Positions 1 to 64,000 of a stretch of DNA of 64,000 bases are shown piece after piece. The position numbers and the translations under genes were made by a program. The stretch covers positions 1 to 64,000 of IMG/VR virus record IMGVR_UViG_3300043395_001987; one strand, 5' to 3'. Origin of the DNA: an uncultured virus (IMG/VR IMGVR_UViG_3300043395_001987) (Duplodnaviria; Heunggongvirae; Uroviricota; Caudoviricetes). The notes beneath the pieces were generated by a model, which saw only the letters and a program-made list of their open reading frames with translations, did not search any database and had not been told where the DNA came from. How positions within the stretch are numbered: the first letter of the stretch is position 1; the number at the start of each line of letters is the position of its first letter.

Positions 1-1
1 G

Positions 2-376
2 AATTACACCATTAATAGCAAGTACGGAGGCACCACCTCCGCCACCGCCCTGACCTGATGTTCCTACACCACCAGAGGCACCACCAAGCCCCCCTCTGAA
101 ATAGTATCCACCCATATTAGGGCCTTCACCATAATTATTATTCTGAGTGTTAGATCCACCTCCACCACCTCCGCCACCTGAACCTACTCCAGCAGTTACA
201 ATATCACCAGGTGCCATTGCTAATGTAAAACTGATAGATGTTCCACCTCCAGCTTCACCGCGATAACTCGTATCTGGTCCTCCGTAACCTCCACCTCCGC
301 CTCTCATAAAGACAGTTATATTAGAAGGAGTTGCTGCACCACCACCATAACCTAATAATGTATTATAAATTGACAT
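2..376 (-). CDS. Glycine-rich adhesin-like protein (partial, runs off the window start)
   Basis: Hand-translated from ATG at 376: MSIYNTLLGYGGGAATPSNITVFMRGGGGGYGG...GSGGGGGGGG...GQGGGGGGASVLAINGVI, open to the edge. Resembles the glycine-rich protein at 22544-23386. Confidence 0.75.
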   Translation of the reverse strand, partial: MSIYNTLLGYGGGAATPSNITVFMRGGGGGYGGPDTSYRGEAGGGTSISFTLAMAPGDIVTAGVGSGGGGGGGGSNTQNNNYGEGPNMGGYYFRGGLGGASGGVGTSGQGGGGGGASVLAINGVI

Positions 377-377
377 A

Positions 378-1085
378 TTAAGTTAAACCTGCACCGGTTA
401 TTATTGCAGCTGAGGCACTAGTATAAAATACCGTACATAAACCTTTTATTCCCAAGGTTCTATTACCAGTTGTAGCTGCAGATTGGCCTGCCCAATGCAT
501 GGTCAATCCAGTACCTTGTGTAATAGTAAGAGCAGCAGTTGTACTGCTATTATGAATTGTTATATTTTCACCTGCAGTAAAAGTACCTGATGGAATTGTT
601 ACCGTTCCACCGGATAAAGAAACTGTTTTACCACTATCTAAATCTATTAAAGTATATCCAGAGGATGATGTATTAATTGGCACTTGTCTTAAATTACCAA
701 TTCTATCAGAGACAGTATTTGCAGCTGTAAGATTGCCTCTTCTATCTAATATTAAATAATCTCTTGATGCGCCACTATTATCTCTCATCCTCCATCTAAA
801 AGATCTATTAGCTGCAAATGTTGCATCACTTGAATAATATATTCCCGTATCATCAAGACCAGTTGTAAGTGTATAAAATGAAGTAGATTCGTCTGTTCTT
901 AATGCAATACTACCTGCAGGACTCAACACCCTGAATCCACCATCGGAACCATTTGCCCATAAATTTGCACTATGAATATGTGCACCTGTAAATGTAAATG
1001 ATCCAGTAGTATTGACTGCTTCCGAAAGAGAAGCATTAAGATCAGCTGCTGTTAATACATCACCCTGTAAATATGTTTTTCCCAT
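378..1085 (-). CDS. Short tail fibre / adhesin-carrier protein
   Basis: N-terminal GDVLTAADLN motif. C-terminal domain (YTL..D.GK..TIP...ITIHN...GNRTL..GL.TV) is shared with the 23386-25044 protein. Confidence 0.6.
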   Translation of the reverse strand: MGKTYLQGDVLTAADLNASLSEAVNTTGSFTFTGAHIHSANLWANGSDGGFRVLSPAGSIALRTDESTSFYTLTTGLDDTGIYYSSDATFAANRSFRWRMRDNSGASRDYLILDRRGNLTAANTVSDRIGNLRQVPINTSSSGYTLIDLDSGKTVSLSGGTVTIPSGTFTAGENITIHNSSTTAALTITQGTGLTMHWAGQSAATTGNRTLGIKGLCTVFYTSASAAIITGAGLT

Positions 1086-1088
1086 CTC

Positions 1089-1448
1089 TTATCCCATTAT
1101 TAAACCGTTTTCAGGAGGAATATCTGGTCCTCCTAACACTGCAGTTCCTAATCTACCAGCATTTGATGGTGATTCTAGGGGTGCAAATGATGTAGTACTA
1201 CCTGCTGTAATTACCGCACGACATCCACAAATACTTCCATCAACTGCTGTAATTTTACCCTCACATTTGAAATTACCCGAACCATTTGTAATAGGCGTTA
1301 CACCATGACCTGGTATTGGGCAAACATGTAAATCACCAACACGTGCTGTCAGGATCCCTTCAGTTCTAGCTGTTGAGGCGCTTGTTATTATAACACCACC
1401 ATGACTACTAGAGTCACCTAATCGTGCTATAAGTGATACACTTCCCAT
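1089..1448 (-). CDS. PAAR spike-tip protein (T4 gp5.4-like) with a short C-terminal extension
   Basis: IARLGD..SHGG, TARVGD..VCP..GHG, TAVDGS.CGC: PAAR-type repeats with His/Cys metal ligands. Confidence 0.9.
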   Translation of the reverse strand: MGSVSLIARLGDSSSHGGVIITSASTARTEGILTARVGDLHVCPIPGHGVTPITNGSGNFKCEGKITAVDGSICGCRAVITAGSTTSFAPLESPSNAGRLGTAVLGGPDIPPENGLIMG

Positions 1449-2999
1449 TTATGCTCCGCCTATAAATTCTAAGGAAGAAAAAGCCCAGTTATCATTTTGT
1501 TTATAACTACCAACCCACTGATTCATAGTATATCTAAAGTATATAGGTGTGTTTTTAATACTATCAGGAAACCCTGTATATTCTATTTTTGTCCAAACAT
1601 TAGTAGGTATACTATCTGCTGAGCCTGTTGCAATAGTTATCCAATTAGTATTATCAGTAGAATACTGAAGATAGAAATCTTCACCACTATCAGGAGGATC
1701 TCCCCATTCACCACCACCTTTATTTAAATAAAATGAAACACCTTTATAGTATCTTAGAGTATAACTATTTGTAGATGTAAAGATTCTATTGATACTTGTA
1801 CTTGTTGATATATCAGTTGCAGTATGACCAAATAATCCAATCTTAACATCTGTTCTGTTTCCCAAAGGATTCATTTTTCTATTAGGACTAGCCACACCAC
1901 CTATATTAGCAGAATTGATATTTGAAGGCAATAAAACCTGACTTTGTATACTGTCACCAACCGTATAAGAGGCAGGATCATTAAAATTGATAGGACATTG
2001 TGGATTTACCGTGACACCTTCCAAAGATGATACTGCCCAGTTATCACCATCATTGTTAATATTATTTGTTGCATCGTAAGGATTGGTTTGTAATGCTAAT
2101 AACCTTAACCAAACAGAAGATGATTTGATAGAATCAGGTATTTTAAATGTTATTGGATTCCATCCTGTTGTTCCAGTTGGAAATGGAGTTGTTTCTTGTA
2201 AATTTATCCATGTACTATTATTTGTAGAGTATTGTAAAAATATTGATTCATTGGCAGTTGTTGATCCATAATAACCAGGAGTGGTTGACCATAATACTGA
2301 GGAATCAGGATTTAATATTTGTAAAGCTACTCCAGATGGAGCATACGTATCAGTCAAATTAATTCTTAATATATTATAACCAGCAGTAACTGATACAGAG
2401 TAGTTTGTACTTGATGTATAATTCAATGAATTTGATACAACCTGTATCCCGTTAATATAAATTACTGCTGAATTGTCAGAGGATACTGTAAAAGTGTATG
2501 TACCAGTTGTAGGAAAATAAATGATTGCAAATAAATTAGCGTTTAAATTGGGGTTAATTGGATCTAAAGTTTCTGGAAATACTCCATATGTAGTAAAAAA
2601 GGTTGAGGGTGTAAATGGTGAATCGTAAGCCTTAAAATTAATATAATATTTCCAGCTCTTTTGATTTATTGAATACCAATTATATGATGTAGATAAATCA
2701 GGTTGATGGTTACCCCAATCTGCAGGACCATTACCATTTGGTTGGCTAACAAAATATTTTAAATAATCATATCTGGCAAGACTTACAGCGTTTTTAGTTC
2801 GAACAAATCTATATCCATTCTCGCCATATGAATTTACTTTGCTACCAAAAGTACAAATTAAATTAGTAGGATCCCCCAAAAGGTTACTCATATTGGAGTA
2901 ATTAAAATGGGGAGATCCTACTTGACTTGGTAGAAAAATATTTGCTGCTGCCCCTAGCGTGTAGGTTGAAGCATCAGCAAGATTTATTATTTTTGGCAT
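1449..2999 (-). CDS. Virion carbohydrate-binding protein with two reelin-like repeats and an inserted PA14-like domain
   Basis: Two copies of E(S/D).(F/Y)LQYST.N..W...DNWA.SSL. FPTTGTYTFTVSSDNSAVIYING (PA14-like) lies inside the first copy. Confidence 0.55.
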   Translation of the reverse strand: MPKIINLADASTYTLGAAANIFLPSQVGSPHFNYSNMSNLLGDPTNLICTFGSKVNSYGENGYRFVRTKNAVSLARYDYLKYFVSQPNGNGPADWGNHQPDLSTSYNWYSINQKSWKYYINFKAYDSPFTPSTFFTTYGVFPETLDPINPNLNANLFAIIYFPTTGTYTFTVSSDNSAVIYINGIQVVSNSLNYTSSTNYSVSVTAGYNILRINLTDTYAPSGVALQILNPDSSVLWSTTPGYYGSTTANESIFLQYSTNNSTWINLQETTPFPTGTTGWNPITFKIPDSIKSSSVWLRLLALQTNPYDATNNINNDGDNWAVSSLEGVTVNPQCPINFNDPASYTVGDSIQSQVLLPSNINSANIGGVASPNRKMNPLGNRTDVKIGLFGHTATDISTSTSINRIFTSTNSYTLRYYKGVSFYLNKGGGEWGDPPDSGEDFYLQYSTDNTNWITIATGSADSIPTNVWTKIEYTGFPDSIKNTPIYFRYTMNQWVGSYKQNDNWAFSSLEFIGGA

Positions 3000-3005
3000 T
3001 GCCTA

Positions 3006-3626
3006 TTAGGCACCTAAAAGACTCTTGAACTCTTCAGTGTGTTTTTTGCGATCTTCAAGACCAATTGTTCCGCCGTTGATCTTTTTTGTAACAGCAGTAA
3101 CATCGTCTTTATCAGCTAATGCATTAAGACCATTTTTATGCCAGAACCAAGCAGCTGATTCACAAGCACCCTCTGGAGTCTCAAGATAAAGAGCACATTC
3201 TTCAACAGTAATACCCATATCAGAAGCCATTGCTGAGTAGTTATTCTTACCAGTAAGCTGAATCAACCCGCGACCACGATAACGGAAACCATCACCTGAT
3301 GCAGTATCGCCATTACCCATACGTGATGCATAAACTACGTTAGCAATCTTTTCTGGTTGACGAGCATATTCAGCAGCATTACGTCCAGCATTTTTAAAAT
3401 ATTTTGGAAATACCTTATCAAGACTCTCAGCTGAGTAGTTAAGATTTTCTACAATAGCTCTAAAACCACCAGACTCGTGTGCAGTCTGAGCAAGGAAATG
3501 AGCAAGGCGAAGCGGAGTATTGATTTCATATTTTTCAGCGAAATTATCTAGACTGCCTGCAAGTGCTTTAACAACTTCTGGCTTTGAACTAGGATAACCG
3601 TGTTTAATTTGTTCTTCTGTAAGCAT
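3006..3626 (-). CDS. Glycoside hydrolase family 19 endolysin/lysozyme
   Basis: AHFLAQTAHESGGF, ENLNYS, YRGRGLIQLTGKNNY, INGG..GL.DR motifs. GAGG RBS upstream. Confidence 0.92.
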   Translation of the reverse strand: MLTEEQIKHGYPSSKPEVVKALAGSLDNFAEKYEINTPLRLAHFLAQTAHESGGFRAIVENLNYSAESLDKVFPKYFKNAGRNAAEYARQPEKIANVVYASRMGNGDTASGDGFRYRGRGLIQLTGKNNYSAMASDMGITVEECALYLETPEGACESAAWFWHKNGLNALADKDDVTAVTKKINGGTIGLEDRKKHTEEFKSLLGA

Positions 3627-3636
3627 GATCTACCTC

Positions 3637-5112
3637 TTATGTTATAGTATTATTATACATTATAAAAGCAAGTTTAACTGTTGGAGGTGTATATGAATAA
3701 GTTTGACCTGCTCTTATATTAACTACATTTGCTGCATCTGTAGTATTTAATTTAAATTCTGATACATCCGTCATTGTGTGAATATGATCAAGTGTATCCT
3801 CATATGTATGACTACCAATATCAACAGCAGTCCCTACACCCACTTCCTGACCTGTCAAAGGTCCAAGATGTGAATGATTGCCATTAGCTGCCATATCTAC
3901 TGAATAAATTGTAAATGTATTTGATGAATTTAAAACAACATCGTGATATGTATTTGATGAATCGAAATTAGCATATATGTAATATCCACGAAGATCAGGT
4001 GTTTCATTTTCACCATTACAGAAATGCCAATTTACTGGTAACCCAGTTGAATTTGAACTAATACCTTCATATAATGTGTTTTTACCAATTGAATAACCTA
4101 TAATTACACCATTTGCAATTGGTGTATTAGCATCAGTTGTAATCCAAGCTTTTAAAATCTTAGATTTCAAACTAACATTTGCAGTATAGGTTACTTGATG
4201 TGAATGTGCACCCGCTTCTAATATTTGATAAGCTGTTTGATTATTCTTATCTGATTTATATGTTTTAGCTACAGGAAATATGTTATGATTATGATTTAAA
4301 ACAGTATTTGATGGTATAGTAAATGATATTGTATTAGAAAGTTGAATTACTCCATCATTTCCGTCTTTTGCTATTAGAGGCAATATTTGACCATTTGCTG
4401 AATTTATATGATCTGCGTCATCTTGAGAATAATAAGGGCTTGGAAGATTATTGCCAAATACAATTACACCTTTAGGAAAAAATGATAATTTTGTATCATT
4501 ATAACCAGTAAAAGTTGTTGTGAGTCTAGGATCCCTTAAGATAGGATCAACTGCAATTGCCTTGATACCTTTTATATTTCCATCATCATCTGGTTGTGCA
4601 AAAGGAATACCCCTTAACCCATCAGCAATACCTGTCACAACATGTCTATGTGTATCAGTACCTTTTTGTTCATAATAAAATGCCGTAGAAGAAGCAGTAT
4701 CACCTAGCTTATAACCTAAAGCATTGTAGATAGTTGTTCTTCCTAGTGTTGTTGGATTATGAGAGACAGGTTCATACAATGTACCTGCGGTATTTGGCAT
4801 GTCTGTTGTTGCTTCTATACATACACCATTATTATTTGCCCAATCATTGCTTGTATCTATACAAGAAATTACTGGATTGCTTTGTAATCCAGATAATGAA
4901 CCATCGGGTTTATAATATTGAGCAACAGGATAATAAATTTCTGAATATTGTCTATAGTATTCATAATTTAAAGTGCCTGAAAGTGTGTTGGCAAAATCTT
5001 CGTCTTTACCATACCAAAATAATACTGAATACAATGGAATGTAAGGATCTTTACCCTTTGGAGCATTAGCTGTTCCGTCAGTTCTAATCAATCCTACTTT
5101 AGATAAAGGCAT
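3637..5112 (-). CDS. Tail fibre/collar-type protein with HxH motifs
   Basis: LP.NWHFCNG...TPDLRG collar-like motif. Several HxH motifs (HRH, HNH, HSH, HIH) typical of metal-binding fibre tips. Confidence 0.6.
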   Translation of the reverse strand: MPLSKVGLIRTDGTANAPKGKDPYIPLYSVLFWYGKDEDFANTLSGTLNYEYYRQYSEIYYPVAQYYKPDGSLSGLQSNPVISCIDTSNDWANNNGVCIEATTDMPNTAGTLYEPVSHNPTTLGRTTIYNALGYKLGDTASSTAFYYEQKGTDTHRHVVTGIADGLRGIPFAQPDDDGNIKGIKAIAVDPILRDPRLTTTFTGYNDTKLSFFPKGVIVFGNNLPSPYYSQDDADHINSANGQILPLIAKDGNDGVIQLSNTISFTIPSNTVLNHNHNIFPVAKTYKSDKNNQTAYQILEAGAHSHQVTYTANVSLKSKILKAWITTDANTPIANGVIIGYSIGKNTLYEGISSNSTGLPVNWHFCNGENETPDLRGYYIYANFDSSNTYHDVVLNSSNTFTIYSVDMAANGNHSHLGPLTGQEVGVGTAVDIGSHTYEDTLDHIHTMTDVSEFKLNTTDAANVVNIRAGQTYSYTPPTVKLAFIMYNNTIT

Positions 5113-5124
5113 TTAAATTCCTAA

Positions 5125-6156
5125 TTATGTAGTTGGGAAACCTTTGGCTGACATCAAACCAAACCAAGTAACACCACCATCAAATGTCATAAAGGTAACA
5201 AAATCTGTATAATTAGGTTGTGTTGATAGGGTAGGACCATCAGGTGCGTATATACCTTCACCCGCTGGCCAGTAGATTGTTTGGTTAGACCAATCTACCG
5301 TTCTTCCGCCTGTCGAATCTTGTTTAAGAGCTATGGTCATACTAAATGATTTGCCTGCAACAAGACCAGATGTACCTAAAGTTATTGCAACAATATCCTG
5401 ATTTAAAGTAAGAGTTGCAAGATTACCATCAGCAGGATCAACTATAATTGTTGTACCTGAATTACCTTTAGCGTTAATCACTTCACTATAATTTTGAAAT
5501 GAAGGGGCATAGATAGTATTACCACTAAAATTCATTCCAGTTGAAACAGAATTTGTAATATAAGCTCCGGAGTCAAATGTGATGCCCGTTGCATTAGCAT
5601 TTACTCTGAGGAAGAAATTGCCTTTACCAGAATAAGTTTGTGGAACATCTGTTAAGTTGATAAAGGCAAGAGTACCAGTGGCACCAGTTGAACCTCTGTA
5701 ACCTACATCACCCTGTGATCCTTTATAACCAACAGAACCCTGGAATCCTTCTGATCCCTGATAACCCTCAGAACCTTTATATCCTTCTGATCCTTGATAT
5801 CCAGCAGAGCCCTGATAACCCAAATTACCTGCAGAACCTGTATAGCCAACAGATCCCATATAGCCCGTATCACCTAATGAACCCTGATATCCTGAAACGC
5901 CTACAGGCCCATCTGGTCCAGTTGAGCCTGTAAATCCTGTTGTTCCTTGTGATCCAGTAAATCCAGCAGACCCTCTATAACCAGCAGAACCAGTATAACC
6001 TGTTAATTCAGATAATGGCTTTCCTAAGATAGCCATAACTGCATTATTAGACCAATACGGACCCTGTGATCCAATTACAATAAGAGATCCTACATCGGCC
6101 TGACCGCCGGTAGAATTAGCTGTATCTATCTGGGAAACATAAATTTTGGTAGCCAT
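5125..6156 (-). CDS. Collagen-like short fibre/adaptor protein
   Basis: G-[YF]-x-G-S-x repeats. C-terminal domain (QD.TGGRTV.W...W...P.LS...D...F.T.DGG.TW.G) is shared with 16574-17122. Confidence 0.7.
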   Translation of the reverse strand: MATKIYVSQIDTANSTGGQADVGSLIVIGSQGPYWSNNAVMAILGKPLSELTGYTGSAGYRGSAGFTGSQGTTGFTGSTGPDGPVGVSGYQGSLGDTGYMGSVGYTGSAGNLGYQGSAGYQGSEGYKGSEGYQGSEGFQGSVGYKGSQGDVGYRGSTGATGTLAFINLTDVPQTYSGKGNFFLRVNANATGITFDSGAYITNSVSTGMNFSGNTIYAPSFQNYSEVINAKGNSGTTIIVDPADGNLATLTLNQDIVAITLGTSGLVAGKSFSMTIALKQDSTGGRTVDWSNQTIYWPAGEGIYAPDGPTLSTQPNYTDFVTFMTFDGGVTWFGLMSAKGFPTT

Positions 6157-6191
6157 ATTAAATCCTGGTTGACTAAATTATTATATGATAC

Positions 6192-6199
6192 TATTTATA
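6192..6199 (-). promoter_or_regulatory. T4-type late promoter TATAAATA
   Basis: Exact consensus on the minus strand, about 35 bp upstream of the 6156 start. Confidence 0.75.
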
Positions 6200-6221
6200 C
6201 TGCCAAATATAACAATTTAGG

Positions 6222-6250
6222 TTGCATAGATAATACATATATTTTATAAT
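6222..6250 (+). promoter_or_regulatory. Sigma70-type promoter for the heptose cassette
   Basis: TTGCAT-17 bp-TATAAT, followed by GAGGT RBS and ATG at 6272. Confidence 0.75.
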
Positions 6251-6271
6251 GGTTAAATTGAGGTAATTTAT

Positions 6272-7426
6272 ATGATTTGTGTCATTGGTGATTTTATATC
6301 TGATATTTATGTGTATGGTGAAATAAACAGGATTTCACCCGAATCTCCCATACCAATCTTCAAAAAAATGAATGAAGAGATCAGGCAAGGTGGCGCTGGC
6401 AATGTTGTTGCCAATTTAAAAGCTCTCGGAATAGACCCAAAAACATTTGGTTCTAACAATTCATCAAAATACAGATTTGTAGTTGATAAACACATTTTAT
6501 TTCGTATGGATGATGAAAATTATGTTGCTAATATTGATAAACCTAGTTATAATTTAAATGATGTCAATTACGTAATAATATCAGATTATAATAAAGGATA
6601 TCTGCATAATAGTCAAGAGATAATCAATTACTGTAAGAATAATAATTGTTTTGTTATAGTGGATCCTAAGAAATCAATTGATAATTATAAAAATGTAGAT
6701 ATTGTTAAACTCAATGAAAAAGAATTAAAAGAGTATTGTTCTTCATATAACAATATTGAAGATATTTTAATTGATAATAATATTGGATGTTTAATAGTTA
6801 CTAAAAGTGCTGATGGAGCTATTATTCACACCCTCAATAATACTATAGAAATTGAAGCAGAACAACACCAGGTATCTGATGTAACAGGTGCTGGTGATAT
6901 TTTTATTGCTGTGCTTACATATTTTTTAAATAAAGGAAATGATCTTGAAAGTGCTGTAAGAAAAGCAGTAAAACTTGCAAGTATATCAGTTACTAAATTT
7001 GGCACTTATACTTTACAGCCTGAAGATATTAAAAAAGCATATACTGTTTTTACTAATGGATGTTTTGATATTATTCACAAAGGTCATGTTGAATATCTCA
7101 AAAAATCAAAACAACTTGGTGATAAATTAATTGTTGGTTTAAATTCTGATTCTTCAGTTAAAAGATTAAAGGGTGAAGATAGGCCTGTTAATAATCAACA
7201 GGATAGAAAAGCTGTTTTAGAATCACTAGATTGTGTAGATGAAGTTATTATTTTTGATAACGATACACCCTATGAACTTATTAAGAGTATTCAACCCGAT
7301 ATTATTACAAAGGGTGGTGACTATACATCGAATACTGTTGTTGGTAATGATCTTGCTGATGTTGTTATTATTCCTTATGTAGAAGGTTATTCAACTAGTA
7401 AAATTTTGGAGAAATCAGTTGGTTAA
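6272..7426 (+). CDS. hldE: Bifunctional heptose-7-phosphate kinase / heptose-1-phosphate nucleotidyltransferase
   Basis: PfkB kinase motifs (RISPESP.P, GGAGNV..NL, SDYNKG, DVTGAGD) fused to FTNGCFDIIHKGH...GLNSD.SVKRLKG..RP...KGGDY...GYSTS. Confidence 0.93.
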   Translation: MICVIGDFISDIYVYGEINRISPESPIPIFKKMNEEIRQGGAGNVVANLKALGIDPKTFGSNNSSKYRFVVDKHILFRMDDENYVANIDKPSYNLNDVNYVIISDYNKGYLHNSQEIINYCKNNNCFVIVDPKKSIDNYKNVDIVKLNEKELKEYCSSYNNIEDILIDNNIGCLIVTKSADGAIIHTLNNTIEIEAEQHQVSDVTGAGDIFIAVLTYFLNKGNDLESAVRKAVKLASISVTKFGTYTLQPEDIKKAYTVFTNGCFDIIHKGHVEYLKKSKQLGDKLIVGLNSDSSVKRLKGEDRPVNNQQDRKAVLESLDCVDEVIIFDNDTPYELIKSIQPDIITKGGDYTSNTVVGNDLADVVIIPYVEGYSTSKILEKSVG

Positions 7427-7778
7427 AAGAATTGTTGAAAAGGGTTGGGGTAAAGAAATAATATTTGCCAATCATCCTGAATATTGCGGCAAACTCTTAA
7501 TATATGATAATGAAGGTTCAACAAGTTCCATGCATTTTCATAAAGATAAAAAAGAATCTTGGTATGTCTTACAGGGATCTTTTGAATATAAAACTATAGA
7601 TACATCAACAGGTAAAGTTCAATCAAGTATTATGTACCAAGGTGATACATGTACAAACTTTCCTTTATTGATTCATCAATTAATTGCATTAGAATCAAAC
7701 TCGATAATTATAGAAACCTCTACTTACGATAGTGGTGAAGATAATTATAGGGTTATTCCAGGAGATAGTCAAAAGTGA
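7419..7778 (+). CDS. Cupin-fold sugar isomerase-like protein
   Basis: VEKGWGKE..YCGK, S.HFH..K.E.W..., H, E.ST......YR..PGD cupin motifs. TTG start with GGAG RBS. Confidence 0.75.
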   Translation: MVKRIVEKGWGKEIIFANHPEYCGKLLIYDNEGSTSSMHFHKDKKESWYVLQGSFEYKTIDTSTGKVQSSIMYQGDTCTNFPLLIHQLIALESNSIIIETSTYDSGEDNYRVIPGDSQK

Positions 7779-8086
7779 AATACTTAGTAGATATAGACGG
7801 AACAATATGTTCTCTAACAGATGGTAAATATGAAGAAGCAATACCTTTTGTTGATAGAATAAAATATTTAAATGAAATGTATGATAAGGGTCATACAATT
7901 GTTTATTGGACCGCAAGAGGTGGCAATTCTGGTAAAGATTGGTCATTGTTAACCAAGCAACAGTTATTTGATTGGAATGTAAAATATAATGAATTGCTAT
8001 TTAATAAGCCAACATACGATATATGGATTGATGATAAAGCAATGAACGCAGAAAGATTCTTTGATGATATTGATAACTGGGTATAA
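7775..8086 (+). CDS. Small capless HAD-family phosphatase
   Basis: DIDGT (motif I), WTAR (II), KP...IDDKA (III/IV). Confidence 0.8.
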   Translation: MKYLVDIDGTICSLTDGKYEEAIPFVDRIKYLNEMYDKGHTIVYWTARGGNSGKDWSLLTKQQLFDWNVKYNELLFNKPTYDIWIDDKAMNAERFFDDIDNWV

Positions 8087-8840
8087 AGGGTTTATTGGCA
8101 GTAATCTTATAAAAAGATTTAAACCTGAAGATCTTATTTTGGTTGGATATGAAGATTGTTTTTCTTCTTTATTTTTAACTGATTGGTCTAAGGTAACCAA
8201 GATATATCATTTAGGTGGCATAAGTGATACTACATGTAGTGATTTAAATTTACTACATGAATACAATGTAAACTTTACTATGGAATTATTCAATCGTGCT
8301 AAAATACATAATATCCCTATCGTTTATGCTTCTTCAGCTTCTGTATATGGTAATAGCCTTACATATACTCCTAACCCATTGAACCATTATGCAATATCTA
8401 AAGCTAATGTTGATATATGGGTAGAATCTAATTATAAAGATTTTAAAAATATCATCGGTGTTAGATTTTTTAATGTTTATGGTGATGGTGAAGATCATAA
8501 AGGAAATCAAGCTTCACCAATTCATCAATTTACTTTGCAGGCTAAACAAAATAAAAACATAAAAGTTTTTGAAGGGTCTGATAATTTTATTAGAGATTTT
8601 ATTTGGGTTGAAGATGCTATTGATTGTATAATTGAAGATAAACATTCTGGCATATATGACGTAGGAACATCAAAACCCGTATCATTTAGATTCATAGCTG
8701 ATTTGATAGCAAAGAAATATAATTGTTCTGTAGAAGAAATAAAATTTCCGGAAAAATTAAGGCACAAGTATCAATTCTATACATGTGCCCGTAAACATTA
8801 TAATAAACAATTTATGGATGTTAGAGAATACTTAAAATAA
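8061..8840 (+). CDS. hldD: ADP-L-glycero-D-manno-heptose 6-epimerase-like SDR
   Basis: TG.KGFIG, YASSASVYG, P.N.YA.SK, RFFNVYG..E.HKG.QAS, RDFI.V.D, KYQ.YT.A. Confidence 0.88.
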   Translation: MMILITGYKGFIGSNLIKRFKPEDLILVGYEDCFSSLFLTDWSKVTKIYHLGGISDTTCSDLNLLHEYNVNFTMELFNRAKIHNIPIVYASSASVYGNSLTYTPNPLNHYAISKANVDIWVESNYKDFKNIIGVRFFNVYGDGEDHKGNQASPIHQFTLQAKQNKNIKVFEGSDNFIRDFIWVEDAIDCIIEDKHSGIYDVGTSKPVSFRFIADLIAKKYNCSVEEIKFPEKLRHKYQFYTCARKHYNKQFMDVREYLK

Positions 8841-8841
8841 A

Positions 8842-9552
8842 TTATCTTTCATCACCAATATTTTCTTCTTTTAAACTTACATTCTTTTTACGATTAACAA
8901 TTGTTGTACCTTCAAATTTATCATAAGCAAATAATCCGGCTTGTGATATATTAAATATATCTGCTCTAAGAACAACATCAAGGGATTCGCATATACCTCT
9001 TTGTATAGTATGAGCAACTAAGTTTTTTGCAATCTGCGGATCTATTGCATAGGCATGAGCTCTACAAATAAAATGGTAATTGTGATTTAAAGTACCGTGC
9101 GGAGGTATATTAATTATTGGCATGGTACCTTTTTGTTGTTCTAAGCTTCCTAGATAAACAATAGTGTTATATCCGGTATGATACAAATAAGGTTTTATCA
9201 TTACCGCGTCATGTTCTAAGATCACAATTGGCTTATCTAATTCAATACATCTTGTCCATAAAGAAAAATGACTTAGATAACAAGCTATCTCAGTGATAGA
9301 AAGATGGTGATCAAATACCTTCAGCCATTTTAAATGATTTGAATTTTTTGAATGTTCAGGTATCTTAATAGAGACATTATCAGTACCGTCAAAGGCATCC
9401 CAAACCTGATAAGGCATTCTTATATTTTCACATGAATGTTGACATCTCAGAGATAATTTCTCAGACTGCATGTGATCTTTAATAGTTATGATATAGGCAG
9501 ATTCTACTCCTATATCATAACTATATTGCAATGATTTTGATAAATCAATCAT
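8842..9552 (-). CDS. Glycosyltransferase family 25
   Basis: AYII, AFDG, EIACYLSH..LW..C, ILEHDA, AHAYAI motifs of GT25. Confidence 0.8.
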   Translation of the reverse strand: MIDLSKSLQYSYDIGVESAYIITIKDHMQSEKLSLRCQHSCENIRMPYQVWDAFDGTDNVSIKIPEHSKNSNHLKWLKVFDHHLSITEIACYLSHFSLWTRCIELDKPIVILEHDAVMIKPYLYHTGYNTIVYLGSLEQQKGTMPIINIPPHGTLNHNYHFICRAHAYAIDPQIAKNLVAHTIQRGICESLDVVLRADIFNISQAGLFAYDKFEGTTIVNRKKNVSLKEENIGDER

Positions 9553-9555
9553 TTA

Positions 9556-11346
9556 TTATCTTTTAAAGACTGTTTTTTCAGCTCGAGCTTTATCTAATTC
9601 ATCTCTGAAGAATTTAATTTTTTCAGTCTTCAAATCTTCTTTGCCATATCTTCCTGGTTTATGAACTTGCACAAGCATCTTAGTACTTAATATGATATTG
9701 CTAAGATGATTCATTCCATATTCTAATTGAGATCTCAAAGCATCGGGTTCAACCTTATCTTTATTTTTTTCAATCAGATTATGCCAAGCATCTGTATATT
9801 CATATTCAACATCCACCAATTCAATATCAACATCATTTAAGAAAGCAAGATAAGAATCGGAACTTCCCGCTAGAATTTTTTCATAATTTAATTTCATATC
9901 AAACATTCTAATAGTGCTTGGTGTAATAGTTCTTACATGTGATGGGTCATCCCAATAAATTTCACAACGATGATGTGGAACTTGAATTTCCCATAGTGCA
10001 CCATTATCAGAGATTCTATACATCTCCTTAATGATATCAGTAAATGATACACCATCATGACCAAGATGCTCAAGAATATCTTTAGCAACAATGTGCATAT
10101 ATTCATCATCAGGCCATGGCCATTTTTTAGAATTTAGATCAACAACTTCATCTGGATTGCAAATTTCTGAGTAGTCAACATTATGGAAATCATCAAACTT
10201 TTTAAATCCACAACCAATATTCAATCTTCTTACTTCTTTATCTCTTGAAGGAAGATCAACATGTTCAAGATTAAACTTTCTTTCTAGTTCTTTATAAAGA
10301 ATTTGGAAGGTGTTATTCCATACATCTTTTTGTTCTTGTCTAAAGAGAGTAACACTTTCATAGTAAGGTGTCTTAATAGAATAAGGTGCATTCAAAGCCC
10401 ACGTGTGATAAGGTAACAATGGAGTTATAATCCATGTTTCTTTACCAAGAGCTGCAGAGGCATGAGCTACTGCTGTGCAACTTGTAATAACTAAATCTAA
10501 ATTAGAAATAGCAGCAAGTGTATCATCCCAGGTATTGATTTGATCTTTAAGGTCAATAATTTCTTCCGGAAGATTTACAAGATTGTTATCACGTTGTAAA
10601 GAATATAATTGAATTTCTTTATATTCAGAAAGTTGTGTTAAGAAATTAACTGGAAATCTTCTGAATTGCTGATGTTCAAATTTAGGATTACCAGCCCATC
10701 TAATACCAACTTTATATTTCTTATCCGTCTTAATAATATCTTTCCAGCTTTCTACCATATCAGGTAAAGCAGTCAAATAGGGATTACCAGGAAAATCTTC
10801 AAATGTATATCCACAAATCCATCCTGCACTAAATCCTGGAATCCAGAAATCATGAGGAACAGTATTTGATTCCATTCTGGAAATACATTTTTCAACACCG
10901 TCAATTCTTGAGATAATAGAAGCAAGCTGAGGATCACAAGCTACATAAACATGATTTGCTTTAAGTTTACGCTTGAGTGATGTTGCAAATCTTGCATGAA
11001 TCAATTCATCACCGAGACCACCTTCAAGTGATAGAATAATATTCTTGCCTTCTAAAGAATGTTCATTTGGATTATAGATTGGTGCTGTAGTTCTTAGTGG
11101 AGGACTGCCGTAGACATTAATGAATCTACCATTTTCTAACAATTCACAACCTTCACGATATTTGTTCTGTTGTAACAAAAACCATCCACGATTGAAGCTG
11201 TGTCGAATCCACATTTCAGGATTTGGTTTGCCTTCAGGATCTAATATACCCTGAGGTCCTAAGCTTTGCAATTCTTCTGAAATTTTCCAGGCTTCATCAA
11301 ACTTGCCTTCAAGCATCAATTTAAGTTGTAAATCAATCTTATGCAT
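9556..11346 (-). CDS. GT-B (GT9/heptosyltransferase-like) glycosyltransferase fused to a class I SAM methyltransferase
   Basis: TPR remnant, then EGGLGDE...RF, VGIRWAGNP, YSLQ, DTLAAI.NLDLVIT.CTAVAH.S.ALG, Y.S.TLFRQ. C-terminal LNIGCG...LEH...EMYR...DDP.H methyltransferase. Confidence 0.75.
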   Translation of the reverse strand: MHKIDLQLKLMLEGKFDEAWKISEELQSLGPQGILDPEGKPNPEMWIRHSFNRGWFLLQQNKYREGCELLENGRFINVYGSPPLRTTAPIYNPNEHSLEGKNIILSLEGGLGDELIHARFATSLKRKLKANHVYVACDPQLASIISRIDGVEKCISRMESNTVPHDFWIPGFSAGWICGYTFEDFPGNPYLTALPDMVESWKDIIKTDKKYKVGIRWAGNPKFEHQQFRRFPVNFLTQLSEYKEIQLYSLQRDNNLVNLPEEIIDLKDQINTWDDTLAAISNLDLVITSCTAVAHASAALGKETWIITPLLPYHTWALNAPYSIKTPYYESVTLFRQEQKDVWNNTFQILYKELERKFNLEHVDLPSRDKEVRRLNIGCGFKKFDDFHNVDYSEICNPDEVVDLNSKKWPWPDDEYMHIVAKDILEHLGHDGVSFTDIIKEMYRISDNGALWEIQVPHHRCEIYWDDPSHVRTITPSTIRMFDMKLNYEKILAGSSDSYLAFLNDVDIELVDVEYEYTDAWHNLIEKNKDKVEPDALRSQLEYGMNHLSNIILSTKMLVQVHKPGRYGKEDLKTEKIKFFRDELDKARAEKTVFKR

Positions 11347-11371
11347 ATTCTACTCCATAATATATTCATAT

Positions 11372-11400
11372 AATATATGATAAATTTGTATAAAAATCAA
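11372..11400 (-). promoter_or_regulatory. Sigma70-type promoter for the GT9-MTase/GT25 pair
   Basis: On the minus strand TTGATT-17 bp-TATATT, then GGAG RBS and ATG at 11346. Confidence 0.55.
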
Positions 11401-11408
11401 GGAAAAAA

Positions 11409-14400
11409 TTATCTGGAACTTACAAATACTGTTGCTGAATCTCTCGTTGAGCTAGCAAATATTGACACCCACTTATTAGAAGTTCCAATTTGAACAGGTG
11501 TTGTTTTCCATGCAGCTGTTGCATTGTCACCTGCTAAACCATATGAATTCTTACCCCATGACCAAAGTGTACCATCAGCTTTAATACCAATTATTGTGTA
11601 ACTAACGTCAGCTGCAACTGTTGAACCAATAGCATAAACTTGTTTCCACTTAGCCGATGAACCAATAATTGTAGGTGAAGATTGTACTGTATTAGTTAAA
11701 ATAGGAGGTCTGAAACCACCTATTCTTCCCCAACCCATTAATAAACCATCATAATTGATACCGAAAATTGATCCTTCACTCGCTGTAATATATTTATAGT
11801 GTTGCATATAATAGTCTTCAGTGTTTTTATATCCTGACTGAATTGAAACAGGAGATCCCTTACCAAATACGTTACCCCACCAATAAACATAATCATCAGC
11901 ACCTATAGCAACACCGACACTTTCACCAATAGATGCTGATTTAAATTTTTGAATGCCAGTTCTGGTTACAGTAGGTTTAGTAATTTGTGTATCTAATCTA
12001 TCATTTTTACCCCATACACCTGTACTATTATCAGTACCCCACTGTAATAAATTGCCGTACACGTCAACACCAATATTTAAATTTTGTATTTGACTAATTG
12101 AAGTAAATGGTGCAAGACCGTTTGGTAGTGTCTGAAGAGTGTTGTTGCTATTTGTAATAGCAGCATTCCAGTGATACTGTAATCCGTTGACATTATTTGC
12201 AAACCCACCATATGCACCCAATTGATTCCATTTAGTTAACCCAAGACTAGTCCAAGAACCTTCCCAACTAGGTAGGCTTAAATTTGTATCAACAATATTA
12301 TAATTATAATGTCCTACCAATGCGTCATATGGTACATATACTCCTCCATGCCATCCTGCAACAGCTAATTTATTATTCTGTGATGGATCTTTAATAAACA
12401 CAAAAGGTTGATCATATGTTCCAGAATCTGAATTATTTTCAGTTCCAAAATTATTTGGACCTAGTGGATATGTTTTAGAAAATTCTAATAATTTTGGCCA
12501 AGGTATTGGTGCACCGGCACTTCCTGAGTAATTATAAATGTTGTTTGCATAACCTGCAATGTTTGTACCAATATTTAATTCTGTTGGTGCTAATTCAGCA
12601 CTCTGAACTGATGCTCTAGAAGTGGCAGTTTTACCATTCATTCTATCTGCCATATATCCAGTGACAAATGCTTTTCCTTCACTATCAAAAAGAATAGATG
12701 TATGGTTAGCACTACACCACACTGAAACCCATTGTGATGCTAAAGCTGTGCCCGCTATACCGGATATACCTACTAAAACTGGTGAAGATCTATTAATTGT
12801 ACTATTATCACCCAATGCTCCTCTACCATTATATCCCCAACCCCAAGCCTGTCCACCAGTATCAATTGCAATATTGTGATACTGGCCTGCTGACATAAAG
12901 GTAAATGAAGTACCCGATTTAACTTGAATTGGTGAAGATTTATTTACTGTAGTACTATCACCAAGTTGTCCCTGATCATTCGTACCCCAAGTCCATAGTT
13001 TACCAAGAGTATCTAATGCTAACGCCCCGGCAGCTCTTGCCTTTACAAGTACAAAACTTGTTCCCGCCATAAGCTGAACAGGTGATGATCTAGAAATAGT
13101 AGTTGTATCACCTAATCTACCATCACCATTATAACCCCAAGCCCACAACTGACCTAAACTATTTAAAGCAAATGTTGTAGCACTACCGGTTACAATATCA
13201 GTCCAATTATTTGCTGTTCCAATTTGAACAGGTGATGATCTGTTAGTTAATGCACCAAGAGTTTGGGCTAATTCACCATTACCATTATATCCCCAACCCC
13301 ATATAGTACCATCAGTTCTAATTCCCACTTTATGAATATTATGACCGGCAAATTTACTCCATTTACCAGGCAATTTTCTAAAATATGAAAATGTAGGACG
13401 AGATAACTGAGTTGCTGCTATAACATCAAGATCCACGTTAAAAGATAAAGACTCACCATAACCATCATATCCCTTAAACCACAAATCATCATTATTATCA
13501 ACAACAAATATACTTTCGTAGTTAATTACAGTTCTTGATGATATCTGCTTAACTGACAAATCTTGACTATAAAGTACATCAAATCCATTTATATCGTTAC
13601 AATATGTCCATGTATCCCAATTTGATGTATAACGACCATGTCCTAAACCTTTGAATCCTAAGAAACCACCTGAGGGATGATTATATCCTGAAGCTATGAC
13701 TCTACCATCAACAGTTAGACCAAAGAAATTAGTATCATTGCCAGCAATAGCAGTAAAACTTGAACCAGCAAAAATTTGAACTGGTGAATAATACACACTA
13801 TATGGTCCATATTTGGGTTTTATTTCACCACCACTATTTGCTCCCCACCCCCATACTGTACCATCTGATCTTAGTGCAGCCACAGCACTATGTTTAGTCG
13901 CAATAGCAGTATAACTATAAAAATTTAAAGGAACATAATCAAATAAGAAATTATAGATAGTTACGGTGTTGTTATTTTGCCAAGCAAATCTACCCGAGCC
14001 TGAAGATCCTATTAATTTAAGAACACCAGGTTGATCAGATCTTACCAGTCCCTGAACTGATAATAATGCAACACTGCTCACAGCATACACTTGTGTCAAT
14101 GATGATCTTCTACCTAAAGAACCCGTTGGATCTGTACTCCAATCATCACCAAGTGGTTGTGAAGTTGTATTTTCACCTGTTGCCCAAACAGTTCCGTCAC
14201 TACGAAGAGCCCAATATTGTCTACCAGAATAACTATGTGCAACTTGTGTATAAGACGAAGAAGAAATAAGAACAGGGGATGATCTTTGTAATGTAGTACC
14301 ATCACCAACTGATCCTTGGCTGTTTTCACCCCAGGCCCATAATCTACCGTTGATATCAATAGCTGTAGCAGTAGATATACCCGCTTTAACAATAGTAAAT

Positions 14401-16079
14401 GAAGATCCACCAGCAATTTGAATTGGTGAAGATTTGTTTATAGTAGTGTTATCACCAAGTTGACCAACGTGGTTTCTTCCCCAGGCGTATAATTTACCTA
14501 CTGTATCAATTGCATAACTTGAATCAAAGGATACACCAACATAAACAAAACTTGTACCTGCTAAGACTTGTACTGGTGAAGACTTATTAATAGTAGTATT
14601 ATCGCCTACTTGACCATATGCATTATACCCAAATCCCCACAGTTTATAAGTAGAATCAATGGCCATAGTATGAGATGGACCGGTTGCAACAAAATTAAAA
14701 CTAGTACCTGATTTAACTTGAATTGGTGAAGATTTATTTACAGTTGTACTATCACCAAGTTGTCCTAGGTTATTAGAACCCCATATGAATAGTTTACCAT
14801 CTGTTCGAATAGCTGCTGCAATTTTTTCAACATAATTTCCAATAGAAACAAAATTCCAAGATCCTCCGACCTGTGTAGGAGAAGATCGATCAATGGTTGT
14901 ACTCTGACCCAATTGACCTTTATCACTTCCTCCCCACATCCATAATGTATAATCATCTTTGATTGCAGCACAATAATAATCATCGGTTGCTATAGCTCTG
15001 TAGAATTTTGCAGTACCAGAAACATTGTATCCGATCTGCATAGGGCTTTTATAAGATGCAGATCCATATGGGGTTGTTCCATATCCTGACCCCCAGACCC
15101 ACAATCCGTTGTTTGCAGAATCAATAGCAACCGTATGCCCGCCACCAAGATTTGAGGCTAATACAGCTGTCCAGCTTCCTGCAACCTGTGTAGGAGCATT
15201 TCTTAATATGGTTGTACCATCACCAAGAGCATATGTACCATTATATCCCCAACCCCATAATGTTCCATTTGTTCTAAGTGCAACAACATGTGAAGCCCCT
15301 GCATGAACAAAATTATATGAAGCACCTACGTTAATGGCAGTTTCTGTAAGAGCTCCTGAACCAGTACCACCATTACCAATCATGCCAATAGAGTTGTTTC
15401 CTAAAGCATAAAGTTGATAATTGCTGTCAATGTAATGGATCGTTCTATAGCTGGGCGCATACCAAATATAATTAGTTGTTGCGTAGATATATGATTTATT
15501 TGTAACCTGAACAGGTGAAGATCTATTTGTACCTGAATTATCACCAAGTTGATTGTTGTTATTTAAACCCCAGGCCCAAAGTGTACTATCTGATCTGATT
15601 GCAGATGCAGCAGAACCAGATGCATTAATAGAGTTCCATGATCCTGGAACTTGCACTGGTGATGATCTATTGATAGTGGTAATATCACCCAATTGACCAA
15701 CAGTATTTAATCCCCAAGTATAAATTTTACTATTATAATCTAAGGCAACAAAGAAGTTATTACCGGCAACAAGATCTTTAAATTTTGAGGCACTGATCTG
15801 AACTGGTGAAGACCTATCAATGGTTGTATTATCACCCACTTGCCCACTTGAATTTCTTCCCCAACCCCATAATGTACCGTCAGTCTTGATTGCGGCAGCT
15901 GCTTCACCACCATTGACAACTTTTTTCCAAGTACCAGAAATTAAAACAGGACTTGATCTAGTTGCAACACTATAGGTTCCATCCCAGATTTGATAGAAGG
16001 CAGAAGCACCCCAACCATATACGTTGGAGTAACCTACAGTTGAAGAACCATCACCAGCAAGTAAAAAATTATTAAACAT
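11409..16079 (-). CDS. Large RCC1/BLIP-II repeat beta-propeller protein (putative adhesin)
   Basis: About 19 recognisable W.WG.N..GQ(L/V)GD.TT..(R/K)SSP(V/I)Q repeats plus degenerate ones, 1556 aa. Confidence 0.88.
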   Translation of the reverse strand: MFNNFLLAGDGSSTVGYSNVYGWGASAFYQIWDGTYSVATRSSPVLISGTWKKVVNGGEAAAAIKTDGTLWGWGRNSSGQVGDNTTIDRSSPVQISASKFKDLVAGNNFFVALDYNSKIYTWGLNTVGQLGDITTINRSSPVQVPGSWNSINASGSAASAIRSDSTLWAWGLNNNNQLGDNSGTNRSSPVQVTNKSYIYATTNYIWYAPSYRTIHYIDSNYQLYALGNNSIGMIGNGGTGSGALTETAINVGASYNFVHAGASHVVALRTNGTLWGWGYNGTYALGDGTTILRNAPTQVAGSWTAVLASNLGGGHTVAIDSANNGLWVWGSGYGTTPYGSASYKSPMQIGYNVSGTAKFYRAIATDDYYCAAIKDDYTLWMWGGSDKGQLGQSTTIDRSSPTQVGGSWNFVSIGNYVEKIAAAIRTDGKLFIWGSNNLGQLGDSTTVNKSSPIQVKSGTSFNFVATGPSHTMAIDSTYKLWGFGYNAYGQVGDNTTINKSSPVQVLAGTSFVYVGVSFDSSYAIDTVGKLYAWGRNHVGQLGDNTTINKSSPIQIAGGSSFTIVKAGISTATAIDINGRLWAWGENSQGSVGDGTTLQRSSPVLISSSSYTQVAHSYSGRQYWALRSDGTVWATGENTTSQPLGDDWSTDPTGSLGRRSSLTQVYAVSSVALLSVQGLVRSDQPGVLKLIGSSGSGRFAWQNNNTVTIYNFLFDYVPLNFYSYTAIATKHSAVAALRSDGTVWGWGANSGGEIKPKYGPYSVYYSPVQIFAGSSFTAIAGNDTNFFGLTVDGRVIASGYNHPSGGFLGFKGLGHGRYTSNWDTWTYCNDINGFDVLYSQDLSVKQISSRTVINYESIFVVDNNDDLWFKGYDGYGESLSFNVDLDVIAATQLSRPTFSYFRKLPGKWSKFAGHNIHKVGIRTDGTIWGWGYNGNGELAQTLGALTNRSSPVQIGTANNWTDIVTGSATTFALNSLGQLWAWGYNGDGRLGDTTTISRSSPVQLMAGTSFVLVKARAAGALALDTLGKLWTWGTNDQGQLGDSTTVNKSSPIQVKSGTSFTFMSAGQYHNIAIDTGGQAWGWGYNGRGALGDNSTINRSSPVLVGISGIAGTALASQWVSVWCSANHTSILFDSEGKAFVTGYMADRMNGKTATSRASVQSAELAPTELNIGTNIAGYANNIYNYSGSAGAPIPWPKLLEFSKTYPLGPNNFGTENNSDSGTYDQPFVFIKDPSQNNKLAVAGWHGGVYVPYDALVGHYNYNIVDTNLSLPSWEGSWTSLGLTKWNQLGAYGGFANNVNGLQYHWNAAITNSNNTLQTLPNGLAPFTSISQIQNLNIGVDVYGNLLQWGTDNSTGVWGKNDRLDTQITKPTVTRTGIQKFKSASIGESVGVAIGADDYVYWWGNVFGKGSPVSIQSGYKNTEDYYMQHYKYITASEGSIFGINYDGLLMGWGRIGGFRPPILTNTVQSSPTIIGSSAKWKQVYAIGSTVAADVSYTIIGIKADGTLWSWGKNSYGLAGDNATAAWKTTPVQIGTSNKWVSIFASSTRDSATVFVSSR
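12909..14765. repeat. 63-bp near-identical direct repeat pair (12909-12971 and 14703-14765) inside the RCC1 gene
   Basis: 60/63 identical. Both copies encode GQLGDSTTVNKSSPIQVKSGT. Confidence 0.85.
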
Positions 16080-16080
16080 A

Positions 16081-16569
16081 TTATTCCGGTTTACTAGGCC
16101 ATACTACTTGAGATATATTAGTCAATTCTGTATTTTGATAGGATGCAGGTAGATCTCTTAATTGTTGTCTATAATTTTCCCAAGCTGAATTAAATTCAGG
16201 AGAATTTACTTTTATAACATCAGCTAACTGCGTCCAATCAGATTCTAAAAGTAATCTATTTCTTGCATCCCTTACTTCTTTTAGAATTATAGATTTCAAC
16301 TGTTCTAAAGTATAAATGTCAGTAACATTTGCTTTATTGATAATTTGTTTTACTTTATTATCTTCAAAAACATAAGAAACACCAGTAATAGTTTCTAAAG
16401 TGTGATCAATAGTTATTTCTGAAGATTGTACTTCATACCAACCTAGGTTGTTTAATTCTTCTGTGTTGTTTTCTAATAAATCCAATCCACTAATGTTCCT
16501 CCAAGATTTAGGAAGATCATCATGTAGTTCTACAACATTATTGTTTTCAACATAAGCAAATCTGGACAT
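16081..16569 (-). CDS. Tail fibre assembly chaperone-like protein
   Basis: C-terminal R..RN.LL.ESDWTQL.D...W..YRQ.LRDLP...WP.KP motif. Start moved to MSRF at 16569. Confidence 0.8.
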   Translation of the reverse strand: MSRFAYVENNNVVELHDDLPKSWRNISGLDLLENNTEELNNLGWYEVQSSEITIDHTLETITGVSYVFEDNKVKQIINKANVTDIYTLEQLKSIILKEVRDARNRLLLESDWTQLADVIKVNSPEFNSAWENYRQQLRDLPASYQNTELTNISQVVWPSKPE

Positions 16570-16573
16570 TTTA

Positions 16574-17122
16574 TTACCTACTATCAATCATTGATGCTAT
16601 ACCTCTCCAAGTTGTACCTCCATCATCAGTAACAAATGCAAGTATATCTACACCAGTTGAAAGTACAGGAGCAACAGCACTAGGCCATTTAACTGAAGCT
16701 GGCCATGTTATAGTATAACTTCCCGCTGCTGTTAATTCTAATATAAATGAATAAACTCTTGAAGAAGGTGGAGCGTTGGTAAAAGTAAATGCTGTGGTTG
16801 TTGAAATTGTCTTAGTAAAATAATTTGACAAAGCACAATTAACATTGTTTGTAGAAACTACAGAATATACCTGTGAAAAGTTACCAGTTAAATCTAAATT
16901 TGAAGTTGGTATAGCACTTGATGTACCAATACTAAGTGCTGTTATATTAACGTTAGACATAACAGCATTATTGGCTGGAGCCATAGGAAATCCTCCAACC
17001 TTGGCTCCATCATGAACCACTACAACATCTTTGGTAGTATCAATAGTTATTTCACCGACTGCTCCGGTAAAAGTGCTATGATCAGCTGTTGTTCCGCGTC
17101 TAAATTGTACTTGAGTTGCCAT
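16574..17122 (-). CDS. Fibre adaptor with an Mtd-N-like N-terminal domain
   Basis: MATQVQFRRGTT..H..FTGA.GE.T.DT.K...VVHDG...GG. C-terminal ITWP.SVKW...P.L...D...F.T.DGGTTW domain. Confidence 0.7.
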   Translation of the reverse strand: MATQVQFRRGTTADHSTFTGAVGEITIDTTKDVVVVHDGAKVGGFPMAPANNAVMSNVNITALSIGTSSAIPTSNLDLTGNFSQVYSVVSTNNVNCALSNYFTKTISTTTAFTFTNAPPSSRVYSFILELTAAGSYTITWPASVKWPSAVAPVLSTGVDILAFVTDDGGTTWRGIASMIDSR

Positions 17123-17143
17123 ATTTTTTACCTAATTTTATAA

Positions 17144-17151
17144 TATTTATG
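17144..17151 (-). promoter_or_regulatory. Late promoter-like CATAAATA
   Basis: NATAAATA about 22 bp upstream of the 17122 start. Confidence 0.45.
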
Positions 17152-17341
17152 TGAGAGATCCATAATCATAACTGGAGGTAACTGTACTAGTAGCACCAGT
17201 GATGGTCCCATAATCAACCTGCATAACGCCTGTAAAAGCATTATAGGTGATATTCCAGGAAGTTCCATCCCACGTCCAAGCCGTTAAGCCATTGGTGAAT
17301 GTATCATTAACAGCTGGGCTATCTGGAAAATTAATGGCCAT
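17147..17341 (-). CDS. Minimal 64-aa fibre linker protein
   Basis: MAINFP.SP...W.WDG..W N-terminal module plus two DYG motifs. RBS and late promoter upstream. Confidence 0.7.
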   Translation of the reverse strand: MAINFPDSPAVNDTFTNGLTAWTWDGTSWNITYNAFTGVMQVDYGTITGATSTVTSSYDYGSLT

Positions 17342-17359
17342 GATAAATTCCTTTTTTAA

Positions 17360-17367
17360 TATTTATA
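17360..17367 (-). promoter_or_regulatory. T4-type late promoter TATAAATA
   Basis: Exact consensus in the intergenic gap upstream of 17341. Confidence 0.75.
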
Positions 17368-17376
17368 TTTCAATTT

Positions 17377-19488
17377 TTATTGATCCGGCAATGGAAATTT
17401 AGGAACTCCAAAATTTGAAGTATATTTAGCATATAAACATATAGAAAATTGATCTATAAATCCATTCATGTAAGTAGAACTTGCATCATAACCAATGAAA
17501 GGTCCGTGTGTTATAGATGTATAATCATTTGTATCTGTATAACTAGAACCCCTTTGAATACCGTCTACAAATAATCTAGTAGTTCCTGATGATCTACAAA
17601 CAGCAAAATGATACCATTGACCTAGATTAGGATTAAATCCAGAGTCAATTCTGGTTGCACCATTTGAATAAAACTGAAATGTTGGAGTACTAGTTAAACC
17701 TACAAATAAAGTACCTGTTGAAAAGAATCTAGTACTTGCGGTTTTTGCAGAGAGATTAATCCAAAATTCAATTGTAAAATCACCTTTTCCAAATGCAAAA
17801 ACTGGATTTGCTATATTGTTTGTATGTGTTAAATTCAAATAACCATTTGTACCATTGAAAAATATAGTATTTGAACTAAATTTTTTATTAGTAGAAGAAA
17901 CTATAGCTCCTCCTAGAGTCCTTATGTTTGTTCTACTATTTGCATCATATATTTTTAAATTTGATCCATTTAATAAAAATATAGTATTATTATCACTAGT
18001 TGATGGTTTAGTAGGAAGTGTAAATGAAGGATTTGTATAACGAGCAATACCTTTTGATATTCTTAGATCTGAAATATATCCCTGAAATTTATTTGTTCCA
18101 TCAGTTGCATTATGACCTACTGCTGGTGTGGCAAGGCCTGGTGCTGTAGAATAATCTACTAATGAGGTTGTAGATGCTGAATTGCTTAAAATTCCATTAA
18201 TATATAATCTAATTACCCCATTTTTTCTTGTTACAGCAACATGTACCCACTGCTTTGGAGGAACTAATATTGATCCAGTATTGTGAAAAGTAGTTCCATC
18301 ATAAAATTCAAGAATATAGTTAGCTTTTAATCTAAAATAAAAATTTGATCCAAAAGTAAAAATTACTTGTTGTGTATTAGTTCTCGTAAATACCCAGGCC
18401 TCAACAGTAAAATCTCCTGTGCCCCAATAAACATCAAGGGTAGGCATTTGCAAATTATCACTAGTACCATCAAAATATATACTTCCACCTATATCAGTAT
18501 TAGAATATTGAGAAATTGATTTAGCAAAAGGAGAAAACGAAAAATTTTCTGGTCTATTACCACCATCAGAGAGTGTGGTGTTGCTTGTTCCTTTATCAAG
18601 ATTATTAATACCTGACATTACTAAAAATATAGTATTAGAATCTGCAGTTAAATTTGTTGTTGGAACTGAAAATGTATTACCTGAATATGCAGACGATCCC
18701 TTTATAATTCTAAGATTATTCATAAAACCTTTATAATTATAGTTAGAATATGAATGATATCCAATTAAATTCATCATGTTAAAATTTGTATTATTGAATG
18801 CAGATGCAACTTCTACACCATCTTTATACAATCTTAATGTATTTGATATTCTAGTAACGGCAACATGATACCATTTTGAAATAGTAATTGGAGTAGGATC
18901 AAAAATATAAGTACCTTGAGAACCCTGAACCCTATAACCAACAGCTAACCTATCTGCCCCATCAATAAACACCAAAAAAGCACGATCATTGACCCCTCCT
19001 GCAGGATCTGAGGAAACTATAGGATTTCCAAGAACACTTCCGCTCGCTGATCCTGTATTCTGAGGATATATCCAAACCTCAAATGAAAAATCTCCGGATC
19101 CAAGTGCAATATGATTAAAGGTAAAATAATTACCTCCTAGAAAAGCTCCATTAAAATAAGTTGACCAACCAAATGGGCTATAAGGACTAAATGCTCCTTG
19201 TGCTGCTAAACTAGCTCCTGTCTGAGTTATGGTAACATTTCTTGATGAGCTATCGTAAAAGGCATAATTATTAGATTTATTATCACCAATAGATTTTAAA
19301 AATAGTATATTAGAATTAGATGGTACAACATTATTCAAATTATAATGAACACTGTAATCAGATGGCCATGTGTTACCAATTCTCTGGCTTCTTTCAACAT
19401 CTTTAAGGTTCCACATTCCACTGGCTGAATATTCACCAATGCTTGTGTTTACACCAAGATATCCACCATTTGGTCTAGTTCTTGCCAT
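17377..19488 (-). CDS. LamG/concanavalin A-like lectin protein (three domains)
   Basis: Three GDF(T/S).E.W...W.H.A..R......L(Y/F)..G...GY(I/M)...R units. Confidence 0.85.
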   Translation of the reverse strand: MARTRPNGGYLGVNTSIGEYSASGMWNLKDVERSQRIGNTWPSDYSVHYNLNNVVPSNSNILFLKSIGDNKSNNYAFYDSSSRNVTITQTGASLAAQGAFSPYSPFGWSTYFNGAFLGGNYFTFNHIALGSGDFSFEVWIYPQNTGSASGSVLGNPIVSSDPAGGVNDRAFLVFIDGADRLAVGYRVQGSQGTYIFDPTPITISKWYHVAVTRISNTLRLYKDGVEVASAFNNTNFNMMNLIGYHSYSNYNYKGFMNNLRIIKGSSAYSGNTFSVPTTNLTADSNTIFLVMSGINNLDKGTSNTTLSDGGNRPENFSFSPFAKSISQYSNTDIGGSIYFDGTSDNLQMPTLDVYWGTGDFTVEAWVFTRTNTQQVIFTFGSNFYFRLKANYILEFYDGTTFHNTGSILVPPKQWVHVAVTRKNGVIRLYINGILSNSASTTSLVDYSTAPGLATPAVGHNATDGTNKFQGYISDLRISKGIARYTNPSFTLPTKPSTSDNNTIFLLNGSNLKIYDANSRTNIRTLGGAIVSSTNKKFSSNTIFFNGTNGYLNLTHTNNIANPVFAFGKGDFTIEFWINLSAKTASTRFFSTGTLFVGLTSTPTFQFYSNGATRIDSGFNPNLGQWYHFAVCRSSGTTRLFVDGIQRGSSYTDTNDYTSITHGPFIGYDASSTYMNGFIDQFSICLYAKYTSNFGVPKFPLPDQ

Positions 19489-19489
19489 T

Positions 19490-21580
19490 TTATCTCACAT
19501 TGAATGCGTTTGCGGGTACAGGGAAAGTAGCTGTATATCTAGCTGCTCTTGTTACTCTAACATCATCTAAATAACCGGTAAATTTTTGTGTTGTATCCAA
19601 CAGGGCACCAACTGAGAATCCACCTTGTCCGTAGTTAGTTGTATCTGCTGCTGAACTTACAAGAGCTCCATTTTTAAAACCATATACCGTCGAGCCTGAT
19701 CTACTTACTGCCACGTGTGTCCATGTGTTAGAAGGAATTGTATCAGTAAAAGTAACGTTAGTACCAATACCAGAAAGTCCAATTGAAAAAGTAGTGCTAT
19801 TAAATTGTAAGAAAAATCCACCTGTACCTAAATTAAATAAACAAACTTGAGTTACAGACTGAGTAAAAGTTGGATATACCCACATTTCAACAGTAAAATC
19901 ACCAGTACCGAAATTTAACATTGGATTACTTATACCAGTTATTTGTCTTGAAGTACCATCAAAATAATAGCTGCCTTTACCAAATTTCTTTTGAGACTGA
20001 GAAATAGAAGCTGATCCCAATGTCTTTAAATTATTTTTACCTGTTTTATCAACAACACCGCCATTAGTTCCTTTTATATGCAAAACAGCATCACTATCTG
20101 TAGTTAGAGGTGATGAAGGAGGTGTAAAATCTGTTGTATATAATGCTCGACCTTTGATATATCTTATATCATACATATGACCTGTTACATAAGTAGTTCC
20201 CGCGGGATCCTTACCTGAAGTATATCTTAAATTATTTGTATAATTAAATGTATCAGAATAAGTACTTCCTACCTGAGTACCATTTACAAAAAGTTTAGTT
20301 GCGTTTGATATTTTACAAGCTGCAACATGATACCACTGCTGATAAAGTGCAGCATAAAGGCCACCAGGTGAAGTAATTCTATCAGCTGCAATCCCAGTAT
20401 CAGCAGCATAAGCAAAATTAGAACCATTATGGTAAACAATAATTCTATTGCCACTGCCTGTAGGATCAGTTAAATCAAACCAATCTTGCCTATTACCAGT
20501 ACCAGCTAAAGTTGGATATGTCCAAAATTCGATTGTGAAATCATCATTTGCAGTAAACAAAAGTGCAGAAGATCCAATATTACTTTGCAAATAATCTGTA
20601 CTTCCATTAAAATATATACTTCCACCATATGAAGTGTTACTATAAGTATCTGATGGATAAAAAGGTGAGAATGGCTGTACTGATAATGTGGAACCAGAGC
20701 TAGGTGTTACTGTATATTGATTTGATGAACTATCTTTAAATCTATTATCTTTACATGTTAAAAATAATGTATTACTTACAGATGAAAGTGGTCTAGTTGG
20801 TGGAGTAAAATTACTTGTGTATAAAGCAGTACCCACTACAAATCTAATATTAGAAGCCCATCCAGTATAATACAAATTAGGTGTCTGATTAGCTCCTATT
20901 CTAGGAGTAGAAAATGCAGTATATGTAGTATTATCCGTAGCTGTGGTGGCTTCAGCTACACCATTAATATAAAGAGTTGCTGTGCTTGAACCACTTGAAG
21001 ATTTTACCAATGCAAAATGATACCATTGATAAGGAGTCAACGTAGTATTACCACCAACTATTGTAGCACTATTGTTTATTCTTCCTTGTATTTTACTACT
21101 AACTATTCTCAATTCTATTGTTTGAGTTGCATTATAAAGCTTTACTAGAGGTATTTCAGCCGCTGAAACAGTCGTAGGAAAAAACCAACCTTCTAGTGTA
21201 TAGGAATTATTACCAACAGCTGTCATGTTGGTAGGAAGTGTTAAGTAGTCTGATGATCCACCAAAATAATTTGACCAACCAGTAGGGCTGAAAGGACTAA
21301 AAGATCCTTGCAGTGGTGAACCATTAACATTTATACTATATAAATTTGAGTATGTTGAATCATTTACATAGATTGTATTATTAACAAATTCACCTTCTTC
21401 ACCATTTAATAATAAAACAGTGTTGTTAAAGGAAGTATCTCTGAGTGTTGTATCTACAGGCCATGTTTGACCTGACATACCTGTTATAACACTATTTAAA
21501 GACCAAACCCCGTTAATTGAGTTGGTATTCAAAGTGTTAATACTACCCGACAATCCACCGTCGAGTTTGGTTCTAGGCAT
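19490..21580 (-). CDS. LamG/concanavalin A-like lectin protein (three domains), paralogue of 17377-19488
   Basis: Same domain layout and the same FSP(F/Y)SP.GWS.YF and GGSIYF.G linkers. Start moved to MPRTK at 21580 (TAATG overlap with the upstream stop). Confidence 0.85.
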   Translation of the reverse strand: MPRTKLDGGLSGSINTLNTNSINGVWSLNSVITGMSGQTWPVDTTLRDTSFNNTVLLLNGEEGEFVNNTIYVNDSTYSNLYSINVNGSPLQGSFSPFSPTGWSNYFGGSSDYLTLPTNMTAVGNNSYTLEGWFFPTTVSAAEIPLVKLYNATQTIELRIVSSKIQGRINNSATIVGGNTTLTPYQWYHFALVKSSSGSSTATLYINGVAEATTATDNTTYTAFSTPRIGANQTPNLYYTGWASNIRFVVGTALYTSNFTPPTRPLSSVSNTLFLTCKDNRFKDSSSNQYTVTPSSGSTLSVQPFSPFYPSDTYSNTSYGGSIYFNGSTDYLQSNIGSSALLFTANDDFTIEFWTYPTLAGTGNRQDWFDLTDPTGSGNRIIVYHNGSNFAYAADTGIAADRITSPGGLYAALYQQWYHVAACKISNATKLFVNGTQVGSTYSDTFNYTNNLRYTSGKDPAGTTYVTGHMYDIRYIKGRALYTTDFTPPSSPLTTDSDAVLHIKGTNGGVVDKTGKNNLKTLGSASISQSQKKFGKGSYYFDGTSRQITGISNPMLNFGTGDFTVEMWVYPTFTQSVTQVCLFNLGTGGFFLQFNSTTFSIGLSGIGTNVTFTDTIPSNTWTHVAVSRSGSTVYGFKNGALVSSAADTTNYGQGGFSVGALLDTTQKFTGYLDDVRVTRAARYTATFPVPANAFNVR

Positions 21581-21936
21581 TAGCTTATTTGCTCCCAACT
21601 ACAAATAGCCTGCAATGCAGCATTAGCTGATGCAGTGAGTTGGATTGAAGAATTTTCAAGTATATAAAAAGTAGTATCTTTACCAACAACAGTAAGTGCA
21701 GAGTTTGCAGGTACAACAACGTTTTTAACAACAGATGTGTTAGAACCATTAACATTCAATTCAACAGTTACTGAATAAGGGTTTGCATTTATATTAGCAA
21801 CGTTGATAGAATTGATTTTATAAATTGTATTAGTACCTGTAGCATTCTGAACTATATTTGCAGTCGTCGTAGAGACGTTCATATATGCTGTGTTACCAAA
21901 AATACTAGTGATGTTTACTATATTTGGGTTTGCCAT
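21580..21936 (-). CDS. Small virion structural/adaptor protein
   Basis: MANPNIVN.TSI.G.T...KIN.I.VAN...VPA...L......Y..E......A......SWEQI, a beta-rich domain common in phage fibre loci. Confidence 0.65.
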   Translation of the reverse strand: MANPNIVNITSIFGNTAYMNVSTTTANIVQNATGTNTIYKINSINVANINANPYSVTVELNVNGSNTSVVKNVVVPANSALTVVGKDTTFYILENSSIQLTASANAALQAICSWEQIS

Positions 21937-21943
21937 TTATATA

Positions 21944-22516
21944 TTATCCTCCAAAAATTATATTCATGGCAATAGATTTGCCTAGTGAAATTCCACCCGA
22001 TGAACCTGTAAATCCAATTGATCCTGTGAACCCGGCGGGATCACCTTTGGATCCGGTATAACCAACAGGAGATCCTTGTGATCCAGTATAACCGCGAGGA
22101 CCTGGTTGTGTTGCAATGTCTACCCACTGTTCTGATGTACTATCATTATAATAAATTTTTAATGTTGCTGTATTACTATTAAACCAAAGATATCCTTGAG
22201 CTGCTGCACCCGGTACAGTATCAGAAACCGTAACTGAAGCACCTCCTCCACCACCAGTTCCACCAACACCCGCTGATCCTGTATAACCCCTTAAACCCTG
22301 ATCACCTTGCGAACCAGTATAACCAGGAGTAGTGCTGACTGGGCCTATTTCTCCCTGTGAGCCAGTATAACCCAAATCACCCTTTGATCCGGAGTAACCA
22401 ATAGTTGTAGATGAAGCACGCCAATATCCGCCGCCAGAACTAGACCAAATCCAAGTTCTGTCTCCTACTGAATACGATTGCCCTTCAACAGGACTATTAG
22501 GAAAATTTATAGCCAT
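21944..22516 (-). CDS. Collagen-like adaptor fibre
   Basis: MAINFP N-terminal module, GYTGSx repeats, internal S.T.P...G.LWFNS...L.IYY.D...QWV module, C-terminal GKSIAM.IIFG. Confidence 0.7.
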   Translation of the reverse strand: MAINFPNSPVEGQSYSVGDRTWIWSSSGGGYWRASSTTIGYSGSKGDLGYTGSQGEIGPVSTTPGYTGSQGDQGLRGYTGSAGVGGTGGGGGASVTVSDTVPGAAAQGYLWFNSNTATLKIYYNDSTSEQWVDIATQPGPRGYTGSQGSPVGYTGSKGDPAGFTGSIGFTGSSGGISLGKSIAMNIIFGG

Positions 22517-22536
22517 TAATTATTTCTCTTTATACG

Positions 22537-22544
22537 TATTTATT
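22537..22544 (-). promoter_or_regulatory. Late promoter-like AATAAATA
   Basis: NATAAATA about 21 bp upstream of the 22516 start. Confidence 0.45.
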
Positions 22545-23386
22545 CAATATGCTTGGGTATTAGTATTAGGAAATGTTCTAGTATTATTAAGTCCCCATAT
22601 TATTCTTACAACACCATTTGCACCATATCCCGGTACTTGTACATACCATCCACCTCTACCACCTCCTCCTCCATATAACCCACCTGGTCCACCTACACCA
22701 TTGTTTCTAGTTACACCATCTGCACCAGATGAACCTGATTTTCCACCTTCACCACCGGAACCAGGACCTTGGTTACCGCCTCTCCCACCCGCACCAGCAT
22801 TACCTTGACCATATATTCCTACACCACCACCACCGCCGCCATCTTCAAACCAACCATTACCATTATGCAACATTGCAGCACCACCGCCACCAGAACCACC
22901 AGAACCGGGATTGCCATTTGCGGTTAGACCATTACCACCATCACCCCCATTGCCATTATACCCACCAGCACCTCCTGCTCCTGAAATGCCGGTTCCTCCA
23001 CTTCCGCCTCCTGTTCCAGCCCATCCACCACCACTTGCAGGATTATAATTACCAGAAATACCTCCGCTGCCTCTTACAGTGGATGTACTAAAAAAGAAAC
23101 TGTTAGTTGCATTAGCTGAAGGAGTCTGTCCTCCTAAACCCACGGATAAATTATAGGTATTACCTGGTACTACGGAAATATTGTTTCTCCATCCTAAACC
23201 ACCACCACCTCCGCTTCTAGAAGCAGCACCTGTACCACATCCTCCTCCGCCTATACAAAGAACTGTTACATTATAAACACCCGGTGGACATGTCCATATA
23301 TAATCACCTGGTGTTGTATACAAAGATTCACCTGGCTCACTATTATACTTTGCATTAGTGCCTATTACTGAATTAACAATAGACAT
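22544..23386 (-). CDS. Glycine-rich adhesin-like protein
   Basis: TPG.Y.WTCP.GV..V.VLCIGGGG...GGGGGLGW.NNI.V.PG, many Gly runs, ending G..G.VRIIWG..R.FP. Confidence 0.75.
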   Translation of the reverse strand: MSIVNSVIGTNAKYNSEPGESLYTTPGDYIWTCPPGVYNVTVLCIGGGGCGTGAASRSGGGGGLGWRNNISVVPGNTYNLSVGLGGQTPSANATNSFFFSTSTVRGSGGISGNYNPASGGGWAGTGGGSGGTGISGAGGAGGYNGNGGDGGNGLTANGNPGSGGSGGGGAAMLHNGNGWFEDGGGGGGVGIYGQGNAGAGGRGGNQGPGSGGEGGKSGSSGADGVTRNNGVGGPGGLYGGGGGRGGWYVQVPGYGANGVVRIIWGLNNTRTFPNTNTQAY

Positions 23387-25044
23387 TAGAATAGATTTCC
23401 ACTTATTGTAAATGTATTAGAATATTGAACACATATAATAGTAGCTAAACCTCTTTGTAATAATGTTCTATTACCTGTATTTGCAGTACCTGCCCAATAC
23501 ATTGTTGTACCAGTATTAGCAATAATAGTAATATTTGCACTAGTATTATTGAATATTGTACAGTTAAATCCTGTAAGAACAACATCACTATTAATTGTAA
23601 CATTACTAGTGGTGGATAATAAAGAACCATTATCACCATTTGCAATAACATATGAAGTAGATTTTTCATATACAGGAAGATCAGTTGTTCCTCGTGAACC
23701 AGTGTATCCTACAGGTCCTAAAAATCCATGTGATGATATTTCTACCCATTGTGAACTATCACCATCACTAGTATAAACTAATTCAATACCATAATCAGAA
23801 TTAAACCATCTATCACCATCTAATGGACTTGGAGGTGCAGTATTAGCAATTGTATATGCTCCTCCTGATCCATTCAATCCTCTTGAACCCGTATAACCTA
23901 TAGAACCGGTAAAGCCAGTACCACCAGAACCCGTGAATCCAACAGAACCAGTGTAACCAGCTCCTGTAGATCCAGTAAAACCAACTGAACCAGTATATCC
24001 TATAGAACCTGTAAAACCAACTGAACCTGTATAACCGACCGAGCCTGTAAACCCAATCGAGCCAGTAAAACCAACTGAACCCGTATATCCTATAGAACCC
24101 TGTGAACCAGCATACCCAGTAACAGTTGAAGAATAAACAACACCAGCATTATACAAACCTGCAGCTTTGGCATGAGCTAATATTCTAGCATCTGAAAGTT
24201 TAGACCCACTATAATAAACCGTATGTGATCTAATGTTGGGAGATTGACCATCTGTAGTTGGATTATAACCAATACCAAATGTAGTTGATGTACCGCCTGT
24301 TGGTTCATTTACATATGAAGCAGTTGCGACCTTTATTCCATTTAAATACACTGTTAAGGTTTTCGCTGTACTATCTTTTACAACTACAAAATGATTGGGA
24401 ACACCGTTTACAACCCATGCATCTAATGAAGTTAATTGATCTGTACCATTACCATATTCCCAGAATATAGCAATTTGACCAGTATTTTGAATTCTAATAA
24501 TAAACTGATAATTTACTGGTGCAGTTTCTCCAGTCGCACCAATATTGGCTACATAGATTGGATTAGTTCCATTTAAATTAGGTATTAAAACAGTTTCCCA
24601 AGTCCAGTCACCAGTTATAGGAGCTGAAAGCCCCATCAACGATGATGAGGCAGCTCCTGCAGTAGTACTTGAAAATAATATACCATTAGCACTTGTATTG
24701 GAAGGATAAACAGGACCAAATGCTTGAGTATATGTACCACTTAATGTCAAATTGCCAGCAGGTGCATACGAACCATAGTTAATTACACTACCAGCTACTT
24801 CGTTAAATTTATACCAGAGATAAGGTGTATCTATAGAAATTTCTTGATCTAGAGAATTTACACCTACAATATATCCTGGTATACCCTGTGAACCTGTATA
24901 ACCTATATCACCTTTTGATCCAGTGAAACCAATTGCAAGTGTGTTGGCTTGCCATAATCCATAGTTATTTGCCCAGTACCAAGTCTGGTTTCCATATGTG
25001 TATATTTGATTATTAGATGGATTGCTAGGAAAATTAATTGCCAT
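23386..25044 (-). CDS. Collagen-like fibre with a LamG domain
   Basis: MAINFP module, LamG-like domain, GYTGS/GFTGS repeats, GDRW..SD.G...QWV module, C-terminal GNRTL domain. Confidence 0.75.
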   Translation of the reverse strand: MAINFPSNPSNNQIYTYGNQTWYWANNYGLWQANTLAIGFTGSKGDIGYTGSQGIPGYIVGVNSLDQEISIDTPYLWYKFNEVAGSVINYGSYAPAGNLTLSGTYTQAFGPVYPSNTSANGILFSSTTAGAASSSLMGLSAPITGDWTWETVLIPNLNGTNPIYVANIGATGETAPVNYQFIIRIQNTGQIAIFWEYGNGTDQLTSLDAWVVNGVPNHFVVVKDSTAKTLTVYLNGIKVATASYVNEPTGGTSTTFGIGYNPTTDGQSPNIRSHTVYYSGSKLSDARILAHAKAAGLYNAGVVYSSTVTGYAGSQGSIGYTGSVGFTGSIGFTGSVGYTGSVGFTGSIGYTGSVGFTGSTGAGYTGSVGFTGSGGTGFTGSIGYTGSRGLNGSGGAYTIANTAPPSPLDGDRWFNSDYGIELVYTSDGDSSQWVEISSHGFLGPVGYTGSRGTTDLPVYEKSTSYVIANGDNGSLLSTTSNVTINSDVVLTGFNCTIFNNTSANITIIANTGTTMYWAGTANTGNRTLLQRGLATIICVQYSNTFTISGNLF

Positions 25045-25047
25045 TTA

Positions 25048-30012
<4,965 letters not shown>

Positions 30013-30042
30013 ATGGCCCTCTTACAAACAGTATATACTGTG

Positions 30043-30246
30043 TTAATTATCTAAAGATTCGTTTTTCTTTGTTTTGGAATTTGCTTTATCTAAAGCTTTT
30101 TGTAATTCCTCAACTTTACTATTTAGGTTTGTATTTTGCTTCTCATAAAAAGCAATCTGAGCTGATTGCAAGATATTACTCTTGGTCAGCTCAGTTACCA
30201 TATTCGTTAATTTTTCCACGTAGATATTATATAACTCAGGACCCAT
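30043..30246 (-). CDS. Small coiled-coil protein
   Basis: 67 aa heptad-rich ORF fitting exactly between two fibre genes on the same strand. Confidence 0.65.
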   Translation of the reverse strand: MGPELYNIYVEKLTNMVTELTKSNILQSAQIAFYEKQNTNLNSKVEELQKALDKANSKTKKNESLDN

Positions 30247-30264
30247 AATATAGAACTTTCACTA

Positions 30265-31848
30265 TCAGAATGAACCGCCGTCTAATGATCCATAATAGAG
30301 GTTAGTACCATCTGATTGTAGAACATATCCAGCAGCCCCAGCAGTTAATTTCTGAAGACCTGATGTTGTATTACCAACAAGTAAATCACCATCAGTGTAT
30401 GTCTTAAATCCAGTACCACCTGATCCATATCCAAGAGCAGTTGAAAGAGTCAAGGTATTAGCCTGAATAGCAACTGTTAGTGAATTTGTACCAGTAATAT
30501 TAAGTGCTGTTGAATTAGAAACTAATGCACCTGAATCTAAGTATGCTTTAAGAGTAGCTTGATGATATGAACCATCTCCAGTATCAACGAATGTTGTAGG
30601 TGTTACTGTTAATCCATCAAATAACTTATAAACACCATCTGATGCATCACGGAAGAAGCCAGTATGTTCATGACCACCACCGTTATTATTATAGTTACCA
30701 AAGAAACCAATATCAATAAGGTCTGTTTGAGTATTGTTAGCAGCAAGTTGAATTAACGGATCAGTTACAATGTAAGATTCGACGTTTGAGAATACTGCAT
30801 TACCAGTAATATGTAAGTCACCACCAATATAGAAGTCATGATAAACTGTGCCAGTGTTAGCAATAAAATTACTATTTACTGAAAGATTATGAATTTCAAT
30901 TGTGTTAGCAGATGATGTTATATAAGATGAACTATCAGAACCAAGTCTTAGTTGAGTAAACCAACCAGTATTATAAACTGCTCCAACAGAACCGATATCA
31001 AATGAATTATCTGAGGTTGGAATTACAGTACCATAAAGACTACCGTTGAGAGTAACTCTATCTTGAATTGCATCACCAAGAACAACATTACCGTTGAGTG
31101 TAGTTTGGCCATTTACTGTTAATGAATCAAATGTTTGAGTAACAGAAGGATTAATATGTACGCCTGTACTATTTGATACAAGACCTGTACCTGCAACTAC
31201 TGCAATTGTTGGTGTTGAAGATTCACCAGTACCACCAGTTACTGATGTACCATTACCTGCCGTGATACTTTGGACATAATCACCATCTGTATCAACACCA
31301 AGTGTTACACCGTTTGCATTGGTAATTGTAACATTAAGTGTTGCATCACCTAGATTATTAAATGTAACGTTACCAGTTGCATCACCAGAAAGGGTAAGTT
31401 TTGGTGAACGGTTGATTGTAGTTACAAATAGATTTTCAATAGTTGTGTTGGCAGCTGAAAGATAAAGATTACCAGAGAGTGTTCTGGAATCTGTATTTTG
31501 AACAAATGAAGGTCCGGCTGCAGCTGTTGTTGACCAGAATAATTTACCAGATCCATCTACTGCAAGAACGGAACCCGATGGACCATAAGAACCATTTGCA
31601 GAAAGACTGTCAATAGTTGCATTGGCTGTTTTGATTTGATTGAGCCAACCAGTACTGTTTGCAACAAGTGCTTGGTTAGCTGTAAGAATACCAGGATTTC
31701 TTTCACCTGCGATAGGTAAAACAGAACCGAAATTACCGATATAAACGACATTACCAGAGGCTGTAAATGCCAATTCACCATTGGCCAGCGACCCCGGCTG
31801 TGCTGTGGTTTGTGAACGTTTAATTTGTAATAAATTTGGGGACGCCAT
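30265..31848 (-). CDS. Tail fibre protein
   Basis: LQIKRS...P.SL..GELA N-terminal domain. DIGF.GNY...H.GFFRD domain shared with 25048-30012. C-terminal LDGGSF. Confidence 0.75.
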   Translation of the reverse strand: MASPNLLQIKRSQTTAQPGSLANGELAFTASGNVVYIGNFGSVLPIAGERNPGILTANQALVANSTGWLNQIKTANATIDSLSANGSYGPSGSVLAVDGSGKLFWSTTAAAGPSFVQNTDSRTLSGNLYLSAANTTIENLFVTTINRSPKLTLSGDATGNVTFNNLGDATLNVTITNANGVTLGVDTDGDYVQSITAGNGTSVTGGTGESSTPTIAVVAGTGLVSNSTGVHINPSVTQTFDSLTVNGQTTLNGNVVLGDAIQDRVTLNGSLYGTVIPTSDNSFDIGSVGAVYNTGWFTQLRLGSDSSSYITSSANTIEIHNLSVNSNFIANTGTVYHDFYIGGDLHITGNAVFSNVESYIVTDPLIQLAANNTQTDLIDIGFFGNYNNNGGGHEHTGFFRDASDGVYKLFDGLTVTPTTFVDTGDGSYHQATLKAYLDSGALVSNSTALNITGTNSLTVAIQANTLTLSTALGYGSGGTGFKTYTDGDLLVGNTTSGLQKLTAGAAGYVLQSDGTNLYYGSLDGGSF

Positions 31849-32261
31849 TAAAAGTCTCCTCCGTCGAGTGTTTGATTTGAAATTTCAAGTGGTAGTATTG
31901 TATATTTATCAGATTCGGACACGTAAGTCAAAATATATCCATTCGCCGGCATACCCACTACAACATCATCTAAACCTGCTAATGTACTTGATCCTCTTGA
32001 ACCCGTATATCCAAAAGAGCCAGTATATCCCTGAGACCCGGTATAACCCTGTGAACCTGTGTATCCAAATTCACCTTGGGAGCCCTGATAACCTACGGAA
32101 CCTCGATATCCGGTCTCACCTCGAGAACCTTGATAACCAACTGATCCCTGAAACCCAACAGTGCCCACGTTTTGCCAACGTGAGCCATCCCATCTCCAGG
32201 TTTTGCCGCCGGTGACTACTTCATCACCAATTTGCGGACTGTTAGGAAAAACTAATGCCAT
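31848..32261 (-). CDS. Short collagen-like linker protein
   Basis: MALVFP.SP..GD...GKTW.WDG.RW module, collagen tract, L..L.DV, C-terminal LDGGDF. Confidence 0.7.
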   Translation of the reverse strand: MALVFPNSPQIGDEVVTGGKTWRWDGSRWQNVGTVGFQGSVGYQGSRGETGYRGSVGYQGSQGEFGYTGSQGYTGSQGYTGSFGYTGSRGSSTLAGLDDVVVGMPANGYILTYVSESDKYTILPLEISNQTLDGGDF

Positions 32262-32282
32262 CTATTCTTTACCATTTTATAT

Positions 32283-32290
32283 TATTTATT
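32283..32290 (-). promoter_or_regulatory. Late promoter-like AATAAATA
   Basis: NATAAATA in the intergenic gap about 22 bp upstream of the 32261 start. Confidence 0.45.
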
Positions 32291-32305
32291 TCTTGTAAAA
32301 ACATA

Positions 32306-35300
32306 TCAGTTACGTATAAATCTGCCAGTAAATCTTGGTTGTGAAGCAGTTGGTGTATTATCAGTTAATTGTGAACCTGCAGCTGCATTTTGATAAACAA
32401 ACAATTCAAAATAATCACTAGCAGAAGCATAAACAATTTCTGATATTGTTACTGCAACTGAAGTACCATATGCTGGTATTTTCATACCATTTCTTAGAGC
32501 TGATCCATTTTTATAAATTGCAATACTTACAGTACCAGTATTACTATTAGTTAAACCTGAGAAAGATACATGGCCTTCTAAATGATAATAACCTGTTTGT
32601 TGTGGTGTGAATGAACTACTAGCAACCTCAGCATTTAAATCGTAATCAGTTGTATTAAATGTTACTTTAGTCCAGTTGTTATTAGCAATTGATTGTTGAG
32701 TAGTTTTTCTTAAACCGAAATTAGATCCTGTAACTACTGCTTGTGATCCTGTATATCCTATTGCACCTTGTGAACCAACATAACCTACGGATCCAACATA
32801 ACCTTCAGAACCAACATACCCTGCATCACCCACTGAACCTGTGAATCCAAGTGAACCAGAATATCCTATATCACCTTGTGAGCCAACATAGCCTGAACCA
32901 ATAGATCCAGTGAATCCCGCTGAACCAGTTGATCCGGTAAACCCTGTTGACCCTGTAAATCCTGCACCTGTGGAACCAGTATATCCAAGAGAACCTGCAG
33001 GTCCTTGAGGTCCTGTCAAACCAATTGAACCTTGTGATCCTGTGTATCCGTTAGTACCTGCTGAGCCTGTATATCCGCCTGCAGGACCAGCAGAACCAGT
33101 GAATCCCATTTCACCAGGAGGTCCACCTGCGGTAATACCTAACCATACTTGTTCAGGTTCATAATAGATACTCAATATACCTGTATTAGAATCTAACCAT
33201 AACAGCCCATCCCACTGTATAGCTGGTGTTGTATCACTAACAATAACGTTAGCTATACCTTCAGAACCAACATAACCAACTTCACCTTGTGAACCAGTGT
33301 AACCGAGTGATCCTGTAAATCCTATACCTCTAGACCCAGTAAATCCTTTATCACCTTGTGAACCTACAAATCCTGTGTCTCCACGTGATCCTGTATAACC
33401 AATAGATCCAGTGTAACCTAAATCACCTCTAGAACCGACATAGCCTTGAGATCCATCATAACCTGCACCTGTCGATCCTGTAAATCCTTGATCACCTTGA
33501 GAACCCGCATACCCTACATCACCTTGTGAACCAACATAACCAGCACCGGTAGAACCAGTATAACCTAAATCCCCCTGTGATCCCGTATATCCCAAATCAC
33601 CTTGTGATCCAGAATATCCTAATGATCCCGAATAACCTATTTCACCCTGTGATCCTGCATAACCTACAGAACCTGTATATCCTATTGATCCAGTATATCC
33701 AATAGAACCAGTATAACCATAACCCCCTTGTGAACCTACAGAACCAACATAACCTGCATCACCTCTATCACCAATTCTTGCTAAAGTAAGAACTGAAATG
33801 GTTGCATCTGGAATCGATGAATCACCAGATAAGAATGAAATAGGAACAGTTGAATATGTTGAGTTATCAATTGGACTATTAATGATTGCAAATAAAGCAT
33901 AATTATTTGTGTTGGTACTTGAGGTAATCTTAAAGTGACCTTTAATACCTGAAGTAGAAGCACCAATAACTAGAAGAGAATTGAATATGTAAGTTAAATC
34001 AAGTGCATTTTTATTAATATAAAGAGTATTAGCATTATTAAAAGTAGTATTGCTAAATCTTAAAGTACCTGTACCAGGATCTGCTGCTTCAGTGTTTGCA
34101 CTAAAATAGAATAGATAATTATAACCAGCAAATTGACCAGGTTGGCCTTCTATACCTTGAGAACCAGTAAATCCTCTATCACCTTGAGATCCAGTGTAGC
34201 CAATAGAACCAGTATATCCTAGATCACCTTGAGAACCTACGTAGCCTTCTGAACCAACATATCCAGCACCCGTTGAACCAGTATAGCCGAGATCACCTAC
34301 TGATCCAGTAAATCCTATATCACCTTGTGGTCCAGCTGGGCCTGTATCGCCCTGTGATCCAGTAAATCCTTGATCACCCTGAGAACCTACATAACCAGCC
34401 CCCTGAGAACCTGTATAACCTAAATCACCTTGTGAACCAACATAGCCTTCAGAACCAGTAAATCCTGTTCCCTGTGATCCAGTATAACCTAAAACCCCTT
34501 GTATACCCTGTGATCCTGTGTATCCCAAAGAACCAGAGTAACCTAATGAACCTGAATATCCAAGAGGTCCAATATTACCCTGTATACCTTGATCACCTTT
34601 AGAACCCGTAAAGCCCTCTGATCCTGTATATCCTATAGATCCTGTATAACCAAAGGAACCAGTATATCCCAGATCACCATAAGATCCAGTATAACCAATA
34701 TCCCCTTTAGAACCTGTATAACCAAAAGAGCCAGTATATCCTATTGATCCTGTATAGCCAATAGAACCAGTGTAACCTAAATCACCATAAGAACCTGTAT
34801 AACCAATATCACCCTTAGAACCAGTATATCCTATTGATCCTGTATAACCAATAGATCCAGTATAGCCTCTTACACCCTGATCACCTTGAGAACCAGTGAA
34901 TCCTAGTGAACCAACATATCCTGTAGAACCAGTATAACCTAAAGATCCTGTGTAACCAAAAGAACCCGTATATCCTAATGAACCAGCATAACCTGTTATT
35001 CCTTGGTCACCTTTGGAACCAGTAAAGCCTGTTGAACCCAAATAACCCGCTGAGCCAGTATAACCGGTGTCACCAATATCACCAGTACGAGCAAAAGTTA
35101 GAACAACATTAGATTCATTAGTATAGTCAGAATTGCCTGAAACAAAGCTTACTGGAACAATAAAGTAGTTGCTAATAAATTGATGTTCACCTATAATATT
35201 AAATATAGATGATTTACCTACTTCATCCAAGCTATTGATAGAAAATTGACCTTTAATAGCTGATGTTGAGTCATCAATTGTTTGTAAGAATGAGTATGTT

Positions 35301-36679
35301 GAATCATAGAATATATCATTCTCATTAATAAACATCTTTGTAACAGATGTATAGGTATTACTATCAAACTTATAATGACCTGCACCCGGATCTGTATTTG
35401 ATGTATTTGCACTAAATTTATAATTAAATGATGCACCACCAAAGTTACCTGTTGTACCTTGTGGACCTTGAACACCTCTAGAACCCGCGTAACCTATAAT
35501 ACCTTGTGAACCTACAAAACCTGAAGAGCCAGTATAACCTTGCGATCCACCATAACCAGTTGCACCACGTGAACCTTGATAACCTTCAGATCCTCTATAA
35601 CCAGTTTCACCTTGGGTAGTACCAAAATATCTTACTTCAATCTCAGCACCATTTTGAGGTGCATATGCCAGTGTTAGTTCTGTTCCAGCTACTGTATAAT
35701 CAACAGTAGGTGTTTCTAAAATACCATTAACAAAAACAAAGATATGATTAGGATCAGAGGTAGAATCTGATAAAGTAAATTGTGTATTGCTTCCGTTAGC
35801 AATATAACGAGATGATTTATATGGTCGACCTGCGCCTTCAGAACCAGTATAACCAATACCTATAGATCCTGTATAACCTATAGAACCGGTATAGCCGTCT
35901 TGACCACCTGAAGGTCCTTGTGGTCCAACTGCACCCACTGAACCCTGATAACCTGTAAGACCTAACGAACCCTGATATCCAACTGAACCGGTATAACCTA
36001 CAGAACCTTCTGATCCTTGATAACCTGGTGATCCTATTGTAATATCAAAATATCTTACCTCAATCTCAGCATTAAGAGGAGGTGCGTTATTAAAAGTAAT
36101 TGTTGTTCCTGATACTGAATAATCAACATCAGGACTTTCAAGAATACCGTTTGTAAATACTAAAATATGGTTAGCATTGGCAGTATTTTCAGCTAAAGTA
36201 AATACAGTATTGCTGCCATTTCCTGTATATCTAGATGAACTAGAAGGTTTACCTACGAGGCCTGCAGAACCTGTATATCCAGCACCTCTTGAACCTGTGA
36301 AACCTAAGGAACCAGCATAACCTTGTGCGCCACCTGGATCACCTGCAGGTCCTTTATCACCAACTGATCCTGAATAACCTATAGAACCTGAATAACCAGT
36401 ACTGCCTTGAGATCCTGAATAGCCAACATTACCTGCCGAACCGGTATAACCAACACCATCGTTTTCAATATATCTTATTTCAATATCAGTAGAATTAAAT
36501 GGGGTTGACGCTAAATTTATTGTGTTACTATTGACAATAACATAGTCAACATCTGGAATTTGTACAAGACCGTTGACAATAACAAGGATGCTATTGGCTG
36601 AGTTTACTGTCTGTAAAAGTGGGTAGGAATTAGCCGTTCCGTTGGCAGATATTTGTTGACTATTAAAAACCAGAGACAT
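32306..36679 (-). CDS. Long collagen-like fibre (1457 aa) with a C1q/TNF-like C-terminal head
   Basis: Three N-terminal (V/T)NG..(Q/E).P..DY...IE(I/V)RY repeats, very long G-[YF]-[TSV]-G-S-x tracts, C-terminal QSI...W.KV.F....D.....FTP..TGYY domain. Confidence 0.8.
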   Translation of the reverse strand: MSLVFNSQQISANGTANSYPLLQTVNSANSILVIVNGLVQIPDVDYVIVNSNTINLASTPFNSTDIEIRYIENDGVGYTGSAGNVGYSGSQGSTGYSGSIGYSGSVGDKGPAGDPGGAQGYAGSLGFTGSRGAGYTGSAGLVGKPSSSSRYTGNGSNTVFTLAENTANANHILVFTNGILESPDVDYSVSGTTITFNNAPPLNAEIEVRYFDITIGSPGYQGSEGSVGYTGSVGYQGSLGLTGYQGSVGAVGPQGPSGGQDGYTGSIGYTGSIGIGYTGSEGAGRPYKSSRYIANGSNTQFTLSDSTSDPNHIFVFVNGILETPTVDYTVAGTELTLAYAPQNGAEIEVRYFGTTQGETGYRGSEGYQGSRGATGYGGSQGYTGSSGFVGSQGIIGYAGSRGVQGPQGTTGNFGGASFNYKFSANTSNTDPGAGHYKFDSNTYTSVTKMFINENDIFYDSTYSFLQTIDDSTSAIKGQFSINSLDEVGKSSIFNIIGEHQFISNYFIVPVSFVSGNSDYTNESNVVLTFARTGDIGDTGYTGSAGYLGSTGFTGSKGDQGITGYAGSLGYTGSFGYTGSLGYTGSTGYVGSLGFTGSQGDQGVRGYTGSIGYTGSIGYTGSKGDIGYTGSYGDLGYTGSIGYTGSIGYTGSFGYTGSKGDIGYTGSYGDLGYTGSFGYTGSIGYTGSEGFTGSKGDQGIQGNIGPLGYSGSLGYSGSLGYTGSQGIQGVLGYTGSQGTGFTGSEGYVGSQGDLGYTGSQGAGYVGSQGDQGFTGSQGDTGPAGPQGDIGFTGSVGDLGYTGSTGAGYVGSEGYVGSQGDLGYTGSIGYTGSQGDRGFTGSQGIEGQPGQFAGYNYLFYFSANTEAADPGTGTLRFSNTTFNNANTLYINKNALDLTYIFNSLLVIGASTSGIKGHFKITSSTNTNNYALFAIINSPIDNSTYSTVPISFLSGDSSIPDATISVLTLARIGDRGDAGYVGSVGSQGGYGYTGSIGYTGSIGYTGSVGYAGSQGEIGYSGSLGYSGSQGDLGYTGSQGDLGYTGSTGAGYVGSQGDVGYAGSQGDQGFTGSTGAGYDGSQGYVGSRGDLGYTGSIGYTGSRGDTGFVGSQGDKGFTGSRGIGFTGSLGYTGSQGEVGYVGSEGIANVIVSDTTPAIQWDGLLWLDSNTGILSIYYEPEQVWLGITAGGPPGEMGFTGSAGPAGGYTGSAGTNGYTGSQGSIGLTGPQGPAGSLGYTGSTGAGFTGSTGFTGSTGSAGFTGSIGSGYVGSQGDIGYSGSLGFTGSVGDAGYVGSEGYVGSVGYVGSQGAIGYTGSQAVVTGSNFGLRKTTQQSIANNNWTKVTFNTTDYDLNAEVASSSFTPQQTGYYHLEGHVSFSGLTNSNTGTVSIAIYKNGSALRNGMKIPAYGTSVAVTISEIVYASASDYFELFVYQNAAAGSQLTDNTPTASQPRFTGRFIRN
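32740..35610 (-). repeat. Degenerate 18-bp coding tandem repeats (collagen-like hexapeptide G-[FY]-T-G-S-x)
   Basis: Dozens of GAACC(A/T)GT(A/G)TA(A/T)CC-like units. Similar tracts at about 5690-6000, 22000-22400, 23880-24120, 25880-26050, 28080-29740 and 31990-32160. Confidence 0.9.
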
Positions 36680-36682
36680 TTA

Positions 36683-36711
36683 TTGCCTTATTTTTTATCT
36701 AGATATATAAT
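36683..36711 (+). promoter_or_regulatory. Sigma70-type promoter for the triple glycosyltransferase
   Basis: TTGCCT-17 bp-TATAAT. Confidence 0.65.
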
Positions 36712-36726
36712 GATAGAATTCTGAGA

Positions 36727-36734
36727 TATTTATG
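36727..36734 (-). promoter_or_regulatory. Late promoter-like CATAAATA for the 36679 fibre gene
   Basis: NATAAATA on the minus strand in the divergent intergenic region. Confidence 0.5.
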
Positions 36735-36754
36735 TTTTTATAATGAGGTATATT

Positions 36755-39529
36755 ATGAACCTTCCCAATATTGCTATACTTGATTTGATAGGCCTGGTTT
36801 ACGATGGCACAACTCTCCAAAAAAGAGGTTTGGGTGGTTCAGAATCTGCAGTTATTCTTATTTCAAAAGAACTAGCTAAACTAGGATTTCCTATTACTGT
36901 TTTTAATGCTTGTGATGTGGATGATGCAAAATCAGGAATTTATGATGGTGTAATTTATAGACCCATCTCAAGTTTAAATTCTAATGATAAATTTGATATT
37001 GTAATATCATCTAGAACGGTTGTTCCTTTTGTTCCTGATCATTATTATGATGCATTTGCAACAGCAACAAGACATCATCCAAGCCTTTTTAAAACAATCA
37101 GAGATAATGCAGAACTTAAGATTATGTGGATGCATGATACTTTTGCATCAGGTGATCTTAATTTAGAAGATCTATTAGTAAATGGATTTATTGATAAAAT
37201 CTTTACATTATCAGATTTTCATACTGCTTATGTTACTAATTGCAATCATGGCCGCCGACGCAATTTTGAAGTGTTAAAGAATAAAGTATTTCAAACAAGA
37301 AATGCTATTGTTAATTATATTGATGAGGTTGATATTGGTGCAAAAGATAGAAATCTTTTTGTTTACAATGCTTCCGTTACAAAAGGCATGTTGCCTCTTA
37401 TTGATGGTATATGGCCTCAAGTAAAAAGATATATCCCTGATGCTAAATTAAAAATAGTTGGAGGATATTATAAATTTAGAGACGATTCACCTTTAGATGC
37501 TCAAGGTGAAACTCTTATGAAGCTTGTAAAAGAACAAAAGTATAAAGACCTTGATATTGAATTTACTGGTATTATTACACAAAAAGAAATAGCTGAATTA
37601 CTTGCTAAAGCCAATATGTTTCTTTTCCCTGGTGCCTTTCCAGAAACATTCGGCATATCAACATTAGAATCTTTAACATATAATACTCCTCTTGTGGCTA
37701 CCCGTTTTGGGGCCTTAGAAGAGACAGCTATTGATTTGGCTTCTTACTTTATTGATTATGCAATTGAACCTAATAGCCTGTTTACAGAAATAAACACCCA
37801 AGATCAAATTAATAAATTTGTTGAGAAAGTGTTTAGAGCTTATAATGATCCTTATCTTCATCAACAAAAACAATATTACTGTAATGTAATTAAAGATATC
37901 AATACTTGGGATACTGTTGCCTTACAATGGAAACAATTCTTCCTAAAACAATTTGATATACCTTTACCTGTTAATGAATATCGTAAGGTTACTTACATTA
38001 ATGATAAGGTTCATCGTGTCTATGGTAGAAGGTTTGCTAATAAAGAAGAAGGCCATAATTATAAGTTAGGACATGAACAACCAGTAAGTATTATTACACC
38101 TTTTTATAATGCAGAAAAATATATTGCTAATTGTATTAATTCTGTAGCCTCTCAAGACTATAACAACTATATGATGTACCTGATTAATGATTGTAGTACA
38201 GATAATTCATTAAATATAGCCAAAGAGTGCATTGATAGTTTTCCTAAAGATATTCAGGGTAAATTTGTTATTATTAATAATAAAGCTAATAGGGGAGCAG
38301 TTTATAATCAAATTAGAACCTTAAAAACATTTCCTATTGATGATGATAGTCTTGTTATGTTTTTAGATGGTGATGATTGGTTAAGAGCAGATAATAATAT
38401 ATTTAATTTTTACAATAATCTTTTTGCTAATGATAAAACCGATTATGCTTATGGTAGTTGTTGGTCTTTAGCAGATAATATTCCTTTGATTGCTCAACCC
38501 TATCCTAAAGAAATTAAAAAGAACAAATCATATAGAGAACACAAATTTAATTGGGGAATGCCTTATCCTCATCTTAGAGTCTTTAGAAAAAAATTGATCA
38601 ATAATATTGATGAAGAAGTTTTTAAAGATGAGGTTGGTAATTGGTTTAAAGCAGGTGGAGATAATGCAACTTTTTATAATATAATTGAACAAGCTGATCC
38701 TAATAAGATTGTAGCTGTTCAAGAAATATTTTATAATTATAATGATACAAATCCTATTAATGATTATAAGGTACACGGTGAATTACAAAACCAAAATGCT
38801 GCAAAAATAACGAGTAATTCCAAACCGATCGAGGCCCCTGAAGTTATAGAAAATTTTAAAGAATCTAAAGATATTATTAATCAAGTAGCCAAAGAAATAA
38901 ACAACAAGACAAAGGTAATCAATTCATATATGAAGAAGAAAATTTTAATTGCTATACCTACTGCAAGAAATATAGAGGCTCAAACTTTTAAATCAATTTA
39001 CGATTTAATTATCCCAGATGGATATGAAGCCAATTTTCAATATTTTTATGGATATCAAGTAGATCAAGTACGCAATCTTATAGCTGACTGGGTTGTCAAA
39101 GGCTATGATTATCTCTTTGCTGTTGATTCTGATATTGCTTTTGCACCTGATACATTACTCAAACTTCTATTACATGACAAAGATATTGTTTCCGGTATCT
39201 ATAGACAACGTGTTCCCGAAAGACAAACTTTGGAAATCTTTGAGTCTAATGATAAGGGTGGCTATACTCACATTGATTGGGAAAAGATTAAGGGTAAGGG
39301 AGTTGTTGAGATAGGTGCTTGTGGATTTGGATGCGTTCTTATTAAAAAGAATGTTTTAGCAGATATTGGATATCCACAATTTGCATATAAATCAGCTCTT
39401 GATCATAACCATACTTTCTCAGAAGATTTATATTTTGCTAAAATGGCTTCTGAAAAAGGTTATAGATTCTATGCTGACACTTCTATCGTCTGTGATCACA
39501 TAGGATCATACGTATTCAAAGTATCTTAA
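36755..39529 (+). CDS. Multidomain glycosyltransferase: GT4-like + GT2 + second GT-A domain
   Basis: GLGGSE, W.HD, FPETFGIS.LE (GT4-like); IITPFYNAEKYI..CI.SV..Q, NDCSTD, LDGDD (GT2); ILIAIPT...RN......YDYL..VDSD, GFGC.LIK, SED..F...CDHIG (GT-A). ATG at 36755 follows a GAGGT RBS. Confidence 0.88.
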   Translation: MNLPNIAILDLIGLVYDGTTLQKRGLGGSESAVILISKELAKLGFPITVFNACDVDDAKSGIYDGVIYRPISSLNSNDKFDIVISSRTVVPFVPDHYYDAFATATRHHPSLFKTIRDNAELKIMWMHDTFASGDLNLEDLLVNGFIDKIFTLSDFHTAYVTNCNHGRRRNFEVLKNKVFQTRNAIVNYIDEVDIGAKDRNLFVYNASVTKGMLPLIDGIWPQVKRYIPDAKLKIVGGYYKFRDDSPLDAQGETLMKLVKEQKYKDLDIEFTGIITQKEIAELLAKANMFLFPGAFPETFGISTLESLTYNTPLVATRFGALEETAIDLASYFIDYAIEPNSLFTEINTQDQINKFVEKVFRAYNDPYLHQQKQYYCNVIKDINTWDTVALQWKQFFLKQFDIPLPVNEYRKVTYINDKVHRVYGRRFANKEEGHNYKLGHEQPVSIITPFYNAEKYIANCINSVASQDYNNYMMYLINDCSTDNSLNIAKECIDSFPKDIQGKFVIINNKANRGAVYNQIRTLKTFPIDDDSLVMFLDGDDWLRADNNIFNFYNNLFANDKTDYAYGSCWSLADNIPLIAQPYPKEIKKNKSYREHKFNWGMPYPHLRVFRKKLINNIDEEVFKDEVGNWFKAGGDNATFYNIIEQADPNKIVAVQEIFYNYNDTNPINDYKVHGELQNQNAAKITSNSKPIEAPEVIENFKESKDIINQVAKEINNKTKVINSYMKKKILIAIPTARNIEAQTFKSIYDLIIPDGYEANFQYFYGYQVDQVRNLIADWVVKGYDYLFAVDSDIAFAPDTLLKLLLHDKDIVSGIYRQRVPERQTLEIFESNDKGGYTHIDWEKIKGKGVVEIGACGFGCVLIKKNVLADIGYPQFAYKSALDHNHTFSEDLYFAKMASEKGYRFYADTSIVCDHIGSYVFKVS

Positions 39530-39729
39530 AAATAATTTACAGGCGGTGCTTGGTTAGGAACTGTAGGTGTAGTTCCTAACACATCTGAAGCTTTTTGCTT
39601 TAATATAGAAAGTGGTTCTACAGTCTCACCAATTTTTTTAACTATTACTTTAGTTTCCATTGGTGCAGTTCTTGCAACTGTAACTAATACATTACCATAT
39701 TTTTGTATTACAATCCTTGAGTCACGCAT
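39526..39729 (-). CDS. Hypothetical protein
   Basis: 67 aa, TGATG-coupled to the upstream gene. Confidence 0.5.
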   Translation of the reverse strand: MRDSRIVIQKYGNVLVTVARTAPMETKVIVKKIGETVEPLSILKQKASDVLGTTPTVPNQAPPVNYF

Positions 39730-40055
39730 CAGCGAGTAACCTCGGGATTTACTGTTACAATACCTTCAAGAATTCTTGATGAGACATTGTTTGAATGTAA
39801 TTGAAGATCATATACATAACGGCTATTTGTAAGATTAGCCGTTGATGCAGCATTCATAGACAAGGTTACTAAACCTGATGTGTTTCCCAAAGCAACATTA
39901 ATTGTATAATATGTTGATGATGTATAGGTTTTTCTTATCTGTGCATTTGCAGTATAACCTGATATATCAAAGGCATCACCATTTGAATCAATCAAATAAA
40001 TGTTATGAATAAAATCAGCACCTTGATCTATTACTAGATTAGTCTTTATTGCCAT
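39729..40055 (-). CDS. Conserved small virion structural protein (Ig-like adaptor)
   Basis: NLVIDQGADF...D.SGYT..AQIRK...G.V.LS....T..L...RYVYD...R.LEG.VTV.PEVTR. Confidence 0.75.
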   Translation of the reverse strand: MAIKTNLVIDQGADFIHNIYLIDSNGDAFDISGYTANAQIRKTYTSSTYYTINVALGNTSGLVTLSMNAASTANLTNSRYVYDLQLHSNNVSSRILEGIVTVNPEVTR

Positions 40056-41697
40056 TTTTTAAACTATCTATTTCAGCCTTAAGTTCCTTAATGGCTTCAA
40101 TTAAAAGAGGCACCAATTTATCATACTGAACTGTTAGATATTTTTCATCAACAGGTGCAGGGAATACAGCTTCTGGTAATACTGCTTGAACTTTTTGTGC
40201 CGAAAGACCAACTTGAATCTTCTCATCATCATATCCAAGTTCTTTAGCAGTATCATTACCTTTATAATAGAATCCATCTAGGCTTTGTACTTTTTCAAGA
40301 GCATTCTCAATAGGTCCTATTACATCTTTGAGTCTCTCGTCGGAGTAATAGGCAATAACGTTACCTTTGGCTCTTATTTCACCTTTGTTATTTTGTCCCG
40401 GTGCATTTACTCCAACACCTAAACTTCTAGCTTCAACATCTACATCATCAGGATTAGAACCATGGTTATCGTCAAATCCTAATATGCCATTATCTTCATC
40501 AACAACAACCAATACTTGTTTTATTTTACCTTTTTTATCAGGTAATATTAAATCAAAATTTACATTTGTAGGGGGTGCTAATAATCTTACATAACCTGAA
40601 CCAGCAGCACTTTCTAATCTTATAGCACCTTCAACATGCAAAGCATCAAGTGGTGTGGTAATACCACCAACGCCAAGTGCATTTGCAAAATAAGCTTTTG
40701 TAGTATTAGCAGATAGTATTATAGTGTTACCAGTTGAGGTTCTTGTACCAGGTGTTGCATTTGGAAATACTGTGGCAGTTAAAGTTCCTAAATTCAAATT
40801 TATTACTTCAGCAACTGTATTTGTAAAAACAGAATGTCCAATAGTATTTTGAAAAATATTTCTTGCAAAATTAGATCCACCACCAGCACCATTATACATA
40901 AATGTTATATTTGAGGCTATGGTATTACTATAATATCCGTGTGAGAAATGTCTACCTGCTCCAACGATATCCACATCACCAGCTGAGCCAATACCATTAA
41001 TGAAATAATTATTAGATCCTGCAAATAAAACATTGGCTGTGAAGAGTGAATTACTTCCTGAAATTGAAAGGTTTGAGGTCTTTACTGTACCAACCTTTAG
41101 TTCATAAGCATTAAAATAAGAATTAGTATCACCGGCCGGTAAATTATCATTGTAAGAAATATATACACCGGTTCTGGTAATTATTGTGTTTCCGTCTGCA
41201 GCACCAACAACAAGATTGGCTGCAAAATTAGCACTTACAATATTAGCCTGATTAAATGCTACACTATTTTTATATAAGAAATTATTACCTACAAACAATT
41301 GATCAGTAAAATATGCGGAATTGGTACTAACATTACCTGTTCTGATTACAGTATTACCCATTGAAATAAGGGTTTTAGTATAAGCTGTTGATCCATCAAT
41401 CAACATACCAGATGAAGTAATGATTGCGTTTGATGTAGGACCAGAATTGAATATTAATTGATTTGAATTTGCAATAGCATTAGCTGTACTATTTGTACTT
41501 AAAAATAATGATCCAGCATTAGAAACAAAATAACTGTTGGCATAAAAGGTACCAGTAATAGCAGCATTACCAGGAGCTGTATTAGAATTGGTAGAAACAA
41601 CGTATTGTGCTAAGGCATTAATAACCAAATTGGTTTTTGTTAACCACTGGCCAAATGAATCAGTTGATTGAGTAATAATTCCTACATTGATTGTCAT
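40039..41697 (-). CDS. Fibre protein with a C-terminal intramolecular chaperone (Peptidase S74-like)
   Basis: N-terminal DSF.QW..KTN; C-terminal YSDERLK.....I.NAL.KV..L.G...G.SAQ.V..VLPEAV...Y.KLVPLLIEAIKEL. Confidence 0.85.
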   Translation of the reverse strand: MTINVGIITQSTDSFGQWLTKTNLVINALAQYVVSTNSNTAPGNAAITGTFYANSYFVSNAGSLFLSTNSTANAIANSNQLIFNSGPTSNAIITSSGMLIDGSTAYTKTLISMGNTVIRTGNVSTNSAYFTDQLFVGNNFLYKNSVAFNQANIVSANFAANLVVGAADGNTIITRTGVYISYNDNLPAGDTNSYFNAYELKVGTVKTSNLSISGSNSLFTANVLFAGSNNYFINGIGSAGDVDIVGAGRHFSHGYYSNTIASNITFMYNGAGGGSNFARNIFQNTIGHSVFTNTVAEVINLNLGTLTATVFPNATPGTRTSTGNTIILSANTTKAYFANALGVGGITTPLDALHVEGAIRLESAAGSGYVRLLAPPTNVNFDLILPDKKGKIKQVLVVVDEDNGILGFDDNHGSNPDDVDVEARSLGVGVNAPGQNNKGEIRAKGNVIAYYSDERLKDVIGPIENALEKVQSLDGFYYKGNDTAKELGYDDEKIQVGLSAQKVQAVLPEAVFPAPVDEKYLTVQYDKLVPLLIEAIKELKAEIDSLKNGNKD

Positions 41698-41927
41698 TTA
41701 TTTTCTAATGCCTTTGTTAGAAGATCTTTGATTGAAGAAATATCATTTTTTATAGAATCTATTTCTTCCTTAAGATTATTTATTTCATTTATTTTACTTG
41801 CTTCTAACATTCTTTTTTGTCTTGCTTCTTTGTAAGCTAATAATCCATCTATATCACGGTTTACAAAGGCACCTGGATTACCTCTTTGCTGTACAAATTC
41901 ATCATCTAATACTTTTCTTTTATCCAT
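41694..41927 (-). CDS. Small coiled-coil conserved hypothetical protein
   Basis: GA.VN.D.....Y...R......I..LK.EI..IK.LL pattern, in operon position. Confidence 0.65.
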   Translation of the reverse strand: MDKRKVLDDEFVQQRGNPGAFVNRDIDGLLAYKEARQKRMLEASKINEINNLKEEIDSIKNDISSIKDLLTKALENK

Positions 41928-41929
41928 AA

Positions 41930-43630
41930 TTATACCTGTAATGCTACAGCTCTTACATCACGCATTGTCGGGAAATTAGCACCATCTACTGAGAATATGG
42001 CTATTTTGATAGAGAATGTATCAAAACCTCTATGAATAACACCAGCTGATGTGTAATATGTTAATGTTCCTACAGATATTCCATTAGGGGCATCGCCTAT
42101 TGAATCAAGATATGATACAGTATTTACAGGTGATGAGGGGCGAGATGTTGCAGAAGGTACACCAAATCTATATTCTTTATAATCTTCAAAATCTTTAGGT
42201 GAGCCATATATAGCGCCCAAACCATCAAGATAAGAAAGTTCTGTCCATGGTTTTGTATCAAATACATCAGAATCAGTTTGTGAATTTAAAAATTTACCAT
42301 AAACTTTAATGTTTGTTCCTGGTGGTCTATATCCTGTGATCCAAACCTTTAAATCTTCTGCTACGGCGTCAAGAACTACTGTTTTAGAGATATATTTACT
42401 TCTTGCATTACCATATCTAGTATGTTCATTGGTATCATCATTATTAATATAATTTGTAATATAATCTATTGTCTTGGTAGATAAATCAAGTACAGGTGAA
42501 AGATATTGACTAGAAGTATAAAGACCTATTTCATATGTTGATGTACCTTTTGTACCATATGTGCCGGTTGCTACTTCATTTGAATAACTTCTAATAATTC
42601 TTTCATAATCTCTAAATTCAAACAGGTCTTGATTTTGTATTACTGTACCAACTGAATCTTTTGTCAAAGCTGCTGAATATGTTGCATTACTTGTACCATA
42701 ATATTTAAAATCAGCATATGTACCAATAGGTTCATTCATTTTAAATTTAGGTACAACAGCATTATAGGGAATATCATCAATAGATAATGTTGTTGCATTT
42801 GCTATAAGATTGGATGGTGTTATTAACTGCAGGTTGGCGTAATTTGATGTTCTATAAATTCTTAAATTTTTGTATTTTGTTGTATCAAATTTACCATTAG
42901 AATTTTTAATATGTAAAACCCCTTTACTCTCATCAATATATTTTACAAAGCCTCTTGGGTATTTTGTAGCATCAGTTAAAGTCTGTGTGAGATTTGTTGC
43001 ATTCGCTGCATATACAATATCACCGATGTAAATTGGAACATTATTATCTTTTCTATAGATACCACCTGATGTAGAAAGATCTAATGTAATAAAATCTACT
43101 GTATCATTTCTAAAAGTAACTTTACCGGTACTTACTGGGAATTGTGCAATATACAAATTAAATTTTAAATCTTGTGTCTGAACTGCGGTCCAAGAATTAC
43201 CATTTGATGAAATATAGAGTACTCCAGAATAAGCTTGTTGAGTTACAGACTGACCAGTAAGAACATCTTTTCCTCCAATTTCAGCACACCACATATCATA
43301 ATCAGGAGTATTGTTATCCGGATAAACATAAAAAGCATATGGTTTATCTGTTTGAAGCATTAGGGGTTCTTGAAATTTAAAAATAGTTTCTGCAGATGCA
43401 TCTTCACTTACTAATATATCTTTAGGATATAAATGTCCAGAACCCATTCTTTTAGATGTATCTGGAACACCATTATTTGTTTGAACAACTACACAAAACG
43501 CACCCAGTGAAGAAGATTTATTCTTGAAGAAAACACCTATTTGAGTAAGAAATACACCAGGAAGATTGCCAACTGATGATGCATCAATTGTAAATGTTTG
43601 TGCAATTGGATTTGTTGCTTCTAATGCCAT
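41930..43630 (-). CDS. Baseplate-associated DUF4815/VrlC-like protein, C-terminal part
   Basis: PIAQTF..., G.FLT.I..FF..K, GVL..SSNG..WT..Q..DLKF, SPV.D, KYISK.V.L, D.RA.AL. Confidence 0.7.
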   Translation of the reverse strand: MALEATNPIAQTFTIDASSVGNLPGVFLTQIGVFFKNKSSSLGAFCVVVQTNNGVPDTSKRMGSGHLYPKDILVSEDASAETIFKFQEPLMLQTDKPYAFYVYPDNNTPDYDMWCAEIGGKDVLTGQSVTQQAYSGVLYISSNGNSWTAVQTQDLKFNLYIAQFPVSTGKVTFRNDTVDFITLDLSTSGGIYRKDNNVPIYIGDIVYAANATNLTQTLTDATKYPRGFVKYIDESKGVLHIKNSNGKFDTTKYKNLRIYRTSNYANLQLITPSNLIANATTLSIDDIPYNAVVPKFKMNEPIGTYADFKYYGTSNATYSAALTKDSVGTVIQNQDLFEFRDYERIIRSYSNEVATGTYGTKGTSTYEIGLYTSSQYLSPVLDLSTKTIDYITNYINNDDTNEHTRYGNARSKYISKTVVLDAVAEDLKVWITGYRPPGTNIKVYGKFLNSQTDSDVFDTKPWTELSYLDGLGAIYGSPKDFEDYKEYRFGVPSATSRPSSPVNTVSYLDSIGDAPNGISVGTLTYYTSAGVIHRGFDTFSIKIAIFSVDGANFPTMRDVRAVALQV

Positions 43631-43646
43631 TAATAAATTCCTTAAA

Positions 43647-45068
43647 TTAACCTAATGTACTTCCATCACCATCTGAGAACCCATCAAATCCAGGTGCACC
43701 CGCCGCTTCCAATGCATCAAAAGCACTGGGCATATCACCACAAGGGTCTGGTGAGTGATCACCACCTCCACCTCCACCGCCGCCTCCTCCGCCTCCTCCA
43801 TAAGTAGGTGGTGGGGATGGTGGAGGTGGTGGATCTTGTGTAGTCCAAGTAAGAGGAGGCTGATCTTTCGTATTTGTAGAAGGTGTAAAGATAGGATCAA
43901 TAATTTTAAATTGGACGTCTTGTTGTGTAACTGAAAGACCCATTGAAGTATATACACCTTCTGCAGATGTAATAATGGCATCTTTATTATCAAGATTATT
44001 TACATTTGTGAGCATGAAAGATCTTTCACCTGCTCTAAATGTATTTTCTGGAAGATAGAAAATAAGAAGAATTTCACCATAACGATTAGCTGTTAAAGTT
44101 CCTCCTAATGCTCCTGATGGTGTAAATTTATCAGCCGGGTCACCTTTAAATCCTGCAGCAAATTTATCTTCATCAACAGTTCCATTTTCTTTAACAAAAT
44201 CTTGACTAATTTGTGCCATGCAACAGTATTGACTTACTAATTTTTTATCAAAGAAAGGATATAGTATTGATCCTGGTCTTAAGAATCTTCCTATAATACC
44301 AATCTTTCTTCCTTTCATATAAGGAAGCATTGAAACATCCCTTACCACATTACCCATATCTTGATAAGTAGTTTGTGATGTTACTTTAATATCAGTAATA
44401 GTTTGTTTAACATCCATGGCCCAGTAATTGGTTTGACCACTCTCACCTGTTTGTTTAGGTGCACTATAGGTGGTATCAATATCCTTGAAAGCACCATTAG
44501 CAGCAGCATCCTGCCAATTTTTAGCTTGGTCAATTGTAATCGTTTGAGGTGCTTGTTGAGTGGTTACATTGGTACCATCATAGTTTGGATAACAGTGTAA
44601 GGCACCCTTGTAATTGTAAAATGTTTCTGCACAATTTCTATACATAGTCGCATAGGGGTTGCCGCCAAGTTTGATGCTGTTGTAGTTCAACATCATTAGA
44701 CGACCACGCCATCCAACAGCAGTAGTATTAGTTTCATCAACTATTAAATCATTATATACTTCACCGAAATTAGGTCTAGCAATTGATTTAGAAGAACTAA
44801 TAGCCATGTTAAATTCAGGATCATTAGTTCTTCCAATTGTACCGTCATTAAATGGATCTGCAAAGATACCATTTTTAAATCTTTCCAAACCACTTCCATC
44901 AGCTCTAGGAAGAGAAAGAGTCTTTGTATCCAATGCTAAGGCATTCAAGACAGAATAGTATTCAAGGGCTTTAATTCTTTGCTCAAGAGCAAAGATTTCT
45001 TTCATTGTATAGCCCTTAGTTGTTTGGATGTTTACTCTAACAGCAAGATCTTGTCTTTTGTAACCCAT
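43647..45068 (-). CDS. Baseplate-associated DUF4815/VrlC-like protein, middle part
   Basis: YTM..I..LE.RI..LEYY..L..L, RFKNG.F.D.F, PYM..R, F..G.R.F.L; Pro/Gly-rich tail. Confidence 0.7.
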   Translation of the reverse strand: MGYKRQDLAVRVNIQTTKGYTMKEIFALEQRIKALEYYSVLNALALDTKTLSLPRADGSGLERFKNGIFADPFNDGTIGRTNDPEFNMAISSSKSIARPNFGEVYNDLIVDETNTTAVGWRGRLMMLNYNSIKLGGNPYATMYRNCAETFYNYKGALHCYPNYDGTNVTTQQAPQTITIDQAKNWQDAAANGAFKDIDTTYSAPKQTGESGQTNYWAMDVKQTITDIKVTSQTTYQDMGNVVRDVSMLPYMKGRKIGIIGRFLRPGSILYPFFDKKLVSQYCCMAQISQDFVKENGTVDEDKFAAGFKGDPADKFTPSGALGGTLTANRYGEILLIFYLPENTFRAGERSFMLTNVNNLDNKDAIITSAEGVYTSMGLSVTQQDVQFKIIDPIFTPSTNTKDQPPLTWTTQDPPPPPSPPPTYGGGGGGGGGGGGGDHSPDPCGDMPSAFDALEAAGAPGFDGFSDGDGSTLG

Positions 45069-45070
45069 AA

Positions 45071-48000
45071 TTATTCTGCTTCCGAAAATGTTAAGGATGG
45101 ATATGGTGTAACATACACATCTGCAATTTTTAATCCCGTATCATTTACAATAGGTGGTTTTGAATTATAAGAAGGTGCACTTGATTTGACACTTAATAGA
45201 CCATCTTTATTTATTATAAGGGTATCAACTCGTGGCAGATAATATTCAATGTTATAAGTCATGTTAGTATCTGGTTCAATGGCCATTTTAACACTTGGTG
45301 AAGAATAATATACTAATGATGTGTTGGCTGGATTGATTGTATAATTTGGAAAAACTGCAGATACAGAACTAACAGCTGTATTTTTCATTACAGGTCTAAA
45401 ATCAATGTGATTTCTAAGATCATAAAGATTACCAGAGATATCTTTGTAAACTGGAATCTGTGCAGTAACAACAGCTGTTGTATTTGCAGTATTAGCATCA
45501 TCAATTGAGTAGGAATCTACAGAGAAGAATGTTGCCTTTGTTGAGGTAACATTAGGTGTAAAATGATCTAGTCTTACAAATATTCTTGATGTAGAAGAGA
45601 TAGCATTTTTAAATTGCGGAAGAATGGAGATGTAACTTAAACCATAGAAATTATCTCTTTGTCCATTATCAAAACTAAACCAATCTTTTCTATCAGGATT
45701 GGTATTAGCAAAATTAGCACCAACATATATTGCTTTAATATTATATACATCAGGAATACCAAGAGACCACGGACCACTTGTTGATGCTGGATGACTTGCG
45801 CAATTAATAGCTACATAAGCATCTTTTGTAACAACTTTTTCTATAGGTGTTGCTTGATTTCTTACTAAAGGAACTTGTGCTCTTATTTGATATGTTTGAC
45901 TTGTATCTAAATCAAGAGCAACAGTGATACCCATTTGATTTACTTTAGGAGGTGAACCAGATGTTGAGAATGAAATAACATTACCACCACCATTGAAATC
46001 AACGTGTGTGCCTACCTTAAAAAATCTTTGTAGAGTAATAGAACTTGCATCAGCTACACCTGATAGAGGTGGTGTAATTGAAATACTATTAGCAGAATTG
46101 ATAGCTGTGATTGTATGATAAGAAACTGTAGGAACAGTTGCAACTTTATAGGAAGCTTTAATACCATCACCTACCTTAGGGAAAATACCGGAAGTTGTTG
46201 GCGTGGTAATAGGATATGATAATGAACCCCAGTTATTGATAAAGCTACCAGTTGCAGCAGTAACAGCAGCACAAGTAACGTTACTGTGAGTAGCGTTAGA
46301 GACACCGCCCTGTGAACCCAAACTTATAGTAGTTGTTGAATAACAGTTGGCTAATGTATCTTGTGCAAATTGTACATGTATATCAGTAGAAAGACTATCA
46401 TCAAGCCCTGCAGTAGCACCATAATTAAATTCGTCTGTTCCCGATGTAAATGATGCTGTAAAAGATCCTGATCCACGAGTTGCATTTACTGCATCTAATG
46501 TTGTTCTATAGATGTAGGAGGTATTGTTAGCACCAGTTGAACTTAATAATCTTTTAGTTCCATCTAGACCAGTATAGAACAATAATGATTTTTGTGTTGT
46601 ATCACTTTGATATAGTTGATTAAATGATCCAGTAGTTGTTCTTGTTTCTGGAACAATATCACCAAAGATTTTTGTAAATGTACCACTTACTTTACCGATA
46701 CTTTTTACGTTTGCCTGAAAACTATTTCCTGGTACTAAATTGATATTAGTAACATAAACAAGATATTGAGCTTGTGCGGTTCCTTTAATACCTGAATAAT
46801 ATTTTACAGCACGGATGGTTGCATTACCAACAATTGTTCCTGTTGGATTTACACCACCTGCAAAGTTTTTAGTAAGTGAGTATTGATTGGCGCTATAAAG
46901 ATCAACTGATTCTATTCCTCCAACATCAACTATACCGGAGAAATCCGCAACCTTCATATAGTTACCGAAATTTACTGTTACTCTTTCATTAAGTGATGAA
47001 TTAGAATCAATACCTCTTCTTACTTCAATTCTTCTTGGTGATCTAAATTCAACTCTGTAACCATCAACATAAGCAACACCTGGTGAAACAGTATAATACA
47101 TTGTTTGTGTATTAGAAGTAGGTTCAACATTTACTTGAAATGGTTTTACAACATAATCACCAGATTCTTCTTTGGTTCTTTTTGCCATAACATCCCCAAT
47201 AATTGAATAAAGAGGATCTTCTTGAATAGTTACAGCAGTACCTGTCCCACCACTGAAATCTACTACAGGTACAAAATCTTTAGGTATAATAACATCTGTA
47301 TTAGTAGTATCATAAGCAATAAGATCAGGAACTAGTTTAAGTCTGTAAGCACCAGGAGCGTTATAATTAGGACTTCCTAATGAGTTATCATACAAAGATG
47401 GATCTTCGTGAGGTGTTACAATATATTCTTTTGTATTGAACCCAACTTTAATACCTACAGCATTAGTACTGTGTTCTTTAATCATGAAATTTTTTGGATT
47501 TGATTTAAGGAAGAATCCTTTTTGATAAATTATACCTTGGCCAACGTGAAGACCAAATCCAGTACCTAAAGCATTTACTGTATTATTACTTGGAAGTGTA
47601 TAGATATCTCCAACATAATAATTAGGATTCAACGCACCTGTTTTGTCTTGCAGAGGTGAATATACATTTATCTTTTCACCTGCTGTACTAAATGTATAAA
47701 CAGGAGTACCAGTACCAGTCAATGATCCGCCACTTGAAGCGTCTGAACGACCTGTATTAATATAAATTACATAGGCTCTATTAGTATCATTACTACCACG
47801 ATTTACAGCAGCTTCTGCACCACTAAATGCCTCAAAAATTGCAGCTCTTAAAAGTGTATTATTTGAAACCAGAAGATAAGAATCTGACATATGTGACTGG
47901 ACATTGGCAACATCAGTTACTTCTCTAGTTAACAATTTAAAATCTAAAGTTGCAGTGTTACTATCTTTAAATTTAACTTGTGGCAATGCGGGATATTGAG

Positions 48001-48208
48001 TAAAATTGCAACCTTCAACCACAGAACCATCTTTGTAAATACTAGAACCAAATCTTGAGATTTGTTTCTGCATCATTGTTTGAAGCTGAGTTAATTCTCT
48101 CGCTTGCACGGCAGTTGATGGGCGGAACAAAACGCGATAATACATTTTGTCTTCATCATAATCATCATAAAAAGGTGCAACATTAAAATTCGTTTGTAAC
48201 TCAGCCAT
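45071..48208 (-). CDS. Baseplate-associated DUF4815/VrlC-like protein, N-terminal part
   Basis: TNFNV.P.YDD.....YYRVLFRP..AVQARELTQLQ, NAPGA.RLK, R..EESGDY.V.PF, L...IDFRP, YYLPR.D. Confidence 0.8.
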   Translation of the reverse strand: MAELQTNFNVAPFYDDYDEDKMYYRVLFRPSTAVQARELTQLQTMMQKQISRFGSSIYKDGSVVEGCNFTQYPALPQVKFKDSNTATLDFKLLTREVTDVANVQSHMSDSYLLVSNNTLLRAAIFEAFSGAEAAVNRGSNDTNRAYVIYINTGRSDASSGGSLTGTGTPVYTFSTAGEKINVYSPLQDKTGALNPNYYVGDIYTLPSNNTVNALGTGFGLHVGQGIIYQKGFFLKSNPKNFMIKEHSTNAVGIKVGFNTKEYIVTPHEDPSLYDNSLGSPNYNAPGAYRLKLVPDLIAYDTTNTDVIIPKDFVPVVDFSGGTGTAVTIQEDPLYSIIGDVMAKRTKEESGDYVVKPFQVNVEPTSNTQTMYYTVSPGVAYVDGYRVEFRSPRRIEVRRGIDSNSSLNERVTVNFGNYMKVADFSGIVDVGGIESVDLYSANQYSLTKNFAGGVNPTGTIVGNATIRAVKYYSGIKGTAQAQYLVYVTNINLVPGNSFQANVKSIGKVSGTFTKIFGDIVPETRTTTGSFNQLYQSDTTQKSLLFYTGLDGTKRLLSSTGANNTSYIYRTTLDAVNATRGSGSFTASFTSGTDEFNYGATAGLDDSLSTDIHVQFAQDTLANCYSTTTISLGSQGGVSNATHSNVTCAAVTAATGSFINNWGSLSYPITTPTTSGIFPKVGDGIKASYKVATVPTVSYHTITAINSANSISITPPLSGVADASSITLQRFFKVGTHVDFNGGGNVISFSTSGSPPKVNQMGITVALDLDTSQTYQIRAQVPLVRNQATPIEKVVTKDAYVAINCASHPASTSGPWSLGIPDVYNIKAIYVGANFANTNPDRKDWFSFDNGQRDNFYGLSYISILPQFKNAISSTSRIFVRLDHFTPNVTSTKATFFSVDSYSIDDANTANTTAVVTAQIPVYKDISGNLYDLRNHIDFRPVMKNTAVSSVSAVFPNYTINPANTSLVYYSSPSVKMAIEPDTNMTYNIEYYLPRVDTLIINKDGLLSVKSSAPSYNSKPPIVNDTGLKIADVYVTPYPSLTFSEAE

Positions 48209-48217
48209 TTCTATTCC

Positions 48218-49714
48218 TTAGAATTTAAAATATATTTTAACATCTTCAGATTTAATACCTGTTCTACTGATAGGTTCAATATTTTTATAATATAAAACCT
48301 CAGATGAATAAGGAACAAGATCTTTATTATTTATTGTTGAAATAACAACTGTTTTTCCTGACGATAATGAAGTAATTGTTTCATAAGGATTGAAAGTGCC
48401 CACTTCATTAAGGACATATATGCTTGAAGTATTCATGAAAGCAACAGTAGCTTTAGCTTTACTATTAAATCCCTGTATTTCTTCACCAACAGAAAGAAGA
48501 GACGGTGCAGTTAAGACACCAAAATTTAACATTTGATTAAATGTTCTTCCCTGAAAGTTAGCAAGATTAGCAGCGGCTGTTGGATTCTGAATAAGTGAAA
48601 CTTGTCTATATTTACCCCAAGGTGGTAAATTATCAAATGAAGAAGTTGAAACTGAAAGACCAACAGTATCACCACCTAGTTCAGAAGTGGGATTAGATCC
48701 GTGTCCTTCCTCGGGAGAAATTATAGCATAAGCTGTTGCATTAGATCCAAAATATGTATTACATTCAATTGAAATATTTGCGTAAGTATAATTTCTACCT
48801 CTAGCTATTACACGAATAGAAGAAATATTACCATTAGCATTTACTTCTGAAATAGCCTTAGCACCTGAACCATCACCTGTAATATAAACTTGTGGACCAA
48901 TTTTAAATTTAGAAGTGCTGCTTAATCCTGTTATGGATTTATCTGTAAACACATATTTTCCAGAACTATTAACAATATAATCCTTGATAAGTGTTAATGC
49001 ACCTGACCCTGAACCAGCTGAAATATAAAAATAAGAATTAGTATAAGCCCCACTAATTGAGATAACACCTGAATTTGATACTTTAAATTTTTTATCACTT
49101 ATTATACTATCAAATGTACCGTTTCCAGAAATATAGTTGTTACCTGAATTGCTAGGTAGAATGACATGAAGTGCACCGGGCTCTGCCGTTGCAACAACTG
49201 TTGGATTGGGAATTATAGGAAAATATACATCAGTGGAAAATTTCTTTACATTTTTATTATTAATGGCAAACATAAATTTCCATTTGTATCCATCGGAGGT
49301 ATTGAAATCCCCTTTTGACACAGTCAAATTTGGCTCTACAGTTGATGGAGCACCATAATTATTAAACAAACATTTATAAACACGATTTAAACTATTAATA
49401 ACATAAAAGTTTTTACTATAAAGATTAGGATCATTATGAGTATAATAATCATAAACGGTTCCTGAAGTCCAATTAATTTTCTTTCCAACACACACAATAT
49501 CATCTGGTGTTACTTTTTTACCAAAAATCATTTCTTTATTAACATCAATAAATGATGTCTGTACAGAAGTGTTTGGTAATGGAGGAATTGAATCATCATC
49601 CCATTCAAAATATTTGCCAAAAGCAATATAAAAATTAGAAGCAGTATTGCCGACACTTTCTTTAAATGCCTCGACAAATTTATTTTTAATGTTTTGTGTA
49701 AAGGTGCCTGCCAT
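48218..49714 (-). CDS. gp8: Baseplate wedge protein gp8-like
   Basis: W..GT.YD.Y, FYV.N...VYKCL.N..G..STVEP, DGY.WK.M, GHG.NP..ELG, I.R.....ED.K..F.F. Position after gp6/gp7. Confidence 0.85.
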   Translation of the reverse strand: MAGTFTQNIKNKFVEAFKESVGNTASNFYIAFGKYFEWDDDSIPPLPNTSVQTSFIDVNKEMIFGKKVTPDDIVCVGKKINWTSGTVYDYYTHNDPNLYSKNFYVINSLNRVYKCLFNNYGAPSTVEPNLTVSKGDFNTSDGYKWKFMFAINNKNVKKFSTDVYFPIIPNPTVVATAEPGALHVILPSNSGNNYISGNGTFDSIISDKKFKVSNSGVISISGAYTNSYFYISAGSGSGALTLIKDYIVNSSGKYVFTDKSITGLSSTSKFKIGPQVYITGDGSGAKAISEVNANGNISSIRVIARGRNYTYANISIECNTYFGSNATAYAIISPEEGHGSNPTSELGGDTVGLSVSTSSFDNLPPWGKYRQVSLIQNPTAAANLANFQGRTFNQMLNFGVLTAPSLLSVGEEIQGFNSKAKATVAFMNTSSIYVLNEVGTFNPYETITSLSSGKTVVISTINNKDLVPYSSEVLYYKNIEPISRTGIKSEDVKIYFKF

Positions 49715-49727
49715 AATATCAGCCGTA

Positions 49728-51317
49728 TTAAGTGGTTGTTACTGAATCATAAACTAATTCTGTATTTAAATTTTTACTATCTAAAATTGTCGGATGACCA
49801 AATACTTTATTACCTACTGGGTGGTAAACTTGTTTAAGAACATCAATATATTTATCCAAGGATTTTTCAACCTGAATTTCATATGAAAATTCTTGGTAAT
49901 AATCACTATCTTGAATATATTTGTCGGCGTTTAAGAAACCACTAGTATCAGTCCATTCACCTTCCGATTTACCTATAGCACCAGATATAATAGTCAACTC
50001 TGCAGAACATTCAGAATTAGCAGTATTATAAAATTCTAATGTCTCATCATCATTAAATCCAAAGCCTGATGATATTAATTCTACAGTTTCTATTACACCG
50101 TTACCAGTTGTAGGTACACCGTGTATAATACTATCATTGCCCCAGAATTTGCCCTTAGGATCTTTTATTCCATATCCCTTAACTTTGTAATCTATAACTT
50201 CAACTGTAACATCACCATCATAACGATGATCACCTGAGCTTATAGACCCTAGAGAAGCAATAGTACCTACTTGAACAATACTATCAGTTAATGCGTTACC
50301 GATTACGGATCCAACTGAAGCCATTTTTAAATTTGATCCATACGAGGCAGCACTAATTAATGTATTCATTTCTGGATCAAGTAAATTTGTATTATATGTA
50401 AAATTGACCGTATTAGAAATAGATTTAACTTTGAATACTGCTCCGGAACCCTTTGTATTAGCACCTTGTGTAATCAATATAGTAGAATTGGTTGAATAAC
50501 CATACCCACCGTCTCTCAATATAAATCTTAAATAACCTCTTAACTTATCACTATCAGTTAAAGTGCTTACATCATATATTAGACCTTCACCAGATGTACT
50601 AGTGGTTTGCAAAGGATCACCTGGTGTATTATTTTCAGATGATGTAAATACAGTTGCACCTATTGCAGATCCTTTTACTTTAGAAGCTTCTAAAATATTA
50701 ATTCCATCAGTAAGAAGATATTCACCTTTAACAAATAATGAACCAGAAGGACCTGGAACTAAATCTTTTACATAAAGAACATGGGCTACTTGAAGACCTG
50801 TATAAATTTGTACTGAGGAAGAGACAAAGGCAACTGCACCTGACGTAGTACCCTTTATATATTTTTTATGATAAAGGTGATTGATATCTGTTTCTTCAAT
50901 TTCAATATATTGATTAGATTGCCATGTACCATCAGAGGTTCTTAACATATCCTCTTGAGGAACAAATAAAAGTATTTCTAGATCGTATAATAATCTAAAA
51001 AGTAATTTGAGACCTTCGACAGATCCTTTTGATCTATAAACATCTAATATATGTTTTTCTAAAAGGGCTTTATCTGATAATACTTTTCTTGGTATACCAA
51101 ACATAAACTTTGAAAGGTAGTTATCAATATATTCCGTTGATACTTCATCAACATCCGAATATTCAAGTAATCTTCTTGATTTGAATATAGGACCACCTTC
51201 ATCCATCCATTCATAATAAGCTTTGACAAAAGTGACAAAATCATCACCCTCTTCCCTATAAAATTCAGGAAATTGTCTGCTAACCAATGATGATATTTTT
51301 TTAAGTTCAGCTTCCAT
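49728..51317 (-). CDS. Baseplate wedge initiator gp7-like
   Basis: QFPEF.RE....FV.F.KAYYEW, Y.SKG......LFR.LY, IQDS.YYQ.FSY.I, HP.G...FG. Confidence 0.75.
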   Translation of the reverse strand: MEAELKKISSLVSRQFPEFYREEGDDFVTFVKAYYEWMDEGGPIFKSRRLLEYSDVDEVSTEYIDNYLSKFMFGIPRKVLSDKALLEKHILDVYRSKGSVEGLKLLFRLLYDLEILLFVPQEDMLRTSDGTWQSNQYIEIEETDINHLYHKKYIKGTTSGAVAFVSSSVQIYTGLQVAHVLYVKDLVPGPSGSLFVKGEYLLTDGINILEASKVKGSAIGATVFTSSENNTPGDPLQTTSTSGEGLIYDVSTLTDSDKLRGYLRFILRDGGYGYSTNSTILITQGANTKGSGAVFKVKSISNTVNFTYNTNLLDPEMNTLISAASYGSNLKMASVGSVIGNALTDSIVQVGTIASLGSISSGDHRYDGDVTVEVIDYKVKGYGIKDPKGKFWGNDSIIHGVPTTGNGVIETVELISSGFGFNDDETLEFYNTANSECSAELTIISGAIGKSEGEWTDTSGFLNADKYIQDSDYYQEFSYEIQVEKSLDKYIDVLKQVYHPVGNKVFGHPTILDSKNLNTELVYDSVTTT

Positions 51318-53110
51318 TATTGTCTTACAACGTTAATTGAAATGAGTAGTTTGGAAAAATCAATTTTAAGATATTTACTTTCTTGAACAACAATATCATC
51401 ATTTAAAGTAATAGCATAAAAATCAATATAGTTAATATAATCTTGTACGGTAATATCTAAAACTACAGCACCTGTATCATAATTAACAGTTCCTATATTT
51501 TCATTTAAAATGATTTGTTTAGAATCAGGTGTGAGGTAATATAGTCTTAAAAGACCTTCACCATTATCTGAAATGCGGGCATTGTAAGATACATTATCTT
51601 TAAGGTAAGTAAAGAAATCAGATCTTACTGTTTCTTCTTCACCTTCTATATAAGGTTTTTTAAATGGTCTATATAGAGGATTTGAGAAGGAAAAAGATAA
51701 TCTTTGTGAAATTCCTTTTGGAGGTGCGGTTCTGTATATTGCTCTTAAGTATGTTTGATTACTAATGATTGCTGGATCTGCTTCATCAATCATTGATGAT
51801 AATCTTGATTTTCTTAAATCGTTACCAAAATCTGTAAGATAAAGATCGCTATATTCTTGAATTTTTGAAATAACTTCTGTTTTTAATTGTTGTAAACTTT
51901 TTGAAGTGAGAGTAGGATCATATCTAACATCTGATACTACTTCAACATAGAGATATTCAGGATCTATAATAACAGGTTCTGTGGTAATACTTTTTGTTTT
52001 TAAATAAGTAATAATATTTGTTTTTAACTCTGAAGCTACAATTGGATTGCTTCCGTAAGGAATCATACTAATAATAACCTTACCATATTGTGGAGGATCT
52101 GCAAGTTCACCCCCATAAACATTTACTGTTTTGATTTGTGGATAACTTTCAATAATTATATTTTTATAATCATCTTTGGTCACAGCACGATTTTGAGATG
52201 CAAAGTGTCGAGGAGCGTTATACTTAATTGATTCAATAGTTTCTCTTTCAGATCCATCAGCAGCAGGTGTATTTGTTGAAACTGCTACCGAATATAATCC
52301 ATTTTCTACTTTTGTAGTAGGTGTAAAAGTATAAGCCTTGTTACCTAATTCACCGTTGGTTGATCTATATTTGATATTTACAATGTTTCCATTTGTTAAT
52401 TTTTTGCCCAATATTCCATCACCGAATATGATTTCATATTGATTTGCACCATATCCTTGAATAAAATAAATTTCAGAATTAGAATCTAAACCGTACAGAT
52501 TTTCAGCGTAAGTGTAAACAGAATTTGAGGAATCTGTGGTCGATTTAACAACAGTTACCTTTATACTATTGGTGTCAACATTCTCTGAATTAATAATGTA
52601 TCTTACACCATCAGCCACATTAAAAAACTCATTTACGATTTTGCCTTCATAAATGTAAACAGGATCACTTGTATATGAAACACCATTATATGTTAAAACA
52701 AGTGTTTCATCAGTAGTAAAATCTAAATTGGTATTATCAACAACTGCCCTTGTTGTATAATTTTCAGGTATGGTAACTGTTGGAGGAGTATCTTGTCCTG
52801 TATTAACAGTAAAAGAAACAAGAGCTCTGGCAGATGTTCTAGATCTCGGTAAGTAATTTAATTCTTTAGCATGTGAAACAACTGAATTTTTAATTTGAGC
52901 TGAATCTAAAAACATTTCACTTCCTATCATATTAAGATAGTAAGCATTCATATAGGAATTATATGAAAGAAGATCAATCAAAGCATTAAGATTTGATCCT
53001 TCAAAATCATAGTCTTTAAATTCAGTTTTACTCTTCAAAAAAGTTTTTAGGTTTTGTTTAATACCATCAAAACTTAATTCGGATACACTTAAGAATCCTG
53101 TGTTTGCCAT
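51317..53110 (-). CDS. gp6: Baseplate wedge protein gp6
   Basis: L.FD.IK.NL..FL......DY.FEGS, E.FLDSA....SVVSHAK.L.Y.PRS, FGDG..G, QNRAVT..DY, GGE..DPP.YGKV. Confidence 0.93.
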   Translation of the reverse strand: MANTGFLSVSELSFDGIKQNLKTFLKSKTEFKDYDFEGSNLNALIDLLSYNSYMNAYYLNMIGSEMFLDSAQIKNSVVSHAKELNYLPRSRTSARALVSFTVNTGQDTPPTVTIPENYTTRAVVDNTNLDFTTDETLVLTYNGVSYTSDPVYIYEGKIVNEFFNVADGVRYIINSENVDTNSIKVTVVKSTTDSSNSVYTYAENLYGLDSNSEIYFIQGYGANQYEIIFGDGILGKKLTNGNIVNIKYRSTNGELGNKAYTFTPTTKVENGLYSVAVSTNTPAADGSERETIESIKYNAPRHFASQNRAVTKDDYKNIIIESYPQIKTVNVYGGELADPPQYGKVIISMIPYGSNPIVASELKTNIITYLKTKSITTEPVIIDPEYLYVEVVSDVRYDPTLTSKSLQQLKTEVISKIQEYSDLYLTDFGNDLRKSRLSSMIDEADPAIISNQTYLRAIYRTAPPKGISQRLSFSFSNPLYRPFKKPYIEGEEETVRSDFFTYLKDNVSYNARISDNGEGLLRLYYLTPDSKQIILNENIGTVNYDTGAVVLDITVQDYINYIDFYAITLNDDIVVQESKYLKIDFSKLLISINVVRQ

Positions 53111-53499
53111 TATCTTACTCTTCTAAGAATTAAATCTAAAGTTATCGGAACAGTATTATTTGTTAAATAAAATACTATTGTGGCATAATAAGCATTTTCA
53201 TCGGGAAGAGCTTTAACATTTACAGAATAAAGACTAGCTCTTGGTTCATAATTTCTAATAGTTTCTGATATTTTTTCTTTTATGATATATTCAGTATCTC
53301 TACTAATATTTTCAAATAATGTGTTTCTAATACCCGCACCCAAATTAGGATTAAAAAATCTTTCGCCTGGGTTTGTTAAAAGAAGATTGCGAATGGATCT
53401 TTTTACTGACTGCTCATTAGTAAGCAGCACCAGATCTCCCTTGATCGGATGTACATCAAAATTAGTAGGTATATCTGAATAAAATACAGTTGTTGTCAT
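53110..53499 (-). CDS. gp25: Baseplate wedge subunit gp25
   Basis: YSD....F..HP...D......E.SVK.SI.NL.LT..GER.FNP..G, YEPR, L.R.R. Confidence 0.93.
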   Translation of the reverse strand: MTTTVFYSDIPTNFDVHPIKGDLVLLTNEQSVKRSIRNLLLTNPGERFFNPNLGAGIRNTLFENISRDTEYIIKEKISETIRNYEPRASLYSVNVKALPDENAYYATIVFYLTNNTVPITLDLILRRVR

Positions 53500-53504
53500 T
53501 TAAA

Positions 53505-53512
53505 TATTTATA
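53505..53512 (-). promoter_or_regulatory. T4-type late promoter TATAAATA
   Basis: Exact consensus 6 bp upstream of the gp25 start, overlapping the upstream stop. The mRNA would be nearly leaderless. Confidence 0.55.
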
Positions 53513-54986
53513 ATGATGTCTGACATGCGCGTAGATACTGTGGATTGTATTTTTGAATGTCGTTTGCTGTTGATGCAGCTAGTTGCCAGCCTTGCATTAT
53601 AGGTTTTGATCCAAGAGGAGAGAAATTTTCGCCCATCATAGTAGCATTCATTCCTAACATAAAGGGGATAGCATTATCAGATCTTCTCATTTCTATTGTT
53701 GAAGTAACAGGAACATTTAAATTACTACAAAGATTAGTAGCCATTTGAGATACTTGTTGACCGTAATAAGTAGAAGATGGAGGCATTTCTGGTGAACCCG
53801 TAATCATTCTTGATACCATGGATGTAATAGGGATTGAACCACCCATCGAAGCAAAGTTTTGCATACCAAAACTTACCACCCCAGTACCACCTTGATTTGT
53901 ACCAAATGCACCAACTCTTCTACAAAATACTTGATCAATGGCAGGCAGAGAAACAGGAGCTTCACCAAAGAAACTTTTACCAGCATATGAAGGTGGGGTA
54001 AGCATTGGGTTATTTGCTCTGGTTGATGTAGCTATTCTATTGCCCGTAATAACTTCTGACATCATACCGCCAATAGCAAGTCCTCCTCCCTTACCTAATA
54101 ATGATGCCATGGCAATACCACCAAGAGAACCAAGTGATGCTAATGATCCACCAAGTGGTGTTTGATTAAGAAGACTTGCAATTGCTGAGGCTCCGGCAAG
54201 TGTTGCCAATCCTTGAGTTGCAACTGCAGGATTAGTTACAGATGCAAGTTGTACTGCACTTAATGTTCCTGCAGCTAATCCTGCATAAGTGTTAACAGCA
54301 TTTGTAATAGATGATTGTGAAAGATCGGAAGAAGCTCTTAGATAATTAGTACCAGGATTTTGATTATTATTAAAAGCTGTTCCTATGATAGATGAACCAA
54401 TTACACCCAATGATATACCGAGAGCTGCTGCAGATAAAGTATCACCTGAACTACTTCTTGAAGGATCATCATATTGGCGCATTGATTCATATTGATTAGA
54501 ATATCTTTGATCAACAGAATATACAGCTTGACTCAAATAACCAATATTAGAAATAGAATGAATTTGTACTACACCTAAAATATTACGGATGTATCTTTGA
54601 TTTGCTAATTCAGGAATGTTTACAGTATTTGCAATATATGTTAGCTGTTCTATATTAGAAACAGAGGCTAATATATAAAAAAATTTTTCTAAGGCATCAT
54701 AAGGAATGACACCATAAGATGACAATTCTTTTGATTTGGATTCTATAGCTTCAATTTCTTTTTCAGTAAGTTTATAATTCTTATCAGTTCTTACATAGTC
54801 CGCTGGTGCTGGTCCATATGATTTTAAAATAGAAGCCGGACCTGCCATAGCAGCACCTATAGCAACAGCGTTATTAAATTGTTCATTAGAAGGTTTTAAT
54901 TCTTGACTACCATAAAACCCTGGTTGTTGAATTACACCTCTTTGAATTAAAGCAGTAATATCTGGGGAAATATTGTAATTAGGCAA
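53508..54986 (-). CDS. Hypothetical Ala/Gly/Ser-rich protein with hydrophobic segments
   Basis: 492 aa ORF between gp5C and gp25. No family recognised. Confidence 0.6.
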   Translation of the reverse strand: MPNYNISPDITALIQRGVIQQPGFYGSQELKPSNEQFNNAVAIGAAMAGPASILKSYGPAPADYVRTDKNYKLTEKEIEAIESKSKELSSYGVIPYDALEKFFYILASVSNIEQLTYIANTVNIPELANQRYIRNILGVVQIHSISNIGYLSQAVYSVDQRYSNQYESMRQYDDPSRSSSGDTLSAAALGISLGVIGSSIIGTAFNNNQNPGTNYLRASSDLSQSSITNAVNTYAGLAAGTLSAVQLASVTNPAVATQGLATLAGASAIASLLNQTPLGGSLASLGSLGGIAMASLLGKGGGLAIGGMMSEVITGNRIATSTRANNPMLTPPSYAGKSFFGEAPVSLPAIDQVFCRRVGAFGTNQGGTGVVSFGMQNFASMGGSIPITSMVSRMITGSPEMPPSSTYYGQQVSQMATNLCSNLNVPVTSTIEMRRSDNAIPFMLGMNATMMGENFSPLGSKPIMQGWQLAASTANDIQKYNPQYLRACQTSL

Positions 54987-56760
54987 CTCTACCCTCCAAT
55001 GCTGCTACTGCATATGATAATTTAATTCCTGCAATTGCTGATTGACAATGTGGATCAGCACATGTTAATACACTACCTCCACCTTGTTGACCAGGTTGAG
55101 CAGATTCAACATGACAATGAATACCACCTTGATCATTTTTTTCAAGAAGTATTTTACTATAAGGAAGAAAATCTCTCACGTAAGCTGCCATCTCAGCCGT
55201 AAATCCATAATCAGGTTTATTGGAACATCTAATATCTACCGCACCACCTTTGATATGATTAGATGAGTTATCTCTATACCAAGAGGAGATATACATACGA
55301 CCCCCAAATTTTTCGTATAAAGGATCTAATATGTTCCAAGCAACATTCATTGCTTCTTTGAGTATTTGTTGATGTTGTGCGGCTGGAGCACTTCTGATGT
55401 TTATAATTTGTCCTACAGTGATATGCTTTGATATCTTCTGTGATGAATTGTATATTGAGGTAGGAATAGGTAAAGGATTTTTCTCTGCTGTTCCATTATT
55501 ACTTGATACACCAGCTGGTCTATCATATATGCCTGTTGCAATAGCTTCAGCTGTAATGCCTGAATCTTTAGCCTGATAAGTGACACCAGATCCTTTGTTG
55601 CCTGCAGCATAAGCTTCTGCCTGAGGATTTGGTCTACCGCCTTCATTTTTATAAAGAGAAAATTCTTCAGCTGACATACCCGCAGCATTCTTTGGAAAAT
55701 CAGGAGCCAATCTTACTGAAGTAATTGAATCTATAATAGTGTTAGTTGTAGGATACTGTGCAAGTTGTGCTGCATTTATATTAGCATCATCAACAGAAGG
55801 TGATCCACCTGTTTGAATATCCGTAGTTGATCCTTTGATATTAACTTTTGCAGATGCTAATAAATCTATAGTTGATGAAGAATGAATAGAAGCAGCACTT
55901 GTTGATGAAATTTTTGTTGTGCCGTTTGCTCTTACAGATAAGTCAGCTTCTGTAGCAATTCCTATATCATCCTTTGCGTCAATTTCAATTTTTTCTTTAG
56001 CATAGATACCTACATTTTTCTGTGCGTTCACTTCTACGGTCTTATCAGATCTAACAGTAATTTCTTTTCCTGCATCTACTTCAAGTGATTGAGGTGTTTG
56101 TATTCTCATTTTACCAGCAGATGTAATTCTATAATCACCTGCAATCATTGTACTAGAATCTTTAGCTACTTCAATTATCTTACTGCCGTTTTGAATTACT
56201 TCTTCAATTGATCCATCGTGAACTGTAGTAACCATATCACCACCAACTGATATGTTCAAACTACCTCCGACATTGATATCTAAATCCCCAACCGTTTCAA
56301 TTGTAATTTTACCATCACCTTTCAATATCATATGACCTTTTGCAAACATAGTCATATCACCTTTTGGTGCAACTATGCCAACACCCTTTGATCCGGAAGA
56401 TATCATATGAATAGAACCATCAGCGTCAATCATAATAGTTGCACCTGAATGATGTTGCAATGTAATAGTATCAGAACCAAATGTGTTATCAATTACAACT
56501 TTGTTTCCTGTAGCAGAAACAAATCCTTGAACATCAGTTGAATCACCAATGCCTCCCATAACACCTGCACCAGGTCCTGTATGAGTTATGGTATTATCAG
56601 AAGCAGAACCGGGTTTATCTTTTACTGATACTTCATAATAAGGTGCTGGATTACCAGATCCAATTATTTGTGGTCCTTCATTTCTCCCTACGCCATCACT
56701 TTCAATATTGGTGACGGCTTTTACTAATTCAGGATCTGATGCAAATTTATCAATTGACAT
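54979..56760 (-). CDS. gp5 C-terminal spike (beta-helix) fused to a Peptidase M15-like domain
   Basis: G....ID.T.G...I...H.SG....I..DG followed by gp5-like beta repeats. C-terminal SSWYR...SNH..G.AVDI...HCH. Start moved to MSIDK at 56760. Confidence 0.75.
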   Translation of the reverse strand: MSIDKFASDPELVKAVTNIESDGVGRNEGPQIIGSGNPAPYYEVSVKDKPGSASDNTITHTGPGAGVMGGIGDSTDVQGFVSATGNKVVIDNTFGSDTITLQHHSGATIMIDADGSIHMISSGSKGVGIVAPKGDMTMFAKGHMILKGDGKITIETVGDLDINVGGSLNISVGGDMVTTVHDGSIEEVIQNGSKIIEVAKDSSTMIAGDYRITSAGKMRIQTPQSLEVDAGKEITVRSDKTVEVNAQKNVGIYAKEKIEIDAKDDIGIATEADLSVRANGTTKISSTSAASIHSSSTIDLLASAKVNIKGSTTDIQTGGSPSVDDANINAAQLAQYPTTNTIIDSITSVRLAPDFPKNAAGMSAEEFSLYKNEGGRPNPQAEAYAAGNKGSGVTYQAKDSGITAEAIATGIYDRPAGVSSNNGTAEKNPLPIPTSIYNSSQKISKHITVGQIINIRSAPAAQHQQILKEAMNVAWNILDPLYEKFGGRMYISSWYRDNSSNHIKGGAVDIRCSNKPDYGFTAEMAAYVRDFLPYSKILLEKNDQGGIHCHVESAQPGQQGGGSVLTCADPHCQSAIAGIKLSYAVAALEGRVA

Positions 56761-56762
56761 TG

Positions 56763-57143
56763 TTATCCACAATAATTGTTATACAAAGTGTTTAAATTAT
56801 GTTCTAATTTATTATGATCTGCAGTAATTGTTGCATTATCAGTAAACATAGATAGATCTTTCATAATTTTATATAGTGTAATTTTTTGCTGCTCAGTAAG
56901 ATAATAATTAGAGTGTAAAACGTTTAATTTGCTATTGACGAATTTATTCAACCCACCAATAATACATACAGTTGCATTCTTTTCACTAGCTTGTGATCCC
57001 TGATAAACCGATCCATCTACATCAATTATAAATGTAAAGTTACTATAGTCATTTAAATTTACATTCTCACCTCTTGTAGTATTAGAAAAGGTGAAATTTA
57101 AATTTGTACTGTAGGATACTGCAGTTGGGGCAACTCTATTCAT
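56763..57143 (-). CDS. Degenerate T7-lysozyme/Amidase_2-like protein
   Basis: FIIDVDGSVYQG, VCIIGG, LTEQQ..TL, ADH align with the T7 lysozyme motifs, but most catalytic residues are missing. Confidence 0.55.
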   Translation of the reverse strand: MNRVAPTAVSYSTNLNFTFSNTTRGENVNLNDYSNFTFIIDVDGSVYQGSQASEKNATVCIIGGLNKFVNSKLNVLHSNYYLTEQQKITLYKIMKDLSMFTDNATITADHNKLEHNLNTLYNNYCG

Positions 57144-58096
57144 ACAAAATTACCTGTATAAGAAAATGATGAGAGGGCAGCTCTTGCCTTTACAAGTTTT
57201 TTCTGGTAGAAAGGTGATTCTCTATCAACTGCCCATACTTTATTACTTATTTGTTTATAAGAGTCATCTCTTTCATAACAAATAATAGCTGCAGTAGCAT
57301 CCTGAATAGTAGTTGCTACTAACAATTTTTTATATGCTTCTCTTTCAGAAACATGAAATTCATGCCATACATAATCTAATTGTTGTTCTAGAGGTGGCAA
57401 ATTAGGAGGTTTCACAAGACCTGATATACCACAAAATTTAAGCATTGGAGTTGCTCTGTCATATTTGCCGGTTCTCCATTGTGCTATACCAATTGAAATT
57501 TCACCTTCATCATTTGGATTATATGCTTGTGGATTTATATTATCTGATGCGGATTCAATTTGAAAATTACCTACTATGGCTGCACACATGAGTTTGATGT
57601 CACCCGAAGCTGAACCTTCTTTAGATATTTTTTCCCAGAAATAATTATAAACTTTTTGAGCATTACTTCCACCTGTTAATTGTGTTGTGGGTGTAGTATT
57701 GGTGTCAGTAGGAATATTATTTCCTGGACTACTCACTTCTCTAGAATCATTTCGGGTGCCGCTGCCAGCTGGTGAATTATTAATCGAACCAGGTCCACCA
57801 TTTATTACACCCATAACAATAGGTTGTTGACTATCTTCTCCGTCAACAAACATCCCAAATACCCAAGTGCCAACCTTTAAGCCATGGCTCACATTACCAC
57901 TTGATGTTTGTCCACCCGTTGTAGGATATAAAACCATCGCCCAAGGTAATATATCATTAGGTACTCTCAAAGTATCTTCTATGTGATGAATACCAAATAT
58001 TCTTACACGCACACGAGATCTATCATCGGCAATGTCTTGAACAACACCAATGAACCATCTAAATCTATCTCCGTAAAAATCGTCGTTTAATATCAT
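57140..58096 (-). CDS. gp5: gp5 N-terminal OB domain fused to a phage tail lysozyme domain
   Basis: F.WF.GVV.D......RVRVR.FG.H, LPWA...P, G.WV.G.F.DG...Q.P...G; then AAIVGNF..ES...NP......GIAQW..R...L..QL.(Y/F). Confidence 0.85.
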   Translation of the reverse strand: MILNDDFYGDRFRWFIGVVQDIADDRSRVRVRIFGIHHIEDTLRVPNDILPWAMVLYPTTGGQTSSGNVSHGLKVGTWVFGMFVDGEDSQQPIVMGVINGGPGSINNSPAGSGTRNDSREVSSPGNNIPTDTNTTPTTQLTGGSNAQKVYNYFWEKISKEGSASGDIKLMCAAIVGNFQIESASDNINPQAYNPNDEGEISIGIAQWRTGKYDRATPMLKFCGISGLVKPPNLPPLEQQLDYVWHEFHVSEREAYKKLLVATTIQDATAAIICYERDDSYKQISNKVWAVDRESPFYQKKLVKARAALSSFSYTGNFV

Positions 58097-59499
58097 GCGT
58101 GACCGTATTTTACTACTGGTGAAGAGATTGAAGAATTATATTCAGACTCTTCTAATAACTGATTAAGATAACCATCTTTGTAAATTCTAATTGATGTAGC
58201 AGCTTTATCCCCTGCTGAGAATACTGTTTTAATTTCAGAAATAATAAACATACCTGAAATATAAATGTCGGTTAAAACATTATTAAACCCATGCATTTCA
58301 GGAATGTCACAGTATATTATATCTCCTGCTTTTAAATTTATATTTGCTGGTACTGTAGCTGATAAATCAATTTGATTTAAAGCGTGATTATATTTTACAG
58401 TATTACCAAATTTCAATCTATAGCCAGGTTGTGTCTTTCCAATATCATCATTAAAATTATCATAATTATTTACAATATATCTGATTCTATTTGTATATTC
58501 AGATTTTGCATTTTCATTTTTAACATAATCAATATATTTTTGAGTATTCAAAGGATATTTTTCAAGTGTGAAAGGTTTGTCTTTTGTTCCTGTATGTTCA
58601 GTAACTTTACTATTGTAGGCTTTTTGTAACATACTAATTTCAAATAGTTCGTTCTGATAATATCCACTAGCAATTTTTTCAATAGATGAAAATCTTTTAT
58701 TATTAATTAAATTAGTAATAATTCTTAAATCTTGATCCGGATCACCAGTAGGTGAAGCATTATTTAATTCAATATCTGAAATATAGACATATTTTTTCTG
58801 TCTTAAAGATTCTCTTTTCTTTAATGCTTCTTCAATTAATTTTTGAATAGTTATAAAATTAAACTTTTCAGTATCTTCGTAAAAAAGATAAGTAAAATGA
58901 TTATCAGGATCAGCTGATACAGCATGTTTGGCTAACCATTTAATACCCTGAAATGGTCTCAAATTTGGAACTATAAGTGTTCTAACTTTACTTGATGTTT
59001 CTTTAACAAATGGTTTGCCAATATTATATAATGCTTTTGTATCTTCTGCAAGATATTCATCGAATAATTTTTCAGCAGCGTCCTCTACTTTTTCATTATA
59101 ACCATGTGAAACATATTTTCTAACATTTTGAAGATAGTACGGACTGATTAATTCAACAACATACATTAAAGATCTTGCTTTGTCACCTAATACGATATTT
59201 CTTACACCTTTAATAATAAATTTATATTCTTTTACTGTCTTAGCAGGACCTATAGCTGATGCAAGATTTGTGTTATATTCATAAGATATTGTAATTAATT
59301 CTTCACCAGTAAAAGGATAATTGACAAATAATCCTATCTGGTCATTTATAAGCATCTCTGCTTTAATTGATGATTCAAAAATAGATTGGTATACTGACAC
59401 TTCCACAAATTGAGGAAGCAAACTCATTTTATCTGTTTTATTAAATTTTTCAATTGTTATAGCAACAATTTTAATATCAAGTGGATTAAAATTAGCCAT
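58093..59499 (-). CDS. Baseplate hub / tail protein (gp27-equivalent position)
   Basis: Y.SIF......I.D..GL...P..GEE, IPN..P...I.WL, (Y/F).FYE....F.F, G....L.AGD.I, .SG...I..I. Start moved to MANF at 59499. Confidence 0.65.
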   Translation of the reverse strand: MANFNPLDIKIVAITIEKFNKTDKMSLLPQFVEVSVYQSIFESSIKAEMLINDQIGLFVNYPFTGEELITISYEYNTNLASAIGPAKTVKEYKFIIKGVRNIVLGDKARSLMYVVELISPYYLQNVRKYVSHGYNEKVEDAAEKLFDEYLAEDTKALYNIGKPFVKETSSKVRTLIVPNLRPFQGIKWLAKHAVSADPDNHFTYLFYEDTEKFNFITIQKLIEEALKKRESLRQKKYVYISDIELNNASPTGDPDQDLRIITNLINNKRFSSIEKIASGYYQNELFEISMLQKAYNSKVTEHTGTKDKPFTLEKYPLNTQKYIDYVKNENAKSEYTNRIRYIVNNYDNFNDDIGKTQPGYRLKFGNTVKYNHALNQIDLSATVPANINLKAGDIIYCDIPEMHGFNNVLTDIYISGMFIISEIKTVFSAGDKAATSIRIYKDGYLNQLLEESEYNSSISSPVVKYGHA

Positions 59500-60052
59500 T
59501 AAATAGATCTTTAATTTGCTGTTTAAAATCACTTATATAATTTGGTCTTAACAATTTTATATCTCTCTTCAATTCATTTAATTCATATTCATATTCCCAG
59601 ATTGATACAGGTTCCCATCCTGGAGGATTACCAAGTTTAGAATATGTTAATGGAGTCATTTTATAATTGTAAGAATTTATTGTTGCTTGATCGTCTGAAT
59701 TTAAACCTTTATAGTAATAGTAAGCAATAGTATCAGATGATAATGTAGAATTTAATCTTGAGGCAGTAGTATTATATTTTGTTTCCATATAATCTTTAAA
59801 TGAATTGTCATCCATCAACCAATCTTTATAAGGATCAACTATTTTATTCGTAAGATAAATGACCCAATCAAGAGTTGGATCATTATATTCTTGATAGGCG
59901 ATAGCATCTGCACGCTCATTACCTTTTATTGTATAAGAATAAAATTTATTATAATCATTTAAATATTGTGTTACGATTTCAGGTTCAACTAATATGTTGA
60001 TACCTTGATTGCTATTATATTGGAGTCTAGGATAATAATCGAATATTGACAT
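59492..60052 (-). CDS. gp53: Baseplate wedge protein gp53
   Basis: Y.I...ERAD.IA...Y.DP.LDWVI.L.N.I.DP..DW, YE.E.NE.KR.IKLL.P. Confidence 0.88.
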   Translation of the reverse strand: MSIFDYYPRLQYNSNQGINILVEPEIVTQYLNDYNKFYSYTIKGNERADAIAYQEYNDPTLDWVIYLTNKIVDPYKDWLMDDNSFKDYMETKYNTTASRLNSTLSSDTIAYYYYKGLNSDDQATINSYNYKMTPLTYSKLGNPPGWEPVSIWEYEYELNELKRDIKLLRPNYISDFKQQIKDLFNG

Positions 60053-60054
60053 TT

Positions 60055-60849
60055 TTACGTATTATCTCTCTTGTAGTGAGAACCTGCGGTTGCCGTTGTT
60101 CCGTCAAAATTATCTCTTGTTTGAATATTGATTTCTTGGAATGACATAGCAATCTCAACTGATATAGGTTGTCCGTCTTTATAAAAAGCAGGAGTACCAG
60201 TACCAGCACCATTAATATCCAATCTAGTAATAAATGAATCGTTTACATTTGGCATTATTGAATAAGGAAGACCTATAAAATCAACTGTTGCAAGATAAGG
60301 ATACTCCAATGCATATCCGCCAGGGATAATTTTTGGATGCATATATGTTTTTACATGGTCAATAATTCTGTTTAACGATCTTGCTTCATCAGAAGATTTA
60401 GGAGCCAGCTTCCACACAAACTGATAAGACTTAGGTCTTACACCTTCGAATATAGTTGTAAGATGTGGGTTGCGAACCTGACCACTTACGGATTGTGCAT
60501 ACTTACCTATAATAGTATCAGATATACCAGGAGCAATTGCTGCAGCTTGTAATGATATGTCTAAAATTTTACTTACTGACATATTGCCTGCTTTTGTTTG
60601 ATTTTCATATTCTTGCAATTGTGTTTTACCCGCCGATAGTAAGTCAGTTGGTGAATTGCCAAATAATTCAAAAGCAGGATTACTCACGTCCATGTTAAAT
60701 GAATCATGTAACCCTAAAGGTAAAGGTAAACGTATTGAAGAAGCCAGGGTTACAGTAGGTTGTGTTCCCGGTTTTCTTTCATATTTTCTTAAAGCCAGTC
60801 TAGTATAGAACTGGGGTTCTTGTAAAGGAAAAGCAAATATTTCAGCCAT
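60055..60849 (-). CDS. gp48: Baseplate tail-tube cap gp48
   Basis: I.LP.P..L.D, NPH....FEGV....(Y/F).F.W.L.PKS..EA, P......F.EI...TR. Confidence 0.85.
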   Translation of the reverse strand: MAEIFAFPLQEPQFYTRLALRKYERKPGTQPTVTLASSIRLPLPLGLHDSFNMDVSNPAFELFGNSPTDLLSAGKTQLQEYENQTKAGNMSVSKILDISLQAAAIAPGISDTIIGKYAQSVSGQVRNPHLTTIFEGVRPKSYQFVWKLAPKSSDEARSLNRIIDHVKTYMHPKIIPGGYALEYPYLATVDFIGLPYSIMPNVNDSFITRLDINGAGTGTPAFYKDGQPISVEIAMSFQEINIQTRDNFDGTTATAGSHYKRDNT

Positions 60850-60858
60850 TTTACTCCC

Positions 60859-60881
60859 TATAAATATTCTTATTATTTATC
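60859..60881. promoter_or_regulatory. Pair of opposed late promoters: TATAAATA (+, 60859-60866) and GATAAATA (-, 60874-60881)
   Basis: Both lie in the 44-bp gap between the divergent gp48 and gp4 genes. Confidence 0.7.
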
Positions 60882-60893
60882 GGTATTTTTGAA

Positions 60894-61337
60894 ATGGCAT
60901 ATAAAGGTAAATTTAAACCTAAGTTCCCTGAAAAATATAGAGGGGATCCTACCAACATTATCTATAGAAGTCTTTGGGAGATGAGGTTCATGAGATATTT
61001 GGACCACCACCCAAGTGTTATGCAATGGGCTTCAGAAGAAGTTATTATTCCTTATATAAGTCCTATTGATAAAAGAGTTCATAGATACTTTCCTGATTTT
61101 TGGGTAAAGATGAAGGCTGCAAATGGTGAAATAAATACTTTATTAATAGAAATTAAACCTTCTAAGCAAACTAAAATACCGATAAGACCTGAAAAATTAA
61201 CTCGCAAATTTATTAACGAAGCCCGTACATATAGTGTCAATATAGCTAAGTGGAAAGCTGCACAAGAATTTTGCGATGATAGAAAATGGCAATTTAAAGT
61301 ACTTACAGAAAAAGAATTAGGATTAGATAAAATTTAA
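60894..61337 (+). CDS. gp4: Head completion nuclease gp4
   Basis: YKGKF.P..P.KY.GDP.NI.YRS.WE, W.SEE..IPY.SP.D...HRYFPDF, EIKP..QT, N.AKW.AA...C. Confidence 0.93.
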   Translation: MAYKGKFKPKFPEKYRGDPTNIIYRSLWEMRFMRYLDHHPSVMQWASEEVIIPYISPIDKRVHRYFPDFWVKMKAANGEINTLLIEIKPSKQTKIPIRPEKLTRKFINEARTYSVNIAKWKAAQEFCDDRKWQFKVLTEKELGLDKI

Positions 61338-61942
61338 TGGGAATTTTTACTAACGTTCTTAAAGATGGTAGAACTTCTAGTTCATCTACTGGCATTTTAA
61401 GACCAGGGACAGTTGATGCTCGTGATTGGTTTAGAGATAAAGCCAGAGAAGTAAGATCAGTACAAGTGGATTCTATAATAAGAAAAAATCCTACTTACAC
61501 AAGAACTACTATTAGACCTGGATTCATGTATCTTTTTAATTATGATCCAAAGATGAAAGATGAACTTCCTTACTATGATAGATTTCCTTTAGTGTTTCCT
61601 TTTGAGGCAACACCTGATGGGTTCTTGGGAATGAATATGCATTACATTCCTCATATCTACAGAGCAAGATTGATGGATAATCTTTATGATCTAACCAATA
61701 ATGAAAGATATGATGAAACAACCAAGCTCAGAGCATCGTATTCTATGCTTAATTCAGCCGCCCGCTATAAATACTTTAAACCTTGTATTAAAAGATATCT
61801 ATACTCTCATGTGAGAAGCAGATTTCTTTTGATACCAGCAAATGAATGGGATATAGCTTTATTTTTACCACTTGAAAGATTTGCTAAATCAACAAAAAGT
61901 AAAGTATATAAAGATTCAAGGAATTATATAAATGGCCTTTAA
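61337..61942 (+). CDS. gp2: DNA end protector protein gp2
   Basis: G.MY.F.YDPK.K..LPYYD.FPL, GF.G.N.HY, PC.KRYL..HV.S, W..A..LP...F. Confidence 0.92.
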   Translation: MGIFTNVLKDGRTSSSSTGILRPGTVDARDWFRDKAREVRSVQVDSIIRKNPTYTRTTIRPGFMYLFNYDPKMKDELPYYDRFPLVFPFEATPDGFLGMNMHYIPHIYRARLMDNLYDLTNNERYDETTKLRASYSMLNSAARYKYFKPCIKRYLYSHVRSRFLLIPANEWDIALFLPLERFAKSTKSKVYKDSRNYINGL

Positions 61943-62669
61943 TATTAGAGACATGATGGGGGCAATGAATGCCTCCGGAGGTCTAACTAAAACTTCTAAA
62001 TTTTTTGTTGAGGTTTATCCTCCAAGAAGTTTAGCTGTTAATCCTAATCTTTTCTTTTTGTGCGAGGCTGCAACATTACCAGGGGTATCATGGCAAACTG
62101 ATGAAATAAGAATGTCTGGATATGGTAATCTAGAAAAACGTCCGTATACACCAATTTTTCAAGATGTCAATTTAACTTTTTATAATGATTCAAATAGTAA
62201 AGTGATGACATTCTTTCACAGATGGATGCAGACAATATTTAACTTTAATGCTTCTATCAATCCCAATTCAACAACTGCCGCAGGTCAACCCATTAATACC
62301 CTTAACTATCCTAATGAATATAGAGGTATTGTTGAAATAATTCATTATGATGATGCAGGCGAACAGGTAGTTAAATATACAATGCAAGATGCATATCCAA
62401 TTGCAATTGGTGATATTAATGTTGACTGGAATCAATCAGATCAGCTTGTAAGAATACCTGTAACATTTGCATATACTTATTGGTCTTCAGAAACACTTGA
62501 TCCAGGGTTAGCCTCTTATAAATCACAAGCTATTTTCAATGCTACTCAATCTACTGCCTCAAGAGTAGATATGGAAAACAAAATTATTTGGGAACTTCTC
62601 AACTTTACATCACCAGCCATAGTACAAAATAAAGTAAACATTCTAGCTGGTGTTTTATCATTTTTATAA
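61932..62669 (+). CDS. gp54: Baseplate tail-tube initiator gp54-like (tail tube fold)
   Basis: C....LPG, TFY.D, FF..W...I, Y...Y...I, .AYP..I.....W......VTF.Y..W. Confidence 0.7.
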   Translation: MAFNIRDMMGAMNASGGLTKTSKFFVEVYPPRSLAVNPNLFFLCEAATLPGVSWQTDEIRMSGYGNLEKRPYTPIFQDVNLTFYNDSNSKVMTFFHRWMQTIFNFNASINPNSTTAAGQPINTLNYPNEYRGIVEIIHYDDAGEQVVKYTMQDAYPIAIGDINVDWNQSDQLVRIPVTFAYTYWSSETLDPGLASYKSQAIFNATQSTASRVDMENKIIWELLNFTSPAIVQNKVNILAGVLSFL

Positions 62670-62686
62670 TATAAGGACTATTTGAA

Positions 62687-63385
62687 ATGGCACTACCTAA
62701 AATTAAACACCCAACATATAATGTTACTATACCTTCCAATAAACAGAAGGTTAACATTAGACCCTTTACTGTTCAAGAAGAAAAACTTCTTCTTATGGCA
62801 AGACAGTCAGAAAATGCTGAAGATTCCATCAATACAATTAAACAAATAATTACCAATTGTGTAATTGAAAGTATTGATGTTGATAAATTAGCTACATTTG
62901 ATATAGAATATTTGTTTGTCAAATTGAGAGCTAAATCAGTAGGTGAAATTGTTGAATTGGAATATAAAGATACTGAAACAAATGAATCAATAAAATTCAA
63001 AGTAAATCTTGATGATGTGGAAATTAAATACAATCCAAACCACACAAATAAATTCATTATAAGTGGTGAGGTTGGAGTATCTATGAGATATCCATCAATA
63101 AGCGAATTAAAACAAATAGAAAATGATATGATTGCAGATAAAACTATTACTGGAATCCTTAGTAAATGTATAGATAAAATTTTTGATAATGATAATGTCT
63201 ATACAGATTACACAGATTCAGAATTAGAAGAATTTATCAACAGTTTACCTGTTGAAGCTATGACGAAAATTAGAGAATTTTTTGAAACAATGCCTTCACT
63301 TGAATATACAACAAAGGTTAAAAATAAAGCTGGTAAAGAAATAGATGTTGAATTGCGAGGAATCAACAATTTTTTTACGTATTGA
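62687..63385 (+). CDS. gp26: Baseplate hub assembly chaperone gp26
   Basis: MALPKI..P.Y...IPS......RPF.V.EEK.LL.A, FDIEYLF..LRAKSVGE, M.YP, FF.TMP.L, G...FF. Confidence 0.9.
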   Translation: MALPKIKHPTYNVTIPSNKQKVNIRPFTVQEEKLLLMARQSENAEDSINTIKQIITNCVIESIDVDKLATFDIEYLFVKLRAKSVGEIVELEYKDTETNESIKFKVNLDDVEIKYNPNHTNKFIISGEVGVSMRYPSISELKQIENDMIADKTITGILSKCIDKIFDNDNVYTDYTDSELEEFINSLPVEAMTKIREFFETMPSLEYTTKVKNKAGKEIDVELRGINNFFTY

Positions 63386-63558
63386 CCGGATATTCTAATA
63401 TCTCGGTCTATTACAATACGTTGTTTTCTTTAGTACATCACCATAAATATTCATTGACAGAGGTTTATGATATGTATCCTTACGAAAGAGATCTATTTTT
63501 AGAATTGCTAATGATGCATATTAAGGACGTACAAGAAAGAAAGACACGTAATGGCTAA
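63382..63558 (+). CDS. gp51: Baseplate hub assembly catalyst gp51-like (not in the ORF track)
   Basis: Hand translation LTGYSNISVYYNTLFSLVHHHKYSLTEVYDMYPYERDLFLELLMMHIKDVQERKTRNG, matching the YY...F.L..HH.YSL.E...M.P.ER motif. Only a weak TTG start. Confidence 0.8.
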   Translation: MTGYSNISVYYNTLFSLVHHHKYSLTEVYDMYPYERDLFLELLMMHIKDVQERKTRNG

Positions 63559-64000
63559 AAAAGAAACAGGCGAAGATATTCTCCGAGCTATTATGGAAAA
63601 AGGTGGTAAGGGTGGTGGTAGAGCTCAGCAAGCAGCTGCAGAGGCTCTTAATGATGCTGCTGAAAGTATTAAAGAAAATACCAGACAACAGGCAAAAATT
63701 GGTGAAACCTTAGGTAACGTTTTTAATAATTTTAAAAATTCATTTTCCAGTGCTGGTGGTGGAGGCAGAGGTACGGGTGACGGAACAGGAGGCCTTGGTG
63801 GCCTTGGGGGCGGCGGAAGAAGAAATAATGTTCCAAATATATTATTAGATATCCTAAATGTAAATAGAAGTATCTTAAAATTTACTCATTCTAATAATGA
63901 TGTTCTTTATGATATTCTTGACGCTATTCGTGGCAATGAAAGAAGTAAAATTGAAGAACGTAGAGAAAGATCCACAAGAACTCAACCTACTGAAGGTACA
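63551..64000 (+). CDS. Probable tape measure / gp29-like protein (partial)
   Basis: ATG at 63551: MAKKETGEDILRAIMEKGG..., helical and Gly-rich, open to the window end, located after gp26/gp51. Confidence 0.55.
   Translation, partial: MAKKETGEDILRAIMEKGGKGGGRAQQAAAEALNDAAESIKENTRQQAKIGETLGNVFNNFKNSFSSAGGGGRGTGDGTGGLGGLGGGGRRNNVPNILLDILNVNRSILKFTHSNNDVLYDILDAIRGNERSKIEERRERSTRTQPTEGT

Follow-up and report, generated by a model that had tools for sequence, protein, structure and literature searches.

A tail-to-head motif pair in consecutive fibre genes of an uncultured phage looks like a widespread joint of multi-protein fibres

The DNA analysed here, referred to as the window, is a stretch of 64,000 nucleotides of a 76-kb contig from an uncultured member of the Caudoviricetes (IMG/VR record IMGVR_UViG_3300043395_001987). 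A series of genes on the minus strand (Table 1) probably constitutes the fibre module of this virus, a divergent T4-like myovirus. Megablast of this 21-kb region against cultured phages gave no match and the nearest gp6 homologue was 38.5% identical; therefore, no close cultured relative could be used for comparison. Two further fibre genes of the window lie outside the series and are listed at the end of Table 1.

Table 1. Genes of the fibre region and position of their motifs (all positions refer to the window; residues are those of the protein)
Gene product	Position	Strand	Motifs	Matches or basis
1457-aa collagen-rich fibre protein	32306..36679	-	S, residues 1143-1187 (33119-33253)	Collagen E 1.5e-91; Phage_T7_tail E 7.5e-13; HMM (S)
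137-aa adaptor: P, short collagen stretch, tail	31848..32261	-	P (32154-32261); tail LDGGDF, within last 12 residues (31851-31886)	Collagen E 2.7e-10
527-aa fibre 1: M-like N-terminal domain, tail	30265..31848	-	M-like (31705-31848); C-terminal tail LDGGSF (30268-30285)	motif/HMM
67-aa Lys-rich protein, between fibre 1 and fibre 2	30043..30246	-		
1654-aa fibre 2: M-like N-terminus, collagen stretches, S	25048..30012	-	M-like (29869-30012); S, residues 1385-1432 (25717-25860)	Pfam, HMM
552-aa protein: P, concanavalin/LamG-like domain, collagen, S	23386..25044	-	P (24937-25044); S, residues 396-441 (23722-23859)	Pfam, HMM
280-aa glycine-rich protein	22544..23386	-		phrog_4474 E 1.2e-44
190-aa protein: P, collagen-like stretch, S	21944..22516	-	P (22409-22516); S, residues 93-139 (22100-22240)	Pfam, HMM
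118-aa protein	21580-21936	-		
702-aa protein, three LamG-type domains	19490-21598	-		Laminin_G_3 E 2.6e-43
703-aa protein, three LamG-type domains	17377-19488	-		Laminin_G_3 E 3.5e-58
64-aa adaptor: P, tail	17147..17341	-	P (17234-17341); tail DYGSLT (17150-17167)	motif/HMM
182-aa distal tip protein: Mtd_N, tail-fibre tip domain	16574..17122	-	Mtd_N, residues 5-40 (17003-17110)	PF18454 E 1.2e-14; phrog_9017 tail fiber
168-aa tail-fibre assembly chaperone	16081..16587	-		PF16778 Phage_tail_APC E 2.1e-16
Further fibre gene, same tip family	5125-6156			
Further fibre gene, gp37-like C-terminus	40039-41697			

The collagen repeat (PF01391) passed its cut-off in the 1457- and 137-aa proteins, in the 1654-aa protein (E 4.4e-51) and in the 552-aa protein (E 1.2e-11); the 190-aa protein fell just under it (26.6 versus 27.2 bits). 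The 1457-aa protein also passes for the N-terminal domain of the T7 tail fibre (PF03906; 48.9 bits, gathering score 25.2, residues 288-352), and inspection of its sequence revealed two more repeats of this kind near residues 10-71 and 150-215, three in all. The 168-aa protein is a tail-fibre assembly chaperone (59.9 bits, cut-off 26.6), encoded directly after the tip gene, the end of which it overlaps by 14 bases. Matches of the 702- and 703-aa proteins in PHROG are to families of baseplate wedge proteins and of virion structural proteins. The 280-aa protein scored under the cut-off of Gly_rich_2, and a 264-aa counterpart occupies the same place in L002, a related contig. The 67-aa protein matched no family above cut-off in Pfam or PHROG; it may form a coiled coil, as judged from its sequence, and a gene of about 70 aa stands at this position in many related loci.

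An earlier note on this DNA had read eight of these genes as a daisy chain held together by two pairings: an internal module, S, followed by a protein starting with a module P (pairing A), and a short C-terminal tail followed by a protein starting with a module M (pairing B). P is defined by the start MA(IN/LV)FP.(S/N)P...W.W and M by the start x-Q-(I/F)-(K/R)-R. Every motif was found in the proteins named there: P at the start of the 137-, 552-, 190- and 64-aa proteins, S inside the 1457-, 1654-, 552- and 190-aa proteins (located by HMM), M at the start of the 527-, 1654- and 182-aa proteins, and a tail at the end of the 137-, 527- and 64-aa proteins. Searches with HMMs of these copies revealed no additional P, S, M or tail in the six-frame ORFs of the window and of the whole 76-kb contig, which thus contains four N-terminal P, four internal S, three N-terminal M and three C-terminal tails. 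The order of the motifs along the eight genes was also as described, but the chain is unbroken only in part: of the 13 genes that span 36679 to 16574, five were skipped (those of the 67-, 280-, 118-, 702- and 703-aa proteins), and only four links join truly adjacent genes (32306>31848, 31848>30265, 25048>23386 and 17147>16574, genes being named by their first position). The order of 14 genes, these 13 and the chaperone gene, was shuffled in 200,000 permutations. Strict alternation of S and P occurred in 3.3% of the shuffled orders, an M gene among the two genes after every tail in 1.2%, and both together in 0.034%.

Taken with the comparisons described below, these observations are probably best explained by a multi-protein, collagen-rich fibre in which tails join heads of the Mtd_N type and which carries a P/S signature. 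All the proteins may belong to a single structure. They might instead form several separate fibres, for example one made of the 1457-, 137- and 527-aa proteins (with or without the 1654-aa protein), a unit around the 552- and 190-aa proteins, and a small tip complex of the 64- and 182-aa proteins attached at another place. The five skipped genes, those of the LamG-rich 702- and 703-aa proteins among them, would then encode parts of the baseplate or of the fibres themselves. This is a real possibility, if not the one we would choose: it accommodates the five genes devoid of either motif, the baseplate and structural matches of the LamG-rich proteins, the scarcity of directly adjacent links and the presence of other fibre genes in the window; the balanced, strictly alternating set of S and P modules speaks against it. 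The same balance was observed in L002, where the order S, Pc, Mc,., MS, PS,.,., PS is kept with proteins of different sizes and where a fourth P gene lies further downstream, so that this contig also contains four P and four S.

Pairing A is a significant and directional gene-order rule in the kind of gene-adjacency check that the earlier note had proposed. As for pairing B below, the loci share descent, which clustering at 40% identity corrects only roughly, and their gene calls are crude. An S gene was present at 5 kb or less upstream in 44 of 58 P clusters, compared with 9 of 46 downstream (p 1.3e-8), and the nearest S was upstream in 21 P clusters and downstream in two (p 6.6e-5). Counted gene by gene around unique P genes, an S-bearing gene occupied position -1, -2 or -3 in 29/100, 19/95 and 17/91 cases, and position +1 or +2 in 6/88 and 3/75 cases. 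S was the only element common to the very different proteins encoded upstream of P genes; no conserved C-terminal motif was detected in the proteins directly upstream, many of which are encoded by small chaperone-like genes.

P and S had been proposed to fit each other as a plug fits a socket. The structural models do not agree with complementary shapes: both modules adopt the same small fold, a Pro-rich loop followed by a three-stranded beta-meander (pLDDT 85.7 for P and 93.1 for S), and are therefore not a distinct plug and socket. Their best structural neighbours are also shared, namely the C-terminus of CBA120 TSP3, the trimerisation domains of collagen XV/XVIII and a PhiKZ capsid chain, all with Z of 5 or less. 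Comparison of the two profiles gave weak matches in the same register (P values 6e-4 and 2e-3). By their length (35-48 residues), Pro-rich lead and beta-hairpin or meander, P and S resemble small trimerisation domains such as collagen XV/XVIII NC1 and the T4 fibritin foldon. Common descent would call for Z scores much higher than those with collagen XV/XVIII, which are 4.7 and 4.2 for S and 2.9 and 3.0 for P. No significant match to the PDB was obtained by sequence search with either profile, nor, at E 0.001 or better, by Foldseek with the S model; phmmer with the 190-aa protein aligned P to a foldon tag without significance and otherwise returned collagen chains alone.

Two more specific assignments were considered and abandoned. 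Homology of P and S to the foldon was dropped: hhalign aligned both with the T4 wac C-terminal domain, sharing one P-x-x-P-x-x-G register, but weakly (P value 0.017 for S and 0.008 for P), and fibritin was absent among the structural neighbours listed for either module. A general role as collagen registration domains was rejected since a minority of the modules have collagen beside them (28 of 110 S modules; for P, 30 of 113 proteins).

The likeness of P and S leaves room for another reading of pairing A, in which the two are homologous small trimerisation modules placed at the start of fibre proteins or inside them and do not dock. S would then precede P because large proximal subunits are encoded before smaller distal ones, and P proteins would attach by another surface or to the baseplate; pairing B might still be a true joint. 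We consider this reading possible but less likely. Besides the shared topology, neighbours and register, it is consistent with the 26 of 101 P proteins that have an S of their own, with the 11 of 34 P clusters that have no S within 5 kb despite sequence on both sides, and with tandem arrays of S (five in one L037 protein), which fit poorly with one socket per plug. Against it stand the strong direction of the S-then-P order, the fact that S, in place of any C-terminal motif, is what the diverse upstream proteins share, and the existence of mini-proteins of 64-74 aa made of nothing but P and a tail, which must anchor somewhere.

The 64- and 137-aa proteins, described previously as little more than a plug and a socket, contain P and a tail, that is two plugs in the terms then used, and they are P + tail adaptors. 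In other loci, all 12 unique P proteins with a tail (73-462 aa) were encoded directly before an M gene, and in 10 of the 12 cases an S protein directly preceded them. The data support a recurrent role of small P + tail proteins as adaptors that link S proteins to M proteins.

Pairing B, in which the gene after a tail starts with M, is a genuine rule and a widespread one. A start codon directly preceded M in 212 of 214 cases (related loci and our contig), which places M at the extreme N-terminus; the exceptions were the remaining two, with no start codon nearby, and two others deep in long ORFs, and no fused form, with a tail running into M in one ORF, was seen among the exceptions inspected. 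Direct pairs, in which a gene ending in [D/N][G/A]Gx[F/Y] is followed by an M start, numbered 74 after removal of redundancy. The upstream proteins of these pairs are mutually unrelated, made of coiled coils, hairpin modules or other fibre modules, and share only the tail, of which the last six residues or so are kept. In the IMG/VR loci, where gene calls are crude (greedy choice of the longest ORF), a DGG-type tail was encoded at position -1 in 65 of 91 M-start clusters and at -1 or -2 in 82, leaving nine exceptions, and conversely 122 of 140 unique tail-bearing genes had an M gene among the next two. A tail was rarer at position +1 of the M gene (11/153; baseline 18/1275 other unique genes). 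Tail type also co-varied with head subtype (Fisher p 8.5e-7): KR(S/T)-type heads came with 69 aromatic and seven other tails, RR(G/D)-type heads with three aromatic and 10 other tails.

The rule extends to cultured phages, in which seven of the 10 Mtd_N genes examined come after a protein ending in D/N-phi-G-x-phi(A/T). It is obeyed by bbp9 before mtd in the Bordetella phage BPP-1, by gp063 before gp064 in HTVC008M and by gp40 before gp41 in the T7-like S-TIP37; CRP-3 (gp31/gp30) is another cultured carrier, whereas S-CAM3, S-SSM7 and one gene of Vibrio K437b are exceptions. Its range in cultured phages also comprises T4-like cyanophages and a gut phage. Inheritance of one old gene cassette, with motifs that make no contact, is a very improbable source of these adjacencies: many loci are kin and clustering at 40% identity corrects the counts for descent only roughly, but the upstream proteins are unrelated except for their last residues, the cultured phages concerned are very different, tail and head types co-vary, and a complex model places the tail on the head. 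In the window itself the partner of the 1654-aa head is ambiguous because the 67-aa gene is the direct upstream neighbour of fibre 2.

The complex was predicted with three copies of the N-terminal 110 residues of the 527-aa protein and three copies of the C-terminal 46 residues of the 137-aa protein, a cognate pair of the kind for which the earlier note had proposed multimer modelling. The score was 0.84 (0.84, 0.83 and 0.85 in separate runs), compared with 0.62 for the best control, an unrelated one of 45 aa. This is a narrow pass (margin +0.22, required +0.20), the pass mark being one attained by 116 of 157 solved complexes and two of 215 mismatched pairs, in a calibration that does not span 3+3 predictions with custom alignments. 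The runs agreed in at least 97% of contacts, with a partner pLDDT of at least 91. In the model, residues 35-46 of the 137-aa fragment contact residues 2-13, 15, 18-19, 22 and 27 of the 527-aa protein; the last 12 residues of the tail are thus predicted to lie on the first strand of M, and the modelled interface is exactly that of tail against M.

The head of the 182-aa tip is a bona fide Mtd_N domain (54.4 bits, cut-off 26.3), and its residues 1-49 match the Mtd chains of PDB 1yu0-1yu4 (E about 6e-16). The heads of the 527- and 1654-aa proteins gave no Pfam match to Mtd_N at E 0.01 or better; 11 of 36 relatives had sub-threshold matches (best E 0.0015), and hhalign of this type of head with the 182-aa protein gave a P value of 0.13, the register being the same. 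An HMM started from the three heads of the window collects both subtypes, in what is a circular search. A PDB sequence search with the profile of IQIKRS heads identified no significant solved relative. From their sequences, these two heads may only be called Mtd_N-like.

We propose that the fibre subunits would be joined non-covalently, with a gene order that largely tracks the order of assembly. At the joint of pairing B, a well-supported type, the last 12 or so residues of one trimer, ending in phi-D-G-G-x-F or D-phi-G-x-phi-(T/A), would sit on the first beta-strand of the Mtd_N-type head of a trimer encoded one or two genes further on, in an end-to-end 3+3 geometry. The aromatic tails LDGGDF and LDGGSF would pair with the 527- and 1654-aa heads, which are of the IQIKR(S/T) type, and the DYGSLT tail with the canonical QFRRG head of the 182-aa tip, so that two coexisting cognate subtypes could keep the joints orthogonal within one virion. 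In pairing A, P-headed genes lie downstream of S-bearing ones, and the 64- and 137-aa adaptors would attach an M-headed protein to one that bears S. The analysis itself shows the motifs, the statistics of their order, the co-variation of subtypes, the monomer folds and a complex model for pairing B; from these we infer binding of the parts in the virion, docking of P on S and branching. The modular fibre system envisaged in the earlier note, together with pairing B and the direction of pairing A, is thus retained, whereas the complementarity of P and S is not, and the five intervening genes have to be taken into account.

The recurrence of the motif pairs in consecutive genes far beyond this genome supports a modular fibre system, and one pair, tail and M, looks like a widespread snap-together joint by which long fibres would be assembled from several proteins in many phages. 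A broader proposal can be made only tentatively: many phage families may share a small code of orthogonal connectors, in which tails fit cognate subtypes of Mtd_N-type heads, P seats on S and mini-adaptors of 64-140 aa translate between joints. Fibres would then be extended, branched or given new tips by gene swaps, and in uncultured phages the order of the genes would reveal both the architecture and the true receptor-binding tip. Fibres of several proteins, and systems with adaptors or branches, are known, though from just a few model phages. A short tail-to-head signature, which holds in a gut phage, in marine myo- and podoviruses and in BPP-1, would help annotators of metagenomic phages to group fibre genes that belong to one assembly; it would point to the receptor-binding protein at the distal end, in this case the 182-aa tip, which has its chaperone, and suggest where tips are exchangeable between laboratory phages. 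The chained connector motifs are a variant, itself new, of the known principle of the multi-protein fibre; no description of the tail motif or of the P/S rule was found in the literature searched.

The long tail fibre of T4 consists of several proteins joined end to end (gp34-gp35-gp36-gp37), encoded by consecutive genes in the order of assembly, with a chaperone gene after that of the distal tip. The system described here resembles it in its proposed end-to-end proteins, consecutive genes and chaperone after the tip. It differs by its proposed joints, short motifs at the protein ends that are met again in phages of no close kinship, and by its collagen-like shafts. No family of gp34-gp37 was present among the Pfam or PHROG matches of the chain proteins; a gp37-like C-terminus occurs only in one of the separate fibre genes (Table 1).

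A second likeness is with anchor-branch complexes (CBA120 TSP1-4, G7C, Klebsiella phages of the KP32 type, RaK2/phiK64-1), in which, in the portions of the published accounts consulted, docking sites receive the conserved N-termini of other proteins and small N-terminal peptides serve as plugs; tips of receptor-binding proteins able to connect to other such proteins are mentioned in the consulted part of one account (PMC12143355). As described in those portions, these systems use branching domains of the T4 gp10 type. In the chain proteins, no Pfam family of T4 gp10-like docking domains was detected at E 0.01 or better, and the likeness of S to residues 1-335 of CBA120 TSP4 was not significant (Foldseek E 0.89).

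The closest parallel for the tip is Mtd of BPP-1, which is found at the tips of the tail fibres and of which the N-terminal prism is, in the sections consulted, the presumed site of attachment (PMC2408619, PMC10743442). The literature searched yielded no partner motif on the fibre side. These sections describe the attachment only as presumed; pairing B offers a concrete and testable answer to how proteins of the Mtd type attach to fibres. Unlike Mtd, the 182-aa tip has no C-type lectin variable domain and is not accompanied here by a diversity-generating retroelement, and the heads of the 527- and 1654-aa proteins, being under the Pfam threshold, are at most Mtd_N-like. Like Mtd, the 182-aa tip opens with a canonical Mtd_N domain, and the upstream fibre gene of BPP-1, bbp9, ends in a tail of the same type, D-phi-G-x-phi-A.

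The fibre genes of this contig are best explained, on a modest balance of probability, by a multi-subunit fibre system whose subunits would be joined through short terminal signatures and whose gene order would follow fibre assembly. Two joints are considered: in joint A, a gene with an internal module (S) is followed downstream by a gene whose product starts with an MA(IN/LV)FP module (P), and in joint B, a C-terminal motif (the tail) is followed, in the next gene, by an N-terminal Q-(I/F)-(K/R)-R domain (M). Joint B is probably physical. Joint A is a real gene-order rule, for which direct P-S docking is a tentative candidate for the physical basis.

HMMs built from the window copies recovered all four motif classes at the genes named in the earlier note (4 P, 4 S, 3 M and 3 tails, LDGGDF, LDGGSF and DYGSLT), and detected no extra copy anywhere else in the full contig, window included. 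The chain of eight proteins that had been drawn there without a break holds in its motif logic, but it passes over 5 of 13 genes (67, 280, 118, 702 and 703 aa) and only four of its links are between immediate neighbours. When the order of 14 genes (these 13 and the chaperone gene) was shuffled 200,000 times, strict S/P alternation was obtained in 3.3% of the orders, an M within two genes of every tail in 1.2%, and both together in 0.034%. The eight proteins may form several fibres or, alternatively, one branched structure.

The contig of origin is 76 kb long, and the window covers its bases 1-64000. T4-type baseplate and tail families were matched by genes lying between about 40 and 61 kb of the window, no cultured phage exceeded 38.5% identity to the gp6-like wedge protein, and the fibre region gave no megablast match to cultured phages; together these sequence comparisons point to an uncultured, divergent T4-like myovirus. 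Most genes of the fibre cluster (Table) could be assigned with Pfam and PHROGs. The Pfam collagen triple-helix model was passed by four proteins (1457, 137, 1654 and 552 aa), the 190-aa protein scoring slightly below the cut-off. The 1457-aa protein carries a T7-tail-fibre N-terminal domain, and LamG-type domains are present in the 552-, 702- and 703-aa proteins. The 182-aa protein contains a canonical Mtd_N domain (E 1.2e-14; Mtd in the PDB, E about 6e-16) and also belongs to a tail-fibre tip family, and PF16778 identifies the 168-aa protein as a fibre assembly chaperone.

Table. Fibre-related features of the window and of one relative; single numbers are the gene positions that identify proteins of the chain
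Position	Strand	Feature
36679 to 16081	-	14 genes head to tail, spacing -19 to +44 bases
32306-36679	-	1457-aa protein
31848	-	137-aa adaptor
30265	-	527-aa protein, fibre 1
30043-30246	-	Lys-rich gene between the two M-headed fibre genes
25048-30012	-	1654-aa protein, fibre 2
17147	-	64-aa adaptor
16574	-	182-aa tip
11409-16079	-	1556-aa protein built from RCC1-like beta-propeller repeats (PF25390, E 1.6e-180), encoded immediately downstream of the fibre chaperone gene
8842-9552 and 9556-11346	-	2OG-Fe(II) oxygenase-like gene and methyltransferase-like gene
5125-6156	-	343-aa collagen-like fibre protein outside the chain; C-terminal tip in the same PHROG families as the 182-aa tip (phrog_9017, phrog_34656); no P, S, M or tail motif
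36743-39529	+	928-aa multi-domain glycosyltransferase-like protein, directly beside the collagen-like fibre genes
39729-41697	-	552-aa protein with gp37-like distal fibre C-terminus, then 108-aa L-shaped tail fibre assembly family protein; second, conventional fibre set adjoining the chain
L037:412-1308	+	304-aa protein, P at its start, then five tandem S modules

Joint B was analysed in IMG/VR loci retrieved with the M-type N-terminus (L081-L160), by reading the protein encoded just upstream. For nearly all upstream proteins the C-terminal residues are (L/I/M)DGGxF or a near match to it, while the remainder of these proteins varies widely. A start codon directly precedes 212 of 214 M-type domains, which places these at the extreme N-terminus of their proteins. 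It is missing for the remaining two, and the exceptions that were inspected showed no fusion of a tail to M. In 74 non-redundant direct pairs, one gene ends in [D/N][G/A]Gx[F/Y] and a stop and the next opens with an M start. Gene calls were crude and clusters were formed at 40% identity; on this basis, a DGG-type tail was present in gene -1 in 65/91 clusters and in gene -1 or -2 in 82/91, compared with only 11/153 at +1 and a baseline of 18/1275 other unique genes. In the reverse direction, an M gene lies within the next two genes for 122 of the 140 unique genes that bear a tail; 16 have none there and 2 run off the locus.

The gene -2 cases mostly correspond to the four-gene cassette of the window, in which a tail-bearing adaptor is followed by fibre 1 (M head and tail), a Lys-rich gene of about 70 aa and the M-headed fibre 2. 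Recurrence of this cassette supports the link previously proposed from fibre 1 to fibre 2 across the 67-aa gene, although the fibre 2 head may in fact meet another protein. The Lys-rich gene is conserved at this position in L081-L084, L002, L088, L093-L098, L109 and L116; in many relatives, but not in the window (..NESLDN), its product has a D/S-x-F end, and it could either assist assembly or itself be what the fibre 2 head binds. In some podovirus-like loci (L111, L138, L139, L144, L145), the DGG tail of a small adaptor is immediately preceded by an S-like hairpin (GD.WY...L.VYRE....W.PI); the two signatures can thus lie no more than about 40 residues apart.

A tblastn search with the 182-aa head returned 57 phage records, from which 11 regions were fetched; the Phosso region was set aside because its upstream gene lies on the other strand. 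In 7 of the remaining 10, the upstream protein ends in D/N-phi-G-x-phi(A/T), like DYGSLT: BPP-1 (bbp9 before mtd), HTVC008M (gp063 before gp064), S-TIP37 (gp40 before gp41), CRP-3, Pseudomonas AH02, Vibrio 1.021.A and a Syntrophomonadaceae gut phage. This tail was absent in S-CAM3, S-SSM7 and one K437b gene. Tail type co-varied with head subtype: among unique pairs, KR(S/T)-type heads had 69 aromatic DGGx(F/Y) tails and 7 others, compared with 3 and 10 for RR(G/D)-type heads (Fisher p 8.5e-7, not corrected for descent). Both subtypes coexist in the window, where they would keep the joints from cross-reacting.

An N-terminal fragment of the 527-aa protein (110 residues) and a C-terminal fragment of the 137-aa protein (46 residues) were folded as a 3+3 complex, each with a 36-row alignment. 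The score was 0.84 (runs 0.84, 0.83 and 0.85) and the best control, an unrelated one, reached 0.62, a narrow margin. This mark was attained by 116/157 solved complexes and 2/215 mismatched pairs, in a calibration that excludes 3+3 complexes with custom alignments. The runs had at least 97% of contacts in common, with partner pLDDT of at least 91. The predicted interface involves the final 12 residues of the tail fragment (35-46), LDGGDF included, and head residues 2-13, 15, 18-19, 22 and 27, including the NLLQIKRS strand. Sequence searches returned no solved relative of the 527-aa head, which makes it unlikely that the predictor merely reproduced a known structure. The complex prediction supports tail-M binding.

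T4 gp34-37 form an end-to-end multi-protein fibre. Anchor-branch complexes likewise make the multi-protein fibre an already known principle. The N-terminal prism of Mtd is presumed to be its attachment site (PMC2408619, PMC10743442). Within the literature searched, which comprised sources outside subscription journals and supplements, neither the tail motif nor its co-variation with head subtype was found described, nor were the rule on P/S order and the mini-adaptors made of P and a tail.

For joint A, more than 429 relatives of the N-terminal pattern MA[IL][NV]FP[NSD][SN] were confirmed in IMG/VR, and P begins at the start methionine in 112/130 matches. S-bearing genes lie upstream of unique P genes in 29/100 cases at -1, 19/95 at -2 and 17/91 at -3, and downstream in 6/88 at +1 and 3/75 at +2; 26/101 P proteins carry their own S. 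By P cluster, an S gene is found within 5 kb upstream in 44/58 and downstream in 9/46 (p 1.3e-8). Among clusters with 5 kb of sequence on both sides, 21 have their nearest S upstream and 2 downstream, and 11 have none within that distance. Where the -1 gene lacks S, it is in many cases a small chaperone-like gene, and no common C-terminal motif was found in the proteins encoded before P. Small P+tail proteins recur, with an M gene next in 12/12 unique cases and an S protein before in 10/12. In the relative L002, the order S, P+tail, M+tail, one gene without motif, M+S, P+S, two genes without motif, P+S is kept despite different protein sizes, and the same contig has a fourth P gene beyond this series, on its downstream side.

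AlphaFold2 monomer models gave an extended Pro-rich lead and three strands for P (36 aa, pLDDT 85.7), and one extra strand, a Pro-rich loop and three strands for S (48 aa, pLDDT 93.1). Their best PDB neighbours are common to both (CBA120 TSP3 C-terminus, collagen XV/XVIII trimerisation domains and a PhiKZ capsid chain), all with Z of 5 or less, too low for relatedness; Foldseek returned nothing significant. Profile comparison of P with S was weak (P 6e-4 and 2e-3), as was that of P or S with the T4 foldon (0.008-0.017), the same P-x-x-P-x-x-G register being aligned in both. Collagen adjoins only about a quarter of the modules. The tandem array in L037 indicates that S can serve as a repeated shaft unit. 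From the models, the shared neighbours and such arrays, P and S appear to be variants of a single small trimerisation-domain-type module rather than a plug and a differently shaped socket.

The 1457- and 1654-aa proteins have additional long modules in common. A non-collagen block of about 130 aa, lying between collagen stretches, occurs twice in the former and once in the latter, and the 527-aa protein also has their short G-x-x-G-Q-(V/I)-L-x-S-x-G repeats, including just before its tail. The fibre repeats are rich in G-S-K-G-D units, with Lys at the Y position, and the collagen-like shafts might conceivably be modified, glycosyltransferase-, oxygenase- and methyltransferase-like genes being nearby.
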